DNA from: a virus
Taxonomy: Duplodnaviria > Caudoviricetes
Strand: one strand, 5' to 3'
Virus record (IMG/VR): IMGVR_UViG_3300021400_000095
DNA: 64,000 nucleotides
Part shown: positions 1 through 64,000 of the stretch, piece after piece
How the letters are laid out: each line of letters starts with the position of its first letter
How positions within the stretch are numbered: position 1 is the stretch's first letter
Notes under the pieces: model-generated
Databases searched by the model: none
Told to the model about the DNA's origin: nothing
Seen by the model: the letters and a program-made list of their open reading frames with translations, nothing else
Translations under genes and position numbers: made by a program

Positions 1-1170
1 GTCACCACCAATTTCACAATTAAGGTATGAAATATGATTTATTGCACCTTTAGCAACATTACTCTTCTTCCCACCACCAACTCTATATAATACAAATATT
101 GTTGAATTTGGCCTTGGTAAGTAACCTAATGATTCATTCTTGATGATTCTTGATATTAGAAATTGTGAAAATGGTTTTCCTTCACTAATATCAACCTCAT
201 CATTATTTGGGTCAACTCCTGCACCAAATATGATTTTTAAATACCCTCTATCTGTAAACTCAGTAATAAATTTATTTGTTACAGGCTTCCACTCACCCTT
301 TGTTACACAATATGTCACATTGTTACAATCATCATATGCATATTTATGCCCACCATTTTTTTCACCATCAGCAACTTCCCAAATCTTTTGTTGTGCCAAT
401 GACTCTACCTCAAAAAATCTTCTTGTTTTAATTGCATTGTCATTTTCACATTCAATGTCTTGTGTTGTTGAATAAAACTCACCATATGTTGGATTTATGT
501 AAAGATTTGTACCCTCTCTTACAACAATTGATTCAACATTCATTGCATCTTCATCTGGAAGAACAATTTCCATAAATGGATATATATCACTGTTGCCAAC
601 TGTCTTCTTGAATATCTTACTCTCACCTGCAACAACAACTGCTAATTTTGTTACCCTGTAACTGACAACAATGCTATTTGAATTGAGATTTGGTAAAATT
701 GTTCTATCAGGATTTCCTCTTGAATCAAATTGTTCTGAAAAATCTACATCATCCAATAATTCAAAGTTTTGTGAACCTGCTGTTAATCTTGTACCCTTTC
801 TAATAATTGGTGCATAATGATAATCAGGACCAATATCACCTTCACTATTTATTGGTAATGTGCAACTGAATTCAACTTCAGCCATTGCACCTTTAGGACC
901 AGGAACTTTAAAACCATTGTTTCTGGCCAGTGCATATAATGAGCCTGTCTCTGATGCACTATCAATATTTGTCTCTTGAAATACTCTGTCAATATGATAA
1001 CTTAAATTATCAGCAATATCTGCATTAATATCAATAAGCCATGAACCAACAGAAGCATCATTGTAATTCATTTCAAGTTCAGGATAATATTTCTTTGAAA
1101 AATCAATTAATGCTTGCTTATAATCTTGATAATTCCTGTTTAAATAAGAGATTGTCTTTTTTTCAGCCAT
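1..1170 (-). CDS. Baseplate wedge subunit (T4 gp6-like), runs off the left edge
   Basis: Not in ORF track; ATG at 1170, translates MAEKKTISYLNRNYQDYKQALIDFSKKYYPE...DASVGSWLIDINADIADNLSYHIDRVFQE, a typical gp6/baseplate-J N-terminus; directly downstream of gp25-like gene. Confidence 0.85.
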   Translation of the reverse strand, partial: MAEKKTISYLNRNYQDYKQALIDFSKKYYPELEMNYNDASVGSWLIDINADIADNLSYHIDRVFQETNIDSASETGSLYALARNNGFKVPGPKGAMAEVEFSCTLPINSEGDIGPDYHYAPIIRKGTRLTAGSQNFELLDDVDFSEQFDSRGNPDRTILPNLNSNSIVVSYRVTKLAVVVAGESKIFKKTVGNSDIYPFMEIVLPDEDAMNVESIVVREGTNLYINPTYGEFYSTTQDIECENDNAIKTRRFFEVESLAQQKIWEVADGEKNGGHKYAYDDCNNVTYCVTKGEWKPVTNKFITEFTDRGYLKIIFGAGVDPNNDEVDISEGKPFSQFLISRIIKNESLGYLPRPNSTIFVLYRVGGGKKSNVAKGAINHISYLNCEIGGD

Positions 1171-1174
1171 AATA

Positions 1175-1564
1175 TTATATCTTTATACCAACACTGGTCT
1201 TTTCAACCTTATTACCTTTTTTAACACTATAATGTACAATGATAATCATTGAATTTTCATCATTCTCATCTGATGAAAATGTAATGTCATCAAACATGAC
1301 ATTCTCAACATATTTCCCAATATCTGTTGTTAAACTTGCCTTTAACTCATTTAATGTTGTCTCATCCTTTGGTCCAAATATATACTTGATTAAATCAGTA
1401 CCAAAATCAGGATTCCTTAATCTCTGACCCTTTGGTGTGAATAAGACATGTAAAACTTGTGATTTTACACTATCTGTCATTGTATCATTTAAATCCAAAT
1501 ATACCTCATCCAAATTCTCTGAAGTAAATGGATACCTTATTCCAAATTTTTGCTGTATTGCCAT
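1175..1564 (-). CDS. Baseplate wedge subunit (gp25/GPW-like)
   Basis: GIRYPF...TPKGQRLRNPDFGTDL gp25 signature; size and context. Confidence 0.88.
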   Translation of the reverse strand: MAIQQKFGIRYPFTSENLDEVYLDLNDTMTDSVKSQVLHVLFTPKGQRLRNPDFGTDLIKYIFGPKDETTLNELKASLTTDIGKYVENVMFDDITFSSDENDENSMIIIVHYSVKKGNKVEKTSVGIKI

Positions 1565-1582
1565 TTTTATAAATCTTTAACT

Positions 1583-1591
1583 ATAAATAGT
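1583..1591 (-). promoter_or_regulatory. Putative late promoter motif ACTATTTAT
   Basis: Same 9-mer lies a short distance upstream of at least nine genes, mostly virion genes. Confidence 0.6.
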
Positions 1592-1685
1592 TAATATTGC
1601 TTTTTTCCTTATCATTAATTTAAGGTTTATTATTTATAAAATAAAGCAAAAAATTACTATATTATATACAATATAAAATGATAAT

Positions 1686-1708
1686 CCCCATGGTTTTTTC
1701 CCATGGGG
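1686..1708. terminator. Hairpin/intrinsic terminator after glycan cluster
   Basis: CCCCATGG-loop-CCATGGGG between gene 1719-3389 and gp25. Confidence 0.6.
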
Positions 1709-1718
1709 TTTTCTTATT

Positions 1719-3389
1719 TTATATTCTTGTTCCTTCAACCAAATCAAAATCAACTTCATATCTCTTATTTGGTTTGAAATTCTTTTGTACCCACAGTGTC
1801 CAAAGTCTTTCACATAAAAATGCAGGAATCATACTTTGCCATTTTAATACTTTTGTATGTATGTTTTTTCTTTCTTGCTCACTAAATCTAATATATTTTC
1901 CATTTTGGATGTTATTTATGACATGCTCATTTAATTTCCTTTCATCAGTTATGTTGTTTCTTTTTATCCACTCTGAACAACAATTAAATAAGAACTCACA
2001 ATATTCATCATATTTTTCTGCTTTCATAATAAAGCCTGATGAATAATAAAGATTTTCTCCATGCTCAATATATTCATTCCAATATCTTCTATATTCAGGA
2101 TAAAGTTCACCAACAACTTTTCTCATTGATTCAAGGTCATCAATGCAATGTGAAAATCTATAACCACCTCTAACTGTTTTTGCTGGAATATAATCATAAT
2201 TCTTTGGATAATTATATGGTTTTGCACAAATTACATCATACTTTTCAAAAATCTTATCAAAATCAGTATTTTCATCAATTCCTGTAAATCTTCTTCTGTA
2301 TTGACAATTTCCCTTATATTTTGCATCCTTTACATTTTTCCAAATCCAATATACACCAGTATTTTCTGCATACATATAATTTTCACTTGAAATATTATCA
2401 CCTGTATTGTCTTTAAGATAACATACATTTCTATGGTTTACATCTGCACCACATTGCAATGGTGTCATAATTGTATTATCAATGAAATCATAATCTTTCT
2501 TATCATAACATAACATGAAAAGTTGTACATCCTTTCTCTTTTCAAAATCAGGAGGGTCAATTGGAAGTAGGTATGACATGTCAATACCAAGTCTTTCTTT
2601 TACCATATCAACCTTTTCCTTTGTTACTTCATTATATCTGAAAAATCTTGTTTCTGTATATGATTCTCTTTTTTCATCATTAACAATATGGTCAGGAAAA
2701 CCTTTTTCCATCTTATTACAATATTCTTCAATTGTTTTTGTGCTATAATGTCTAATATATGCCAAACTATAATTATAAACAACAAATGGTGTTGTATCCT
2801 TGCAAGCATTTCCTACTGAATCACATTGTCCTACAACATTAATAACATGTGGATTTGAAGGGAATTTAACATTTGTTAAACCACCTCTTGCAATTGATTT
2901 AATATGATAGTTTTCAGGGAACTTATATGCAATTTGCTTATTATAGTCTATTGGTGTTTTGAACCTTTCAACAACAGGTTTATCTTCATAATGAACAATA
3001 CCATTATCACCATAACACATCCAATTGATTTTAATTCCATTAAATGGCTTGAAAATATCTCTTGAAAGGTATTCATCAATGGTTTTGTCTTCCACAAGTG
3101 TTAAAAACTCATCACAATCAAAAAATGCAATCCAATCATATTTATTACCATATGTTGCATAACATTCTGCATATGCATTTAACTGGCACACTGATTTATT
3201 TCTATAATCTTTAATAATAACAAAACCTGAATCAATATAATCACCAATTACATCTTCAAAATGTTCTTCACCATCATAGTTATTATCAAATAAGCATATA
3301 TTGGTAAAACCAAGATTTTTATAATATTCAACATATTCCCTAATATATTGATTTTCTTTTCTTCCAATGCAACAAAGTAATGTTTTCAT
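1719..3389 (-). CDS. Two-domain glycosyltransferase: GT2/GT92-like N-domain plus DUF4422 (GT111 galactofuranosyltransferase-like) C-domain
   Basis: WIAFFDCDEFL DxD motif; C-terminal DNTGDNIS...ENTGVYWIWKN...QYRR...FLCERL DUF4422 pattern. Confidence 0.75.
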   Translation of the reverse strand: MKTLLCCIGRKENQYIREYVEYYKNLGFTNICLFDNNYDGEEHFEDVIGDYIDSGFVIIKDYRNKSVCQLNAYAECYATYGNKYDWIAFFDCDEFLTLVEDKTIDEYLSRDIFKPFNGIKINWMCYGDNGIVHYEDKPVVERFKTPIDYNKQIAYKFPENYHIKSIARGGLTNVKFPSNPHVINVVGQCDSVGNACKDTTPFVVYNYSLAYIRHYSTKTIEEYCNKMEKGFPDHIVNDEKRESYTETRFFRYNEVTKEKVDMVKERLGIDMSYLLPIDPPDFEKRKDVQLFMLCYDKKDYDFIDNTIMTPLQCGADVNHRNVCYLKDNTGDNISSENYMYAENTGVYWIWKNVKDAKYKGNCQYRRRFTGIDENTDFDKIFEKYDVICAKPYNYPKNYDYIPAKTVRGGYRFSHCIDDLESMRKVVGELYPEYRRYWNEYIEHGENLYYSSGFIMKAEKYDEYCEFLFNCCSEWIKRNNITDERKLNEHVINNIQNGKYIRFSEQERKNIHTKVLKWQSMIPAFLCERLWTLWVQKNFKPNKRYEVDFDLVEGTRI

Positions 3390-3392
3390 ATT

Positions 3393-4202
3393 TTATTGTT
3401 TATTTTCCTCATTATTACCAAAAATATCTTCCATTTCAATCTTATCAGCTTCATAAATGCTTTCCTTTGGGAAATTATGAAGAATATATAAAGTAAACAA
3501 TCTTTCAGCCAAGAAGCCACAAATTCCTTGTTGGTATTTTACCCAATCCCAACCTATCTTTTCCTTATCAGGAGGGCATGTTGGTTGTGAGAATGTCTGA
3601 ACATGATGTTCCAATCTATCTTTGTTTGAAATAAAGAATGATTCCAAGAAAACATTGAGAACCCCAAAGACAAATTCACATGCCTTATCAAATTTTTCTT
3701 TCTCACAAATAAAACAATTTGCTGGATATAAAATATGACCATTGTTCATGTATTTGTCCCAATCATTGATATAATCAGGGAAAAATCTTTTCACAATATA
3801 TTCAATGGTAACAAAATCAACATAACTATGACACATGAAATAATTAAATTGAAGTGTTTGGTTGCCAAGGTCTGTTGGTTTGAATGTAATGATTTCTTTT
3901 TTATTCAATATACTACTGATATCCTTATATGAAAGACCAAATCTTCTTCTATAATGTTCACTACCAACATACTTGACATCTTTAACATTTTTCCATACCC
4001 AATACATTCCAGTTAACTCTCTCATACAATCATTTAATATTGAAATATTATCACCTGTATTGTCACAAGTCTCACAAATTTCAACATCCTTATGTAATTC
4101 TTTGCCAACATGTAATGGTGTATGCATTTCATCATCAACCAAGCCATACTCTGGCATCATATGAGTATAGCAATACAATTGTATTTTATTTGATTTCTTC
4201 AT
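3393..4202 (-). CDS. DUF4422-family (GT111-like) glycosyltransferase
   Basis: DNTGDNIS...ELTGMYWVWKN...HYRRRF...GFLAERL; start moved to ATG 4202 (MKKSNK) to avoid overlap with glf. Confidence 0.75.
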   Translation of the reverse strand: MKKSNKIQLYCYTHMMPEYGLVDDEMHTPLHVGKELHKDVEICETCDNTGDNISILNDCMRELTGMYWVWKNVKDVKYVGSEHYRRRFGLSYKDISSILNKKEIITFKPTDLGNQTLQFNYFMCHSYVDFVTIEYIVKRFFPDYINDWDKYMNNGHILYPANCFICEKEKFDKACEFVFGVLNVFLESFFISNKDRLEHHVQTFSQPTCPPDKEKIGWDWVKYQQGICGFLAERLFTLYILHNFPKESIYEADKIEMEDIFGNNEENKQ

Positions 4203-4209
4203 TTTTTTA

Positions 4210-5322
4210 TTAAAATTTAAAATATGATAAAGCTCTTTCAATTGTTGGTGACATATCATAATATTTATATTCTGCAAGTCTTCCACCAAAAACAACATTT
4301 GGTTTATTTATTGAAAGTTCTTTATACTGATTATATATTATATTATTTTTATCATTATTAATTGGATAAAAAGGCTCATTTTGTCCATTGAACATTTCAG
4401 GGTATTCTTTTGAAACAATTGTATGATTTATTTTCATTACATCTTCTTTATTCAAACATTCAAAATACTTATGTTCAATGCTTCTTGTATAATCAACCTC
4501 AGTTGTAGTATAATTGATGACTGCTGTTCCTTGATATGATGGTGCATCATATTGCTTGGTTTCCCATCTTAAACTTCTATAGTCAAGTTTTCCAAATTTG
4601 TAATCAAAGAACTCATCAATACAACCTGTGAATATAATATTATTTGCCAATCCATCAAAATATTCTCTATTATCAAAATAATTACAATTTACTTTAATTT
4701 CAATACCTTTTAATAAAGAATCAAATAATTTATTATATCCCCCAACTGGGATTCCTTGATATATGTCATTGAAATAGTTGTTATTCCATTCAAATCTTAA
4801 TGGAAGTCTTTTAATTATATCAAGTGGTAACTCATTACATGGTTTTCCCCATTGCTTTTCAGTATAACCTTTTATTAATTTTTTATATATTGTTGTTCCA
4901 ACCATTGATATTGCCTGTTCTTCAAGATTCTTTGGTACAATATCTCTTGGTCTCTCTGATTCTATTCTCCTTATTGCATCCTCAGGTGTTATTACATCAT
5001 TCCATATCTCATGAAATGTATTCATATTAAATGGTAAATGATATAAACCATTATTTTCACCACAAAATGCCAATGGTTGATTAATGTAATTGTTAAATGT
5101 TACAAACTGATTTAAAAAATCCCATACTTTTTTATTAGATGTGTGAAAAATATGTGGGCCATATTTATGAACATTAATGCCATCAATATTTTCACAATAG
5201 CAATTCCCACCAATATGTGGCCTTTTATCAATAACAAGACACTTATAACCAAGTTGTTTTGCCATATAAGCAAAAACACAGCCAAATAATCCTGCACCAA
5301 CAATTAAATAATCATATTGCAT
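4210..5322 (-). CDS. glf: UDP-galactopyranose mutase
   Basis: YDYLIVGAGLFG FAD-binding motif, HIGGNCY, HKYGPHIFHT, GGRLAEYKYYDM. Confidence 0.95.
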   Translation of the reverse strand: MQYDYLIVGAGLFGCVFAYMAKQLGYKCLVIDKRPHIGGNCYCENIDGINVHKYGPHIFHTSNKKVWDFLNQFVTFNNYINQPLAFCGENNGLYHLPFNMNTFHEIWNDVITPEDAIRRIESERPRDIVPKNLEEQAISMVGTTIYKKLIKGYTEKQWGKPCNELPLDIIKRLPLRFEWNNNYFNDIYQGIPVGGYNKLFDSLLKGIEIKVNCNYFDNREYFDGLANNIIFTGCIDEFFDYKFGKLDYRSLRWETKQYDAPSYQGTAVINYTTTEVDYTRSIEHKYFECLNKEDVMKINHTIVSKEYPEMFNGQNEPFYPINNDKNNIIYNQYKELSINKPNVVFGGRLAEYKYYDMSPTIERALSYFKF

Positions 5323-5326
5323 ATTA

Positions 5327-6070
5327 TTAAAATTTTAAATCACCAAAAATTGTTTCTATTTTGTCAACCTTTTTAACTTGACAACTTGTCTTATTAATAT
5401 AATATTTGTCAATTTTATTTAAAACACTTGAATTCTTTTTCTCTTTAATATATGCTGCACACCACACACCAACATATTTGAATATGTTTTTGTAATCAAA
5501 TTCATCATTATATGTTATGTTGTCCATGATTTTCAATGTCTTCAGATAATCAATATTATTTTGATTATAATATTTTAACAAATTCATGCCAAGGCAAACA
5601 TCATCAACACCTGTATAACATTTATCTTTAATGAATTCAAAAATATCCTTCATTATTTGTTTATTTATAACAATAAAATTACCTCTTAAAAATGGTGCAC
5701 CTTGACTTTCAGCATTTGATAAGAGGTATCCACCATATAATTCCCTAACATTTGGGTCTAACCTATCCAATGTGTTTAATAATAGTTCAACATTTATCCA
5801 AGTACTTGTATTTGTTCTAACAATAAAATCATACTTGTTACTATTCCTGAAAACAGATAATGCCCTTATTGTTTTGGTAAATGTATGATTTAAATCATCA
5901 TCAGATTTAAGTTTTAAAACATCACCTTCAAGTGTATCTGTGCCATCACCTCTATAAAAAATAAGGTCACATCCTTTTCTTAATCTGCTACCCCATGTTT
6001 TCCTAATGATTTCTTCCTCTTCAAGAAATCTTTCTTGATTACAAGATTGTACTAAAAATAAAACTCTCAT
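5327..6070 (-). CDS. Putative glycosyltransferase (GT31/galactosyltransferase-like)
   Basis: IRKTWG, YDFIVRTNTSTWIN, DDVCLG motifs; glycan-cluster context. Confidence 0.55.
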   Translation of the reverse strand: MRVLFLVQSCNQERFLEEEEIIRKTWGSRLRKGCDLIFYRGDGTDTLEGDVLKLKSDDDLNHTFTKTIRALSVFRNSNKYDFIVRTNTSTWINVELLLNTLDRLDPNVRELYGGYLLSNAESQGAPFLRGNFIVINKQIMKDIFEFIKDKCYTGVDDVCLGMNLLKYYNQNNIDYLKTLKIMDNITYNDEFDYKNIFKYVGVWCAAYIKEKKNSSVLNKIDKYYINKTSCQVKKVDKIETIFGDLKF

Positions 6071-6942
6071 TTTAAATCATATAATTTATTGGTACTTAGA
6101 CAAAAAACAGGTTTTTTTGTTATTCTATTTATTTCTTTGGCTTGTTGGTCATCTGATTCAACAAACAATTTATAATCACTCAACTTATTATACACATAAG
6201 ATTTATATAGCCAAGAAGGTGTTTTAGCCCTTTCTTCATATGAATCAGAATTAAACATATAAACTAGTTTTTTTGTCAGCCCAACACTATCTAAAAACTT
6301 AAAGGTTTGCTCCTTATATTTTATTAATCTATATGTACAAATTGTTATTTTGTCCAAAGTTGGTATTATTAGTGGTATTGGATTATCTATATATTTTACA
6401 TATTCATCAATTTTTCTCTCATCAGGTGGTTCAACACATAAAACACCATCTAAATCAAAAATAGTCTTTTCCATAATACCAGGATTTGAAAATAAATTCC
6501 ACTCATACAAGCATATACCAAATCCACTATTTTTAACATTTTTACTAATATCCACTAAATACAAATCTGGTTTATCAATCATACAACTTCCTTCAAGATA
6601 AACACACATAAATATGAATTCATATTCATTGTTGAATTTACTTAATTTCAATCTATTTTTCTTTGTCTCTGTCCCATTATAACAAGTATCATCTACAACT
6701 AAAATTTTTTTTGACTCAATGCTTCTTAGTTTTCTATTACCATGATTTGAACTAAAAACATCAGCACCCTTTTCAATAAATTCATTAATAGTACATAGCC
6801 CAACATTTAATTGACCTGCAATTATTGTTGCAGGTAACATTCCACTTCTTGGAACACCAATGATACCTAAAACATCTTTTGGTATTTTTGTTATATTTGT
6901 TTTAATATCTTCTATTATCTTTTGGTATGAAATATATTCCAT
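6067..6942 (-). CDS. Phosphoribosyltransferase domain fused to HAD-like phosphatase domain
   Basis: GVPRSG and ILVVDDTCYNG PRPP-binding loop; C-terminal FDLDGVL HAD motif I. Confidence 0.7.
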   Translation of the reverse strand: MEYISYQKIIEDIKTNITKIPKDVLGIIGVPRSGMLPATIIAGQLNVGLCTINEFIEKGADVFSSNHGNRKLRSIESKKILVVDDTCYNGTETKKNRLKLSKFNNEYEFIFMCVYLEGSCMIDKPDLYLVDISKNVKNSGFGICLYEWNLFSNPGIMEKTIFDLDGVLCVEPPDERKIDEYVKYIDNPIPLIIPTLDKITICTYRLIKYKEQTFKFLDSVGLTKKLVYMFNSDSYEERAKTPSWLYKSYVYNKLSDYKLFVESDDQQAKEINRITKKPVFCLSTNKLYDLK

Positions 6943-7586
6943 TTGAAATATTTACAATTAAAAATTGACTTATCTAAAACTACTATTTCTGTATTTGTTT
7001 TCCATTTAGCATAATATAAAGAGAGTTGGTCTCTGTGGCTTTTATTTTTTACCTCATTCCACCAACATTCCATTAGTTTTATGCATTCTGAATTATTGTG
7101 ATATCTGAAAATGATGGAATTTTGTGTTAAGCCATAATTTTCAGGAAACCCTTCTTTTTTATATCCTTCAACTTGTTCAAACATTGTTTCCTTTTTGTCT
7201 TTTTTAAGGTCAACAAGTGCTATTGCTTCATCATATATACAATTTCTCCCATATGGGTGTTTTCCAATAAAAACATAACCCTTGTCAGGTGTACAATTAT
7301 TTCTAACATACTCATTGATGTCTCCCTTAATATCAATATTACCATCAATGTAAATTGAAAAATCATATTCAGGTAAATATTTGTGGGGCAATATTTTGAT
7401 ACACCTGTTTTTCTTTGAATCTGACAATTCTTTTAATTCATCTGGAATATATCTTATTTCCCAAAAATCACTTTTCAAATTTTTATTATCAGTAAAACAA
7501 ATATAATCAAATCCATCTTGTTTTGGTTGGTTCTTTAATGTGTCATAATTACCTGCTATGACTGTATATATAACCTTTCTGTTCAT
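6915..7586 (-). CDS. DUF616 (TOD1/MUCI70-like) glycosyltransferase
   Basis: VIYTVIAGNYD, ICFTDN, KILPH.YLPEYD.SIYIDGN, RDQLS. Confidence 0.8.
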   Translation of the reverse strand: MNRKVIYTVIAGNYDTLKNQPKQDGFDYICFTDNKNLKSDFWEIRYIPDELKELSDSKKNRCIKILPHKYLPEYDFSIYIDGNIDIKGDINEYVRNNCTPDKGYVFIGKHPYGRNCIYDEAIALVDLKKDKKETMFEQVEGYKKEGFPENYGLTQNSIIFRYHNNSECIKLMECWWNEVKNKSHRDQLSLYYAKWKTNTEIVVLDKSIFNCKYFKWNIFHTKR

Positions 7587-7661
7587 ATTTTTTTATGGGA
7601 AAATAAACTAAAAAAACATTAAAATCAAGTATATTGGTAAAAATCATTATAACAGTTATTA

Positions 7662-8024
7662 TTACTTACTTAATATCTTGATGAATTTTTTAATTAGTAG
7701 CAATAAAGTCTTAAACAACATATCTATTGACTTGTGATTCATTATTTTAAACTTCAAATTCTGCCACCAAGTCAATGATACATAAATTTCACTGTTATTA
7801 TTGTCTTCCCTTCTTAACTGATACACATATTTATCAAACACCTTAACATTAAGGATATCAGTATATTTCACTTTATCAGTTCTATATATTTTATAAAAAA
7901 TGTTTGGCTTATTGCTAATATAATAGTTATTTCCTACTATTGTAATGGTGTTATTTTTATCATAAACTTCTAATGTACCATCTGCTTCATTAAGTTCATT
8001 AGCTTTTAAGTTCTTTATCTTCAT
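7662..8024 (-). CDS. Hypothetical protein
   Basis: Intact ORF packed in the operon. Confidence 0.55.
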   Translation of the reverse strand: MKIKNLKANELNEADGTLEVYDKNNTITIVGNNYYISNKPNIFYKIYRTDKVKYTDILNVKVFDKYVYQLRREDNNNSEIYVSLTWWQNLKFKIMNHKSIDMLFKTLLLLIKKFIKILSK

Positions 8025-8883
8025 TTTTTTTTAAATTTAACAAATCACCAATTATTTTATTATATTTACTATCCTTATAATGGAAAAATCCAGCGCCAGG
8101 TGTAAAGGTAAGTTCACCAATATATAATTTACCATTAATTTCATAAAAATCTACTCTTACAAACTTAAAATCTTCTGACAAAACCTTAGCATATTCAATC
8201 ATTTTATCAAATGTATTTGGTTTTTGTGGATTATATGGCATTGGTCTAAAATCAGTTCTTTCAATGTCAAGTTTATTGAAATTCATGTCATAATAGTTCA
8301 TCCTACCATGACCATTTCCATCATTAATTGTCATGAATTTTGGTTCACCATTAAAACACCAGAATTTATAATCAAACAATGATTGTTTTTGTCCTTCATC
8401 ACTCATATATTTTTCAACAAAAATTCTATGAGGAATATCATGATAATGCATTTCATAACCAACATGGAATGCAAAATCATCATTCATGAAACCTTGTAAT
8501 CTTCTTTCAGCATCAGCAATATTTAATGTGCTTTTATCTTTTACAATAATATTCATTCCTGAACCATGATTACATTTGATAACAAACTGATTTGGTAATT
8601 CATCCCAATTTATATCACTAACCTTATCATAAATTTTAATGATTGGAATGCATAAATCAACACCTAATTTCTCCTTACAATAATCATGCAATTGGATTTT
8701 ATCAGCACATCTTGTTTTCAATGGTGTTGAATCATAGATTTTCATCCAATTAAGTTTATCTTGAATTGTTACAGGATTATCAAGATTATAGCCAATGCCA
8801 TGCCTTTTACATAAATTAATTAATGGCTCTTTATATTTCTCAAATCTTTTATCCAATTCTTCCATATTACCAGTTACTATCAA
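7999..8883 (-). CDS. TupA-like ATP-grasp protein (polysaccharide amidation/ligation)
   Basis: LPNQFVIKCNHGSG, DYKFWCFNGEP, FVRVDFY, GELTFTPGAG. Confidence 0.85.
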   Translation of the reverse strand: MIVTGNMEELDKRFEKYKEPLINLCKRHGIGYNLDNPVTIQDKLNWMKIYDSTPLKTRCADKIQLHDYCKEKLGVDLCIPIIKIYDKVSDINWDELPNQFVIKCNHGSGMNIIVKDKSTLNIADAERRLQGFMNDDFAFHVGYEMHYHDIPHRIFVEKYMSDEGQKQSLFDYKFWCFNGEPKFMTINDGNGHGRMNYYDMNFNKLDIERTDFRPMPYNPQKPNTFDKMIEYAKVLSEDFKFVRVDFYEINGKLYIGELTFTPGAGFFHYKDSKYNKIIGDLLNLKKNEDKELKS

Positions 8884-11566
8884 ATCTTGGGTCTAACATT
8901 TTTGGCTGTTTATCAACCATTATTTTTTTAACCCTAACCTTATTTTCTTCTTTCTTTGTTTCAAATGTTTTTTCAGCCTTTGTTGGTTCTTCTTTGACCT
9001 TGTTCTTATTTAGTAATTCTAATGCCTTTATCTTTGCTTTATTTTGATTTTCAACCAAAATATTCAATGTTGTATTAACAGGTGCTTGTATTGTTTCACC
9101 TGAAACATCAATGTCATTATAAACATCTTCATTCCCATTATATACATAGTTGAAATCAGTATCAATTTCATAATAACTGTTTGTAACCTTTTTTATTACA
9201 GCTTCTTCCTTCTTTTTTAATTTCATTGTTACTTTATTAACAAAATTAAGGTTTTCTTTTCTTATCTTTGACCTGAAATTTGTTTCCTTTGCAACAGTTA
9301 AATTAGTGTCATGAATTCTTCTCCTAAATAATACTTTGTCTATTTTAATATGTTTAAAGAATTTTTTAGCCCTTACTTCAAAATCAGTATCAGCTGAACA
9401 TGACCAAGGTCTATAACCACCAAGATAATCAAACACATCATGTTTAACATACATTTGTCCACCTGCAATTTGTGTTGATGTACTTCTTCCAAAATTTTTC
9501 ATTTTGAAATTAACAAATTCAGCATCACCTTTTTTCTTCATAATGGTTTCAACCATTTCAGTTAACATAACATCATCAGCATCAAATCTAATTAAACCAT
9601 CATATTTTGCAAGTGACATTATTGTATTGGTTGTAATATATGTTCCCTTGTTTTCTGTCATCATAAAAACCCTTAGGTTTCTATATTTGTTCATTATTGT
9701 TTTTACATATTCAAGTGTTTCCTCACAACCATCAATTCCAAGTAGAACTTCCCAATTGTCATGTGTATTAAACCATGTTTGTGCCTCAACAGAATCAAGA
9801 CATTCTTTAATGAATTTTTTTGCTTTATATGCTGTTATACAAATGGAAACACCACTTTCATAAACATTATCCATTTTAATTTTGTTTGTCTTTACTATTT
9901 TATTGTTTTTAACCCTATCCAAAAATTCTTTATTTGTTATTTCAATTGGACAAGCATCAACCAAAGCATTTAAATCAACCATTGTTCCTGCCTTATATTC
10001 TTGCAAATATTTCATTGCTTTTTCAATGGTGAAAAACTTATCCATTCTTACAGCATTCTTTCTATCCAAACCTATTGATTGGAAAAAATCATGGAATTTT
10101 ATATCAAATATGCTTTTTAATGTAATATCAACCCATAAATTTGGCACACCATATGCTTCTGCCATAATAATTCCATGCAATGATTCAGATATAATATAAT
10201 CACAAGAAAGTATTTCATCAATTACTTGTAACCAATTATTATATCCTGACATCTTTATTACATGAACACCCTTTTTCTGAGAAAAACTTTTTACAATAGA
10301 ACTATTAAGTGATGACCAATGTGGAATTAGCCCAATCTTATATTTCTTTTCAACAATTGGATAGTAATAATATGGTAATAATAAACTTGGGTCACCATAT
10401 ATCTCAGGACATTCAACACCCTTCTTTAATAAAAACTCCCTTGTTAATGGACCTCTTACTGCACATACTTTCTTTGGTGATTCATCCCATTTGGTATTTG
10501 GTATCTGTATTCCAGCACCCCAAACAATACTGTTACTGTCTATAAAATTACTGGTTAAAATTGACCCTATAAATGTATAATTCTCCCTGCCAGTTTCTTG
10601 ATAATCCACTAACTTCTTATCAAATAACTTTTGTAAGAAATAAAAATTAATATCATCCCCCCAATTATTATTAATCAACTTACCATTATTGTCTCTCTGT
10701 GTCCATGTATTAATTTTTATTAAATTTTCATTACAATCAATTTTTAATCTTTTTGCAAAATCAACCTTTTCTTTTGTCTTTTTGTTATACATAAAAAAAT
10801 AATCAAGGTCAAGCCTATCTTTCCCACCATTCATGTACTTTGTTGGCCATAACCTCACCATCTTCTTGGTAACATATTCTTCTATTGTCTTAAATCTATA
10901 GTGATTCAACCAAGCACCCTTCCAAACAGGAATGTCACCTAATTTAATTGCAATCCTACATTTTTCACCAACAGCATTGACAGTTGGTACATTTAAAAAA
11001 CAATGTGGACTTGTAACCTTAAAATCCTTGATGTTTGTTCTGATTATTGATTTTGCTTGTGTGTTTGATATTATTGCATGTTGAACAGGTATCTTATTTT
11101 CAAGACAAAATTTCTTATCAAAAACTTCAGTGAACCTCTTTATTGAATAATTGTTGTTTTTTACAGTTAATAAATTATTATCTGTAAATTGCTTCCAACC
11201 AATCCTGATACACTTTGCTTTGTCAAATTTCTTTTGACTGACAAACTCTTGAATTGTTTCTGATTTGTCAAATTCTATAAATTCATCAATATCCCAAAAA
11301 CAAATCCAATCATATTTATCTTTATATTCATGATAACAAGAATTATAAGAAGGAATTTGTGCTAATTCCTTCCCTCTCCAATTTTTTAATATTACATAAC
11401 CTGATTCAATATAATCCCCAATAACATCTTCAAAATGTTCACCATCAATGTCATTGTTGTCATATAAAACAATATTATTGAAACCAAGATTCTTGTGGTA
11501 TTCTACCCATTCTCTAATGTAATTGTTCTCTAATTTCCCAATACCACATAATAAAACCCTGCACAT
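8867..11566 (-). CDS. Multidomain glycan enzyme: GT2/GT92-like + polysaccharide pyruvyltransferase-like + GT2
   Basis: CFWDIDEF; NWGDD...AVRGPLT...GDPSLL...SESLHG; C-terminal ITAYKA...RFDADD; likely start ATG 11566. Confidence 0.8.
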   Translation of the reverse strand: MCRVLLCGIGKLENNYIREWVEYHKNLGFNNIVLYDNNDIDGEHFEDVIGDYIESGYVILKNWRGKELAQIPSYNSCYHEYKDKYDWICFWDIDEFIEFDKSETIQEFVSQKKFDKAKCIRIGWKQFTDNNLLTVKNNNYSIKRFTEVFDKKFCLENKIPVQHAIISNTQAKSIIRTNIKDFKVTSPHCFLNVPTVNAVGEKCRIAIKLGDIPVWKGAWLNHYRFKTIEEYVTKKMVRLWPTKYMNGGKDRLDLDYFFMYNKKTKEKVDFAKRLKIDCNENLIKINTWTQRDNNGKLINNNWGDDINFYFLQKLFDKKLVDYQETGRENYTFIGSILTSNFIDSNSIVWGAGIQIPNTKWDESPKKVCAVRGPLTREFLLKKGVECPEIYGDPSLLLPYYYYPIVEKKYKIGLIPHWSSLNSSIVKSFSQKKGVHVIKMSGYNNWLQVIDEILSCDYIISESLHGIIMAEAYGVPNLWVDITLKSIFDIKFHDFFQSIGLDRKNAVRMDKFFTIEKAMKYLQEYKAGTMVDLNALVDACPIEITNKEFLDRVKNNKIVKTNKIKMDNVYESGVSICITAYKAKKFIKECLDSVEAQTWFNTHDNWEVLLGIDGCEETLEYVKTIMNKYRNLRVFMMTENKGTYITTNTIMSLAKYDGLIRFDADDVMLTEMVETIMKKKGDAEFVNFKMKNFGRSTSTQIAGGQMYVKHDVFDYLGGYRPWSCSADTDFEVRAKKFFKHIKIDKVLFRRRIHDTNLTVAKETNFRSKIRKENLNFVNKVTMKLKKKEEAVIKKVTNSYYEIDTDFNYVYNGNEDVYNDIDVSGETIQAPVNTTLNILVENQNKAKIKALELLNKNKVKEEPTKAEKTFETKKEENKVRVKKIMVDKQPKMLDPRFDSNW

Positions 11567-11605
11567 GCAAATATATTTTATTATAAATATATTTAAAATA
11601 TAACA

Positions 11606-11631
11606 AAAAACAAGCATAACTGCTTGTTTTT
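11606..11631 (-). terminator. Intrinsic terminator after nrdG
   Basis: AAAAACAAGCA-TAAC-TGCTTGTTTTT. Confidence 0.65.
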
Positions 11632-11639
11632 CTTGTTTT

Positions 11640-12152
11640 TTAAGTGTTTTTTTTCCAAAACTTACTTGTTATGTCTTTCCACCCTTTCCTCACAACACCA
11701 TCAACTATGCAATACCATGAAAAATATTGTCCACCATAATACATTCTTTGATTTGTTGTTTCTTTATTAAGTGGTCCTGATGATTCAACATATGGCCCAA
11801 TTTTAAGATAATTCAAATTATCCCAATAAAAATCATCATCAATCTTTTCAGAACCAGAATAAAGCCCTATCTTTAAATTAGGATGTTTTTCTTTTATATA
11901 TAAAATTGCTTCTTTTAATGATTTTGGGTCATTTCCTTCACCCATAAAACAAAAACATGTAATTCCATCATTTTTTTCTATAAGGCTGTCTATGGCCTTA
12001 AAATTAAGTTCCTCACCAATATCTTTTCTTAAATATGGACTATGACAACCTTTACAATGATGTGGACAATTACTGATATTTACAGCCAATGTAATCTCAT
12101 CAGGAATCTCTGAAAAAACTACTGTTGTTTCTTCTTTAATATACTTAACCAT
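11640..12152 (-). CDS. nrdG: Anaerobic ribonucleotide reductase activase (radical SAM)
   Basis: CPHHCKGCHS CxxxCxxC; EIPDEITLA; near nrdD. Confidence 0.9.
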   Translation of the reverse strand: MVKYIKEETTVVFSEIPDEITLAVNISNCPHHCKGCHSPYLRKDIGEELNFKAIDSLIEKNDGITCFCFMGEGNDPKSLKEAILYIKEKHPNLKIGLYSGSEKIDDDFYWDNLNYLKIGPYVESSGPLNKETTNQRMYYGGQYFSWYCIVDGVVRKGWKDITSKFWKKNT

Positions 12153-13098
12153 TATTAATATTGTTTAGCAAAAACTCATGAAAAAATAAAGAACCATTCC
12201 TTGAAATATCCTTTAGAGATTCATTTGATATTGTCTTCATCTTAATCATTTCCTTATTAATATTAACTTTTAATCCATATCCAACAAATGCTTTATTAAT
12301 AAAATCAATGTCCTTGTTAGACAAATTATTGCACATATTATTAATTATTAAAAATGTCTGATATGATTCAGTTTTAATTAAACTTTCTTTATATAACTTT
12401 AACAAATAATCATATTTTGCTTCATTGGAAAACCTTTTTATTTTGTTCTTAATAATTTCTAATCTACTTTCAGGAAAAAGTTCCAACAATTGAGTATATG
12501 TGGATGACACTATTGATTGCCTTTCATGATAATAGCAAGCATACATTGCATATGCAAAATTCCTTATCAATTCATTTCTTTCATTCTCAATAATTGTTTT
12601 TATCCCACCATACCAAGATACAATATCAATATTTTTATCATTTGAAATCCTTTTGTTAAAAATGTTTCCATGCATTAATTCATGATTTACAATAGAAACA
12701 ATTTTATTAAAGATTTGTTTACTATCAAATGATAACCTATCAAACTGACTTAAATAAAGTGTGAACTCCAAATCTGTCAATATAATATCATCACCAATAA
12801 TATTACCTCTTGGCATTGTACTGGCATAGGTTTTCCCAACCAAATCTTTAGTTATCACTAAAACCAAATGTACAGGTATTTTTTCACCATCAATCTCAAT
12901 TTCAAAATCTCTTTTATGTTCATTGTTGTTTACCATATCAACAAATTCTTTAGTAATAGACTTTGCAACTTCTGGCTGTTTATTAAATGAACCAAGAGCC
13001 TCATTAACAAAAGAAATCTCCTTTTCAAAAACTTCCTTTATTAATATGTTTTTTATTTTGTTTTCATTAAAAAATGGTGGTACAATATAACTATTCAT
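12145..13098 (-). CDS. Zincin-like (HExxH) protein, paralog family member 1, inserted between nrdD and nrdG
   Basis: IVNHELMH plus downstream MY....HE motif shared with genes at 44241, 45080, 58876. Confidence 0.6.
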   Translation of the reverse strand: MNSYIVPPFFNENKIKNILIKEVFEKEISFVNEALGSFNKQPEVAKSITKEFVDMVNNNEHKRDFEIEIDGEKIPVHLVLVITKDLVGKTYASTMPRGNIIGDDIILTDLEFTLYLSQFDRLSFDSKQIFNKIVSIVNHELMHGNIFNKRISNDKNIDIVSWYGGIKTIIENERNELIRNFAYAMYACYYHERQSIVSSTYTQLLELFPESRLEIIKNKIKRFSNEAKYDYLLKLYKESLIKTESYQTFLIINNMCNNLSNKDIDFINKAFVGYGLKVNINKEMIKMKTISNESLKDISRNGSLFFHEFLLNNINNG

Positions 13099-15463
13099 TG
13101 TCAATATTGGTTATATCTGTGTATACTCTTGTCTTTTGCTCAATCTGTCTTCCATCTGACCAATTCTTAACCTTTGTTAAATAACCTATAATTCTATCCC
13201 AAAGGCTGACATTAGTACTTCCACAATGAGGGCATTTTTCAAATGGTTGTTTTGCAATAAAACCACAATTTTCACATTGGCAATTTGGAATGTTAAATGT
13301 TAGATATGAACATCCATTTTCAGCAGCATATTTTAGTATTTTCTCATATTGTGCTTTTGATAAGTGTGCATCAAGATTTAAATGTGCTGCACTACCACCA
13401 TCCAAATAATCACCAATATAGTTTTTGCCCATTAATCTAATCTTTTCAAAAACACTGAGATTTTCATTTGGTTTATAAACATAACTTGCATACAAATTAG
13501 TATCATTTGGAACCCAGTAACCATCTTCTTTATCCCAATTATAATTCTTTACTGCAAGTGATTCAGCAGGAACTTGTTCAGTATTAAAAGTAATTTTGTG
13601 CTTTTCATCTGTAACTTTATGTAAAGTATTTTGTTCCTTAATGTTACCAAAAATGTTTTGGCAGAATTTTGCATAAGCATCATTATCTGTACACTTTAAA
13701 CCAAGGAATTCTGCTGCTTGATTCAAACCATTTAAACCAATTGTTAAATACTGTTTGTTAAGGTCAATAAAACCAGCTTTATAAACAGGCAATAGGTTGG
13801 AATCATACATGTCCCATAATAGTTCATTATATGCAGTATGATATTTATAAACTCTTTCAAGAATTTTGTTTAAATATGATTTCAAACTACTATAATCTGA
13901 ATCAGAACCACTAAAAACAAAATCATTGTTCTTTTCCTTCCTTGAATTGAACCAATCCTGAGTAATTCTATTAAGATTTAATGTTATAACAGACTTAGAA
14001 CCTGTCTGTACACCAATATTACCATTAGTAAAGTTAAATTCTTTGGTTTGTATCTTGTTTTTTAATCTGCAACATGAACTGAGGCTGTCAACAGAATCAC
14101 TTATATAAGTAAAGAAACTATGACCTCTTGCATATTCCTCACAGACAAAATTAAACATTTCCTCATCTTCAAATTTTCCATCTTTATAAAGAAGTGTAAA
14201 AGATTCAACAGGGAATGTTAACAAACACTTAAGTCTTTCATTGTTAAACCACATCATGAACTCTTTTTCAACCCACTTAAGGCTTTCCCAATCAGGTTGT
14301 GTTCCATCAGGAAAATAGAAATTACCAAACATACCATCAAAGAATGGCTTATCAAAATAAGAAAAATTCACGAAGGCGGATTGATAACCCCTTGCTGCTG
14401 CTGGTTGAGAAATGGTATAAACAATTTGCTGCCAATATTGATGTATTTGTCCCTTTATTGTTCTTGTCCCATCACCAAATTTAAGTATATAGTTAGGGTC
14501 TTCTTTAATGTGTTCACAATAATCCTTTAATTCATCTTCAGTCAATGGTCTTTCACTTTCATAAACAAGTTCATCTCTTAATTTATTTAACTCATCACTA
14601 CCAAAATCATGTTCTGCAAGTTCTTTTACATTATTAGTCCAATAGTGTGATTCATTAAGTAACTTTCTTAGTTTATAACCAATTTTATAAAATGAATTTG
14701 ATTCTTTATAAAAATCATCACCCCATTCTTTCTTACAGAAATAGGTAAAATATAATAGAGATTCAGAAGTAGCAACAGCACCTGCAAATTGTGAAGAAAT
14801 TGCAAAAATAAGATTGCAATACATTCCACAATATGAATCAATATTCTTTGGTTCAGCAGAAAGACCACCAATGTTCTTAAGACCATTTGTTAAAAATGGA
14901 TACATTGTTAAAGAAACACAATATGGTGCAATTGCTCCAGCAAAAGAAGATTCATCATGTTTGTATATAATATGATTTTCCAAATCTTTTACATAATTCT
15001 TAGCATTAAAAGTAGGGTACAAATCTTTCAATTTACCCATTATCATTTTTCTGCTAATTTGAAGATTCTCTTCTTTGTGTATTTCAGCATTTAATACACC
15101 AATATTTTTGTTTGCAACATTTGAATTATCATCAATAGTTGCATTTGCTGTATTGGTTGCTTTCTTGTAATTATTAATAAAATTAATTTTTCTTTCTACA
15201 AAATTTTCAATCTCTTCTTTCTTGTTTTTTACTGACCTATATGCATTTAAAAGTCTATCATCTCTTTCACTAAACCTCTCTTCTAATTGCTTTCTAATTG
15301 AGGAACATAAAATGCCATCATATATATACAAACTATCAACAATTTCCTTTGCACATTCTGCATTACATTCAACACCAGCAGTATTAAAAACCTTTTTAAT
15401 AATATTTATCAACTTCCTTCTACTAAATTCCTCATAGGAGCCATCACTTTTTCTAACATCCAT
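13091..15463 (-). CDS. nrdD: Class III anaerobic ribonucleoside-triphosphate reductase with ATP cone
   Basis: N-terminal ATP cone VRKSDG; SSCCRL; CxxC..CxxC; RIIGYL glycyl-radical motif. Confidence 0.95.
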   Translation of the reverse strand: MDVRKSDGSYEEFSRRKLINIIKKVFNTAGVECNAECAKEIVDSLYIYDGILCSSIRKQLEERFSERDDRLLNAYRSVKNKKEEIENFVERKINFINNYKKATNTANATIDDNSNVANKNIGVLNAEIHKEENLQISRKMIMGKLKDLYPTFNAKNYVKDLENHIIYKHDESSFAGAIAPYCVSLTMYPFLTNGLKNIGGLSAEPKNIDSYCGMYCNLIFAISSQFAGAVATSESLLYFTYFCKKEWGDDFYKESNSFYKIGYKLRKLLNESHYWTNNVKELAEHDFGSDELNKLRDELVYESERPLTEDELKDYCEHIKEDPNYILKFGDGTRTIKGQIHQYWQQIVYTISQPAAARGYQSAFVNFSYFDKPFFDGMFGNFYFPDGTQPDWESLKWVEKEFMMWFNNERLKCLLTFPVESFTLLYKDGKFEDEEMFNFVCEEYARGHSFFTYISDSVDSLSSCCRLKNKIQTKEFNFTNGNIGVQTGSKSVITLNLNRITQDWFNSRKEKNNDFVFSGSDSDYSSLKSYLNKILERVYKYHTAYNELLWDMYDSNLLPVYKAGFIDLNKQYLTIGLNGLNQAAEFLGLKCTDNDAYAKFCQNIFGNIKEQNTLHKVTDEKHKITFNTEQVPAESLAVKNYNWDKEDGYWVPNDTNLYASYVYKPNENLSVFEKIRLMGKNYIGDYLDGGSAAHLNLDAHLSKAQYEKILKYAAENGCSYLTFNIPNCQCENCGFIAKQPFEKCPHCGSTNVSLWDRIIGYLTKVKNWSDGRQIEQKTRVYTDITNIDNE

Positions 15464-15630
15464 ATATTATATAATTTAAAAATTTATTTTAAAAAAATTT
15501 ACCTTTCAAGAAAGAAAGGTAGATAAAATAAATAGGGGAAAATTTATAATAATTCTAAGAAAATCCAGGTAATTTTCCCCTATTTTTTCTAACAATTTAT
15601 GGGTCAAGACTTTTTATTTGAAAAAAAAAA

Positions 15631-17067
15631 TTACTTTTTTGATTTATCTTTTTTCACTTCACCTTGGAGGAATTGAATGGTTTCAATAGTATTTCTATTA
15701 TTGATTTCTTCCTGTTCATCTTCCCATTGTTTAAAGGAATCAAGTTCTTCAACATCATCACATCTAATAATACTTTTTCCATTATCAAAGTAGATGTTTT
15801 TGAACAATTTAGCACCTTTACCTGACCTATTTTTAAGTAATGCAAGTGTTGCTCTATTTTGTTCTCTATCTTCAAGTGTTCTTGCAATTGAAATAATAAC
15901 TTGTGCAACCTGTCCCTTTTTAATTGACCCACCAGCCTTATCAACAGTAACAATATCTGATACAATACTATCTTTATTACCTTGTGTTGGAATCCATATT
16001 GCAATATCAAGTTCCTTTGCAATAGTTTCAAGTTTTCTCATTGTAATTCCTTCTCTTGTCCACTCAGTATCAGTTGCAAAGCCACCTTTTTCATGAGCAA
16101 GACATTCAAAATAATCAATTGTTACCAAGTCAGGTTTAAAACCTCTATTTGTTAATTTAACAATGAAGTTTTTAATGTCAGTTGCTGACATTTCACCTGT
16201 CTTAAATGATTTAAGCCTAAGGTTTTTATTAATTTCATCAATATCTGGATGGTGTGAAAGAATTTCAAGGACATTTTCTTTATCTTCATCACTAAGTCTC
16301 TTGAATTCCATTGCTTCCTTATCAGCAAGTCTTGAAAAATGTTTTCTTGTTATATCAACATCATCATCCTCAAAATAAATTTGCAATGTCTTCCACCCAT
16401 GAGCAGCAGCAGATGATGCAAATGCTGTAGTAAGTGTTGTCTTGCCAGTCCCTAATGGTGCTATAATAAGACCAATTTTACCCTTATCAAGACCACCACC
16501 AAGTACATCATCAAGTTTATCAATACCTGTTGGAATTGACACAGTATAGTCAGCAGAAAGGGCTTTTTCTTTCAAATCAAGGATTGAATAACCATAGTCA
16601 TCAATTGCACTTGGAGCAATTGCTTCTTCAATCATTTTTTGACATTCATCAAACTGTTCAATATCACCACTCCCTACTTTTTCAAGCATTTTATTTGCTG
16701 CCTTAATTAGTTTTTGTTGCTTGAAAAATTTGAGGGCATTCTCCTTTACAGTAGAACAACCCTCAGTGTCCATTTTTTTAAATTTATCAATCAGTTCTTC
16801 ATATTCTCTAATTTGTATTTCATCAGATGCTTTTGACCTAAGGATAATATCAATTGTTTCATAAGATGGAACAACATTTTCTTTATTATAATAATCTTTA
16901 ATTGTTCCAACAAATGTTTTTAGTAGGATATCAGTGAAACAATTTTGGTCAACAATATTAGAGATTTCATTAAAAAAATGATGGTCTTCAATCAAGTATT
17001 TTACAAGTTTATATTGGAAATCAATACCAAGATAGCCCAATGTACTTTTATCAATACTTTTTCCCAT
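15631..17067 (-). CDS. Replicative DnaB/gp41-like helicase
   Basis: IPTGIDKLDDVLGGGL, APLGTGKTT Walker A, IDYFE Walker B, KNR. Confidence 0.9.
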   Translation of the reverse strand: MGKSIDKSTLGYLGIDFQYKLVKYLIEDHHFFNEISNIVDQNCFTDILLKTFVGTIKDYYNKENVVPSYETIDIILRSKASDEIQIREYEELIDKFKKMDTEGCSTVKENALKFFKQQKLIKAANKMLEKVGSGDIEQFDECQKMIEEAIAPSAIDDYGYSILDLKEKALSADYTVSIPTGIDKLDDVLGGGLDKGKIGLIIAPLGTGKTTLTTAFASSAAAHGWKTLQIYFEDDDVDITRKHFSRLADKEAMEFKRLSDEDKENVLEILSHHPDIDEINKNLRLKSFKTGEMSATDIKNFIVKLTNRGFKPDLVTIDYFECLAHEKGGFATDTEWTREGITMRKLETIAKELDIAIWIPTQGNKDSIVSDIVTVDKAGGSIKKGQVAQVIISIARTLEDREQNRATLALLKNRSGKGAKLFKNIYFDNGKSIIRCDDVEELDSFKQWEDEQEEINNRNTIETIQFLQGEVKKDKSKK

Positions 17068-17069
17068 AA

Positions 17070-17876
17070 TTACCTCTTACTTTTCTTAGATAACTTTGTC
17101 ATCCCATCATAAGAAAGGCCATAAAGTTTGCAAAGTTCACTAAAACTCTGTTTGTTACTATAAACTTTATCTCCATAAACTTCCTTCAAGGTATAATCAT
17201 TTGAATCCTTATAGGAACAGACAGTACAAATATCTCTGATAAGTCCCCAAACAAGGTCATTTCTACCTTTTACAATACAATAGTCAAGATATTGTTCAAA
17301 ATTAAGTCTTGAAATGTCTTCAATATCCTGTCTACCCTTCTTATTAGAAAGGTCTATAGAATTCCTAATATATCTTGGATAAACACCTTCCCAAATTCTA
17401 GTACAAACTTCTCTACCATCAACAAGGAATGCAAACTTATAAGTTACCCTGTCATCATCAGTCAATTCAGAATTAAGTTCACCATCATCAAATTTGAATG
17501 ACAGCATGTGTGGCATTCCATCCTTTCCCCAAGCATAATCAAACTGTGAACCCTTAACAACAATTCCATGTCCAATATGCATTCTTTCACAATTCCTTTT
17601 ATTTTCAAAATAGGAATTCATTTCATCAACACTATTGAAATACATTGGAGCAAAGATTTCCAAATAATCAATAGTCTTAGACTTAAGTTCATTATCAATA
17701 ATATTAACACAATTGTTAATAGTATCAGTTAATTCACTAGAATAGAGTGAATCCCAATTGAAGTTGTTAATTTTAAAGTACCTTTGACAAATAATATTGT
17801 CACCAACAGTCAATTTAAATTCAAACCTTTCTTTGTAGTCCTTTGCCTGAATAGGCTGTTTTCTTAAATCAATCAT
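17070..17876 (-). CDS. Hypothetical phage protein in replication module
   Basis: Intact ORF with its own TAnnTTTG promoter. Confidence 0.7.
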   Translation of the reverse strand: MIDLRKQPIQAKDYKERFEFKLTVGDNIICQRYFKINNFNWDSLYSSELTDTINNCVNIIDNELKSKTIDYLEIFAPMYFNSVDEMNSYFENKRNCERMHIGHGIVVKGSQFDYAWGKDGMPHMLSFKFDDGELNSELTDDDRVTYKFAFLVDGREVCTRIWEGVYPRYIRNSIDLSNKKGRQDIEDISRLNFEQYLDYCIVKGRNDLVWGLIRDICTVCSYKDSNDYTLKEVYGDKVYSNKQSFSELCKLYGLSYDGMTKLSKKSKR

Positions 17877-17920
17877 TTTTATATATATTAAAAATTAAAC
17901 ATAGTTTCTTATTTTCAAAG

Positions 17921-17928
17921 CAAATATA
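17921..17928 (-). promoter_or_regulatory. Bacteroidota-type -7 promoter element TATATTTG
   Basis: Matches TAnnTTTG upstream of the 17876/helicase unit. Confidence 0.6.
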
Positions 17929-17954
17929 TAAAATTATATTTTAAAAACAAAATC

Positions 17955-19148
17955 TTATTTTTTTATTTCTTTTTTATATCTTGCTATCTCTTTATTAGTA
18001 AGAGATTTAAATGGCTCAAAAAATCCTGAAAATTTATTTTCATCCAATAATTCTGTTAAATCATCTTCAACAATATATTGATATATGTTATTAAATGACC
18101 TTCCTTCAGGGTCTTGTACATTATACATGGTTGATTCTAGTTCTGCTTTTGCATAGTCACTGATGAGTGGATTTGATAAATCTATGATTTTTCTATTGAT
18201 TTCATAGAAATCACCATCATAATTCCCTTTTGTTACACCATTTACAATGTTTTCATGCCATTTTAATGGCTTTTTCTTTTGTGAAAGTCTTTCATCAACC
18301 TTTTCCTTAGCCCTTTGTCTAATTTCATTAATAGTAACAGGTCTTTTTTCAATTTCAGGTATTAGTTCATGTAATCTGTTCTGGCTGACACCTTCAATGT
18401 TCTTTATATTATCACTTGTATCACCACAAATAATTTTCTCAATCACAACATTTTCAACTGGAACACCTCTAATTTCTTGAATGTTATCCTTTGTTATAAA
18501 TTTCTTTATCATATGGTCATAAACACAAACAGTATCAGAAATTAATTGTGTAAGGTCATGGTCTGTTGACATTATGACAATTTTTTCTTCAGGTTTTTTA
18601 TTCTTTACATAATATGCAATATAGTCATCACCTTCAGTTGATTCCTCATCATCAAAAAACCATCTTATATATAATTCATTAAAATACTTTAAAAGCAAAT
18701 CCCTTTCCCTTGAAAAGTTTTCATCAATGAATTTTTGCAAATCTGATTTTTCCTTCTTTTTATTTTTTCCAAATAGATAATTTTGCATTGATTTTAACTT
18801 CTCTTCATATGCTTTCCCATATTCTGACAAATTTTCAAAATTCTCTATGAGTGAATAATTCTTATCCTCTCTATTTGCTTTATATCCATTATAAATCTTA
18901 TATCTTTTCAATCCAGAACAATGCCCATCAAAAAAAACATACACATAATCAAAACTTTTCTTCTGTAACATCATTCTAAGTTGCAAAAGAAATTGAAAAA
19001 CACCACCATAATGTTCACCTTTTGTATTAACTTTATCATCTTTCATTGAAAGTCTTAATAAATTATTGCCATCAACTAATAAAGTATAAATCTTGGTTTC
19101 TGTGATGTTATGTGCTTCCTTAACTATTTTCTTAATTGGTTGTGCCAT
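17955..19148 (-). CDS. 5'-3' exonuclease / T4 RNase H-like (FEN family)
   Basis: LLVDGNNL, YKANR, EGDD, STDHDL, GDTSDNI; starts MAQPI. Confidence 0.9.
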   Translation of the reverse strand: MAQPIKKIVKEAHNITETKIYTLLVDGNNLLRLSMKDDKVNTKGEHYGGVFQFLLQLRMMLQKKSFDYVYVFFDGHCSGLKRYKIYNGYKANREDKNYSLIENFENLSEYGKAYEEKLKSMQNYLFGKNKKKEKSDLQKFIDENFSRERDLLLKYFNELYIRWFFDDEESTEGDDYIAYYVKNKKPEEKIVIMSTDHDLTQLISDTVCVYDHMIKKFITKDNIQEIRGVPVENVVIEKIICGDTSDNIKNIEGVSQNRLHELIPEIEKRPVTINEIRQRAKEKVDERLSQKKKPLKWHENIVNGVTKGNYDGDFYEINRKIIDLSNPLISDYAKAELESTMYNVQDPEGRSFNNIYQYIVEDDLTELLDENKFSGFFEPFKSLTNKEIARYKKEIKK

Positions 19149-19163
19149 ATTCAATTATTTTTA

Positions 19164-19202
19164 CAAATATACAAAAATAATGGCTTTTTACCAACTATTT
19201 AT
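19164..19202. promoter_or_regulatory. Divergent promoter pair: TATATTTG (- strand) and ACTATTTAT (+ strand)
   Basis: Both motifs seen directly; a similar cassette is at 62378-62417. Confidence 0.6.
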
Positions 19203-19218
19203 TAAAAAATGTGTATTT

Positions 19219-19953
19219 ATGGAATTTTTATTTGGTACAGCAACACCTGACACAATAAAAGTGCAGAAAAAAAATTCAGACCAATATCTTTATAATGTAT
19301 CATGTGATTCACCAGAAGGTAAACCAAAACCATTTATTTATGGCTATGATACCAATGGTAATAAAAGGGTATGGCTTGGAAAAGCCTGTCAATACCATTA
19401 TGCATTATGCAATGAATATAAGGAAATGGTCACTCAACTTATTGATGGAAGACTTTGGGAGAATTTAAAAATTATGTCAATTTGGGACCTTAATAAAGGT
19501 TTTGTACAAAAAAATATTAAAGGTTGTTTAACTGATTTAGAACAAAGATACAAAATCAATTTGTCAGATTATTCACTACTATATAACACAAGTAAGGATG
19601 TTGTCAAAAAAATAAGCATTGATGAATTTCTTGGTAGAGAACATCAGTCTTCTGATGCTTCTGATACATCATATGAAAGAGAACTTCACTTAATGTCACC
19701 AACTCAAAAACAACAGGAACTACAAACCAATGATGAATATAAAAAAAGAAGAGAAGCCTATGCAAAAGCATCTCAAAATGCTTGGATTTCCAAACATGGT
19801 AACATTGACCCTGCTTATTATCACTTACTTATGTATCAGGAAGGAAAAAACAAAAAACTTACCATAACAGAATCTGATATTAAAAAAATGGTAAAAGAAT
19901 GTATAAGAAGAATTAAAAATAAAAAAAATGAGAATGAGTCAACTACACACTAA
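19219..19953 (+). CDS. Hypothetical protein with C-terminal ITESDIKKMVKE tag
   Basis: ATG 19219 follows ACTATTTAT; ends at a convergent terminator. Confidence 0.7.
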   Translation: MEFLFGTATPDTIKVQKKNSDQYLYNVSCDSPEGKPKPFIYGYDTNGNKRVWLGKACQYHYALCNEYKEMVTQLIDGRLWENLKIMSIWDLNKGFVQKNIKGCLTDLEQRYKINLSDYSLLYNTSKDVVKKISIDEFLGREHQSSDASDTSYERELHLMSPTQKQQELQTNDEYKKRREAYAKASQNAWISKHGNIDPAYYHLLMYQEGKNKKLTITESDIKKMVKECIRRIKNKKNENESTTH

Positions 19954-20026
19954 ACTAAAGGTTTAGTATCTTCCTTGATGATATTTGATTGTGAAATAGA
20001 AAATAAGAATTTTATTTATAAACAAT

Positions 20027-20055
20027 AAAGCCATAGATTTTTTATCTATGGCTTT
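20027..20055. terminator. Bidirectional terminator
   Basis: AAAGCCATAGA-loop-TCTATGGCTTT between convergent genes; same stem at 57851. Confidence 0.75.
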
Positions 20056-20060
20056 TCTTA

Positions 20061-21128
20061 TTATTCAATGTCTTTTATCCAACCTGAATCAAAATTATCA
20101 CAATAAAAATTAATTGTTTTTCTAATTCCTTCTTCAAAAGTTACCTTTTGTTTCCATCCCATTGATTCAAGTTTTGAACAATCAATTGCATATCTTAAAT
20201 CATGTCCCTTTCTGTCTTCAACATATGTTATTAATGATTTATATTTTTTAATCCACATTGGTTCAGGGTTGACAATGTATTTTTTATTATCATTCAATTG
20301 TCTTTGATGTGCAAATATTTCAATAATAGTGTTTATCATGTCAATGTTGCTCATTTCATGATTTCCACCAACATTGTATGTTTCACCAGCAACACCATTA
20401 TGAAAAATAAAATCAATTGCACTACAATGGTCTTCAACATATAGCCAATCTCTAATATTTTCACCCTTTCCATAAACAGGAATTGGCTTTTCACCCATAA
20501 GATTAAATAAGACCACAGGTATTAATTTTTCAGGATACTGATATGGCCCATAATTATTTGAACAATTTGATATTGTAGTATTCATACCATATGTATCATG
20601 AAATGCTTTTACAAAATGGTCTGAACTTGCCTTACTTGCTGAATATGGTGAATGTGGGTCATATTTTGTATTTTCTGTAAACTTTTCTTTACTATCCAAT
20701 TCCAATGAACCATATACTTCATCAGTTGAAACATGATGGAATCTATGCCCCTTCAATGTACCAAACTTTTTTTCCCAATAATTCATTGCTATATTTAACA
20801 AACAATGTGTTCCATGAACATTTGTCCATTCAAATACATAAGGGTCAAGAATACTTCTATCAACATGACTTTCAGCAGCAAGATGAATAACATCTGTAAT
20901 CTCATATTTTTCAAAAGTTTCTTTTAACTTTTTATCATCACAAATATCACCCTTAATAAAAACATAGTTTTCTAAATTCTCAATATCTTTAAGATTATTT
21001 GGATTACCTGCATATGTCAATTTGTCATAATTCACAATCTTATATTCAGGATATTTTCTCAGTAAGTAATGAATTAAATTACTACCAATAAATCCACAAC
21101 CACCTGTTACTAAAATATTTTTCTTCAT
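20061..21128 (-). CDS. rfbB: dTDP-glucose 4,6-dehydratase
   Basis: GGCGFIGSN, HLAAESHVDRSI, STDEVYG, YSASK, DRKGHDLRYAID. Confidence 0.95.
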   Translation of the reverse strand: MKKNILVTGGCGFIGSNLIHYLLRKYPEYKIVNYDKLTYAGNPNNLKDIENLENYVFIKGDICDDKKLKETFEKYEITDVIHLAAESHVDRSILDPYVFEWTNVHGTHCLLNIAMNYWEKKFGTLKGHRFHHVSTDEVYGSLELDSKEKFTENTKYDPHSPYSASKASSDHFVKAFHDTYGMNTTISNCSNNYGPYQYPEKLIPVVLFNLMGEKPIPVYGKGENIRDWLYVEDHCSAIDFIFHNGVAGETYNVGGNHEMSNIDMINTIIEIFAHQRQLNDNKKYIVNPEPMWIKKYKSLITYVEDRKGHDLRYAIDCSKLESMGWKQKVTFEEGIRKTINFYCDNFDSGWIKDIE

Positions 21129-21147
21129 ATTAATTTATTTTTAAAAA

Positions 21148-21172
21148 AAAACCACTGATATACAGTGGTTTT
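21148..21172 (-). terminator. Intrinsic terminator after RecA-like gene
   Basis: AAAACCACTG-ATATA-CAGTGGTTTT. Confidence 0.65.
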
Positions 21173-21176
21173 ATTA

Positions 21177-22379
21177 TTACATTTCATCCTCTTCAGTTTC
21201 AGTAAAGACAATATCATCCTTTTCAGAAACAACTACATTTTCATTGTTGCTCTTGCTAATATTATTTAACTGCTTAAGAATATCAGCAACATGTTCTTTT
21301 CTATATGCATCAACTACATCTTTTTCAGTACTAATCATACCATGTGGTGTACAAATAATATCACCTTCATATGTCACTGTATAAGGATTTGGTAATTGAT
21401 TCTTCATGACCTTAATTTTGGTTTGAATTGCATAATTATAACTTAAACCCTTGGATTGTGCTGTCAATTTCTTAATTGATGATTTTAATTGCCCACCAAG
21501 AAGAATAATTAACCTTGATGCATAGAATATTGAATTTCCACCCTTTAACTGAATGCTTGGAGGTCCAACAGGATTTGTCATTGAATCAAGCCATACTTTA
21601 TTAACTAAAATCATTGTATTTGAATATGGTGATGACACTTTTCTTGACCTTGGAATTCTATCATTAACAATCCCATTAAAGGCAACACTAATTGCAGCAG
21701 CATCCCACATTGCATTGGATGATTTTGAATTATAACTCTTAAAACTTGAAATACTTCCAACAGAATCCCATAAGAAAACAAAACCAGCATCAACTTCACC
21801 ATTATCTTGTGCATCAAGTAACTCATTTATTGAATATGCAATGTCTTCAATAACTGCAATTTTTCTTCCCTTTGCAGTTTCCTTACCTGTTGAATAGTCA
21901 TTTTTCCCATATCTTTCAGCAAGAAGAGCATTATTGAAGTAAATGAAATTACCATCATAAGCCACAATACCATTTTCTTTTACAATTTCAACTTCACCAG
22001 TTTCTTCATTAACTTTTTCAACATCAATATCACCATATATTGGTGTTGCTTCCATTCCCATGTCAATTGCATATTTAAAATCAAAATTGTTTTCTGTATC
22101 ATAAATAACAGGAATATAACCTTGTCTTTGTGCAGCAACAATTGCATGATTTATTAATGTTGATTTTCCTGTATTTGAATGACCAATAATTGTTGTAACA
22201 TATGAAATTGGAATACCAGGAAGTCTTAGACTTTCCTTATATGCATCAGGCATTTCAAGCCATTCCATTGGCTTATCTGCATTACTTGATTCCTTAGTTG
22301 CAACAAGACCCATCTTTGCCTTAAATTCAGATATTGTTGGCTTTTTCTTTATCTCTTTCTTTTTTAATGGTTGTGCCAT
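21177..22379 (-). CDS. RecA/UvsX-like recombinase
   Basis: GHSNTGKS Walker A, YDTEN, FLWDSVG, KGGNSIFYAS, KVMKN. Confidence 0.88.
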   Translation of the reverse strand: MAQPLKKKEIKKKPTISEFKAKMGLVATKESSNADKPMEWLEMPDAYKESLRLPGIPISYVTTIIGHSNTGKSTLINHAIVAAQRQGYIPVIYDTENNFDFKYAIDMGMEATPIYGDIDVEKVNEETGEVEIVKENGIVAYDGNFIYFNNALLAERYGKNDYSTGKETAKGRKIAVIEDIAYSINELLDAQDNGEVDAGFVFLWDSVGSISSFKSYNSKSSNAMWDAAAISVAFNGIVNDRIPRSRKVSSPYSNTMILVNKVWLDSMTNPVGPPSIQLKGGNSIFYASRLIILLGGQLKSSIKKLTAQSKGLSYNYAIQTKIKVMKNQLPNPYTVTYEGDIICTPHGMISTEKDVVDAYRKEHVADILKQLNNISKSNNENVVVSEKDDIVFTETEEDEM

Positions 22380-22397
22380 ATTATTAAAAATTTTATT

Positions 22398-23177
22398 TTA
22401 TTTATTTAAATATTCTTGTTCAATTTCACACACAATTTCAATTGCAGATGGTGGAATATTATCATATGTGTATATACAATCAAAAGCATTTGGGTCATAT
22501 GAAAAATTTACATCCTTAATTTCTTCTGTGTCAATTGCTAATAATATATATGTCCCATTATATGGCATTATCTTTTTATTTTTTGCTTCCTCAGCATGAA
22601 ACTGTTGCATCAAACATAAACAATCATCCATATATGGTTCATGAAGGAAAAAATAAACTCTATCAGGATATTTAAATTTTTTATTATCTGTTCTTGGTGT
22701 AAGACCATTTTTTAAAATCTTATCCACTTTAGAGGTTTTAGTTAAATGATATATATATTCTTCATCTTGAACCAATTCATTAATCTTATTTTGATGTCTT
22801 GGTTCATAAAAAATATATAACATTTTTCCATCATTAGTTACATTTTTAGTTGATGGAAAATACCCACACAATGCCATGTCTTTATCAACAACACTTTCAT
22901 TTTCTTTGTCATTATAAATGCCAATTCTAAAAACATTAACTTCATTATCATTTTCAAAACAATCAATATATGCATATTTACCATATCTTTTCTTAAGATA
23001 TTTTTCAACCTTATCAACAGGATATGTTGCATAATATCCTTCCATTAATGGATTGCTTTTTAATTCATCAGGTAATGAAAATGGGTTAGTTAATGATTCA
23101 TTTAAATGAAAAATCACACTATTAACCATTTTTTCAATGTCATTTTCTGTTAGCTTGATTTTTAATGGTTGTGCCAT
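22398..23177 (-). CDS. ADP-ribosyltransferase-fold (KptA/Tpt1-like) protein with N-terminal tag
   Basis: IYHLT....DKILKNGLTPR...DRVYF...LLAID...NIPPSAI; N-terminus MAQPLKIKLTENDIEKMV. Confidence 0.6.
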   Translation of the reverse strand: MAQPLKIKLTENDIEKMVNSVIFHLNESLTNPFSLPDELKSNPLMEGYYATYPVDKVEKYLKKRYGKYAYIDCFENDNEVNVFRIGIYNDKENESVVDKDMALCGYFPSTKNVTNDGKMLYIFYEPRHQNKINELVQDEEYIYHLTKTSKVDKILKNGLTPRTDNKKFKYPDRVYFFLHEPYMDDCLCLMQQFHAEEAKNKKIMPYNGTYILLAIDTEEIKDVNFSYDPNAFDCIYTYDNIPPSAIEIVCEIEQEYLNK

Positions 23178-23197
23178 AATAAAATTATTTTTTTCTA

Positions 23198-23806
23198 TTA
23201 TTCATCATCATTATTTTTAGCATAAAATTTATTACCTGTTTTTTCAAAATAACATTTTCTGCACAAAGCAACATATCTATCATCACCACCAACTTCAATT
23301 TGATTTCCATCAGTTACAATTTCCTTATTGGCATTGATTCTTGCATTAAACATTGTGTTATTACCACAATAACATATTGATGGTAATTCTTGAATTTCAT
23401 CAGAAATCTCAATCAATCTTTTTGAACCAGGAAATAACTTGGTTTTGAAATCTGTTTTTAATCCATAACAAATAATATTAATTTTTAATATATCTGATAT
23501 TGCAGCCAGTTCATCAACTTGTTTTTCAGTTAAAAATTGTGCCTCATCAACCAAAATATATTTTAATTTACTATTTGAAATTTGTAAATATTTTGAAATT
23601 AAATAAAATATGTTATCATCAACTGAAATCATTACACATTCTCTCTTACCAAGTGCTCTTGAATAGACAACATTTTCACCATCCCTATCATCAATTTTGC
23701 TTTTTAATGTTAAAAATGGTATTTTATGTTCTTGAAAACTATATGCTGTTGCTAAAAGATGTAGTGATTTACCAGAACTCATTGTTCCATAAATAAACTT
23801 CAACAT
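23198..23806 (-). CDS. tdk: Thymidine kinase
   Basis: YGTMSSGKS, ILVDEAQFL, YGLKTDF, C-terminal Zn ligands, YVALCRKCY; start ATG 23806. Confidence 0.93.
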   Translation of the reverse strand: MLKFIYGTMSSGKSLHLLATAYSFQEHKIPFLTLKSKIDDRDGENVVYSRALGKRECVMISVDDNIFYLISKYLQISNSKLKYILVDEAQFLTEKQVDELAAISDILKINIICYGLKTDFKTKLFPGSKRLIEISDEIQELPSICYCGNNTMFNARINANKEIVTDGNQIEVGGDDRYVALCRKCYFEKTGNKFYAKNNDDE

Positions 23807-23860
23807 ATAAAAAACAATTTTTATATGCAGTGCCATATTATATGACACTGCATTTATTAT

Positions 23861-24865
23861 TTAGAATGGAAGTTCTTCTTCATTATCTTCAAGAACAATT
23901 GTTTTCTTCAATTCTTCTACCTTCTTATTTACTGGCTTTTCTTGAACTGAATCTTCTTTAAGTTTCCTATCAGCATCTTCAACTTTCTTTTCATTGTCTA
24001 TCTGCTCATTCTTCTTTCTAGCATCAAACTCAGCCTTGTCTATCCACTTATTGTTTTCCTTATCCCACCAAGGATATTTTTTCTGTGCAACAAGTGTCAA
24101 ATAATCATAATCCTTTGGTGTGAAAACATCTTGCCATTTCTTTTTATCATAAATCCATTCTCTCATGGTTTCTTCTGATGTAGAAAGTGGAGTAATCTCA
24201 TCATCACAATCAATTCTTGGTGCTGAATTACCAGGTCTAATTGTTACAATCAAATCTCTACCATGAAAAATATCAAATATATTTTCATCAGGTTCACCCT
24301 TCTCTCTTGACTTCTGCAACTTCTTATTAAAGAGTTTCATAATTTCATTATAAGGGTCTGACTTGTCTTGTCTTAAATTAAATTTCCAAAACTTCACACC
24401 ATCTTCTTCATGACCTCTTTCAATACATCTGACAATTACTGATTCATAACTCTTATTTGCAATTGAAATTTCAACAAAATTCTTTTTCTTAAGAGGGTCT
24501 TTTTCATCCTTTGCTAACTCATATGCTTTCTTGTTTAATTCACAAAACGGACAATCTGAACCAAAAGTATCATGGTCAATATCAGTGTTCTTCTTTAAAC
24601 AAAGATATGACTTCCACTCTGTTCCAAAAATTTCCTTTGGTACTTTTACATTGTGAAAATGAGTTAAGACAAATGGATTTCCTGTTTCCAAATCCATTGG
24701 AAGAAGTCTGATTGTAAGTTCTTTTTCTGTTTCTCCTTCTGCAAGTCTTGTGTTAAGATAATTTTTTGTGCTGAATACACTTTGTGTTTTTGCTTTTCCC
24801 TGATTAATACCAATTCCAGTTACAGATTCAGGGGTAATGTTTGGTAAATTAACTAAGTTACCCAT
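23861..24865 (-). CDS. Single-stranded DNA-binding protein (gp32-like)
   Basis: IRLLP, CPFC, GRDL, acidic C-terminus ending EEELPF. Confidence 0.8.
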   Translation of the reverse strand: MGNLVNLPNITPESVTGIGINQGKAKTQSVFSTKNYLNTRLAEGETEKELTIRLLPMDLETGNPFVLTHFHNVKVPKEIFGTEWKSYLCLKKNTDIDHDTFGSDCPFCELNKKAYELAKDEKDPLKKKNFVEISIANKSYESVIVRCIERGHEEDGVKFWKFNLRQDKSDPYNEIMKLFNKKLQKSREKGEPDENIFDIFHGRDLIVTIRPGNSAPRIDCDDEITPLSTSEETMREWIYDKKKWQDVFTPKDYDYLTLVAQKKYPWWDKENNKWIDKAEFDARKKNEQIDNEKKVEDADRKLKEDSVQEKPVNKKVEELKKTIVLEDNEEELPF

Positions 24866-24954
24866 TTTAATACTAAAAAAATTTTATATAAATTATTATT
24901 AAATTATTTTAAGTTTACAACATTTTATAGTTATAAACAATATATTACTTTTTA

Positions 24955-24962
24955 CAAATATA
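24955..24962 (-). promoter_or_regulatory. Bacteroidota-type TAnnTTTG promoter element for SSB unit
   Basis: TTTTGTATATTTGTAAAA on - strand. Confidence 0.6.
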
Positions 24963-25024
24963 CAAAAATTAAAAAATAAAAGCAAATGGGTTATGGGTAA
25001 ATTAATACTCATAACCCATAAGAT

Positions 25025-25804
25025 TTAAAAACCAAACATATCATTTAATGTATAGTCATCCAATGACCTGTAAGCAGAAGCATAATCATTAAAATTATCA
25101 ATTTCATCTTTTGTTATCTGATAAACTCTATCATTTGCTCCATTTTCATCATCTTCAGTACTATAATTAGATGTTGCTTCCTTATCCTTCCAATAATCTT
25201 CTGGTGATACATTGAATGGATATGCATCTTTTGACCTCAATGAAAGTTTCTCAACAGGTGTTGGATTCCTTTTTTCAATCTCAGCCCTTAAAGTTTCCAT
25301 CCTTTCATTACTTGCATCAATCCTGTTTTCAAAATCATCAATCTTTGTTAATAATTTATCAAATTTTGATGTTAAATCATCAATCTTGTCCTTAGCCTCT
25401 TCTTGTGAATCAACTAATTCATCAACATCAATAACTTCTTCATCCTCTTCAGGTGCTGCTGCCATACTTTGGTCACCACCCATGGTAGGGTCTGCTCCTT
25501 GTGGTGCAAAACCTTCAGGTCCTGCTACCATATTAGGGTCACCACCCATCATACTTGGGTCTTCACCACCCATATTAGGGTCTGCTCCCATATTTTGGTC
25601 AGGTCCTGCTGCCATACTTGGGTCACCACCCATCATATTTTGGTCTTCACCACCCATATTAGGGTCAGGTGCTGCTGTATTTTGGTCATCTTCACCATCC
25701 TCACTAAGAGTGTTTGCACCACCTGCATATGTATATTCAAGTATTTGTTGAAATCTATTTACAGACTCCAACAAACCATGTTCCTCTAAATATTTTCTGT
25801 CCAT
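25025..25804 (-). CDS. Acidic protein with Gly/Met/Pro/Asp repeats and coiled coil (possible head/scaffold-associated)
   Basis: ATG 25804; repeats of DPNMGG/DQNMMGG; coiled-coil heptads. Confidence 0.7.
   Translation of the reverse strand: MDRKYLEEHGLLESVNRFQQILEYTYAGGANTLSEDGEDDQNTAAPDPNMGGEDQNMMGGDPSMAAGPDQNMGADPNMGGEDPSMMGGDPNMVAGPEGFAPQGADPTMGGDQSMAAAPEEDEEVIDVDELVDSQEEAKDKIDDLTSKFDKLLTKIDDFENRIDASNERMETLRAEIEKRNPTPVEKLSLRSKDAYPFNVSPEDYWKDKEATSNYSTEDDENGANDRVYQITKDEIDNFNDYASAYRSLDDYTLNDMFGF
25460..25690 (-). repeat. Imperfect coding tandem repeat (about 9 units of D(P/Q)(N/S/T)M..)
   Basis: Recurrent CACCACCCAT..TAGGGTC / TTTGGTC blocks. Confidence 0.8.
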
Positions 25805-25805
25805 A

Positions 25806-26075
25806 TTAGTCAATAAGTACTTGTCTATTATCTTCAGTAAGAACAACCTTTTCAGTCTCTGCTCTTTCAATCAAACCTTTTTCTTTTTTAATGACCTTAA
25901 CTTTTGGTGCATTCATATCTTTAACCAGATTTTCTGCTCTCTCAATTTCATTAATTGTCATATCTTCTCCTTTTTTTGGTTTATTATTATTTGCAATAAC
26001 AACATCTTCAGCAACAGTCTTTACTGGTGCTATATCATACCTTTTAATTCTTTTAACTATTTGTTTTATTGCCAT
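25806..26075 (-). CDS. Small hypothetical protein, probably late-expressed
   Basis: ACTATTTAT at 26094-26102; abuts the next gene. Confidence 0.7.
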   Translation of the reverse strand: MAIKQIVKRIKRYDIAPVKTVAEDVVIANNNKPKKGEDMTINEIERAENLVKDMNAPKVKVIKKEKGLIERAETEKVVLTEDNRQVLID

Positions 26076-26120
26076 GTTTATACTATTTTTTATATAAATA
26101 GTTTGTTTTTATTAAAAAAA

Positions 26121-26714
26121 TTAATTTGAAAACAAGTAAGGTATTAAATATGGCTCATTTAATAATTGATATTTTATTTTTAATACAATATCATTATTGT
26201 TCTTTACTAAATGTATATTTGAATTTGAATATATGTTTGATAAAAACCTGTTTTTATCTTTCCCTTCATATTCTATATCATTTAATGAAATACCAATAAC
26301 ATTTTTGTTATTATCTTTACAAAAATAAGCAATATTATTATCAATATAACATGTTTTTTCAGTATTATCTTTTAAAAATTTAAAAAAATCTTCTTTTCTT
26401 TCATCATTTTCAATCAATATATTAAAAAAAACATATTTAACATTCTTTTTTAATGTTTTTAATGCTAATTTGTTAAACCTTTCAATGTCTTCTTCATATC
26501 TTTCCCCTCTCTCTCTTCTACCAAATGTCCAATATGTCATATTGTCAATTTTCCAATCAAGAAGGCTTATATTATCATAATTTTTGTTTACCTTATCCCA
26601 CCCAATAACCAAAGTAGGAATATCTTTTATAATGTCTTCCTTTGATTTGACAACATTATATAATTCTTGATTTGCAAATTGCAAATCAGTTAATATGTTT
26701 CCTATGTATTTCAT
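26121..26714 (-). CDS. Hypothetical protein
   Basis: Intact ORF with TATTTTTG element at 26733-26740. Confidence 0.7.
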   Translation of the reverse strand: MKYIGNILTDLQFANQELYNVVKSKEDIIKDIPTLVIGWDKVNKNYDNISLLDWKIDNMTYWTFGRRERGERYEEDIERFNKLALKTLKKNVKYVFFNILIENDERKEDFFKFLKDNTEKTCYIDNNIAYFCKDNNKNVIGISLNDIEYEGKDKNRFLSNIYSNSNIHLVKNNNDIVLKIKYQLLNEPYLIPYLFSN

Positions 26715-26765
26715 TAAAAAAATAATTTTTTACAAAAATACATATTTGAAAACAAAAAAACAAAA

Positions 26766-29700
26766 TTATGCTTTTAATTCTGGTGCTCTAAATACCTTTA
26801 GTACCCAACTATTATATTTAGGGTCTGTTGGTGGATACTTATTATCATTTCCATATACAAATGTTGAACCATAGTTATTTAATCTATCACAAGACCATCC
26901 TGATTTACATTGTTTTTCCATCTCAGGTTTCTCATTCACAACATTAATGTTAGATGAATAACCTGGTACTGAACTAAGATATGCATCACCTGTATAAAAT
27001 TGTGCATGCATTTTTGCACCAGCAGTACCATATGCTTGTGTTGAATTATAATATAAAACAACATCACCATAATTGAAATTATTGCTGTTTGCAAGATATT
27101 TCTTAATTTCATCCTTATTTAAAACAACATTTGTTTCTTCCTTGTATCCAATTTTAGTTAAATGATTCCAAAGGCCAATCTGATTTGGATTACCACCAGC
27201 AGATACCTCACATGTTGGGTCAAAATCAGGCTGTACAAAACATTGTGCTAATCTAAATGTCCATCTTGCACAATGATGAACATAACTACCTGAAGATGTA
27301 ATAGCATGCCCACAACTAAATACCTTCTTTACAGCCTCTGTTACTCTACCCTTAGCAGTTAAAAGATTTTCAGGTGACATTTTTGGTTTTGCTTTAATAT
27401 TTCCAAGACCATAAACACCATTATTATTAACAATTTCAATTGCTTGCTCCTGTGAAAAACCTTGACTGATAAGTTCATCAAGTCTTGCCTTAGGGTCACT
27501 TGTTGTTATGTTTACATAATTCATTTCACCATTTTCATTTGCAAATATATAATCACTATTAACAAATGGCATTGCATTCCTGTTAACTCTTACACCTGTA
27601 AATTTTGTTGTTATATTGTTTGCAACAATATTATGTTCAACAGATATAATCATATATGCACCATGCCACATTGGTATATTATTTAATTGGAAATACATAA
27701 GTGGCATAACTTGCATATTACCTAACATTTCAACACTACATTGATAAGAATAACCTGCATATACTCTATATAAATCCTGTCCATATAATGTGCTTTCTCT
27801 TGGACCATCTGTTTGGCCTCTTCCTGCAATATCCATTGTTGCAGTGATTGAGTGTTCTGTTGTCTGTTGACTTGCTGTTGATAATGATATGTTAGAAAAG
27901 AAACTTTGATTCTGTTTTGCATATGTAACAGCAAATGCAGGTATTAAATCATCACCATTAATTGTTTGTAATGCTGATGGTAATGCACCCTCTGTTATAT
28001 CAAATGAATCATTCTTATATCCATATTCAGTCTCTTCAATATCAAGTCTCTCAGATGGTTTATATGAATACAACCCAATATAACAACCATCATTTGCATG
28101 CCTATTTGTATATACATCTTGTAATGATTGTGGACTAAACATCTTTTCAATATTATCAACACCACTAAGGCCAAACTCCTGTGGTAATGCCAAAAATGTT
28201 AATCCATTATGCTCACAAATATCAGCCATAACTTCATAAACAGATTTTTTCATATTAAGTTTTACTGGTGTGTTCATTGCACCCTCTGACTGATATACTG
28301 TGTCTCTAAAGATGTCAAGCAAATAGTTACCATTTACAATTAATTTCTTTGAAATATCATTGTAAAAACTATCAATAAATCTGAATTTCTTAAATTCACT
28401 ATTTTCATTACCAATAACAAATATATCACTATTAATGTTACAGAAAAATTTATCATACAAATCCTTTAATGTAAGATATGTTGATAATTTTATATCTTTA
28501 TCATTAACAAGACCTGTACTGACAATTATATCTTCTGAATCAATATCATTTGTTACCTCAATATTCTTTTCTTCATAAATTGTTGCCAAATTTTTCAAGA
28601 AAGAAGAATAACAATCAAAAACATCATTATCTTTTATTTTCTTATCTTTACCATTCTCAATTGGTTGTGCATAATCTATGAATATGTCTTCACTTGAAAG
28701 AAGATTTAACAGATTTCTTTGTAATTTATTATAATCATCACTATCTTCTTGTGTACTTTCAAGAAGATAAAAATCTTTAAAAATATTACTTATTGTTGCA
28801 AAATTAACAAACAATTTCTTTAAATAATTTCTCCTTGCTTCACTTACTTGGAAATCTTTATCTAATCCATTTAATTCATTAAAAGTAATATAATCATTTT
28901 TAGTGTGATTTACTTTATCTAAATATAAAGTGTTGTTTAACTTTCCAAATAATCCAACCCTTCTTAATATTGGAACAAGTGATTTTTCTCCATTGAATCC
29001 CTTTCCATACTCACCTAAATTAATTGGTTCACCACTTTCATCTTCTCTCCAATAGTGTGCACCCTCTCTCAATAAAAGCCATTTATTTGCATTACCATAG
29101 TTTGTTTCAATACATGCTTTAGCATATGAAGAATTAATTGGTAATGAGAATAAAAACAAATATGCCTTAGCAAGTGGTTTTTGTTTGTTTGCATTATAGA
29201 CATCATTTCCTTTAAATACACCAAACCTTTCATATTCACCATTTACAATACCAAAATAAAAATTACCATTATTTGCATTATTACTGGTATATAAATAAGC
29301 ATTTGTATTATGTAACTCTAAAAAGTTTTTTGCTGTGCTGATTTTTGGTTTGTTTTTCTTTTCATTAACATCAATTATCTTTACTGATAAATTATCACCA
29401 AAAACACCTGAAATTGTATCCTCATGTTTATATTTTTTCTCAAAAACCTTTGTATAAACATCAAATTTACCTTCTTTTAACCCATAAGTTTCAGCAGCAC
29501 CAATTTCTGTCCTATATTTCTCCAAGAAATCAGTGTTGTTAATACTAACAAATGTGTCCTTATTTAATTGTGAATCATTAATACAAATATATTTACTTGA
29601 ATCAATGTGTTTTCCCATACTAACATCATTTCTGTTAGACCTAAACTCAACATTCATTGGTAAATATGTGTTTTTCCCATCCTTAATTAAAGAATACAAC

Positions 29701-32036
29701 CAATTTTCAGTATCACTAAACATTGGTACACCATCAATAATTGTCCATTGGCTTTGCTTAATACTCTTTGTTTTTGACTTTGCCTTTTCAACACCATTGT
29801 TTATTGATTGATTACTTTTAGTATTAATTGACAATTCATTTTTAGTGTCTCTTGCCAATTTTTCACCAAAAGCCTTTCTAACATTAAGTGCTTCAGCCCA
29901 TGCAACATACTTTTTAATATCATTAATTTCACTCCTTGAATTATTTCTGAAAGAATATATTGTATAGTAACATCTTATCATAAATGTTGCCATTATTAAA
30001 TTTGCTTTATCTATGTCACTATAACTACTTCTATTTGCAATAATTTCATATGGGTTTTTTTGTTTGAAAATAATATCATACAATGTTGCAGGAATAAACT
30101 TTTCAATAGGTTCTTCTTCATTCCTATTTTTTGTATTTCCCTCCAACTCTTTTATTTCTTCCAAAACTTTTTGTGCATTTTCAACATAACAATGTGCACC
30201 CTTAATCAAGGCTTTAGTGAACTTTGTTTCTTCAATTTGTGTACCAGTTACATCTTCAGGCCAAACAGCAACTTGTCTTGTTGAATCACCTTCTTGTATT
30301 GAAGAAATACAAAGTGGATATGGTGGTACATATTGATATGATTTTGGAATATCTGTCAAATCATATCCACCAAAATTAGAAATGCTTCTTATATTTTTAT
30401 TTCCATCAAGTTGTTTCTTAATCTGATTCAATGCTGTATAGTAATGATAAATAAAACATTCCAAATGAGCAAATATCATTTTGAAAACATTATAAATGCT
30501 GATTTTAAAACCAAGATTTGCTTCAATGGTTTCAACCATTACTTCATTTATTAAACTTTCTTGCTCATCCTTATTTTTTTCTAATGAATTTAAAATTTCA
30601 TCAATACTATAAAGTACTTCTGTACTTAAAACATGAATGTAAATTGGTTTTGTCTTATCACTAATTTTATCAATAGCATCTTTAAATCTTGGTGATAAAG
30701 TAATGCTTTCTGAATTATCTGCAAGAACATAATTCTTTTTTGATTGATAATTGGTAAAACTTTCTGCAATATTAATATTATTAAAATTAATGTTGTTATT
30801 AGTATATTTATATGCAACACCATTTCTAACAACATATTTACACAACATGTGTTTTGTGCTATTGCTATTTAATTCATTTTCATTAATTTTAATATCACTT
30901 ATCATGTCAATCAATGTTTCATATTGACTGTATCTTTCTGAAAATGCTTCTAAACTATGATAATATTTATATAATGTTTTAACATCATCAGTTGTTAAAC
31001 TATCTGAATATGAAATAAAAGCAATTTCTTTATTAAATCTATCTTCATCTAATACAATACTATTATTTATATCCAAACTTCTTGGAAAAGTGTTTTTTAA
31101 TTCTTGTAGTTCTCCCTTACATTTTTCAATATATATGTAATTGTTTTTCTTTGCAATGTCTAATTTATATTGTTCAAAATTAGTTATTGATGTTTTTATT
31201 CTTTTTGTGAATTCTGAAAGTGTTATCATTTCAGCACCATTATCAAAAACAAAATCACCACTTGCAACTCTTGAATTCCAATATGCCATATCATCAATAT
31301 ATGGAGCAACTGCTGTATATATAAATGGTATTTCAGTATATATACCATACATGTTACCAATAAACTCCATATCAACAACAGAATTACCTGTTGTAGCATC
31401 AAAATTTGAATTAAATTTTGACATCTTCAAATTATATGTTATTGGCTTGCCATAAAAACCCTTTACTGTTAACTTAAATACTGGACATGGACATGAAAAC
31501 ACTGCTTTAAAAAAAGAACCACTATCAATTTGTGTAATCTTACTATTATTAACAGCACCTTGTTCCCTTTCCATCTTCTCTCTTTCAAGTGTTTGTTGTA
31601 ACCCCTTTTCTTGTGGCATGAACAATGAAGCACCTCTAACATCAACAAATTTAATATTAACAATTGGATAAAACCATTGCTGATAAGAAACATTTATTGA
31701 TTCAATACCAAGACATTCTTTATTTCCCCTACCAACATTTGTTGATGAAATGTCTGTAAAACTTGTTGTTAAATATCCATTCTTGTCTGTTTCACCACCA
31801 CTACCACCAAAAAAATTAATAGTACCATTACTTGATGAATATGTTAATACATGCCCTGTTTTATCAGCACATGAATATCTATCTGGTATGGTCACTGTTA
31901 AATCAACAGCCATACAGTAATTTTCATAAGAGTGTAAAATGGCATTATCAGGTAATGTCAAATATGGATTATTTGGCTCAATATAAGCAAATCTGCCAAT
32001 ATTTTGTAATGTTGGTTTACTTCTAACTTCTTCCAT
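26766..32036 (-). CDS. Large baseplate hub/tail protein with C-terminal Cys-His amidase (CHAP/NlpC-like) domain
   Basis: 1756 aa in tail operon; VEMLGN..MPLMYFQL..IPM..GAY hub-like segment; C-terminal CARWT...GDVVLY...HAQFYTG. Confidence 0.65.
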   Translation of the reverse strand: MEEVRSKPTLQNIGRFAYIEPNNPYLTLPDNAILHSYENYCMAVDLTVTIPDRYSCADKTGHVLTYSSSNGTINFFGGSGGETDKNGYLTTSFTDISSTNVGRGNKECLGIESINVSYQQWFYPIVNIKFVDVRGASLFMPQEKGLQQTLEREKMEREQGAVNNSKITQIDSGSFFKAVFSCPCPVFKLTVKGFYGKPITYNLKMSKFNSNFDATTGNSVVDMEFIGNMYGIYTEIPFIYTAVAPYIDDMAYWNSRVASGDFVFDNGAEMITLSEFTKRIKTSITNFEQYKLDIAKKNNYIYIEKCKGELQELKNTFPRSLDINNSIVLDEDRFNKEIAFISYSDSLTTDDVKTLYKYYHSLEAFSERYSQYETLIDMISDIKINENELNSNSTKHMLCKYVVRNGVAYKYTNNNINFNNINIAESFTNYQSKKNYVLADNSESITLSPRFKDAIDKISDKTKPIYIHVLSTEVLYSIDEILNSLEKNKDEQESLINEVMVETIEANLGFKISIYNVFKMIFAHLECFIYHYYTALNQIKKQLDGNKNIRSISNFGGYDLTDIPKSYQYVPPYPLCISSIQEGDSTRQVAVWPEDVTGTQIEETKFTKALIKGAHCYVENAQKVLEEIKELEGNTKNRNEEEPIEKFIPATLYDIIFKQKNPYEIIANRSSYSDIDKANLIMATFMIRCYYTIYSFRNNSRSEINDIKKYVAWAEALNVRKAFGEKLARDTKNELSINTKSNQSINNGVEKAKSKTKSIKQSQWTIIDGVPMFSDTENWLYSLIKDGKNTYLPMNVEFRSNRNDVSMGKHIDSSKYICINDSQLNKDTFVSINNTDFLEKYRTEIGAAETYGLKEGKFDVYTKVFEKKYKHEDTISGVFGDNLSVKIIDVNEKKNKPKISTAKNFLELHNTNAYLYTSNNANNGNFYFGIVNGEYERFGVFKGNDVYNANKQKPLAKAYLFLFSLPINSSYAKACIETNYGNANKWLLLREGAHYWREDESGEPINLGEYGKGFNGEKSLVPILRRVGLFGKLNNTLYLDKVNHTKNDYITFNELNGLDKDFQVSEARRNYLKKLFVNFATISNIFKDFYLLESTQEDSDDYNKLQRNLLNLLSSEDIFIDYAQPIENGKDKKIKDNDVFDCYSSFLKNLATIYEEKNIEVTNDIDSEDIIVSTGLVNDKDIKLSTYLTLKDLYDKFFCNINSDIFVIGNENSEFKKFRFIDSFYNDISKKLIVNGNYLLDIFRDTVYQSEGAMNTPVKLNMKKSVYEVMADICEHNGLTFLALPQEFGLSGVDNIEKMFSPQSLQDVYTNRHANDGCYIGLYSYKPSERLDIEETEYGYKNDSFDITEGALPSALQTINGDDLIPAFAVTYAKQNQSFFSNISLSTASQQTTEHSITATMDIAGRGQTDGPRESTLYGQDLYRVYAGYSYQCSVEMLGNMQVMPLMYFQLNNIPMWHGAYMIISVEHNIVANNITTKFTGVRVNRNAMPFVNSDYIFANENGEMNYVNITTSDPKARLDELISQGFSQEQAIEIVNNNGVYGLGNIKAKPKMSPENLLTAKGRVTEAVKKVFSCGHAITSSGSYVHHCARWTFRLAQCFVQPDFDPTCEVSAGGNPNQIGLWNHLTKIGYKEETNVVLNKDEIKKYLANSNNFNYGDVVLYYNSTQAYGTAGAKMHAQFYTGDAYLSSVPGYSSNINVVNEKPEMEKQCKSGWSCDRLNNYGSTFVYGNDNKYPPTDPKYNSWVLKVFRAPELKA

Positions 32037-32042
32037 GTCTTA

Positions 32043-32354
32043 CTAATATAAATCATTATATCTGTTAATTCCTTGTTCATATGATGAAATTGCATCATCA
32101 AGTGGATATGGTATTCTTAGCATAACCCCATCAGGAATTTCAAATTCCATAGAACCATATTCTGGGTTTGCTTGCATAATTAACCAAGCATAATCACCAT
32201 TACCATAATAATCATATGATAATAAGTCAAGCCTTGTTTTACCTTTTTCATACTTTTCATAAAAATCAGTGTTTTTTTTAGGTATTTTACAAAAAGGTAC
32301 AATCTTTATCTCACCATCAATCCTAAACTTTCTATATCTATCATATGATGCCAT
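32043..32354 (-). CDS. Baseplate wedge LysM/gp53-like protein
   Basis: RLDLLSYDYYG...WLIMQANP...LRIP. Confidence 0.75.
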   Translation of the reverse strand: MASYDRYRKFRIDGEIKIVPFCKIPKKNTDFYEKYEKGKTRLDLLSYDYYGNGDYAWLIMQANPEYGSMEFEIPDGVMLRIPYPLDDAISSYEQGINRYNDLY

Positions 32355-32356
32355 AT

Positions 32357-35300
32357 TTACTTAATACTTTGTTCAATATTATTATCTGTTGTCTTTGGTG
32401 TCTTTGTTGTTGTAAATGCCCTGTGATTTGTTGAATTTGTATCCTTATTCACAAGCATTGCATCCCATGCCATTGATGTATCATCATCCTTACTAATATA
32501 TCCATTTCTATAATCACTGTGCCTATCATATGCACTTGTGTTAGCAAAGAAATTATATGAAACAGCATTTTGTAACCTTGCAATAGGGCCACTAAGGTCA
32601 CTTCCACCAATAAACTTAAATCCAAGTGTAACATTGGCTAACATTGGCTGTACACCTACACCCTCTGGATTTAAATCCCATTGAATTCCACCATTGCTAT
32701 CATAATCAATACTTAAACTATCAATAATAATCTTTGTATTATAAAAATCACCAATTCTTAAAACACAAACAGGTGGCCTTCCAAATGCTAAATTACCAGC
32801 TGCCATTGGTGTGTTTGAACTCATGTCAGATGCTGCTGTTGTTGGACCTTGCCTTGTACATTGATGTAAGAAAGTTAACCTTGCATTAAATCCTTCTGGT
32901 GTTATTGAATGGAATGCTGGGTTAAAATAATGTACCTTGTCAACAAGATTCTTTCTTACTATATCATTTTCATCATTAATCTTCTTAAAATAAAGATATT
33001 CATCATCATACCTTCCACCATCAACAACCTCAACAGTGTAACTCTCTTCCCTTTTCTCAGCAACAATTCTTGCTTCAGGTAATTCATGTACATTATCTAA
33101 ATATACTTCTTCAGCAATCTTATTATCTATTGAATTGAGATTTGGTTTATCTTTATTTACTTTTAATTTAAAGATAATCTCAGCACATCTACCAAGTTTT
33201 GCTTCCAATGAACTTACATCATCATTTCCAGCAGGTAATTGTATTTCACCATCATCAACAATATGAATGTCTTCAGGGTCCATTATGTTAAGTGATTTAA
33301 CATATTCCTTTAAAAATCTTGCCCTTCTCTTTGCAAGACCATCATCACCTGTGTTCTTATATATATAACCATGTGATGAAGCATACCCTTTTACATCTGC
33401 TGATATTTCAACACTACCATTATCCAAATCAACTGCCCCACTTACATCTGTGAAGAAACTACTTAAAACTGAAAAGTCTGTTTCCAATAATGTCTGATAT
33501 GAAAATACATTTTTAACATCTTCCTCAGTTAATTTCAACATCTTCATTATTGTCTCCCTCTTGTTAGAGGTATTACCTGAATTATGTAAAATTCTATCAA
33601 ATTCTACAGTATTTAATTGAAAACTCTTTCTGTCTTTATAATTCTTTGGTCTGAGAACTTCAAGTTTTTTATCATTATCAATTTCATATTCCCAATAGGC
33701 TTGTCCACCACCAACCATTGTTCCACCTTTTATTGATTTTGCTTTAACACAACCACTAATACCAAGATTTTCATTTGTGTTAACTTCATAACCTGTTCCA
33801 CCACTATATCTACCTTCCCATAAATACTTTACAGGTGTCATTATATCACCTTTTGAATAATAATCCTTTCCAGAAAAATTATTTGGGAAAAATACAAAGT
33901 ATCTTAAAACAACATCAGGATTATCTTTTTCAGGCTTTGGTTTTGGATTAACTGTTGGACCAACTTCAGGTGTAACATTTTTAGTTGTTATTTTTGTCCT
34001 TGTTTCTGTTGTTTTGGTAACTTGCTCAACAAATTCATTTGCAGGATTTTCACATCCAGCAAAAAATCTTAACAACTTCTGTTCATTCTCTTCTGTTAAC
34101 TCTTTTCCATAACTCCAACTATCTACAATAGATGGATGGTCAACCAAAATTGTAAAATTCAATGTACCTGTTCTTTCAGTGTTTGTATATGTATAAATTG
34201 GTTCACCCCTACCAATAAAATTATTCTGATTCCAAGAAACACCAACATTTTCTTGGAACTTTAAATTATATGGTGGAAACCACATAATCCTACCACCATT
34301 TGGACCTTGTTGCTCCTTTGATAAAATGTTTGCCCTTGTGTCATCAACAAATGCATCTTTATTAATGTCTTTCCAAGCAAGATTTTCAATTGAAAACATA
34401 CATTTCTTAATAAGTTCCTTTGGTACATCAGGCCCACTACTATGTGGTGCAATTAAAGGTAAACCATTATCTTGTAATACTGACATGTTACTTAATCTAT
34501 TTGATGCATGGTTTGGCCTAAGTAACTCATTATTCTCAGGAAACATATTGTTCTGTATTTCATAACCACTATGCCTGATAAGGTCTTTCATCTTTGAATA
34601 TTGATAGTGTGAAGTCCAAACCCTGCAATATGGATTTTCATAACCATCATGGTGTGTTACATTTAACTTTCTTAAGTTCCTACCTCTTGACAAATTATAT
34701 TGTAAATCAACTGAACTCTGTGTAATTCCAATGTCTTCTTTTCCTGTGTGGAACCTATTAATTAATGAACCAATCTTTCCTTGTTTAAATAATTCATTGG
34801 TTTTTCCTAAAATATCTCTACCTAAATTGTCAGCATTACTCTTTACACTGTCATCAAAATTAAACACTGTTGTATTAATCTCATGATTTTCATTATCACC
34901 TATTTTTAATACAACTTTTCCATTTTCTGCTTCATTATATAATGTATATGCCCTGCCATTACCAAGTTCTGAATAATCTGTTGACATTAAACTACCAAAC
35001 TCAGAACCATAACTTGGTCTATCTACTGAAATACCACCAGGATTAAGATTCTTTTTGTTTTTAACCTCTATCTCAGATGGTGTATGGTACATTTCTATTG
35101 GTTCATTTTCTCTACTTCCTGTAGGATATGATTCATCCTCTCTATTAATCTTACCAATAGTTCTGTTCCATAATTCATCCAAATCATTACTATCCCTTAT
35201 AACTCTTACAGGTGCTGCATCATGATTTACTTCCAAACCATATAAAGTAGATAGTCTATCCAATTTTGTGAAAATTCCATTGTTTGCAGCAAAACCTTGT

Positions 35301-36031
35301 TCTGTTACAATATCATCTGTAAAGAAAATTTCATTGTCTTTAAAATATTCATCATTTAATCCAAAATATATTGGGTCATATCCAAGTTTATTAATTGGAT
35401 TATATCTTCTAAAGTCTTCAGAACCAGCATTTACAGGATTTAATGGTAAAGCAGGATTATAAATAATTTTTTGATAATGCCTATTTACAGGATTTCCCTT
35501 GTAATCAACAATACCAAAAACATCTGCATATAATTGTGAAATCCTATTTGCTAAACCTCTTGTGTCAACACCACCAAATGAATGATTATTTCCTGGACTT
35601 GTATTATATTCATCATAAAACTTAACACCTGCACCATTAATGTAATATCTCTCTCTTACTGTTGTCAAATTTCTTTCAAAATTTGTTTGTCTTGCAAGAA
35701 AAAGTGCCCTATTAAGTCTATTTTTAATAAAATCATAATCTGAATTTGGTAACTGATTTTCAAATGTAAAACCTGATAACCCACCAATTTCATCAAGATA
35801 TTTTATGTTATCTCTCTTTGATGGCATTATATACTTTTGTCCAATATCATCACCAGATGATGAACTCTCTGCATTTTCATGCTCCTTATATCTCAAAGAA
35901 GTAGGATTGTTCAACAAACTTGCATTTCTAAACTCAGTACCAATGGCATATACCCCACCAATTCTTTTGTTGATGTGGCTTCTTACCTGTTCAGTATATG
36001 AACTATTTATTTCATTTGATGTGTTTGCCAT
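32357..36031 (-). CDS. Large baseplate/tube-initiator-like protein with internal OmpA-like domain
   Basis: WFPPYNL.F.E..W....FIGRGEP, PPVCVLRIGDF; internal KGYASS...LAKRRA. Confidence 0.6.
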   Translation of the reverse strand: MANTSNEINSSYTEQVRSHINKRIGGVYAIGTEFRNASLLNNPTSLRYKEHENAESSSSGDDIGQKYIMPSKRDNIKYLDEIGGLSGFTFENQLPNSDYDFIKNRLNRALFLARQTNFERNLTTVRERYYINGAGVKFYDEYNTSPGNNHSFGGVDTRGLANRISQLYADVFGIVDYKGNPVNRHYQKIIYNPALPLNPVNAGSEDFRRYNPINKLGYDPIYFGLNDEYFKDNEIFFTDDIVTEQGFAANNGIFTKLDRLSTLYGLEVNHDAAPVRVIRDSNDLDELWNRTIGKINREDESYPTGSRENEPIEMYHTPSEIEVKNKKNLNPGGISVDRPSYGSEFGSLMSTDYSELGNGRAYTLYNEAENGKVVLKIGDNENHEINTTVFNFDDSVKSNADNLGRDILGKTNELFKQGKIGSLINRFHTGKEDIGITQSSVDLQYNLSRGRNLRKLNVTHHDGYENPYCRVWTSHYQYSKMKDLIRHSGYEIQNNMFPENNELLRPNHASNRLSNMSVLQDNGLPLIAPHSSGPDVPKELIKKCMFSIENLAWKDINKDAFVDDTRANILSKEQQGPNGGRIMWFPPYNLKFQENVGVSWNQNNFIGRGEPIYTYTNTERTGTLNFTILVDHPSIVDSWSYGKELTEENEQKLLRFFAGCENPANEFVEQVTKTTETRTKITTKNVTPEVGPTVNPKPKPEKDNPDVVLRYFVFFPNNFSGKDYYSKGDIMTPVKYLWEGRYSGGTGYEVNTNENLGISGCVKAKSIKGGTMVGGGQAYWEYEIDNDKKLEVLRPKNYKDRKSFQLNTVEFDRILHNSGNTSNKRETIMKMLKLTEEDVKNVFSYQTLLETDFSVLSSFFTDVSGAVDLDNGSVEISADVKGYASSHGYIYKNTGDDGLAKRRARFLKEYVKSLNIMDPEDIHIVDDGEIQLPAGNDDVSSLEAKLGRCAEIIFKLKVNKDKPNLNSIDNKIAEEVYLDNVHELPEARIVAEKREESYTVEVVDGGRYDDEYLYFKKINDENDIVRKNLVDKVHYFNPAFHSITPEGFNARLTFLHQCTRQGPTTAASDMSSNTPMAAGNLAFGRPPVCVLRIGDFYNTKIIIDSLSIDYDSNGGIQWDLNPEGVGVQPMLANVTLGFKFIGGSDLSGPIARLQNAVSYNFFANTSAYDRHSDYRNGYISKDDDTSMAWDAMLVNKDTNSTNHRAFTTTKTPKTTDNNIEQSIK

Positions 36032-36070
36032 TATATTTTATAATAACTAAATTGTTTATTATTTTCAATA

Positions 36071-39000
36071 TTAATATAAACCTTTATTAACTACATTACC
36101 ACCCTTGTTATTGGTAATTATCTGTTTTTCAATTAATTTTGTAATTTGTCTAATAAATACAGGACTCTTTAACATTTCATCCATAATGTCTTTTGTAACA
36201 CCATTTCCTGCATCTAACTTAATAGTACCATTAATATTAATATCAATTGGTCCACTATTTATACCTTCACCATTTCCACCAACATTGGATGTGAAATTTC
36301 TGTTGTTAATTAATGAAGGTAAAACACTTAACATCTTCATTGGTAATGGTGTAATACTGGCAAAACCAGTGCTTATTATCTTAAATAAGTTACCTTGCTG
36401 TTTCCTATTTAAAATCATTTCACCACTATTTACTCTAATTAAATTCTTATCACCTTCTTCTGAATTTCCTTTTGCAATACCACCATGTGTAAATGATTCT
36501 GTTGAAATGTCCTGTATGTTGAATACACCTGTACTAACATTTGATGTCATTTCACCAACCTTCATCTGTTTGATTGATTCTATAAATTCACTATCCCCTT
36601 TCTTTCTAATTTCTCTCTCTAACCTATTACTTATGTTACCACTTGCAATTGCTTTTAATTCTTTAACAGAATAATCACCTTGTAATGAATCAAGACCAAA
36701 CTCAGCCTTTTTCTTTTCTCTTCTTTTTTGGTTACCAAATAAATTTTTACCAAGACTTTCACCACCAATTGCACCTGCAATACTACCAATCAAACCACCA
36801 ATAGCAGTACCAACAACAGGTAAAATAGCAGTACCAATTGCAGCACCTGCTGCACCACCACCCCAAGCACCTAATCCTGCACCACCTGCTGAACCAAGTG
36901 TTCTTCCAATTTTCTTTCCAGTTCCATAGTTTTTATTTCCTGCAAACTCATCAATACCTGTCAACAAACCTGAAACTAGTGCAGTTGTAACACCACCAGC
37001 CTTTGCTGCTTTAAAGGCTTTTGCATTTGCAAGATTCTTTAATTTTCCTGCACCACCACCAATACCTGTACCACTACCTAATATTGTTTTTACTCTTGAT
37101 GCATCACTGATGGTTTTAGCAATATTACCTGTGCCAGCAGCAGAACCTTTTGCAGCAGCAGCACCTTTACTTGCAGCCTTAACACCTTTCATTGCTTTAC
37201 CAGCATTTACAAGAGACCTTGCACCACTATATATATCTGCACCTGCACTGATAACACCAAAAGTTTTTATAGCAGCCAATATCAAACCAAGATTTTGATT
37301 TACAGTTGAAATACCTTTTGATACAACAGTATGAATAGGCTCAACAACTTTTGCTTCAATGGCTTCTCTTTTCTTTTCAACACCAATGATTTGTTCTCTC
37401 ATTTGTCTGGTATCAGATGCAATATTTCTAACATCATCAGATTCCTGAGAATTTTGTCTCATAATTTCAAAAAGTAAGCCATTTGACTTTGCCTGTGCAG
37501 CTGTCATTTCTTGCCTGTTACCATTTTTATCAACCAATGATAACATTACTTTTCCATTCTTAACATTAGCAGTGTTCTTGATAAATTCTTTTTCAGTATC
37601 ACTTAAACCTGATATGTTACCAATCTGTGATTCAATATAATTTCTTCTACCACTGGCCTGAACAGATTCCATTACCTGTCCATAATCCATGCCCATGGCT
37701 TGTGCTGCTGCCCTAATTCTTTGTTTGTTATATGCACCTACATCAACTTGTCCTGTTATGGTATTAAATCTTCCAAGGTTTCCAACTATTCTTTGGAACC
37801 TATCCATAAGTCCCTCCATATCAGTAAGACTTTCATTAAGCATTCCTAATGGGTCACTGAATTGTGCAAAAGGACCACCCAATACCTGTAATTGAGCACT
37901 TGTTTCAACAGCACCTTGCAAAGTACCAACTTTTTCAGCAAAACTTGCAATTTGTTGCATATCAAGTCTTATTGCTGTTGCTTTCTTTGCCATACTTTCA
38001 AGTCCTGCCAATCCATTCTTGAATGTATAATTTTGTGCTAATTTAATATTTTGTAAGAAATTTTGTGAGTATTTTTCAAAATTTAAACCATACTTGCTTG
38101 CATTTTTAAACATTTTTCCTGCAAGGTCAGCAGATGCAGAATATGAAAGACCAAAATTTTCAAGGCTTGATGCAAGTTGTGCACCATTTTCACCCATTAT
38201 TTTACTTAATGCAATAGATTTTTCAATGTCTTCATTACTCATACCAATCTGTCTTCCACTACCTTTTATGTAGTTTTCTTGAAGACTGATGATATCTTCC
38301 ATTCCAACACCATATAAATCAGACCAATTTGTTTTTGCAATTGTATTAATGGTATTGACTCTCAAAGCACTCATGGCCTTTCCTGACATACCAATGTTCC
38401 TGACCATGTTTGAGGTTGCTGTATCAACCTTCATCCATGAATCTAAAAACTCTTTACCTATACCAATAATTTTTCTACCACCAGCAGAAATATTACTAAA
38501 GCCACCTTTAACAGTTGACCAAATTTGGTCATATGCATTACTTTGTTTGTTAAGAACTTCAAGATGTTCTGATGCTTCTTTATGTGTTAATCTTTCTGTT
38601 TCTTTAACTTTCTCTGCACTATTATGAGCATTATCATATGCTTCAGAAAGTTTTCTTGCTTCTTCAACTGTTGAACCTACATTTTCAAAATCTTTATCAG
38701 TTAACTCAACTTCTTCTTCTGTTTCATTTTTAATTTCTTCTTTTAGTTTAAGAAGTTCTTTATATTTACTTATGATTTTATCAATTTGGTCACTGTTTTT
38801 TCCTGTACTTTCAACTGTTTCTTCCCAAACCTTTTGATTTTTTTCTGCTTCATTCTTAAACTCCTTTAGTTTTTTTTCTGCTTTTTCAAGAAGATTTGGT
38901 ATTTCAGAAGAACTTTCACCAATTGTATCAGCAAGTTGTTTTTTTGTTTCACTAAATTTTTTAGCAGATTTTTCCAAATCCATTCTTGTTGCTGCAAGAT

Positions 39001-39253
39001 TTCTTCTTTCATTTGCTAAATCAGAAGAAAATCTACCAAACAAAGTTTTGTTAGATTTTGCTATTTTATCAGCATAAGCAATCATTTCCTTTAGTTCAGC
39101 CAAACTTTTGGCATCACCAAAGTAATCACTATAACCCATTAAACCACTGCTATACCTACCCTTACTACTACCATCATTTCCCTGATTTGATACTAGTACT
39201 TTACCAAGATTATTAATAGCACTAACTATTTGTTTGGTATCAACATCTGCCAT
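36071..39253 (-). CDS. Tape measure protein
   Basis: 1060 aa, helical Ala/Gly-rich, GAAIGTAILPVVGTAIGG stretch; follows chaperone pair. Confidence 0.8.
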   Translation of the reverse strand: MADVDTKQIVSAINNLGKVLVSNQGNDGSSKGRYSSGLMGYSDYFGDAKSLAELKEMIAYADKIAKSNKTLFGRFSSDLANERRNLAATRMDLEKSAKKFSETKKQLADTIGESSSEIPNLLEKAEKKLKEFKNEAEKNQKVWEETVESTGKNSDQIDKIISKYKELLKLKEEIKNETEEEVELTDKDFENVGSTVEEARKLSEAYDNAHNSAEKVKETERLTHKEASEHLEVLNKQSNAYDQIWSTVKGGFSNISAGGRKIIGIGKEFLDSWMKVDTATSNMVRNIGMSGKAMSALRVNTINTIAKTNWSDLYGVGMEDIISLQENYIKGSGRQIGMSNEDIEKSIALSKIMGENGAQLASSLENFGLSYSASADLAGKMFKNASKYGLNFEKYSQNFLQNIKLAQNYTFKNGLAGLESMAKKATAIRLDMQQIASFAEKVGTLQGAVETSAQLQVLGGPFAQFSDPLGMLNESLTDMEGLMDRFQRIVGNLGRFNTITGQVDVGAYNKQRIRAAAQAMGMDYGQVMESVQASGRRNYIESQIGNISGLSDTEKEFIKNTANVKNGKVMLSLVDKNGNRQEMTAAQAKSNGLLFEIMRQNSQESDDVRNIASDTRQMREQIIGVEKKREAIEAKVVEPIHTVVSKGISTVNQNLGLILAAIKTFGVISAGADIYSGARSLVNAGKAMKGVKAASKGAAAAKGSAAGTGNIAKTISDASRVKTILGSGTGIGGGAGKLKNLANAKAFKAAKAGGVTTALVSGLLTGIDEFAGNKNYGTGKKIGRTLGSAGGAGLGAWGGGAAGAAIGTAILPVVGTAIGGLIGSIAGAIGGESLGKNLFGNQKRREKKKAEFGLDSLQGDYSVKELKAIASGNISNRLEREIRKKGDSEFIESIKQMKVGEMTSNVSTGVFNIQDISTESFTHGGIAKGNSEEGDKNLIRVNSGEMILNRKQQGNLFKIISTGFASITPLPMKMLSVLPSLINNRNFTSNVGGNGEGINSGPIDININGTIKLDAGNGVTKDIMDEMLKSPVFIRQITKLIEKQIITNNKGGNVVNKGLY

Positions 39254-39330
39254 ATAAATTACATATTTTTCTTATATATAAATATCTAATAAACATTTTT
39301 CTATAACAAAAAAAGAAGTGGATATTTCAA

Positions 39331-39597
39331 TTATCCACCTCTTCTGTTATTCATTTGTTCCAATTTAGCAAAACTATTTAAATTACCATTGTTTCTATAA
39401 CCTCCAGTACTTGCAGTCCTTGCTGCTTCTGCTTCTTTATTTAATTGTTCCTGTTCAGCATTATGCTTCATGATAAAATATCTTCTATCCTGAATTGGCA
39501 TATTGTAAATAGTTTCTATTGGTATTCCTATGTGTTTAAAACATCCATAAATTTCATCCTTAAGTTTTCTTTCATAATCATTGGGCAATATTGAGAA
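39331..39597 (-). CDS. Tail assembly chaperone C-terminal extension (GT-like), probably reached by frameshift
   Basis: DEIY...IYNMPIQDRRYFI; overlaps the upstream gene in the +1 frame; directly before tape measure. Confidence 0.6.
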   Translation of the reverse strand, partial: FSILPNDYERKLKDEIYGCFKHIGIPIETIYNMPIQDRRYFIMKHNAEQEQLNKEAEAARTASTGGYRNNGNLNSFAKLEQMNNRRGG

Positions 39598-40858
39598 AAA
39601 TGAATTGGTCAAGTTGTAGAAACACATTCATAGACCCACCTCCCAGAGTCTCAGGTCTTTCAATAGTAATGTTGTAATCAATACCAGGTTCATTATCTGT
39701 AATATATTTTCTTAATGCACTTGAATCTCTTACATTCATGTTTCTAACAAAATCATTTACAATCTTTCTATCAGTAACACCATCTACTGCCATTATAGAT
39801 AATGATAACCTATTTGTTAAATTGTGTGTAAAAGCAACCTCTTCTTCTTCAATTCCTTCACCCCAATCTTCAATTGTCTTTAATGCTTGTCTAACTTTAA
39901 GTTTTCCTGCTTTATCCAATGTGTCATCATCATCAATAAATGCTTCCATTCTTTCAACATATTCCTTAAGTTTTCCTTTAACTTCACCCTTGTTCTCAGA
40001 CTCATCTTCTTCCTTAAGTAGAACATTATCCTTGTGTGTTAAAAATCTAAACTTAATTTCTTTCTTACTTACAGGTAATGTAAAATCAAACCACCCATTT
40101 TCATCCCCCTTTAAATTAAATGGCTTAAATTCTAATTTTGATAAATCAATAACAGTATCAAATTCAATACCTGTTTCATTGTCCTTTGCTGTAATTGGAT
40201 ATTCATTACCATATCCTGAAGCCCTTAAGAAAAGAATAATTGCTTCCCTATCACCTTCAAGCATGTCATATGTATCAATTCTATTATCAACAACCTTCTC
40301 TTTAAGTATCATATCAATAATCTTATTATCCCTATAAAGATTTGGTGCAATAATCATATTTTCATCATATGCTGTTAAATATGCAACAGGAATCTTACCC
40401 ATCTTACTTCTATAACATTCACCCTTTGATGGTAATGGAATCACATCATATGAAGCCTGTGGATTATATTCAAATTTTGCTGGTGTATATTCCTTCTCAA
40501 TGTCTGTTTCATTTTTCTTAACATTATACAATGTTGTACTATCTGAAACAGAATTATCTTGTAAATTTACCTTAGGCTCCACAGTATTTGCTTCAACCTT
40601 GATTGACTTGTTTATCTTCTTTTTCTTTTCTCCTAAATCTTCCTTATTTCCACCAAGTGAAACATACTTTTCAATAACATCAGACTCTGCCTCTTCAATT
40701 AATCTTATCCTGTCAGCAATTTCTTCTTTTGTATATTTCTTGTTACCATGCTCATCCAAAGCATTTTTCATTTCCCTTTGTGTCTCCTTCTTTGTCCTTT
40801 CATACATATTATATGAATTCCTAAGGATTTCAAGTTCTTTGTTGTTATCTACTTCCAT
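39578..40858 (-). CDS. Tail assembly chaperone / baseplate hub assembly protein (gp26-like)
   Basis: VIPLPSKG..Y, LTAYDENM, GDREAIILFLRASGYG.EY, DSSALRKYI...EPGID. Confidence 0.75.
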   Translation of the reverse strand: MEVDNNKELEILRNSYNMYERTKKETQREMKNALDEHGNKKYTKEEIADRIRLIEEAESDVIEKYVSLGGNKEDLGEKKKKINKSIKVEANTVEPKVNLQDNSVSDSTTLYNVKKNETDIEKEYTPAKFEYNPQASYDVIPLPSKGECYRSKMGKIPVAYLTAYDENMIIAPNLYRDNKIIDMILKEKVVDNRIDTYDMLEGDREAIILFLRASGYGNEYPITAKDNETGIEFDTVIDLSKLEFKPFNLKGDENGWFDFTLPVSKKEIKFRFLTHKDNVLLKEEDESENKGEVKGKLKEYVERMEAFIDDDDTLDKAGKLKVRQALKTIEDWGEGIEEEEVAFTHNLTNRLSLSIMAVDGVTDRKIVNDFVRNMNVRDSSALRKYITDNEPGIDYNITIERPETLGGGSMNVFLQLDQFIFLNIAQ

Positions 40859-40870
40859 TATTTTTATATT

Positions 40871-41347
40871 CTAATGTCTTTTATTTTTATTTTGTTTCCT
40901 TATGTACTTCTCATTATATTTCCCAACCAACTCAATTAACAATTTCATTACCTTACTTGGATTATTATTTATATCATGCTCCCATATCCTTATAATTGGT
41001 ATTCCATGTGCTAATGCCCACTCATCTTTTATTCTATCAACAAACTCATTGTGCTTTTGCATTGGGTTTTTCTCTTCCCAAACTTTACCATATCCATGAT
41101 AAAAATCACCATCTATTTCTACAATAATTTTACTTCCTGCTGGGCTTTCTATTAAAAAGTCATAATATCTCCCAATGTCTTCAGCCTTGAACTGATATGT
41201 ATATTTTATACCTAATTTATCCAAAAATTCCTTGGCAAACCTTTCTTCCAATTTTGAAGTACCATATTCTTTATGCTTTCTCTCTTTTGACTTCTTCTGT
41301 TTATTGCTTTTTTTTGCAATTTCTTTGTTCCTTATTGGTTGTGCCAT
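40871..41347 (-). CDS. DUF559/Vsr-like PD-(D/E)xK endonuclease
   Basis: YDFLI...IVEIDGDFYHG...D.IKD..A...G..IIRIWE. Confidence 0.8.
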   Translation of the reverse strand: MAQPIRNKEIAKKSNKQKKSKERKHKEYGTSKLEERFAKEFLDKLGIKYTYQFKAEDIGRYYDFLIESPAGSKIIVEIDGDFYHGYGKVWEEKNPMQKHNEFVDRIKDEWALAHGIPIIRIWEHDINNNPSKVMKLLIELVGKYNEKYIRKQNKNKRH

Positions 41348-41355
41348 TATATTAT

Positions 41356-41889
41356 CTAAAATTTTGTATCAATTTCTGTTATTAGTGGATGTCTTAAATC
41401 TTTCTCAGACATAACTAAATCCTCAGTTCTATCAACACCAACCCTATTATAAATGTCATTGATTATATCATCTGTTATCATTAAACCCCTCTCAGATTCC
41501 TTATTATAATAATTATCAACTTTATATTCTACCTTTGATGTATCAGAAACTGATAAATAACCATGTGCAAATCCCCTTGGTACAAATACCCATTTTGGTG
41601 ATTCATCACCACTTAAATCAAATGAATATAATTTACCAAAATTTGGTGACTCCTTCCTTATGTCAATCACATAATCAACAATCCTACCTTCAATGCATCT
41701 TACAAGTTTTGCTTGTGCATATGGCATTTCTTGCCAATGCATACCCCTGAATACATTCTTTACCTTATTGTAAGACTGATTATCCTGCATTACTTTAAAA
41801 TCTAGGGTGTTATCAAACAAAACTGAAAAATACCCTCTTTCATCTTCAAATGTTCTTGCTTCAATTAATGTTGGTTCTGTGTAACTCAT
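41356..41889 (-). CDS. rfbC: dTDP-4-dehydrorhamnose 3,5-epimerase
   Basis: FEDERGYF, RGMHWQ, QAKLVRC, VPRGFAHG, YKVDNYY. Confidence 0.93.
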   Translation of the reverse strand: MSYTEPTLIEARTFEDERGYFSVLFDNTLDFKVMQDNQSYNKVKNVFRGMHWQEMPYAQAKLVRCIEGRIVDYVIDIRKESPNFGKLYSFDLSGDESPKWVFVPRGFAHGYLSVSDTSKVEYKVDNYYNKESERGLMITDDIINDIYNRVGVDRTEDLVMSEKDLRHPLITEIDTKF

Positions 41890-41901
41890 ATTATAAATAC
41901 T

Positions 41902-42231
41902 TTATTTTATTTTTTTTATATCAAAAAATGGATTTGTCTCTGATAATAACTCAACAATATCCTCATAAAATTTACAATCTTCTTCAAAATTCATGACAGA
42001 TTCAGTTGATAATTCAAACCATTCATTCAATTTCCTTTCTGGCCAGTGTCTCTGATGTAACATTTTTTCAAGATAAAATGGATATTTTGTCTCATATTTC
42101 TTAACTAAAAATATCTCACTACCATTCCCTGTCTGTAACTTCTTTATCCTTTTTTCCACATCCCCCCTTGTCATACCAATCTTAAACATATTGTCATGAC
42201 CTGAATCACATAACAAATATACAAAAGCCAT
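41902..42231 (-). CDS. GIY-YIG-related T5orf172/MUG113 domain protein
   Basis: VYLL...FKIGMT...RIKKLQTGN...LEKMLH...EWF. Confidence 0.85.
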   Translation of the reverse strand: MAFVYLLCDSGHDNMFKIGMTRGDVEKRIKKLQTGNGSEIFLVKKYETKYPFYLEKMLHQRHWPERKLNEWFELSTESVMNFEEDCKFYEDIVELLSETNPFFDIKKIK

Positions 42232-42320
42232 ATATTTTTTTATAAAAAAATAATAATTAAAATATTAAGAGTAAAGATTATTTCATATATTCAACTATTT
42301 ATATAAAAAATATCTTTGTT

Positions 42321-42686
42321 ATGAGAAAAGAAATTAAAAATGATATTGAAGAAATTAAAAAAGTTTCAGCAAAATTTCCTAAAACATTAAATGAAGCACT
42401 TCAATTTAATGACCTTGAAGAAACTGAAAATATTGATGAACCCAAAATTGAAGAACCTGCTCATCATGAACCTCAATTGGAACATGAAAGTAGTAGTATG
42501 GATGTAATGGCCTTTGTTGATGATATTAGAAAAAAATCATTGAAAGGTATGGCTGAACTTGCTGATAATCCAGATGATGAAAAATATCAATTGTTGAAAA
42601 AAATATGGCAAATCTGTGATAAAAAACCTGAACAACAATCAGTGTTTAATAAACCTAATACTGAACAACCAAACCCTCAAATCTAA
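42321..42686 (+). CDS. Hypothetical late protein
   Basis: ACTATTTAT at 42294-42302. Confidence 0.7.
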   Translation: MRKEIKNDIEEIKKVSAKFPKTLNEALQFNDLEETENIDEPKIEEPAHHEPQLEHESSSMDVMAFVDDIRKKSLKGMAELADNPDDEKYQLLKKIWQICDKKPEQQSVFNKPNTEQPNPQI

Positions 42687-42720
42687 TTTTAAAACATTTT
42701 TATAAAAAAACATTTTTACT

Positions 42721-42729
42721 ACTATTTAT
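42721..42729 (+). promoter_or_regulatory. Putative late promoter ACTATTTAT for tail tube gene
   Basis: Recurrent motif. Confidence 0.6.
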
Positions 42730-42768
42730 TATAAAAAATAAGAATAAAATTAATTAATATATATAAAC

Positions 42769-43257
42769 ATGAGTGACTTATTAACCAAAATGCCTCTTGT
42801 CTATGAACCATTGAAAAAAAATAGATGGGTTTTTAGATTCCCTGCTGACCTTGGTATCCAAGAATGGACCCTTGAATCTGCTTCAAGACCTTCAATTAAC
42901 CAAAATCCAGTTGAAATCCAATTCCTTAATACATCAACTTGGGTACTTGGTAGATATACTTGGGAAGATATTAGCCTTACTTTCAGAGACCCTATTGGCC
43001 CTTCTACTTCACAAGCAATTATGGAATGGGTTAGACTTGGTTCAGAATCTGTTACAGGTAGACAAGGTTATGCTGCTGGATATAAAAGAGATGTTGAACT
43101 TGAAATGCTTGACCCAACAGGTGCAGTTGTGCAAAAATGGATATTAAAGAATGCCTTCTTGACAACAGTGAACTTTGGGGAACTTTCATATAGTGATGAT
43201 AGTCTTGCAACCATCAGTGCAACCCTTAAGATGGATTATGCTATCCTTGCTTACTAA
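42769..43257 (+). CDS. Tail tube protein (T4 gp19-like)
   Basis: YEP..KNRW, RP, W....LTFRDPI, MEW, YKRD..LEMLDPTG.VVQKW. Confidence 0.9.
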   Translation: MSDLLTKMPLVYEPLKKNRWVFRFPADLGIQEWTLESASRPSINQNPVEIQFLNTSTWVLGRYTWEDISLTFRDPIGPSTSQAIMEWVRLGSESVTGRQGYAAGYKRDVELEMLDPTGAVVQKWILKNAFLTTVNFGELSYSDDSLATISATLKMDYAILAY

Positions 43258-43285
43258 TTGATTTCTACTTTTTTAAATATAAAAA

Positions 43286-44191
43286 TTAATCCTGACTTTT
43301 TTCAAGGTCAGGATTTTTCCATACATATTTAATTAATCCACAATCATATATTCTTTCATAGTTAAGGATTGCAACCATTTGTGTTTCAGTTAGACTTAAA
43401 TCAAGTCCATATTTCTTATGTAATATTTGTTTTCTAAAATTAAACTTATGTTGTCTAATAATTCCATCACTTTCTTTAAAATAATGATAATCTGGGATTG
43501 TATAATAATCAAATTTAAAGCCAAGTTGCAGATATACATTATTACTTTCATCAACAGTCCATCTTCTATCAGCAAATGATTTAATTATAATTGGATTGTA
43601 TTTTCTTGTAAAATATTTAAATAGTTTTCCACCAACACCTTGACAAACATAATTATAATTACTTGCAAATCTTGTTAATTCCCATCTATTATTACCCTTT
43701 TCTTCTTCCTTAAATTGCATAACAGCAATAAGTTCATTATTATAATAAGCACCAAGATAAACTGAAGATGCAACAAAACCTTGGATATGATATTTATTCA
43801 AAAATGCTTTTGAAGTAAATTTATCAATTTCTCTAATATCACATTTTCTACCCATAATTTTAGGCATATTTTCACATTTTTTGAGAATATGTTTAATTTT
43901 ATTAAGAACAATATCCTTATTCTGAACATATTCATCCTCAAAAATCTGCAATAATCTTATACCCTTTTCTTTACAAGCATCTGTTCTATCTCTTTGATAT
44001 GTTTTTATTGAATAATAATCAGGATGTTCAACTAAACCATTGAACTGTATTGCTGCCTTTATTTGTGGTATATAAAAAGACAATTCATATGGTGCAATTA
44101 TTGTATTATCATCACAAATTATTTCACCATCAAACAATGTTCTGATATATTCATATATCTCTTTCTTAATCTCACTATTTGTCATAAGCAT
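43286..44191 (-). CDS. Hef-like protein: degenerate Vsr/PD-(D/E)xK domain plus GNAT-like C-domain
   Basis: IAPYELSFYIP...AIQFNG...IFEDE; WELTRFA...GGKLFKYF...SFADRRW...LGF...IYDCG. Confidence 0.65.
   Translation of the reverse strand: MLMTNSEIKKEIYEYIRTLFDGEIICDDNTIIAPYELSFYIPQIKAAIQFNGLVEHPDYYSIKTYQRDRTDACKEKGIRLLQIFEDEYVQNKDIVLNKIKHILKKCENMPKIMGRKCDIREIDKFTSKAFLNKYHIQGFVASSVYLGAYYNNELIAVMQFKEEEKGNNRWELTRFASNYNYVCQGVGGKLFKYFTRKYNPIIIKSFADRRWTVDESNNVYLQLGFKFDYYTIPDYHYFKESDGIIRQHKFNFRKQILHKKYGLDLSLTETQMVAILNYERIYDCGLIKYVWKNPDLEKSQD
43288..43315. terminator. Terminator after tail tube
   Basis: AATCCTGAC...GTCAGGATT followed by T-run. Confidence 0.6.
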
Positions 44192-44240
44192 TATTTTTTG
44201 TCAAATATACAAAGTTTAAATATAAAAAACAAACAAGGTT

Positions 44241-45047
44241 TTATCTCCAACCTTGTTTTAACTTATCTTTTTTAACTTTTATAATAGTTCTACCAATTCT
44301 ATGTAAAAAATTGTTTAACTGTTTTTCAATATATGGCATTGTTATTCCATATAAATTAAAATAATCAGTAAACACTTCTTTTAAACCATCATTAATTTTT
44401 AACTCATTAAAATTTTCTTTTGCTGTTAAATACAAATTCCATGTTTCTGAAGAAGTTAATAAATCATCATTATATGGTTCTTGTTTATCCATCATATATG
44501 CATATAATCCATTTGAAAAACCTTCTTGTTCAGACTTTATACACAAATATAATAATTTGGCCAATTTTTGTTTATTTTCACTTTTTGATTCCAAATCAGT
44601 TTTTATTTTTTCATATAACCCATTTGAATCACCAAATTCATGCCCCATCTTTTCTTGTTGAAAAATGTGTTCCACTTTATGTTGTATTGTTTCCATGGAT
44701 TTTGGTTTATCAACTGTTCCATTTATTGCATAGATGTTAATAAACATCATGGCAAGTCCTTTATTTATAAAAATAGAACCACCATCTGTTATATAGGACA
44801 AATTATATTTTTCCTTAAAATCTTTACTTAAAAAATTCCTATATATTACAGAACTAACAATTTTTATCTTATCAATATAAGAAACAATGGAAATCTTTTT
44901 TTTTATTAACAAGTTATTTTTTTCTATAATTTCAGCATTGTTTAATTTACTAATAATTTCATTATAAAACTCATTAGAAAACCTTGCAACATCATCATTT
45001 ATACTCAATTCTTCTTCTATGATTTTTTTTATTTCTTCAGTTAACAT
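44241..45047 (-). CDS. Zincin-like paralog 2 (HKxxH variant)
   Basis: TIQHKVEH; LLYLCIKSEQ; N-terminus MLTEEIKKIIEEEL. Confidence 0.6.
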   Translation of the reverse strand: MLTEEIKKIIEEELSINDDVARFSNEFYNEIISKLNNAEIIEKNNLLIKKKISIVSYIDKIKIVSSVIYRNFLSKDFKEKYNLSYITDGGSIFINKGLAMMFINIYAINGTVDKPKSMETIQHKVEHIFQQEKMGHEFGDSNGLYEKIKTDLESKSENKQKLAKLLYLCIKSEQEGFSNGLYAYMMDKQEPYNDDLLTSSETWNLYLTAKENFNELKINDGLKEVFTDYFNLYGITMPYIEKQLNNFLHRIGRTIIKVKKDKLKQGWR

Positions 45048-45079
45048 GCTCTATTTTTATAATACAGACTTATTTTTTT

Positions 45080-45955
45080 TTATAATCCATTTTGCCTTAA
45101 AATCTCTTTGAATTTCCAATCTCTTTCCTTTTCTCTTTCTTCTTCCATTTTTATTGTATATAATGAATATGCCATACCAACTTTTCTAATTAAATATTTG
45201 AAGCCATTCTTTGAAACTGTTTGGAAATACTTTTTAGTTTTATCAAAGTTTTCATAATTCTTAATTATATTATGATTAATTAAATACCAACATGCAGTAA
45301 TGAACAATGTATTTTGACTATTATATTTGCTAATATTGTCATATGAATTCTTTAATGTTGAATATAAATCTGATATGAGATTATCATAAATGAAATCTTT
45401 ATATGTTTTATATTCTTTTTTCTTTTTTATAGCAGAAGCATATGCCCCATTAACAAATGAATTTATCTCATTTTTATTGCAATAATATAATATCTTGCAT
45501 AAATAAGCAACTATTGGGTTATTATTACTCATCCCTTTTATAATATCCTGATATCTGTCAGTAGAAATTGGTTTGTTTTTCATTTTACATTCCCAATAAT
45601 GACTACATTCATGTTGGATTGTGTCTGTTAAATCATAATAATCTATTTCATTCCCAAATTGCAAAACTGTTAAATATAAAGTATTTTCTTCAAATGAATA
45701 TCCATTATTCCTATGTGTTTTTGAATACCATACATAGAATTCATCAGTGCTGTTAAAATATTTAAACATAAAATCAACATATAAATCAGACATTTCTGTT
45801 GCTACCCTAAACTTTTTTTCTTTTATGTTTTTCTCCAATAAAGTATATATGTCCTTTTCAATTATGTTTGTTAATTTAACAACCTCTTTTGCAATACCTA
45901 AATCTTCATTCATTAGATATCTAACCTGTTCCTCTGTTAATATTACTTTTTTCAT
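45080..45955 (-). CDS. Zincin-like paralog 3 (HExxH)
   Basis: TIQHECSH; ILYYCNKNE; N-terminus MKKVILTEEQVRYLMNE. Confidence 0.6.
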   Translation of the reverse strand: MKKVILTEEQVRYLMNEDLGIAKEVVKLTNIIEKDIYTLLEKNIKEKKFRVATEMSDLYVDFMFKYFNSTDEFYVWYSKTHRNNGYSFEENTLYLTVLQFGNEIDYYDLTDTIQHECSHYWECKMKNKPISTDRYQDIIKGMSNNNPIVAYLCKILYYCNKNEINSFVNGAYASAIKKKKEYKTYKDFIYDNLISDLYSTLKNSYDNISKYNSQNTLFITACWYLINHNIIKNYENFDKTKKYFQTVSKNGFKYLIRKVGMAYSLYTIKMEEEREKERDWKFKEILRQNGL

Positions 45956-46077
45956 ACATATATAATTAATATATCTTTTTAATAAATGTCAAGTTTGTTA
46001 ACTTAATAACAATAAAAAAAAAGCATAGAAATATTTTTCATATCCCTATGCTTTTTAAAATTTTATTTAATTTGTTG

Positions 46078-48834
46078 TTATTCGTTGAAAGACACACTTT
46101 CAGGGTAGACAACAAATGTTATGCTAATATATTCAAGTGCAGGTGTAGGTTTAACAAGGATTTTTGCTGGAAGGATGTGTTGGTCTCTTGTTTCAGGTGT
46201 TGATTCAGTTTGAATTCTATAATCAACAATACCTCTATTAGACTTAACATCAGCAAGAATTGGTTCTACAAGTGACTTAAATTGTTTTTCAAGGGTTGCA
46301 TCATATTGTTCAAAGATAAGATGTTTAGAAGCCTCAACAACAAGTTTCTTAATTCTAAGCATAAGTCTTCTAACATTAATTCTATTAAGAGGGCTTTCCT
46401 TATCATATAATGTCTTATTACCCCAAACTTTAACACCATCTTGTGCAAATGTCTTGATAGGATTAACTCTATTTTCATAAAGTGTATCTTCATCAGAAAG
46501 AGTTGTCTTAATATCAGCCTTAATACAATCAATATTACCTCTTTCAGTACCAGCAGGTGCAAACCATGGGAATGAGTTATTATCTGTTGCAGCCATATTT
46601 CTAACAACATCCTTTGTTACAGGAAGTGTAAGATATCTCTTAGCAGAATTATCATAATATTTAATCCATGGCCAGTATGTACAAGCATAAGAAGATACAA
46701 TATCACTATCATTAACTGCTTCAGCAATTAAATCTGCTGTTTTAACTTCATTAACATCCATTGGTGAGTTAATGATATAAAGTGCATCACCACCTCTACC
46801 ATCCTCAGGGTCTTCAATCATATCAAGAGCATCTTCTACAAGAAGTGTGTGATGGAAGTAATCAATACCAGGAGTTGCAAACAAGTTAATATAAGAATCT
46901 TGTGGATTTGCAAATTGCATATAACCTGCAAGATATGCATAATAGTCACTTGTAATTGCATTTACTGGAAGATTAAGGTCAAGAGTTGGGTCAAGTACTA
47001 ACTCAGATGAATTAACATAATCAAATGGGCAACCTGAAACAATTGCATATTTAGATGCCTTATATTTATCTGTATTAGTTCTTTCAGCCCTATAAATATC
47101 CCAACCATCAAAGCCACCATATGGATAAACAGTGAACTTTCTTAAGTTAATGTCTTCATAAATTGTTCCCTCAGTCTGAGCCTCAGTAATAAGTCTTGGA
47201 AGTTTCTTTGATTGTGCAGCAGCTTGAAGTCCATCAACTGTTGTAAATGAATAACCAGATTCACTATCAACAAAAATCTTACTATTCATCAAGACATTTG
47301 TTCCAGAAACACTATTGTTATTTGGCATTGAAAGAATTGCATCAAGGTGGAAACCCTTAGTAAGTTTATCAGGGTCAGCATCACCCTTTCCATTTGCATA
47401 TGCAGTTACACCATTATAGTTAAGAACATCAACATCAAGGATATCTCTATTCAAGCCAAAATATTGTCTCTTAGGTTTAATGAAATCATTGAATTCAGTG
47501 TTATATGCAACATCAATTCTTTCACCACCATACTTAGGCATTGGATAACCTAAGAAACCACAAGGAACACAAGATTCAACACCATCTTCCTCTGAAATTT
47601 CAACTGTGATGTATTTTGATTTAGCAACATAGCCACCATCAAAAGTACCAATCTTAGCACCAATATAGTTATTAGTACCAGGCATCATTGAACAATTGGT
47701 GAATTTTTCAAGTACAACAGGTGATACATCACTATCATTGAAGTCTCTTACCCAAACATCAAATAAACCCTCATCAGGTCTGATTCTTTGAATAGAAATC
47801 TTAACTTGTCTATTAGCAGCATCACCATCAGAAATTGTATATACCTTGAAAAGTTTCTTAACATTGATTGCTTCATTAGTTGCTTCTTTAACCTCTGATA
47901 CAATCCAAGGGGTTTGTGCACATCTATATGTTTCTTTATAGTTTACATAATTTTCATTACCACTTGATTCAAGACCTGCTGTTGCAATATCTTCAAATTT
48001 AATTGTTTTATTTTCATTTTCAGGCCTTCTAAGTAAGTCTTGATATGCATAGTCATATAATGCTTCAATATAAACAGGTGCTGAACCTACAAGTGGGTCA
48101 GTGCTGAATACATTGTAAATATATGACCTATCAGTAGGATTAATTGAAACATTGTAACTTGTCTCAGTTGAAGCACTTACAATATTACCATTTTCATCTT
48201 CACTATACTTATTATATGTAATTTTAAGGCCAAACTTACCAAGTTCTACTTTACCATCATTTGAAACAGCAGTTCCACCACTAATTTTACCACTGAGTGG
48301 AATATTTGCTGATACACCACTAATCACACAGTTTGCATCATATGTGGCACTACTATAAGGAACAAGTTGTACTTTAGTAACAATAGGATTGAATGCTTCT
48401 TGTTGTGCTTTTTCACATTCACCACCATTAACATTAGCATAATAATTAGCCTTTGACCTAAGAATTACAAGTGGGTACTTTTTACTATCAATATTAGCAT
48501 AAACACCAAACACTTTACTATTTTCATAACCAGAGATACCAAGAACCCTAACAACATTAAGATTCTTTGATTCCTTCAAGTATTCTTTAGCAACATATGG
48601 AAGTTCATATTTAGGGAGGTCATTACCCTTATACTTTTCAGGTGATGTACCACCAAAGTAGTCTACAAAGTCAGCCCAATCAGTTACAGGTATTGCTTGA
48701 AATGCAGGTCCTTTAAGTGTTTCACCAACAAGACCAAGGCTAGTAATACCTAAGCTTTTAGCTGAGTAAAGAACATCTTTCTCTTCAGTATAAACACCTG
48801 GTGAAACATGACCACCTCTTGCATCACTTATCAT
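46078..48834 (-). CDS. Tail sheath protein
   Basis: VSPGVYTEEKD, LVGETLKGPAF, WFAPAG..RG, LY..RVNPI, GVKVWGNKTL, RINVRRL. Confidence 0.95.
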   Translation of the reverse strand: MISDARGGHVSPGVYTEEKDVLYSAKSLGITSLGLVGETLKGPAFQAIPVTDWADFVDYFGGTSPEKYKGNDLPKYELPYVAKEYLKESKNLNVVRVLGISGYENSKVFGVYANIDSKKYPLVILRSKANYYANVNGGECEKAQQEAFNPIVTKVQLVPYSSATYDANCVISGVSANIPLSGKISGGTAVSNDGKVELGKFGLKITYNKYSEDENGNIVSASTETSYNVSINPTDRSYIYNVFSTDPLVGSAPVYIEALYDYAYQDLLRRPENENKTIKFEDIATAGLESSGNENYVNYKETYRCAQTPWIVSEVKEATNEAINVKKLFKVYTISDGDAANRQVKISIQRIRPDEGLFDVWVRDFNDSDVSPVVLEKFTNCSMMPGTNNYIGAKIGTFDGGYVAKSKYITVEISEEDGVESCVPCGFLGYPMPKYGGERIDVAYNTEFNDFIKPKRQYFGLNRDILDVDVLNYNGVTAYANGKGDADPDKLTKGFHLDAILSMPNNNSVSGTNVLMNSKIFVDSESGYSFTTVDGLQAAAQSKKLPRLITEAQTEGTIYEDINLRKFTVYPYGGFDGWDIYRAERTNTDKYKASKYAIVSGCPFDYVNSSELVLDPTLDLNLPVNAITSDYYAYLAGYMQFANPQDSYINLFATPGIDYFHHTLLVEDALDMIEDPEDGRGGDALYIINSPMDVNEVKTADLIAEAVNDSDIVSSYACTYWPWIKYYDNSAKRYLTLPVTKDVVRNMAATDNNSFPWFAPAGTERGNIDCIKADIKTTLSDEDTLYENRVNPIKTFAQDGVKVWGNKTLYDKESPLNRINVRRLMLRIKKLVVEASKHLIFEQYDATLEKQFKSLVEPILADVKSNRGIVDYRIQTESTPETRDQHILPAKILVKPTPALEYISITFVVYPESVSFNE

Positions 48835-48878
48835 ATTTTTTATAGTTTTAACTTTAATTATTTTTATACATTTTTCTT

Positions 48879-48887
48879 ATAAATAGT
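48879..48887 (-). promoter_or_regulatory. Putative late promoter ACTATTTAT for sheath gene
   Basis: Recurrent motif. Confidence 0.6.
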
Positions 48888-48930
48888 CTTTTGAAACCAA
48901 AAAATCTGTATTCATTTATTTTTTAATAAA

Positions 48931-50100
48931 TTATTTTTGGCATTCAGTTTCATCATAACTAACATTTTGTTCTTCAGCATAATTTTGATTTGTTTCATCT
49001 AAATTTTCATTATAGATAATATCTTTATCATAACCACTTAATTTAAGGAAACTACATTTATCAAAATCATATCTTCTAACCTTTTTTATCTTAATTTCAT
49101 CATTTTCTTTAAGTAATAGGGTATTTCCACTTTGAAGAATATTTTCAAGGTCAATTTCTTCATCATTTACTTTAAAAATAAAAGTTCTAATGTTTTCAAC
49201 ATTATATTTTTCAACAGTAAAATTACAATCTAATGTAAATTTGATTTTATCATCACAAGGTCCAAGACTTACATTTATTTGTATTGGTTTATAATAATAT
49301 GAATTTTCAGGGCATTCAAGTGGAAGTTCTTCAATATCAGCATATGTTTGTTTTCTTTCTTCAAAGTCAAATGTCATTAACTTTAAAGCTGGTTTTTCTT
49401 CAACAATAAAATAATCTTCTGGGATAATATATGCTTTTACTGTAATTTCACAAGATTGTGAATAAAACTGTCTATCATCAATGTTATAAACTGATTCATC
49501 AGAAATATTATCCAAATTCATTGACATAAAATGTCCTTTTGGTCTAATATATGCTGTTATTGCTTTAAATTTCTCTTGAATAAGTTGATTGAATGTGTTT
49601 ATTAATTCATATCTGTTAGTCATTATACTTATCCTATATTTAAAATCCACACCCATAGGTTGTTTCATTCTATATTCAATATAATATTTTCTATCATTTT
49701 TGTCTCTTGCTTCAACCCTTTTCATAAGATAAGTTCTTTCACCAGGAATATTTTTTGAATCACCATTTATTGTACCTGATTGTGGATTACTTTCTCTTGT
49801 GATTGTTTTGAAATTTAAAATAGGATTTTTCTTATTATCAACATGTTCCCACATTTGCATATACTCAGAAAATCTCTGATTTGAATATAACACAAATGTT
49901 GGTAATCTTTGTCCATCATAAGATATTGCTAAATCATTCTCAACCCAGTCTCTAAAAGTTTTATCAATATCTTCATAATTGACAGGCTCTGGTAATGGGC
50001 TTGAATCAGAAAGAACTTCCTTTACTAAATTCTCCCTTCTTTCAAGTCCAAATGACTTGTTTCTTAAAACTAATTTATTTTTAAATTCAATACTTCCCAT
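48931..50100 (-). CDS. Tail terminator/neck protein (gp15-like)
   Basis: Between neck-like gene and sheath; DID..F..WV, P..VDFKY pattern. Confidence 0.55.
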   Translation of the reverse strand: MGSIEFKNKLVLRNKSFGLERRENLVKEVLSDSSPLPEPVNYEDIDKTFRDWVENDLAISYDGQRLPTFVLYSNQRFSEYMQMWEHVDNKKNPILNFKTITRESNPQSGTINGDSKNIPGERTYLMKRVEARDKNDRKYYIEYRMKQPMGVDFKYRISIMTNRYELINTFNQLIQEKFKAITAYIRPKGHFMSMNLDNISDESVYNIDDRQFYSQSCEITVKAYIIPEDYFIVEEKPALKLMTFDFEERKQTYADIEELPLECPENSYYYKPIQINVSLGPCDDKIKFTLDCNFTVEKYNVENIRTFIFKVNDEEIDLENILQSGNTLLLKENDEIKIKKVRRYDFDKCSFLKLSGYDKDIIYNENLDETNQNYAEEQNVSYDETECQK

Positions 50101-50639
50101 TATCCATTAAACTCAGTTTCATCAACATAGGCTCCTTCACAGGTCACATAGAACGGCATTTTTCCGTACAATGTATTTTTATTGGCTGTCATTCCCATTT
50201 TCCCATCATTTGTTACTGTAAAATATATTCTATATTCAGGTGTTATATCAACACCAATATAATCACCTCTTTTGATATCACAACCATTTTCTTCCAATTC
50301 TTCCAAAAGAACACTGAAAATAATTGTTCCTGGTTTTGCATATAAACCCTTACTGATTGTTTCACTGTATGCTTTCATTTGAGTATCTTGTATTTCATAA
50401 ACACAAGTTAATTCAATTGGGGTTTTGAATCTTAAATCAGATTTCCTTGCTTCCTTATAAATATCATCAACCTTGGTCTTTTCCAAATCAACTTGATAAA
50501 GGATAATAGTTTGATTAGCATGTTGTTCCATATATTCTTTAGCAAAATCCATTTGAACATTATAATCTTCCCCTGAGAAGAATTTGTTGTTCCTCTTTAT
50601 TGGATTTTTTCTTCTAATTGGCATATTATCTAATTTCAT
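50100..50639 (-). CDS. Neck/head-closure protein (gp14-like)
   Basis: ILYQVDLEKT..DDIYKEA...F..PIE...GD. Confidence 0.55.
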   Translation of the reverse strand: MKLDNMPIRRKNPIKRNNKFFSGEDYNVQMDFAKEYMEQHANQTIILYQVDLEKTKVDDIYKEARKSDLRFKTPIELTCVYEIQDTQMKAYSETISKGLYAKPGTIIFSVLLEELEENGCDIKRGDYIGVDITPEYRIYFTVTNDGKMGMTANKNTLYGKMPFYVTCEGAYVDETEFNG

Positions 50640-50641
50640 AA

Positions 50642-51307
50642 TTAATAATAAGTTTCATAAACATTATCATTCAAGCCAAAATCAATAAGCACCAAATTAT
50701 CTTGACCATTTTCTTTAACAAGTCCCCAACTTGAAATTCTTTTCAAATCACCAACAGATTTAAGTTGATAATTTCCAAGATAGTCTTGCAACATATAAAA
50801 GATGGAATAATCATAATTATCTTGAAACTCTTCACTGTTGAATAATTCATCAAATTTTCTATTTCTATAACTTCTATTAGTATAAGAACTTACACAATAG
50901 TCAATCCAAGCACAAATTACTTCAAAACTATAACCAAAAATTCTTTTAAAGTCTGAAATTTTAGGTCTTCTTGCAAGTTCCATTTCAATCCACTGATAAT
51001 TTTCATCAACATCAAACACCTTAGCAAAACAGCCAATTTGTTGGAGATAATAATCTGCTTCTACTTCATTTTGAGCAAGTCCTTTCCTATTTTTAGCAAG
51101 TTTAAGAACCTTTTCTTCATCTATTTTATAAACAATTCTTGCAGAACCTGAAGATATTCTTTGTAATCTTTGTTCACAATATTGTATTCTTCCATTGAAT
51201 GTAGTGATTTTCTTAAACTCATCCATCTTGAAAAAAGTTGGATAAGCCATTTCACCAATTAAAACTTTATATTGATTTTCTGTAATTATAACTCTCTTGT
51301 TTTCCAT
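50642..51307 (-). CDS. Protein kinase-like enzyme with N-terminal tag
   Basis: SSGSARIVY Gly-loop, VLK, QNEVE, GDL catalytic Asp, LIDFG; N-terminus RVIITENQYKVL; ACTATTTAT at 51336-51344. Confidence 0.7.
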   Translation of the reverse strand: MENKRVIITENQYKVLIGEMAYPTFFKMDEFKKITTFNGRIQYCEQRLQRISSGSARIVYKIDEEKVLKLAKNRKGLAQNEVEADYYLQQIGCFAKVFDVDENYQWIEMELARRPKISDFKRIFGYSFEVICAWIDYCVSSYTNRSYRNRKFDELFNSEEFQDNYDYSIFYMLQDYLGNYQLKSVGDLKRISSWGLVKENGQDNLVLIDFGLNDNVYETYY

Positions 51308-51484
51308 CTTTCTTTAATTACTAGTAATATATACTATAAATAGTTTTTCTTTTAAAGAAATAATATTCTAGTTAATAAATATATTTTATTAAATATTATA
51401 TATATAATATATTATATATTATTAAATATATATTTGTTTTTTATTAATAAAATTTATATATTTGTAATAGTTAATATTTTAATT

Positions 51485-53518
51485 GTGAATACTAGTAATG
51501 AGATTGATGAGAAAAATAAAGCAATTGATGTTTTGAAAGAATATTCAGGTGAAAATCCATATCTTTTAGAATTAAAGAATGAAATTATATTAAAAAAACA
51601 TTTTGAAAAACTAAATGATTTTAATTGTGATTATATACTTAGAAATTACAATTTTCAACCAAAATTGATTAACAAAATTGTTAAGATTACTGATTGGTAT
51701 GGTGAAAAATTACAAAAAGATTTCCAATGTGAGTTTAAACCTGAAAAACTTCAAATAAAATATTTGCTTGGTGAAACTGAAAATACATACCATGTTTTGT
51801 TAAAATATAGGCAGAACATGGAATATATTTATATGTTTTTATCCAAAAAGGGGGTTATGACAAATTTTCTTATTAGTGATTACAACTTACTTGATGTTGA
51901 TTTTGATAGATATGATAGATTATCTGCAACATATAGACCTGATAAACCAAGAAAAATAAAAGAACATCAGAAGGCTGGAATAAAATTCCTATTATCAAGA
52001 AAAAAATGTATATTAGCAGATGACATGGGTTTAGCAAAAACAGCACAATTATCAATAGCATCTGTTGAAGGTAATTTTGATAATGTTTTAATAATTTGCC
52101 CAGCATCATTAAAAACTAATTGGTTTGATGAACTTTCATATTATGTACCAACAAGAGAAATTTCAATAATTGGTGGTGTTGGTGATATGAAAAAGAATGA
52201 ACTTGAAAAATATCTTGGATATGGTGTTGGAAAATCAGGAAAAAATATTCAGGAACTTCTACAAGAATCAAAAGAAAGAGGTAAATGGATTGATAATAGA
52301 TATGTTATTATTAATTATGATATTCTATCAGATGTTTATGAAATGCCAAAATCAAGAAAAAAGGCTGATATTATTGAAGCAAGGGAACATAGTCCAATTT
52401 TAAAGTTTATAGAAGGAAAAAAATCATTAATAATTATTGATGAAGCCCATAAACTCTCAAATATGAAATCCCAGCAATATAAAATAATATCTCAATTAAT
52501 TAATATTGGGAAACCTGATAGTGTATATCTTGCAACAGGAACACCAATTACTAATGACCCTGTAAATTATTTTAATATTCTTTCACTGATTGAAAATAAT
52601 ATAACTTCTGATTGGAAATATTATATGGAAAGGTATTGTGGTGCTAAATCATTTCCAAAAGATAATATTGAAAAGGAAAAAAGAGATAGAATTTCAAGGG
52701 AATTTATTTTTAATAAAGGGAAAAAAAATTGGTATGAACTAACAGATGAAGAAAAGAAAGAATTAAATAATTTAATAAATAAATCTGTTAAAATGAAAAC
52801 AATACCAATGGAGCCAACCCATTTGGATGAATTGATGGAAGTAACAAAACATATTTATTTAAGAAGAACAAAAGAAGATTTAGGTGGTCTTCCATCTAAA
52901 TATGTTTATGAAAAAATATATGATTTAACTGATGAACAAAAAGAAGAATATAATAAACTTTGGAGTGAATATGTTGAACAACAAAAAGAATTAGAACCTA
53001 ATAAAGAAATAAACAAGGAACTTCTTGAAGGTGCTATATATAGAAAATATCTTTCAAATCAAATGGTTCCTTACACAATTAATTTAGCTGAAAAATGTAT
53101 TAAAAGGGGTGAAAAGGTTATAATTGCTTGTTGTTATGATGAAGAACTTTATACTTTAAAAGATTATTTTGATGATAAATGTGTTGTTTATAATGGAAAA
53201 ATGAGTTTAAAACAAAAAGATGAAGCCAAAAATAAATTTATAAACAACCCTGAATGTATGGTATTTATTGGTAATATAGATAGTTGTGGTGTTGGTATTA
53301 ATCTGACTGTTAGTAGAGTTGTAATTTTTAATAATTTTTCATTTGTTCCCGGTATAAATAGACAAATGGAAGACAGGTGTTATAGACTTGGACAAACAAG
53401 GGACTGTCATATTTTTTATCAATTTTTTAGAGATACACAATATCAAAAAATGTGGGGCACAGTTCTGAAAAAAGAATTAAATATTAATCAAATTATTAAG
53501 AAAGAAAATGAAAAATAA
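51485..53518 (+). CDS. SNF2-family helicase (HARP/SMARCAL1-like)
   Basis: LADDMGLAKT, CPASLK.NW, IIDEAH, TGTP..N, Q.EDRCYR.GQ; probable GTG start 51485 after TATATTTG. Confidence 0.9.
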   Translation: MNTSNEIDEKNKAIDVLKEYSGENPYLLELKNEIILKKHFEKLNDFNCDYILRNYNFQPKLINKIVKITDWYGEKLQKDFQCEFKPEKLQIKYLLGETENTYHVLLKYRQNMEYIYMFLSKKGVMTNFLISDYNLLDVDFDRYDRLSATYRPDKPRKIKEHQKAGIKFLLSRKKCILADDMGLAKTAQLSIASVEGNFDNVLIICPASLKTNWFDELSYYVPTREISIIGGVGDMKKNELEKYLGYGVGKSGKNIQELLQESKERGKWIDNRYVIINYDILSDVYEMPKSRKKADIIEAREHSPILKFIEGKKSLIIIDEAHKLSNMKSQQYKIISQLINIGKPDSVYLATGTPITNDPVNYFNILSLIENNITSDWKYYMERYCGAKSFPKDNIEKEKRDRISREFIFNKGKKNWYELTDEEKKELNNLINKSVKMKTIPMEPTHLDELMEVTKHIYLRRTKEDLGGLPSKYVYEKIYDLTDEQKEEYNKLWSEYVEQQKELEPNKEINKELLEGAIYRKYLSNQMVPYTINLAEKCIKRGEKVIIACCYDEELYTLKDYFDDKCVVYNGKMSLKQKDEAKNKFINNPECMVFIGNIDSCGVGINLTVSRVVIFNNFSFVPGINRQMEDRCYRLGQTRDCHIFYQFFRDTQYQKMWGTVLKKELNINQIIKKENEK

Positions 53519-53783
53519 TAAAGTACTACAATGGATTTTAATCAAATTCTTTACAATTAAAGGATGGTTTAAGTCTAAAAAATTGAAAAAAAATTCTACT
53601 TATTATGGTGGAGTAAACAAGACATATGGTGTTTATATGGGTAACAATACTTTTTATGAACAATTATCTTGTACTGACAATATGTATGGTGTTACATATT
53701 TTTCAACAAAACAAGTAAAATATAATTATTTACAACTTGGATTATTTAAATGGAAATTAACAAATATTAATATTGAAAAATGA
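53508..53783 (+). CDS. Hypothetical protein
   Basis: Coupled to neighbours by overlap. Confidence 0.5.
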   Translation: MKNNKVLQWILIKFFTIKGWFKSKKLKKNSTYYGGVNKTYGVYMGNNTFYEQLSCTDNMYGVTYFSTKQVKYNYLQLGLFKWKLTNINIEK

Positions 53784-53980
53784 TGTTTAAAAAGTTAAGA
53801 AATTGGTGGTTAAAAAGACAAGTTAAAAGAAAGGCAAAATGTGTTGATGAATTTGTTTTAAATTATCTTGAACACATGGATGATTCAAATGCATTAAATG
53901 AATATAAAGAGATGTATGATAAAATATCCAATGAAATTTTTAAAATAATGGAAATACCAAAAGATAGACTTAATATATAA
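53780..53980 (+). CDS. Hypothetical protein
   Basis: ATGA overlap; operon packing. Confidence 0.5.
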   Translation: MMFKKLRNWWLKRQVKRKAKCVDEFVLNYLEHMDDSNALNEYKEMYDKISNEIFKIMEIPKDRLNI

Positions 53981-53981
53981 C

Positions 53982-54746
53982 ATGGAAGAATATCTAGCAT
54001 TTATTGATGAAGTTGGTAGAACAGTTGATGGAAATTATTTGTATAGATTTGATTTTACAAATGAGCCTGACACTGTGTGGGGTGAATATTTCAATGTTGC
54101 ACCATCCATAATTATACCAAATTTACAACCTGATGAAAATTGTATCAATAAATCAGGAAGGGTTGAAATGGAGCAACATTTGAATTTGGCTAAAAAGAAT
54201 GGATGTTTTTCAATGCAGGATTGTTTTGACCATATAATTTCACTTGGGTTTACTGATATTGATGACAACAATGAACTTATTTTTAATTTTGCTGATACAT
54301 ATGAAGATGTTGTTGAAAAACTTAGAAAAAATAACATTGAATTAACAAACATTGAAATAAAAGAAAAAAAAGGTGAAAAAATTTTAGATGATTTAATTGA
54401 CAAAATTGAAGACATTGAAAAAACAACAGTAAATGACAAATTTGATTTTTACAAAGATTTATATAAAGAAATATTAACTATTGAAATTGGTCAAGAAATA
54501 TCATTTAATGATATTAATCAAATTCTATTTGATAATGGTTATGAAAAAGTTGACTTTATATACAAAAAGAAACAATATACAATAAGAGGACATATTGTAG
54601 ATATATTCTCAATTTCATATGATTATAAATATCCTGTAAGAATTTCATTTTTTGGTAATACTGTAGAGAGTATGTATACATATGATGTTAATACACAAGA
54701 TAAAATTGAAGATTTAGAAAAAATAACAATTTATAATAATATTTAG
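53982..54746 (+). CDS. Phage protein (paralog of 55328) fused to UvrB/Mfd UvrA-interaction domain
   Basis: C-terminal GYEKVD...IRGHIVDIF...PVRISFFGNTVESM..YDVNTQ. Confidence 0.7.
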   Translation: MEEYLAFIDEVGRTVDGNYLYRFDFTNEPDTVWGEYFNVAPSIIIPNLQPDENCINKSGRVEMEQHLNLAKKNGCFSMQDCFDHIISLGFTDIDDNNELIFNFADTYEDVVEKLRKNNIELTNIEIKEKKGEKILDDLIDKIEDIEKTTVNDKFDFYKDLYKEILTIEIGQEISFNDINQILFDNGYEKVDFIYKKKQYTIRGHIVDIFSISYDYKYPVRISFFGNTVESMYTYDVNTQDKIEDLEKITIYNNI

Positions 54747-54751
54747 AAAAT

Positions 54752-55324
54752 ATGTTAGATGAAGAAAAATTAATATCAGAAATAAAAATGATATCTAATG
54801 ACCTATTGTTTTTATCTTTTAATGAAATAAAAAATAGATTAGACAGAATAGTTAGAAAGTATGAAGATTCTAAAATGATTTTAAAAATTTTAAAAAATGT
54901 AAAAGAGAATCCTATTAATGATGAAAAAAAGATATTTAATGAATATTTAATACTTTTAAGACCTGATTTAACTTGTTCTTTAAATTTTGAAAATAATAAA
55001 ATTAAATATACTTTTAACAATTATTTTATTGATGATGAAGATGTAGAAAAAACTATTAGGAAAAAAATGTCAGAAAGTGACACTTTTAAAGAATTAAAAG
55101 AATATTTTGAAAAACCTGAAACCTTTGAAGATTTCCAAAATTTCTTAGTAGATTTAGATGAAAATAAACACACTGTGTTATTAAAAAATCTTGAAACTTA
55201 TCATGATTTCTTCAAGCCATTTTATAATTCTGTTAATATTGATGGTCAATATGAATATGTAACAAGTGACATATCAAAAAAAATAAATAATGATACTTAT
55301 ATAAATTGGGAAGAAAAAAATTAA
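54752..55324 (+). CDS. Hypothetical protein
   Basis: Intact ORF in operon. Confidence 0.6.
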   Translation: MLDEEKLISEIKMISNDLLFLSFNEIKNRLDRIVRKYEDSKMILKILKNVKENPINDEKKIFNEYLILLRPDLTCSLNFENNKIKYTFNNYFIDDEDVEKTIRKKMSESDTFKELKEYFEKPETFEDFQNFLVDLDENKHTVLLKNLETYHDFFKPFYNSVNIDGQYEYVTSDISKKINNDTYINWEEKN

Positions 55325-55327
55325 AAA

Positions 55328-55714
55328 ATGTCAGATTTATTTCTTGTATATGTAAAACCACTATGTAAAAACATTAATGGCACTTTTGAATATCAATTGT
55401 TTTTTAGTGAAACACCTGAAGTTGTGTGGGGTGTTGATTGGAATGTTGAAGTACCAAACTCAATTAAGGATTTAACACCTGAAAAATCAACATATTCAAA
55501 AATTGTTAATATAAAAAGTATTTTCCCATTTAAAACAATTGAAGAAACCTCCTGCTATTCCATGGAATATGCAATTAATGGTATAATTGCATTATCTTGG
55601 GTTGATATTGAGAATCTTGAAGATTATCCACCAAGTAGGGCTGTACTTCATTTTAATGATTCTTATGATAAAGTCAAAAACATTTTAAGTAATATTTTTA
55701 TTGAAATGAATTGA
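55328..55714 (+). CDS. Hypothetical protein, paralog of the N-domain of 53982
   Basis: Shared P..VWG...NV..P and C(F/Y)SM....II.L motifs. Confidence 0.65.
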   Translation: MSDLFLVYVKPLCKNINGTFEYQLFFSETPEVVWGVDWNVEVPNSIKDLTPEKSTYSKIVNIKSIFPFKTIEETSCYSMEYAINGIIALSWVDIENLEDYPPSRAVLHFNDSYDKVKNILSNIFIEMN

Positions 55715-55779
55715 TATATTTGTTTTTGAATAAAAGATTTTGTATTTTTGCAAAAAAATAATTAAAAAAATTTGAAATT

Positions 55780-56931
55780 ATGAGTAATTTAAAACCTTCT
55801 GTTGGCAATGTAATAATTGATGAAACAGGAAGAGAATTTAGTAGTGTAAGGCAACTTGCTAAACATTTAAACATTAATAAAGATTGCATTCTTAGAAGAC
55901 TTAAAAGAGATGAACCATTTAAATATGGTGGGCATACTTATGGTTTGAAAAATGTAAATTACATTGGATATGAAAATAAAGAAAACAATATTCAAAATCC
56001 TGATATTCAGCAAGAAATAGTTTATTCTGAAGAATATCAACAATTTCTTGAATCTAAAAATGTTGCAGAATTACCATTTGAAAAATATACATTTGATGTA
56101 GATACTGCTGAAAATGGAAAGAAATATGCAATTGCACTTTTCTCTGATGCACACATTGAAGAAACTGTTGACCCAAGAACTGTTTTAGGTCTTAATGAAT
56201 ATAGTATTGATATTGCTGAAAAGAGAATCCAATGCTATTTTAAGAATCTTGTTAAAGCATTAAATGAAGATGAAGTACAAAATCTTATTTTTGCAAGTTT
56301 GGGTGATACCATAAGTTCTTATATACATGAGGAATTAGTTGAGAATAATTCATTAAGTCCACTTGAAGCAACTTTTAAAGCACAAAGTCTTATTTTTAGT
56401 GGTCTTGAATATATTGTTGAAAATAGTACTGTAGAGCATATTAAGTTTATTGGTATTGTTGGTAATCATAGTAGAACTACTAAGAAAATTCAACATAGCA
56501 ATGGCCATGTAATGTCATATGAATGGTTAATGTACAAGAATATTGAAAGGCAAATTCAATTGACAGGTCTTCCCATTGAAGTTGAAATCCCTAACAGTGA
56601 GATGTCTATTCTTGAAACAAGTGATGGTAAGAGATATATGTTTATGCATGGTTTCCAAATTAAGTCAACAGGTAATGCAACTGTTTCTGGTATTTATCCT
56701 GCTTTAAATAGATTAAGTCTTAAATTAGATAGAAATTTCCATCAGGATAAGATTTATATTGGACATTTCCATACATGTGTTTCAATTCCAAATGCAACTG
56801 TTAATGGTTCTATTATTGGATTTAATGCATTTGCACTTTCAAATGGTTTCTCATATGAAGAACCAGCACAAATGTATGAACTGTTCTCAAATGGTAGTTT
56901 AATTCTAACAAGAAAAATTTATTGTAAGTAA
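55780..56931 (+). CDS. Calcineurin-like metallophosphoesterase with N-terminal HTH/NUMOD1-like domain
   Basis: SDAH, LGD, GNH, HG, GHFH; TATTTTTG at 55743. Confidence 0.8.
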
Positions 56932-56932
56932 T

Positions 56933-57865
56933 ATGAAGGGAATTATATTAGCTGGAGGTGCAGGAACAAGACTTCACCCAATTACAAAAGGAATCAGCAA
57001 GCAGCTACTTCCAATTTATGATAAACCTATGATTTATTACCCTCTGTCAATCCTTATGCTTGCTGATATAAAAGATATTCTTATCATTACAACACCTGAA
57101 GAACAATCAATGTTCAAGAGATTGCTTGGTAATGGTTCAGATTTTGGCATTAATCTCCAATATGCTGTTCAGGAAAAACCAAATGGTTTGGCTGAAGCAT
57201 TTATTATTGGTGAAGAATTCATTGGTGATGATGCTGTTTGTTTAATATTGGGTGATAATATTTTCCATGGTTCAAATATAAGTGTAAAGTTGAATTTGGC
57301 AAGAACCATTGTTGAAGATACTAAAAATGCAAGAGCAGTTGTCTTTGGTTATCAAGTATCTGACCCTGAAAGATATGGTGTTGCTGAAGTGACTAAGACT
57401 GATGTTGAATTTCCAAACAATTTATATTGTGTAAAATCACTTGAAGAAAAACCAAAGAATCCAAAATCAAATATTGCAGTAACAGGATTATACTTCTATC
57501 CAAATTCTGTTGTTAATGTAGCAAAAAATATTAAACCATCAGCAAGAGGTGAACTTGAAATTACTGAAGTAAATAATGTATATAATAATATGATTGCAAA
57601 TGATGGTGGAACAATGCTTGACCTTATTATGTTTGATAGGGGTTATGCTTGGCTTGACACTGGAACTTTTGATAGTCTATCAGATGCATCAAATTACATT
57701 GAAACAATTCAGAAAAGACAAGGTTTAAAAGTTGCTTGTTTGGAAGAAATTGCATATAATAAAGGATGGATTAGTAAACAACAACTTTTGGAAGCAGGTG
57801 AAAAATTAAAGAAAAATGATTATGGAAAATATCTATTGAATCTTATAAATAAAGCCATAGACTAA
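56933..57865 (+). CDS. rfbA: Glucose-1-phosphate thymidylyltransferase
   Basis: [49 protein letters not shown]. Confidence 0.96.
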
Positions 57866-57876
57866 TCTATGGCTTT
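57851..57876. terminator. Bidirectional terminator (same stem as 20027)
   Basis: AAAGCCATAGA-CTAA-TCTATGGCTTT. Confidence 0.75.
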
Positions 57877-57884
57877 TTAGTTTA

Positions 57885-58733
57885 CTAATACATTGCACTA
57901 TACAATAGCATACAGGCATCTTGTTTATAGAGTACCATTGGGTCACTTTGCCTTCTTGGTGCATTATTTGGCCTATATTTATTATCAAAATAATCAAATT
58001 TTAGTTTTTGTGCATCATTATTAGAAAATAAATAATGCATGCCATCATGTGATTGATATTTCATTTCAGGTTTTATACCATTTTTTTCAAGATAATCTTC
58101 AAGTTCCTTTTGTGCTTTTTCATCATCAATATCACAATCAATTAATCCCCAAGGTCTAACCTTTGTCCATTTAACATTTACATCATCTGCTGTCATTTGT
58201 CTACCTGCTGCAAATTGAAATTCTCTATTCTTTTCCATCCCTCTTTGTTTTAATGAATTAGCATATGCATTGGTTTGATTCATGGACCTTTTATTAATTG
58301 TCATATAACATCTTGCATTAAATCTGTTACATAAGAATATAACAGCAGAAATATCTCTTGGTGAATCAATTGTTTTTACAATTCTGCCTTTATTTGAAAC
58401 AGCATTTTGGAAAGATGGGTTAACATTCATTTGGATATGTTTCAATGATTCAATTGCTTCTTCTTTGGTATTACCTGATACAATTCCATAAGCAACAAAA
58501 TTTACACTAAAATTTCTACTACCATCACCTGAATGGTTCTTATGAAAACTATTAAGATTGTCCTTCTTTCTCTGAGATATATAAACATACCAAAAATCAT
58601 CAGGTGAAGTCCACTGTCTATTAATAAGTTCAATGGCTGTATCCAACTGATATACTTCATTTACATGTCCTTCAAGTATTTTACTAATACTTTCAGAAAT
58701 TATATTTTTTAAATGTTCTTGACTTAACAACAT
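57885..58733 (-). CDS. AEP (primase-polymerase superfamily)-like protein with N-terminal tag
   Basis: LIDCDIDD (DxD) and SHDGMH motifs; QRKKDN, NARCY; ACTATTTAT at 58754-58762. Confidence 0.5.
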   Translation of the reverse strand: MLLSQEHLKNIISESISKILEGHVNEVYQLDTAIELINRQWTSPDDFWYVYISQRKKDNLNSFHKNHSGDGSRNFSVNFVAYGIVSGNTKEEAIESLKHIQMNVNPSFQNAVSNKGRIVKTIDSPRDISAVIFLCNRFNARCYMTINKRSMNQTNAYANSLKQRGMEKNREFQFAAGRQMTADDVNVKWTKVRPWGLIDCDIDDEKAQKELEDYLEKNGIKPEMKYQSHDGMHYLFSNNDAQKLKFDYFDNKYRPNNAPRRQSDPMVLYKQDACMLLYSAMY

Positions 58734-58738
58734 ATTCT
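58675..58738. repeat. 64-bp direct repeat copy 1 (encodes MLLSQEHLKNIISESISKIL)
   Basis: 63/64 identical to 59612-59675. Confidence 0.9.
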
Positions 58739-58768
58739 TTGTTATATTTATTAATAAATAGTTATAAA

Positions 58769-58927
58769 ATGGGAAGAAAAAAACAAAAGTTTCAAATTGA
58801 TGAAAATGGTAAGTATTATAAAATTGTTAATGGTGAAAAAAAATACTATGAACCATTAAAACTTGTTGATTTTTTTTATGATGATGTAAAAATAGATTCT
58901 TTTTCAGAAAAAAATAAGAATGAATAA
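58769..58927 (+). CDS. Small hypothetical protein
   Basis: ATG 58769 after TATTTAT; overlaps the 3' end of the convergent gene. Confidence 0.4.
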   Translation: MGRKKQKFQIDENGKYYKIVNGEKKYYEPLKLVDFFYDDVKIDSFSEKNKNE

Positions 58928-59670
58928 TTTATTAATATGAAATAAACTTTTCTTTTTTTTTCTTTCATATATAAATAATATATGTTCCCAATTTTAGCAT
59001 TGTATTTTTTATATTTCTTTTTATAATAATCTAATGTTAATCCACTTTCTGTTTTTAATATTTTTTTATTTTCCTCATTAGATTCAAAAAATTCTAATAA
59101 TTTTGCAATTTGTTTTAATTTGGTTATATTTTCATAATGTGTTAAATCTTTAATGTTTTTCTCTTTGGTTAAAAAGTAACCAAACTGTGAACATCTTGCA
59201 TTACATTCAGTATCTCTTAAATAATATAACAATTTCCTTAATAAAATATAAACCATATCAGTGGAAGATGAAATTAATATATTTTTTATTCCACCTTCAT
59301 TGTCATTAATAAAATGTGTTAATTCATGTATTATAAAAGAAATTGTTGTATTTTTATCATAATTATAAAAATAATTGTAGTTTACAATAATATGTTTGTC
59401 TTTATATTCCATATTACCATCAGTTAAATTATCACCAACAACAATAAATAAATCAGATGAATTATTATATGGATAATATTTTAAGATTGTTTTATTTGAT
59501 ATTTTGTAACTAAAATTGTAAACCTCTTTTTTTATTTTTATATCAATTAAATTGTAAATATATTCTGCTAATGGAAAAAGTTTTTCATTCAATATATGCA
59601 TTTTTTCTAATAGTATTTTACTAATACTTTCAGAAATTATATTTTTTAAATGTTCTTGACTTAATAACAT
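58876..59670 (-). CDS. Zincin-like paralog 4 (HExxH)
   Basis: IIHELTH; LLYYLRDTE. Confidence 0.6.
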   Translation of the reverse strand: MLLSQEHLKNIISESISKILLEKMHILNEKLFPLAEYIYNLIDIKIKKEVYNFSYKISNKTILKYYPYNNSSDLFIVVGDNLTDGNMEYKDKHIIVNYNYFYNYDKNTTISFIIHELTHFINDNEGGIKNILISSSTDMVYILLRKLLYYLRDTECNARCSQFGYFLTKEKNIKDLTHYENITKLKQIAKLLEFFESNEENKKILKTESGLTLDYYKKKYKKYNAKIGNIYYLYMKEKKRKVYFILINYSFLFFSEKESIFTSS

Positions 59671-59675
59671 ATTCT
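59612..59675. repeat. 64-bp direct repeat copy 2
   Basis: 63/64 identical to 58675-58738. Confidence 0.9.
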
Positions 59676-60744
59676 ATTCACCAATTAGTTCAGGAATATC
59701 ATTAATTGTACAATCTTGTGGGCAACCATCAGAATCATATACCATATATTGCCCATCTTCATATACAATCATTAAATAATATTCACCATATTTTACATTT
59801 ACAAATAAATTACCTGCTGCATCTTTTTGCCAATTTTCACCATCATCAAACCATACATTTGAAATAGGTGTATTTGAATTTGATGGAACATAATTCATTT
59901 TACCTTGTTTATTCCAAACAATAACATAGCCATTAATTGCTTTATCTGAAACATCTTTGAAGTCCCTATTTCCACCAAATTGGAAATGAGTATCAACCTC
60001 ATTGTTAATCCTATCAATTAATTCTTGATTAAGCCTTGTTTGCCAAGTTTTTCCATTGTCATTTGAAATTGCAACAGGAACAACTGATGAGAAATCTCTA
60101 ATAAAACAACATGCACCATCATGACCACCATTATAAACAATTCCTCTACATCTTGTTTTGTTCATACCTGATTCACCAAGTAATCTAATAATTTCATGTG
60201 CAGGAATTGATGATTTTCTCATGTTACCAAAACTTGCCCTATCATCATGCATTACAAGATTAACTGAAGATAAAATTTTTTTTGCAATATCATCTGGAAA
60301 AATATCAACAACCTGTTGTTTAATATGCCATCTATTACCATATGTTTGTTTTGCAAGTTGCTCAGAAAATATAAGGAAATCCTGATATCCACCAAGTAAC
60401 TTAAGTTTTATAATAGATGTACCATATCCAGTTGCTTTTTCATTACTTGATTTTAAATTATATACAGAATATACACCTGCACCATACATGTTTCCACCAT
60501 TTGAATTAGTAAATTCCCTACTAAAACCATATGTGAATAATGAATCTATAACAGACATCTTTTTACCACCAACAGTCACAATAGCATCTTTTGGCCTATG
60601 GTAAAGTGTAATACCATTCATTATATCTTTGTATGTAATACCATTTTCTCTGACATTAAATTTTTCATTAATATCAGAGAAATCCATATTACTAAATGTT
60701 TCTTTTACAATGTTTTTAACATCTGTTTCTGTTAATATCATCAT
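59674..60744 (-). CDS. PARP-like ADP-ribosyltransferase-fold protein with N-terminal tag
   Basis: TLYHR...GF...GNMYGAGVYS...YG..IIK; N-terminus MMILTETDVKNIVKE. Confidence 0.55.
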   Translation of the reverse strand: MMILTETDVKNIVKETFSNMDFSDINEKFNVRENGITYKDIMNGITLYHRPKDAIVTVGGKKMSVIDSLFTYGFSREFTNSNGGNMYGAGVYSVYNLKSSNEKATGYGTSIIKLKLLGGYQDFLIFSEQLAKQTYGNRWHIKQQVVDIFPDDIAKKILSSVNLVMHDDRASFGNMRKSSIPAHEIIRLLGESGMNKTRCRGIVYNGGHDGACCFIRDFSSVVPVAISNDNGKTWQTRLNQELIDRINNEVDTHFQFGGNRDFKDVSDKAINGYVIVWNKQGKMNYVPSNSNTPISNVWFDDGENWQKDAAGNLFVNVKYGEYYLMIVYEDGQYMVYDSDGCPQDCTINDIPELIGE

Positions 60745-62359
60745 AGAAAAAATTCTTGTTAATTCTGTTAAATGATTCTGTAAATTTATTCCTAATATCA
60801 TCAATATTATCAGTATTAGAAACATTGTTTTCAGGTTGATTATTACCTGCCTGTTGAATGTTATTGTAATTCAACTGATTTTCCTGAGGTTTATTAACAA
60901 CCCTACAACCAATTTGTTTTAATGCTTTGAAGAACATCTTAACAAAACTAGCCTTATCCTTAAGCCATGACATAATACCCTCAGTAATAACTGAATTCTC
61001 TTCAAGTTTCTTTGCAATACCAAAAACAACATTCATTAATGCAGTTGCTTCCTTCTTATCATATTCATATGTTCTATGGAATCTTGTTAATGCATTGAGT
61101 GCAAGATTTGTAAGAATTAATGTAATCTGTGTTGCATTTTCAGCATATGTCTGAATATTTGAAGATTCCAAAACATTTGCCTTCTTTGTTGCATTGACTG
61201 TGCAATATGTAAGAAGATAATCTGCTAATTTGTTACCTGCATCCTGAGATTGTGTATTAGTGTCATATCCATTTGCTTCACAATATGATTCCATCCAAGC
61301 ACAAGCCTTTTCAGTTCTCTTCATCATTTCAGCACCACCTTCAACATCTTCTGGATTGTTCTGACCTCTTTCAATTTTATCTCTTTGTGCAGCAGCATTA
61401 AGTTCACCATTAAGGTTATTCAAAAGACCAATTTCAGATGTCCATTTATCTTCTTTTGCACCTGAAAGTAAATAGGTATCTCTTACATCATAACCAACAC
61501 TTCTTAAGGTAATACCACCACTCTTATTGGCTTTCATTTGAAGGTCTTGTTTTACCTGTACTGATAAATCTTGGCTGTCAGTATCTTCCCAACCATTATC
61601 ATTCTTTGCAACTTCCAAATCCTTGTCAGCAACATCTGCTTTATTAGGAACCCATACATACATAGGAAGTGGTTTTGCACCTCTCTTGATACCTCTACCA
61701 AATAATGATTTCCATTTACCGGGGGCAAGAACAAATGTTGCATCTTTATCATATGATTTAATTAATGTTGCATTTTTAATAGACAATACATGACCATAAC
61801 TTACATTACCATATACTCTGGAATAAAGTTTGATTTGTTCCAATGTAACAGGGTCATTAATTTTACTAAGATAGTTTTGCCACATTTGCATAGCATTTTC
61901 ACCTGCTTCACTATGTGCTTGGTTAATCTTTTCCTTGTTCTTTGAATAGAAACCTGTTGCAATCTCATCTTCAAGATGAAGAACCTCATCATTGTTATAT
62001 TTACCTGATTGGATAAGAACTGATTGTACTGCATTAAGGTCACCACCATCAAGCCATGAATCAATTTCACTATCAAAAACCTTGATTTGAACATGTGTAG
62101 GCTCTGCCTTGTCAATCCATGCTGTTCTTGTAATTCTGTTCTTTGAAGGGTCAGTTAATCTTGCAACAATTGCTTTTGCAGAATCAGCATCAATATTATA
62201 TAAATTAATAACCTTATATGGTTGTCTTGTCTTTAAATCTAATCCTTTTCCTGGCTGTACTGTTACAGCAATCTGACCATATTTATAATTTTTATATTTA
62301 TCAGCAGCCTTTGGTGCTTTCTGACTATTATTCTGATTTTTATAATAAGGATATGCCAT
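60716..62359 (-). CDS. Protein with ArdC-like ssDNA-binding N-domain
   Basis: LSIKNATLI...DATFV....KWKSLFGRGIKRGAKPL...YDVRDT. Confidence 0.6.
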   Translation of the reverse strand: MAYPYYKNQNNSQKAPKAADKYKNYKYGQIAVTVQPGKGLDLKTRQPYKVINLYNIDADSAKAIVARLTDPSKNRITRTAWIDKAEPTHVQIKVFDSEIDSWLDGGDLNAVQSVLIQSGKYNNDEVLHLEDEIATGFYSKNKEKINQAHSEAGENAMQMWQNYLSKINDPVTLEQIKLYSRVYGNVSYGHVLSIKNATLIKSYDKDATFVLAPGKWKSLFGRGIKRGAKPLPMYVWVPNKADVADKDLEVAKNDNGWEDTDSQDLSVQVKQDLQMKANKSGGITLRSVGYDVRDTYLLSGAKEDKWTSEIGLLNNLNGELNAAAQRDKIERGQNNPEDVEGGAEMMKRTEKACAWMESYCEANGYDTNTQSQDAGNKLADYLLTYCTVNATKKANVLESSNIQTYAENATQITLILTNLALNALTRFHRTYEYDKKEATALMNVVFGIAKKLEENSVITEGIMSWLKDKASFVKMFFKALKQIGCRVVNKPQENQLNYNNIQQAGNNQPENNVSNTDNIDDIRNKFTESFNRINKNFFYDDINRNRC

Positions 62360-62377
62360 ATTTTAAGTATTTTTCTT

Positions 62378-62417
62378 ATAAATAGTTGGTTTATATGAAA
62401 AATGTTTTGTATTTTTG
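62378..62417. promoter_or_regulatory. Divergent promoter pair: ACTATTTAT (- strand) and TATTTTTG (+ strand)
   Basis: Inverted counterpart of the 19164-19202 cassette. Confidence 0.6.
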
Positions 62418-62447
62418 TAAAAAATAAATATATAAAACAATATTGCT

Positions 62448-62705
62448 ATGTGTAAAGAAAACTTTGATAACCTTGAATTTAAGCCTTTTATAGAAACACC
62501 AGATGATGTTGCAGGATATGATGAGTTAGAAATAAATGAAGTTGCTTGTAATAGTGTTGGAATTAAATTGTTTGAATTTGACTTGAATGATGATATTGCA
62601 GATATTGCACTTGATGAAGATAAAGTTAAAGAAGTGTTCCCTGACTTTATAATCAAAGAAGGAAAAGGTTATGTACTTGGTAATGAAAATGGCTTGTACA
62701 TTTAA
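62448..62705 (+). CDS. Small acidic hypothetical protein
   Basis: ATG after TAnnTTTG element. Confidence 0.6.
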   Translation: MCKENFDNLEFKPFIETPDDVAGYDELEINEVACNSVGIKLFEFDLNDDIADIALDEDKVKEVFPDFIIKEGKGYVLGNENGLYI

Positions 62706-62755
62706 TTTTGGGAACTATATACAAGTTGTCCACAATAGGAATAGATAGACAGATT

Positions 62756-62932
62756 ATGAAGAAGATAAAAGTTGTATTGTCTGAAGGTGTATATGTTATA
62801 AAGCCAAATGATGACAACAAAGATAGTGTTGTGCTTGAATGTGACACAAGAAAAGAATGGACAGATTATTTAACAAGCCTCCCAAACCCACCAAGACACA
62901 TTGTTGTAAGTACATTGGTTCAAAATCTTTAA
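62756..62932 (+). CDS. Small hypothetical protein
   Basis: ATG 62756 (MKKIKVV); followed by hairpins. Confidence 0.45.
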   Translation: MKKIKVVLSEGVYVIKPNDDNKDSVVLECDTRKEWTDYLTSLPNPPRHIVVSTLVQNL

Positions 62933-63005
62933 TAAAGATTGGACAACAAGTATATAATTTCCTTAATTTTTATTATGTTTCACAAACATAATGTTTGAGA
63001 TGAAT

Positions 63006-63033
63006 AAAACACACATTGTAGTATGTGTGTTTT
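63006..63033 (+). terminator. Intrinsic terminator
   Basis: AAAACACACAT-loop-ATGTGTGTTTT followed by T-run. Confidence 0.65.
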
Positions 63034-63102
63034 GTTTTTTTATAGGTTTTTTTGTATTTTTGTAAAAAATGATGTCTAATGATAGACTTTAATTGAATTG
63101 TT

Positions 63103-64000
63103 ATGGCTGAAAATTTGAACAAAGAAATTACAGATGAAGTAATTGAAACATTTTTGAATGGGCATGACCCACAAGAAAGAATTGTAAATATTGAATATTC
63201 CTATAGAGATAATTTCATGAAAGTATATTATAGGAATGAAAATGACCAAAAATGTATGTCCATGGAATCATTTTACCCATTTGTTTGGGCAAGACTTGAT
63301 ACCTGTGTTTCATTGTGTGGTGGTGATAGAAAAAAATTGAAACTCCTTATGCAACAATGTGGTATTGAAGTAAAATCACTTGAATATACAACAAAAGATG
63401 GAGTTGAAATACCTGAAATGAAAGATGGTTATAGATTCATGTTCAAGGCAAGAAAACCAATGTCTTATACTGAATTCCTTGACTTCTTTAAGAAATGTGA
63501 TTTTCCAATATATTCAGATAAAAAAATAAATAACATTGAAAGACCTTTCCTGTGTGTTACACCTCAGGAACAATTTCTTATTTCCACAGGTAAAAGATTT
63601 TTTAAAGGATATGATGATTATAATCAAATCCTTAGACTTACCTTTGACTTGGAAACTGAAGGTCTTGACCCAACAAGGCATAGAATTAAACTCATTGGTA
63701 TCAAACTTAATAGACCTGTCATAATAAGAGGCAAACTATATGATAATTTTGAAAGAATATATAGACTTGAAGGAAATACTGAACAAGAAAAAAATGCATC
63801 TGAATTAAAAATTATAGATACATTCCTTAGAATTATATATACATTTAAGCCTGATGTTATTACTGCACATAATGGTGAAAACTTTGACTGGTCTTTCATC
63901 ATTGAAAGATGTAATCAACTTGGTACAGATATTGATACTGTTTCAAAACCATACTTTAAAGGAAAAACAATATATAAAAACCCAAAGGAATCAATTCTTA
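63103..64000 (+). CDS. Family B DNA polymerase, N-terminal 3'-5' exonuclease part (runs off the right edge)
   Basis: Not in ORF track; ATG 63103 open to the end; LTFDLETEGL (ExoI), PDVITAHNGENFDW (ExoII); TATTTTTG at 63055. Confidence 0.85.
   Translation, partial: MAENLNKEITDEVIETFLNGHDPQERIVNIEYSYRDNFMKVYYRNENDQKCMSMESFYPFVWARLDTCVSLCGGDRKKLKLLMQQCGIEVKSLEYTTKDGVEIPEMKDGYRFMFKARKPMSYTEFLDFFKKCDFPIYSDKKINNIERPFLCVTPQEQFLISTGKRFFKGYDDYNQILRLTFDLETEGLDPTRHRIKLIGIKLNRPVIIRGKLYDNFERIYRLEGNTEQEKNASELKIIDTFLRIIYTFKPDVITAHNGENFDWSFIIERCNQLGTDIDTVSKPYFKGKTIYKNPKESIL

Follow-up and report, generated by a model that had tools for sequence, protein, structure and literature searches.

Gene content and CG content of the window

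The window, the whole 64,000-bp stretch analyzed here, encodes T4-like baseplate, tube, sheath, tape measure, and portal proteins along with a family B polymerase, a helicase, RecA, NrdD, a glycosyltransferase block, and sugar-nucleotide enzymes. Its tail sheath protein is identical, letter for letter, to one on the ENA metagenome contig ERZ28612966 SHIW14-1 scaffold_15 (352,732 bp), whose sample name, SHIW14-1, presumably points to the study of sheep rumen by Shi et al. 2014. The virus is an uncultured, T4-like jumbo myovirus for which no close cultured relative was found (the best sheath match was ≤27% over the full length). The host is probably a rumen member of the Bacteroidales, judging from the affinities of NrdD and RfbA and from a TonB-dependent receptor encoded by sister phages; NrdD is nearest to the proteins of Lak and crAss-like phages, and the top matches of RfbA are from Prevotellaceae and other Bacteroidales, at only 60-62%. 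CRISPR spacers of 301 genomes gave no match to 20 kb of the phage, a weak test in which two candidates were scored per genome, and the TnpB homologues indicated no host. The features considered below are listed here by window position, where window position p equals contig position 124,968 - p.

1..64000, CG-purged stretch of the 353-kb T4-like jumbo phage genome
4210-5322, glf, CG-free
8094..8095, residual CG (GCGC) at a codon junction in a TupA-like ATP-grasp gene
14371..14378, two residual CG 6 bp apart, both at codon junctions in nrdD, QSAFVN motif
24548..24549, residual CG in a Pro CCG codon of a 334-aa gene (gp32-like in relatives); also in strain L190
46083..46084, residual CG at the 3' end of the tail sheath gene; also in strains L342 and L343
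50154..50166, two residual CG 11 bp apart in a 179-aa gene; also in strain L343
53350..53351, residual CG (CCGG) in an SNF2 helicase gene; also in strain L348
56933-57865, rfbA, CG-free
61720..61721, residual CG (CCGG) in a 547-aa gene

Counting of dinucleotides over the 64 kb revealed exactly 9 CG compared to 1,260 expected from the base composition (odds ratio rho = 0.007), so that about 1/140 of the expected pairs are retained; the same computation gave rho = 0.96 for GC and 1.39 for TG/CA. All ten NCGN contexts have been emptied, and the non-coding DNA of the window has no CG (23 expected). None of the 729 arginine codons is of the CGN type, only two NCG codons are present, and 7 CG span codon junctions compared to 392 ± 15 in synonymous-codon shuffles; with these values for junctions and arginine codons, codon bias does not explain the loss. 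In 100,766 contiguous bp, stitched from contig positions 24,202-124,967, we found 15 CG where 2,053 were expected, which extrapolates to about 50 in the whole 353-kb genome. A sequence-only reading of the window had reported about nine CG, arginine coded by AGA/AGG, and a depletion that reaches the host-like genes rfbA and glf. Its count proved exact, with a CG at all nine positions it had named, its statements on arginine and on the two genes were borne out, and the odds ratio and codon-shuffled controls it had proposed gave the values above.

The CG that persist in this phage and its close relatives are mostly private to single strains (19 alignments differing versus 3 shared). The 46 distinct survivors are spread over 8 of the 10 NCGN contexts with uneven representation: 6 are CCGG (0.7-1.4 expected), 27 lie in CCG/CGG contexts, a single one is ACGT or TCGA (9.8 expected), and C is enriched at positions -1 and -2. 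In single strains, up to four CG within 20 bp have become the consensus where conserved motifs are encoded. Such clusters are located at the helicase Walker A motif in L195 (L156 has lost two of them, through C>T and G>A), at the NrdD QSAFVN motif, where L190 carries three CG of which one is common to the CG-rich relative L152, and at polymerase motif B in L352. We suspect that these clusters are homing endonuclease targets; relatives carry intein-sized helicases. Three further CG in L195 are situated within the probable variable repeat of a diversity-generating retroelement. A spacing rule, as for a two-site enzyme, was looked for and none emerged, the survivors being 6-16 bp, 160-470 bp, or several kb apart.

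CG loss across the phage family and among strains

CG loss is a discrete, lineage-specific switch. Among 299 family loci, some of them overlapping, 295 have rho ≥ 0.37 and four have rho < 0.05, with none between. The median of the CG-bearing loci (rho ≥ 0.37) is 0.72, and it is 0.57 among those with less than 31% GC, where the minimum is 0.37; the low value of the window is thus not the level of AT-rich relatives, the outcome that the sequence-only reading had said would overturn its claim. A complete sister genome (G003, 363 kb, helicase 77% identical) possesses 6,547 CG at rho = 0.64, and the CGN share of arginine codons is 12-30% in the sisters. A second CG-free lineage, comprising L156, L090, L195, and probably L441 and including a 78.8-kb contig (ERZ28633456 scaffold_88), exhibits rho of 0.02-0.04 and is placed apart from the window in both the helicase tree and a six-gene tree. 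A single CG-free clade was rejected (AU test, p = 0.018, 5,000 replicates). On these trees, two independent origins of CG loss are probable; one origin with a later reversal is the less likely alternative.

CG-free and CG-rich sisters have largely syntenic genomes, and their recA and nrdD alleles are mosaic between the two groups. They also avoid largely the same non-CG words (GATC, AGCT, CTAG, and CTGCAG), and no special non-CG avoidance signature is common to both CG-free lineages. The shared avoidance and the allele swaps suggest a common pool of hosts in which only some lineages lost CG. The recA and nrdD swaps are old (82-84% DNA identity), so that the sisters may, but need not, share hosts today.

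We compared a strain set of 11 loci that diverge by ~2% from the window, using three CG-rich clades as controls. Synonymous T>C changes before G occurred at 3 of 3127 sites, versus 135 of 4506 elsewhere (Fisher p = 3e-27), and synonymous A>G changes after C at 3 of 1758 sites, versus 129 of 4144 (Fisher p = 2e-16), whereas no deficit of CG-creating changes was observed in the control clades. Overall, CG-creating synonymous changes are ~25-fold too rare among the strains. C>T changes were equally frequent before A, C, and T, and strain-specific inserts also were devoid of CG, such as an IS607-like element in glf (0 versus 33). TG/CA double changes were found at 7 of 10,314 sites, within the range of other double transitions and with no excess; hypermutation would produce 16-21 of them by a rough model applied to few events (P = 0.013-0.0005). 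These results favor ongoing selection over methyl-cytosine decay, because CG-creating changes are 25-fold too rare and the doublet excess is absent. Comparison with the sisters gave two further values: their CGN codons aligned to AGR in the window in 46 of 76 cases, and T|G stood in the window opposite 115 of their 127 C|G junctions. The arginine argument against decay does not settle the matter, since load in a large population would be predicted to purge CGN under a 100-fold mutator as well.

CG is probably kept out by continuing purifying selection at the DNA level. CG alleles are lost genome-wide and independently of reading frame, in non-coding DNA and mobile inserts as well as in genes, at a finite cost and with a flanking preference. 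The CG survival of ~0.7% is accompanied by a modest cost per site; a simple model yielded 2Ne*s of ~4-5 from both the strain deficit and the standing CG level. The pattern for GATC is different, with none in seven genomes compared to ~1,850 expected, where a survival like that of CG would leave 13.5 (P = 1e-6). The window genome still avoids GATC, AGCT, CTGCAG, GGTACC, and CTCAAG, and a CG-rich sister already avoids ACGT, TCGA, CCGG, CGCG, CGWCG, GRCGYC, RGCGCY, and ATCGAT. The strain comparison and the loss in all frames and in non-coding DNA support the selection against CG proposed by the sequence-only reading, and part of its list of causes fared less well, as described below.

Candidate agents of the CG loss

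No C5 methyltransferase was detected in the 100.8 kb (29%) of the 353-kb contig that we read, using profiles that recovered their positive controls. Few of 36 family records searched with PF00145 encoded a C5 methyltransferase, and the complete sister G003 had none; the top 120 homologues of the DNMT3-like enzyme of the family included none on the contigs of the window phage. That enzyme (from L082) itself belongs to a phage with rho of 0.8-0.9. Within the regions compared, we found no gene private to both CG-free lineages and no candidate for a CG-specific nuclease, and no base-modification gene was recognized near the polymerase or elsewhere in the portion read. No apparently CG-free genome was present among 401 Bacteroidales (lowest TTACGAA/control ratio, ~0.2), and the five most CG-depleted of these had no C5 methyltransferase above the cut-off. 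Phosphorothioate systems were set aside, for the dinucleotides reported for them include no C-G (PMC12914056).

We propose, with a probability of roughly 0.5, that the agent is a CG-reading enzyme of the phage lineage itself, either a nuclease for host DNA or a methyltransferase. Such an enzyme would read the 2-bp site CG and would act less well on CCG-flanked sites; each CG would cost little (2Ne*s of ~4-5), and thousands of sites would cost much. Encoded by the phage lineage, it would exert its pressure in every infection. The leading form, itself somewhat unlikely, is a CG-preferring nuclease that would degrade the CG-rich DNA of the host and of competitors and spare the phage, where the site is absent. 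To our knowledge, there is no precedent for a phage nuclease that distinguishes self from host by a missing dinucleotide. A phage CG methyltransferase is a slightly weaker candidate and also unlikely taken singly; its marks could carry a cost by exposing the DNA to modification-dependent restriction or by causing 3mC lesions or lethal C-to-T changes. A nuclease of the phage's own, which the sequence-only reading did not list, may thus be the agent. The odds among all the mechanisms weighed here are soft.

A host defense that reads CG in incoming DNA is possible at well below even odds. According to this explanation, two phage lineages specialized on such hosts and purged their CG. The defense could be an undescribed restriction-like or sensing system with a low efficiency per site, the host DNA being shielded by a structural cue or a mark such as m4C; alternatively, a Type IV enzyme could act together with host CG methylation. 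The selection signature would be the same as for a phage enzyme, the two probably independent origins fit a convergence on one host, no phage methyltransferase was seen in the 100.8 kb, and the GATC counts point to a strong response of these phages to host restriction. Methylated CG is a known target of cutting enzymes (the MspJI family, PsuGI, and Mrr; PMC12707154), but no bacterial defense is known to target CpG preferentially (PMC11282364). The weak spacer test matched none of the 301 genomes, the Bacteroidales survey revealed neither a CG-free genome nor a C5 methyltransferase above the cut-off in the most depleted ones, and avoidance of non-CG words showed nothing special in common between the two CG-free lineages. 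A restriction enzyme that cut efficiently at a 2-bp site, moreover, gives no gradient along which a genome could pass from 6,000 to 50 sites and would be incompatible with four CG in 20 bp. Of the targeting of CG by restriction or methylation that the sequence-only reading had suggested, a classical restriction enzyme therefore is a poor fit (~50 sites survive per genome and no GATC), and CG-directed methylation or a weak CG-reading nuclease retains its place. A phage gene is slightly favored over a host defense because its pressure would be felt in every infection and because the two lineages occur among sisters that seemingly share hosts.

The remaining explanations are far less probable. 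Pure mutational decay, in which a CG methyltransferase or deaminase converts CG to TG/CA too quickly for the pair to build up and the site itself is free of cost, is improbable, and the rough doublet test, with its lack of excess, disfavors this cause as put forward by the sequence-only reading. The rate required is 55-120-fold, far above the roughly 10-fold elevation of CG mutation in methylated vertebrate DNA. The AGR codons that replace CGN lie beyond the reach of deamination, no methyltransferase was seen in the 100.8 kb, and Bacteroides phages that encode DNMT3-like enzymes show no CG depletion (rho of 0.85-1.35). In favor of decay, the TG/CA rho of the window exceeds the 1.24 of the sister region, an excess that selection would also predict, the C|G junctions of the sisters mostly correspond to T|G, and at a 100-fold rate load alone could remove CGN from a large population. 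M.SssI, in addition, makes C-to-T changes at CG more frequent and is able to deaminate C to U (bioRxiv 10.64898/2026.01.24.701492; PMC3804486). We regard it as very improbable that CG conflicts with a phage base modification, such as bulky groups carried by both adjacent cytosines of the CG pair. The genome is rich in glycosyltransferases and sugar-nucleotide enzymes, but CG-rich sisters have similar glycosyltransferase blocks, no base-modification gene was recognized near the polymerase, and the five words from GATC to CTCAAG are still avoided, as for unmodified DNA; this avoidance of ordinary restriction sites speaks against that suggestion of the sequence-only reading too. Finally, a combination of ordinary effects, namely AT bias, a preference for AGR codons, and the avoidance of numerous Type II sites that contain CG, is largely refuted and the least probable of all. 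It draws on the CG-containing sites already avoided by the CG-rich sister and on the near absence of ACGT and TCGA among the survivors, but against it stand the emptying of all ten NCGN contexts, the loss of junction and non-coding CG, and the sisters of equal or lower GC, which keep rho of 0.37-0.64 with nothing between.

Significance and relation to known systems

Our literature search found no report of a CG-free phage. A set of 7,011 complete phage genomes, most of them far smaller, has a minimum CpG count of 89 (bioRxiv 10.1101/2025.05.15.652987), and the extrapolated ~50 CG in 353 kb fall below it. CpG suppression is already explained in animals and their viruses; in bacteria and phages no drivers are known except rare Mollicute methyltransferases (PMC11282364). 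The CG-free and CG-rich sisters, being largely syntenic, constitute a natural experiment in which whole-genome comparison should point to the causal gene, and that gene would encode either a CG-specific DNA enzyme not seen before or a defense of a new kind. There is an even chance that the enzyme behind the CG loss is of an undescribed type, and about the same chance that such an enzyme tells self from non-self by bare CG, either as a phage nuclease or as a bacterial defense resembling the CpG surveillance of ZAP or TLR9. The phage also offers a natural example of a genome that has almost wholly abandoned four arginine codons and four NCG codons.

Several known systems share features with this one. 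T4 endonuclease II (DenA; PMC2764454) is a model of a phage nuclease whose nicks at short sites initiate the breakdown of host DNA, phage DNA being spared; T4 shields its own DNA with hydroxymethyl-cytosine, whereas for the hypothetical nuclease considered here the protection would be the absence of the site. T5 poses a comparable puzzle, since its DNA is unmodified and yet escapes the host-degrading activity of the phage (bioRxiv 10.64898/2026.04.02.716235). In the suppression of CpG in vertebrate viruses by ZAP and TLR9, a sensor or effector that reads a dinucleotide likewise selects against CG, but a virus of gut bacteria has no phase of replication in animal cells, and its CG-rich sisters share the habitat. 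CG-specific C5 methyltransferases (M.MpeI of Mycoplasma penetrans and M.SssI; PMC11282364, PMC11879396) and vertebrate CpG decay resemble the present case in the loss of all contexts and the TG/CA excess. The loss in this phage is far deeper, with no excess of TG/CA doublets, no methyltransferase in the part read, and CGN not kept at conserved arginines. The flanking profile also is mismatched, as M.SssI prefers the C at -2 (PMC11879396) for which the survivors are enriched. Restriction-site avoidance, described for virulent phages (Rusinov et al. 2018, as cited in PMC12707154), similarly removes a palindromic word by selection from coding and non-coding DNA, and this genome displays it in classical form for GATC, AGCT, and CTGCAG. 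The CG word differs in being 2 bp and lost in all flanks rather than a site of 4-8 bp, in the survival of ~0.7% of its copies where GATC has none, in its loss from two lineages only where the other avoided sites are family-wide, and in having no known cognate enzyme. The CG loss operates in the manner of restriction-site avoidance and resembles methylation-driven CpG loss, but it fails defining tests of both.

Mosaic genes and motif-centred tracts

Two genes in the window are mosaic, recA (21177-22379) and nrdD (13091-15463). The RecA protein was 86-87% identical to those of the related loci L193 and L092 and 46% identical to that of the complete CG-rich sister genome, G003. Similarly, NrdD shared 84-87% identity with L155 and L193 and 42% with G003; the NrdD of L195, from the second CG-free lineage, was 90% identical to that of G003. 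Short, dense tracts of synonymous change coincided with three conserved motifs.

L195:10618-10636, helicase Walker A
L352:17376-17393, polymerase motif B
window 14371-14378, NrdD QSAFVN

Several of these changes give rise to CG, and the tracts are possibly target sites of homing endonucleases. One homologue of the helicase, P0009, carries the NCBI label Methanobrevibacter sp. on a 2.3-kb contig; this is probably a piece of phage DNA that received the label through composition-based binning.

Avoided words and a methyltransferase

GATC was missing from the window (1-64000; 0 versus 159 expected), and this word was nearly gone across family loci L086-L197 (22 in 1.52 Mb). AGCT, CTAG, CCWGG, CTGCAG, CTCAAG, and GGTACC were also avoided in the window and these loci. 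The CG-rich family member G001 encodes a C5 methyltransferase, and L084 holds a second, degenerate C5 methyltransferase fragment.

L082:904-3247 (G001), DNMT3-like C5 methyltransferase, adjoining an SPPY-type amino-methyltransferase and rfbC

Other genes and mobile elements

Further genes and elements were located as follows.

window 1719-11617, block of glycosyltransferase genes adjoining the baseplate genes and including glf, a pyruvyltransferase gene, and a TupA-like ATP-grasp gene
L351:4103-5098, 331-aa gene confined to the window's lineage, with a dUTPase-like gene on one side and an IMPDH-like gene on the other
L191:4078-7374 and L193:4418-7714, 1,098-aa TonB-dependent (SusC-like) receptor of sister phages, flanked by recA and 5'-3' exonuclease genes
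L312:3820-5890, IS607-like element (serine resolvase and 461-aa TnpB-like gene) inserted in glf of one strain
L195:15218-18576, diversity-generating retroelement from the second CG-free lineage, made up of a target with an Lcl_C domain, an accessory gene, and a reverse transcriptase
window 17955-19154, 21177-23177, and 40871-41347, genes with a MAQP-hydrophobic-basic leader

This same leader starts four unrelated proteins: an exonuclease, RecA, a 259-aa protein, and a DUF559-like nuclease. The atlas suggests, as a lead only (0.89), that the 331-aa gene is a candidate DEDD exonuclease. Gene content of the glycosyltransferase block differed among strains (L310, L311, and L312), homologues of the IS607-like element resided mainly on large phage-sized contigs, and the retroelement target had gained three new CG close to its 3' end.

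Follow-up and report, generated by a model that had tools for sequence, protein, structure and literature searches.

A recurrent amphipathic peptide as a candidate capsid-loading tag on enzymes of an uncultured T4-like huge-phage clade

An amphipathic peptide recurs at the ends of otherwise dissimilar proteins encoded in the window, which is the whole 64,000-nt stretch of DNA analysed here, from a giant uncultured phage of the rumen (IMG/VR record IMGVR_UViG_3300021400_000095; Duplodnaviria; Caudoviricetes), and this tag is real and specific. Judging from sequence, we moderately favour the reading that the peptide is a capsid-loading tag, later removed by proteolysis, in an uncultured clade of T4-like huge phages, and by analogy the tagged enzymes are probably injected together with the DNA. 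Tagged proteins would be produced late, alongside the virion proteins, and the tag helix would dock in the prohead scaffolding core, probably by mimicking the N-terminal helix of the scaffold protein. A gp21-type prohead protease would subsequently cleave behind the tag's glutamates, freeing the cargo inside the head. On ejection, the cargo would enter the next cell together with the DNA and would act there ahead of any phage gene expression.

Detection, anatomy and spread of the tag

Genes are named here by their low coordinate, which for minus-strand ORFs is the stop end; the tags of minus-strand genes sit at the N-termini, that is, at high coordinates, and not at the low coordinates that an earlier note on this DNA had cited. 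A post hoc regular expression matched seven times in the 56 window genes (20.2 k residues), six of these in the N-terminal 12 residues and the seventh at a C-terminus, while the shuffled-protein control gave 0.2 matches in total and 0.007 N-terminal ones. The earlier note had proposed a tag profile, and its scan over the window and relatives recovered the tag, with random Lys/Glu-rich sequence (shuffles and reversed decoys) scoring lower. Decoy maxima over all profile scans were 5.4–9.0 bits, whereas real tags, nearly all of them located at residues 1–10, scored as high as 41.8 bits. With a relatives-only HMM, which was seeded with 34 tags from two related complete phage genomes only and scanned over six frames of the window, six matches (19219, 59674, 22398, 57885, 58876 and 50642) reached 11.3–24.3 bits, whereas the highest-scoring reversed-sequence decoy had 9.0 bits.

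The claim that a related segment is carried by nine listed genes held for these six, which beat every decoy, but 45080 and 44241 have variant leaders that fall below the decoy maximum (5.5 and 6.0 bits, relatives-only HMM), and 12145 drops out. That the carriers are unrelated was also largely borne out, as pairwise BLAST of the tagged window proteins finds similarity restricted to the tag and the folds differ; the exception is 44241 and 45080, which are paralogs (BLAST E 2e-7) and therefore not unrelated. Chance among Lys/Glu-rich helices, or whole-protein paralogy, might be suspected in an AT-rich genome with proteins rich in K, E, I and N and with this pair of paralogs. However, the observed scores were never reached by shuffles or reversed decoys, the matches are almost exclusively terminal, and the cargo bodies are dissimilar; we give this explanation next to no credence, and chance is refuted for the six window instances by the relatives-only HMM.

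The 63 instances compared define an amphipathic tag of 24 residues in which a hydrophobic-x-Glu motif occurs three times. Positions 5, 10, 13, 14, 18, 21 and 22 are hydrophobic in 78–100% of the instances, and Glu is found at positions 7, 16 and 24 in 89%, 79% and 71%, respectively. Position 22, hydrophobic in 83%, lies upstream of Glu 24 and forms an h-x-E end, and conservation collapses at position 25, right behind this last Glu. The repeated unit in the tag is h-x-x-h-h-x-E. Both structure models (22398 and 57885) show the tag as an amphipathic helix that stands apart from the cargo, to which a linker connects it. The cargo proteins are acidic, and no depletion of [LI]-x-E, such as would be expected if the cargo bodies had to survive the protease, was found in these bodies (51 observed vs. 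46 expected). A secretion or membrane signal was rejected, the tag being highly charged and having no hydrophobic core.

The tag is present on about 20 proteins per related 363–401 kb genome, the profile has 14 matches in an uncultured 484-kb phage, and at least 7,623 protein cluster representatives in public data match it at E<=1e-3. Against a cultured Flavobacterium T4-like phage, the profile gave 0 matches, and tblastn of a 40-aa tag against cultured phages gave nothing. Neither the window DNA compared with the phage collection nor a 1060-aa tape-measure-like window protein in tblastn found a close match or a match, respectively; IMG/VR single-protein scans with 59674 and 45080 found no relatives, comparison of the tagged window proteins with Pfam and PHROGs gave nothing useful, and a cultured relative or virion proteome of these phages was looked for and none was found. 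Among the literature matches listed for 'capsid targeting sequence', the tag is not described, and the matching passages of the Jug-phage paper (PMC12880540) make no mention of it.

In relatives and metagenomic proteins, tag copies are also internal or C-terminal and occur two to four per protein. Conservation might in principle act at the nucleic-acid level, with a translation-start or recombination cassette spreading between genes and the peptide as a by-product. Such a cassette would suit the 66 nt common to 57885 and 58876, which run from 5 nt ahead of the ATG (-5) to codon 20, differ at a single position and lie between unrelated flanks. It would also suit the internal copies of metagenomic proteins, in which the 'MNKK' start persists as though entire cassettes had been joined. 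However, codons at conserved tag positions vary (TTA, CTA, CTT, CTG and TTG for Leu; GAA and GAG for Glu), the codon is identical in only 49% of cases where the residue is identical, and a copy that is C-terminal or internal cannot have a role in starting translation. Selection acts at the level of the protein, not of the DNA; a DNA-level element is largely refuted by the codon diversity, and we regard it as very improbable.

Tagged genes of the window and their late-type motif

Gene 22398-23177 (minus strand) carries the N-terminal tag KIKLTENDIEKMVNSVIFHLNE at 23085–23162 (minus strand; 14.1 bits, relatives-only HMM, vs. decoy 9.0), and its orthologs retain a variable tag that ends in h-x-E/S (slash, end of the tag). 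The cargo encoded by this gene was modelled with AF2 (pLDDT 79.5) as a tag helix at residues 11–19, a disordered linker at 27–47 and a core at 50–259, for which Foldseek returned Tpt1/KptA (E 8e-5) and DarT1 (E 3e-3) with a probability of 1.0. A profile gave weak matches to the Tpt1/KptA and DarT families, and H144, T146, R173 and Y175 vary little or not at all in the family. The ADP-ribosyltransferase-fold label given to 22398 by the earlier note is supported by this model, with a fold of the Tpt1/KptA-DarT type and a putative NAD-binding core. The gene is located in a tdk-recombinase cluster.

The other enzyme labels proposed for tagged genes (PARP-like, kinase and AEP-like) are leads that differ in strength. 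Gene 59674-60744 (minus strand) has the N-terminal tag MMILTETDVKNIVKE at 60661–60744 (minus strand; 15.0 bits, relatives-only HMM). The tag is present in most of its 86 homologs and absent from some, the tagless orthologs being mainly fused PARP-AEP forms of 575–616 aa. PF00644 was found on two family members at 1e-5, and the comparison of 59674 with PARP10 gave E 0.26, which makes PARP-like a weaker assignment. In the putative kinase gene 50642-51307 (minus strand), the N-terminal tag KRVIITENQYKVLIGEM lies at 51218–51298 (minus strand; 11.3 bits, relatives-only HMM); Atlas scores of 0.93–0.94, a profile match to the SteC kinase (E 0.0096) and the motifs GSARIVYK, DLK and DFG suggest, again as a weaker assignment, a kinase-like protein.

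Gene 57885-58733 (minus strand) is tagged N-terminally with MLLSQEHLKNIISESISKILE at 58671–58733 (minus strand; 13.0 bits, relatives-only HMM). In 30 of 30 orthologs, the tag ends with [LI]-x-E directly before a conserved HV[DN]E[IV]Y, while the remainder of the tag varies. A search of its model (pLDDT 88.7) with Foldseek found no match; VIA returned RepB' primase (Z 7.1), S-2L PrimPol (Z 5.9) and PriS (Z 5.3), which are middling Z values, and every full-length match was an AEP. Together with D199, D201, H233 and D272, which are invariant in the family, these matches point, as a weaker assignment, to an AEP/primase-like protein.

A copy of the 57885 leader forms the N-terminal tag of the HExxH gene 58876-59670 (minus strand), at 59602–59670 (minus strand; 12.8 bits, relatives-only HMM). 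In the HExxH gene 45080-45955 (minus strand), the variant leader KKVILTEEQVRYLMNEDLGIAKE at 45884–45952 (minus strand) scores 24.7 bits with an HMM that includes window seeds; the leader is conserved in the family, and H115/H119 are invariant. Its paralog 44241-45047 (minus strand) has H-x-x-x-H and a degenerate leader, MLTEEIKKIIEEELSI, at 44976–45047 (minus strand; 4.5–6.0 bits), and the two have in common a family-specific variant leader, ..ILTEEQ..KL.NEELGIS.EV. The ortholog of 44241 in the related genome G001 (G001_258791-259603; 35% identity, 7.5e-42) bears a clear tag of 17 bits and is located between the protease and scaffold genes. A further HExxH gene, 12145-13104 (minus strand), had been listed as a weaker carrier; its tag is unsupported (2.6 bits), and its ortholog G001_166632-167582 has none. 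Proteases had been named among the tagged enzymes, and HExxH is indeed present, but since the zincin-like family profile found no match in the PDB, the description goes no further than that motif; HExxH proteins are a weaker cargo class. An ArdC-like assignment of 60716-62359 found no support.

As had been claimed, gene 19219-19953 (plus strand) is tagged at its C-terminus, with KKLTITESDIKKMVKECIRRI at 19852–19935 (plus strand; 24.3 bits, relatives-only HMM). The G001 ortholog terminates just before the tag position, and the tag is therefore read as an add-on in the window phage.

The promoter-like motif ACTATTTAT has 12 matches in the window vs. 2.6 expected, nine of which are located 24–52 nt upstream of start codons, and it was rightly said to be common to several tagged genes and to sheath, tube and baseplate genes. 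Among the virion genes, it precedes the tail sheath gene 46078-48834, which serves as reference (48879–48887, minus strand), the tail tube gene 42769-43257 (phrog_4542, 2e-28; motif at 42721–42729, plus strand) and the baseplate wedge gene 1175-1564 (1583–1591, minus strand). Four units with five tagged genes have the motif as well, namely 50642 (51336–51344, minus strand), 57885 (58754–58762, minus strand), the unit 60716-59674-58876, where it stands before the first gene 60716-62359 (62378–62386, minus strand), and 19219 (19194–19202, plus strand). This late-type motif is also enriched before the tagged genes of the relatives G001 (p 0.008) and G002 (p 0.0003). Gene 22398 is without it, as are 45080 and 44241, which are flanked by terminators and show no clear late motif.

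The late motif common to tagged and tail genes, and the position of the window's tagged genes among tail genes, would also fit a virion address outside the head core, such as the tail lumen, baseplate or neck, with a tag that is perhaps not removed. We hold this to be quite improbable, as h-x-E fits the specificity of the head protease acting inside proheads, the tagged genes of G001 lie in the head module, and about 20 different small enzymes are unlikely as fixed tail parts.

Head machinery and cargo in the relatives

The window contains tail genes (sheath, tube, tape measure and baseplate) and no head genes, and the protease is therefore shown in the relatives alone. Peptidase_S77 is encoded in four of five relative records, and the G001 protease shares 34% identity with T4 gp21 and retains its NHP and GVSSRGLGS motifs. 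In the gp23-type capsid protein of the relatives, MLSE/AS is aligned to T4 FLTE/AE, which stands at the end of the 65-residue propeptide of T4 gp23 (PMC9026906). The relatives that supply this protease and capsid evidence encode a PARP-like protein 28–63% identical to that of the window. Tagged genes of G001 are interleaved with the portal, protease, scaffold and capsid genes, and one tagged gene in this head region encodes an ArdA anti-restriction protein (PF07275, 3e-30). The tagged cargo of the relatives also includes a SAM lyase and an InPase domain, which is found elsewhere as part of giant proteins of the DarB-like and 'minor head protein' kinds; ArdA and SAM lyase are useful at DNA entry. 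Moreover, the tag resembles the N-terminal helix of a scaffold-like protein (hhalign P 3.3e-5; score 23.6, with 100 column shuffles reaching 12.9 at most), although this resemblance is short, with 20 columns and an hhalign probability of 72%.

A helix of this kind could instead be a general docking or oligomerisation module unrelated to the capsid, either with a common partner in infected cells, such as a phage hub protein, chaperone or host target, or self-associating as a coiled coil. The isolated helix and linker of both models, the N-terminal, internal and C-terminal positions with several copies per protein, and the orthologs that have no tag would all agree with such a module. It is nevertheless unlikely in our judgement, for it leaves unexplained the three Glu in h-x-E register with conservation stopping exactly after the last, the association with the promoter motif of virion genes, the tagged genes inside the head operon and the likeness to the scaffold N-terminus. 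The T4-like tag for head loading that had been proposed from the window is favoured by the relatives' protease and L-x-E/A propeptide, the h-x-E pattern, the motif, the head-gene interleaving and the anti-defence or host-modifying nature of the cargo, but three tagged genes without the motif and the tagless orthologs do not fit it.

Tentatively, a scaffold-mimicking, protease-removable tandem tag may be a general loading code of huge phages of gut and rumen Bacteroidota, by which about 20 enzymes and anti-defence proteins per head (nucleic-acid ADP-ribosyltransferases, kinase, primase-like protein, ArdA and SAM lyase) might be injected as a first wave. Functionally, such a set would be equivalent to polyvalent proteins that have been divided into interchangeable tag-cargo cassettes, and tandem fusions of these could be separated by cleavage in the head. 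If capsid loading is true, these uncultured phages of the gut and rumen, as a group both large and abundant, deliver a varied protein payload with their DNA, and their early infection and counter-defence would have to be read differently from genomes. The tag would then provide a simple sequence rule for listing candidate injected effectors in metagenomes, including the matching clusters in public data, and, like the T4 capsid targeting sequence (CTS), a means of bringing foreign proteins into these phages. The CTS principle would be old and greatly expanded outside the T-even phages.

Comparison with known loading systems

To our knowledge, the propeptides of phiKZ-like giant myophages, which are cut at S/A/G-x-E, have no single shared tag, whereas one stereotyped hydrophobic-x-E tag is reused here. 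Head ejection or inner-body proteins processed by a gp21-like prohead protease have been reported for phiKZ, 201phi2-1 and SPN3US (PMC5694885, PMC7411985, PMC10052503). Common to those phages and, by prediction, to the present ones are many proteins in the head, propeptides cut after Glu and ejection into the host.

Polyvalent proteins of phages and conjugative elements, reportedly described by Iyer et al. in 2017, overlap with the tagged cargo in their domain repertoire (ART, HExxH peptidase-like, primase-like and InPase). A polyvalent protein is one giant polypeptide, in contrast to the separate tagged genes of 221–356 aa in the window, and the relatives have only the two-domain PARP-like and AEP-like fusions of 575–616 aa. 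Packaged anti-restriction proteins of the DarB type are known from P1, whose virion has been described (PMC9024508). One of the tagged proteins of G001 is similar to a segment of the DarB-like, 'minor head protein' and 'virion structural protein' PHROGs, and the proposed delivery of anti-defence enzymes with the DNA would follow the same logic.

Encapsulin cargo-loading peptides and the coat-binding helices of the P22 scaffolding protein interact directly with the shell protein, without being removed. In those systems, a short terminal helix is all that a cargo of any kind needs to enter an HK97-fold shell, a parallel to the role proposed here; in contrast, the likely receptor of the present tag is the scaffold core, and the tag has protease motifs.

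In T4, the CTS is MKTYQEFIAE (PMC8442874), with residues 4 and 7 for targeting and residues 8 and 10 for processing, and Alt is processed at both ends (PMC9026906). Like the CTS, the tag is a short terminal peptide common to otherwise unrelated, fast-evolving proteins, with the h-x-x-h-h-x-E pattern and an end that corresponds to a gp21-type L/I-x-E site; T4 Alt likewise begins with MELITE. Portal, protease, scaffold and gp23 genes are common to T4 and the relatives, and an ADP-ribosyltransferase and anti-restriction proteins belong to the cargo in both. However, the tag has no sequence homology to the CTS, as a profile search of the T4 genome returned nothing at E<=10. The CTS has ten residues and one Glu site and is carried by four proteins, in contrast to 24 residues, three Glu sites and about 20 proteins per genome for the tag, and the T4 internal proteins are basic, whereas the cargo here is acidic and enzyme-rich. 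The hosts also differ, being probably Bacteroidota here. The tag further differs from the CTS in being C-terminal, internal and tandem as well as N-terminal, and a simple N-terminal T4 model does not predict internal, C-terminal and multiple copies.

The tag and its occurrence in the window

The short amphipathic peptide that the earlier note had recognized in otherwise unrelated window genes, and had read as an address for capsid loading, proved to be a shared element. A regular expression derived from that note gave 7 matches in 56 window genes, 6 within the first 12 residues and 1 near the C-terminus, versus 0.2 in shuffles. Since this expression was post hoc, 34 tags, all of them from two related complete phage genomes (G001, 363 kb; G002, 401 kb), were used to make an independent profile, which was run over the window in all six frames. 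Six window segments exceeded the threshold, the best reversed-sequence decoy (9.0 bits), namely the C-terminus of 19219-19953 (24.3 bits) and genes 59674 (15.0 bits), 22398 (14.1 bits), 57885 (13.0 bits), 58876 (12.8 bits), and 50642 (11.3 bits), and with these two results chance similarity was rejected. The tags of 45080 and 44241 both fell under the decoy score and form a variant leader specific to their family, and the G001 ortholog of 44241 bears a clear tag; a tag on 12145 found no support. Genes 45080 and 44241 are also paralogs (E 2e-7), so the description as unrelated holds for the other tagged proteins, which are alike only within the tag, and whole-protein paralogy was thereby rejected. 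The positions at which the peptides had been placed mark where minus-strand ORFs stop; the peptides themselves are N-terminal.

An alignment of 63 tag instances from the window, G001, G002, and other loci defines a 24-residue unit, with hydrophobic residues at positions 5, 10, and 13 (each 100%), 14 (97%), 18 (89%), 21 (78%), and 22 (83%), Glu at positions 7 (89%), 16 (79%), and 24 (71%), and conservation collapsing at position 25. Compared with the relatives' consensus, IRLTESDLHKIIKESVNKVLKE, window copies show greater divergence and reduced length. Two AlphaFold models both place the tag in a helix of its own before the folded domain, and in that of 22398 a disordered linker lies between helix and domain. 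Codons vary freely at conserved positions (an identical residue has an identical codon in only 49%), so it is the peptide that is under selection, and a nucleic-acid element was rejected. The sole DNA-level copy is a recent duplication, in which the leaders of 57885 and 58876 have 66 nt in common with one mismatch and unrelated flanks.

Spread of the tag and its cargo

By profile, G001 and G002 each encode about 20 tagged proteins (roughly 4% of ORFs), three partial related records encode 5-18 each, and a distant uncultured 484-kb phage has 14 matches, while T4 and a cultured Flavobacterium T4-like phage have none. Among 1.84 billion public protein cluster representatives, at least 7,623 matched at E<=1e-3 and 385 at E<=1e-10. 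In the 150 best of these matches, an N-terminal copy was found in 133 and two or more copies in 105; internal copies often retain an 'MNKK' start, which suggests in-frame fusion of tag-cargo cassettes that might be separated again by cleavage at the tags. Many metagenomic proteins in this set (P0159-P0308) are tandem tag-cargo arrays with 2-4 tags. Tags have been both gained and lost among orthologs: the 59674 protein has 86 homologs, most with a tag and some without, and the G001 ortholog of 19219 is without the C-terminal tag. When 46 tagged proteins, taken from relatives and from related loci, were compared with Pfam and PHROGs, no Pfam family occurred more than once and no PHROG more than twice; thus, the tag is apparently modelled by neither.

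Regarding the cargo, the ART fold proposed for 22398 agrees with its predicted structure, which is Tpt1/KptA-DarT-like (Foldseek E 8e-5). Other assignments are weaker: PF00644 was found on two members of the PARP-like 59674 family at 1e-5, with a PARP10 match at only E 0.26; 50642 is kinase-like by motifs, with a weak SteC match and an Atlas lead; and 57885 gave middling matches, every full-length one an AEP primase (RepB' Z 7.1), its family having invariant DxD, His, and Asp residues. Genes 44241 and 45080 belong to a single family, in which an H-x-x-x-H pair is invariant and for which no relatives were detected among solved structures, and 58876 has an HExxH motif and no detected relatives. 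Tagged proteins of the relatives include ArdA, an S-AdoMet lyase, and an InPase domain, the last occurring elsewhere inside giant proteins (DarB-like, 'minor head protein', 'virion structural protein').

In some relatives, the PARP-like 59674 and AEP-like 57885 are one fused ORF of 575-616 aa, mostly without the tag (window 57885-60744; related loci L002, L003, L008, and L009, e.g., L009:9953-11680). In the window alone, an inserted HExxH gene, 58876, separates the two and bears a copy of the 57885 leader.

A late-type promoter-like motif and the proposed link to head assembly

The motif ACTATTTAT occurs 12 times in the window versus 2.6 expected, with nine copies at 24-52 nt before a start codon. 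It stands in front of the sheath and tube genes, a baseplate wedge gene, and two small genes, as well as the units of 50642, 57885, 60716-59674-58876, and 19219, and of none of the window's replication genes, in agreement with the earlier note's placing of several tagged genes behind a motif shared with sheath, tube, and baseplate genes. The G001 motif CTATTTAT, found upstream of the sheath, the tube, and the first head-operon gene, is enriched before tagged genes (5/18 vs 29/424, p 0.008), and so is the G002 variant ATATTTAT (9/19 vs 52/433, p 0.0003). An exception is 22398, located in the tdk-recombinase cluster; likewise, 45080-44241, between two terminator-like hairpins, has no ACTATTTAT.

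Peptidase_S77 is encoded in 4/5 related records. The G001 enzyme has 34% identity to the T4 prohead protease gp21 (1e-26), with NHP and GVSSRGLGS conserved, and 'KMMLSE|ASDAS' of its gp23-type capsid protein aligns opposite T4 'SFLTE|AEIGG', the end of the 65-residue gp23 propeptide (PMC9026906). From this matching propeptide end, L/I-x-E specificity has probably been kept. The T4 capsid-targeting sequence (CTS) is MKTYQEFIAE (PMC8442874), in which targeting depends on residues 4 and 7 and processing on residues 8 and 10 (PMC9026906); its pattern h-x-x-h-h-x-E recurs at tag positions 10-16 and 18-24.

The G001 head module encodes, on one strand, portal, a tagged 377-aa protein, TerL, capsid protein, an acidic scaffold-like protein, a tagged HExxH protein (ortholog of 44241), protease, an internally tagged protein, and a tagged ArdA (PF07275, 3e-30). 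This ArdA (G001 263402-264160, equal to L032:3402-4160 on the minus strand, two genes upstream of the prohead protease) is a candidate virion-delivered DNA mimic. In addition, the N-terminal helix of the scaffold-like protein matched tag columns 6-25 (hhalign P 3.3e-5, score 23.6; 100 column shuffles, mean 8.1, maximum 12.9), a resemblance that is suggestive only; the T4 gp22 start MLKEQLIAEA is likewise close to the T4 CTS.

We lean towards reading the tag as an expanded analog of the T4 CTS system, without homology to it and with putative packaging and cleavage. Late-made proteins with activities useful at DNA entry would fit delivery inside the particle, for which T4 Alt and IPI* are parallels (PMC9026906, PMC3012670). 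Counting against a CTS-like role, head machinery is seen in relatives only, some tagged genes are without the late motif and some orthologs without the tag, a simple model would not predict multi-copy and internal tags, cargo bodies show no depletion of [LI]-x-E, and the cargo is acidic. The main rival, in which the helix would dock onto a different partner, is considered unlikely.

Other features of the window

The window has a GC of 28% and looks like a segment from a large T4-like myophage. It encodes structural proteins (a 918-aa tail sheath, tail tube, baseplate wedge and hub, and a tape-measure-like protein) and replication proteins (DnaB-type helicase, UvsX-like recombinase, NrdD, and a DNA polymerase fragment). 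Sugar-nucleotide and glycosyltransferase genes are numerous at 1719-11617, 20061-21128, and 56933-57865, including Glf-like, RmlA-like, and epimerase/dehydratase genes and several glycosyltransferases.

The two-gene unit 45080-44241, immediately downstream of the sheath gene, is flanked by two strong minus-strand terminator-like hairpins followed by T runs, of 17 pairs (46018-46056) and 10 pairs (44231-44258). A 70-nt region at 19148-19219, which contains ACTATTTAT, lies between two divergent genes, one exonuclease-like (minus strand, from 19148) and the other C-terminally tagged (plus strand, from 19219); the start at 19093, called for a longer ORF, is probably not the real one. Moreover, four unrelated minus-strand genes, exonuclease-like (19137-19148), UvsX-like, tagged ART-like, and HNH-like, open with an identical first 12 nt, ATGGCACAACCA (MAQP[IL][KR]), the other copies being at 22368-22379, 23166-23177, and 41336-41347, and the MAQPLK start is found also in orthologs of the ART-like protein elsewhere.
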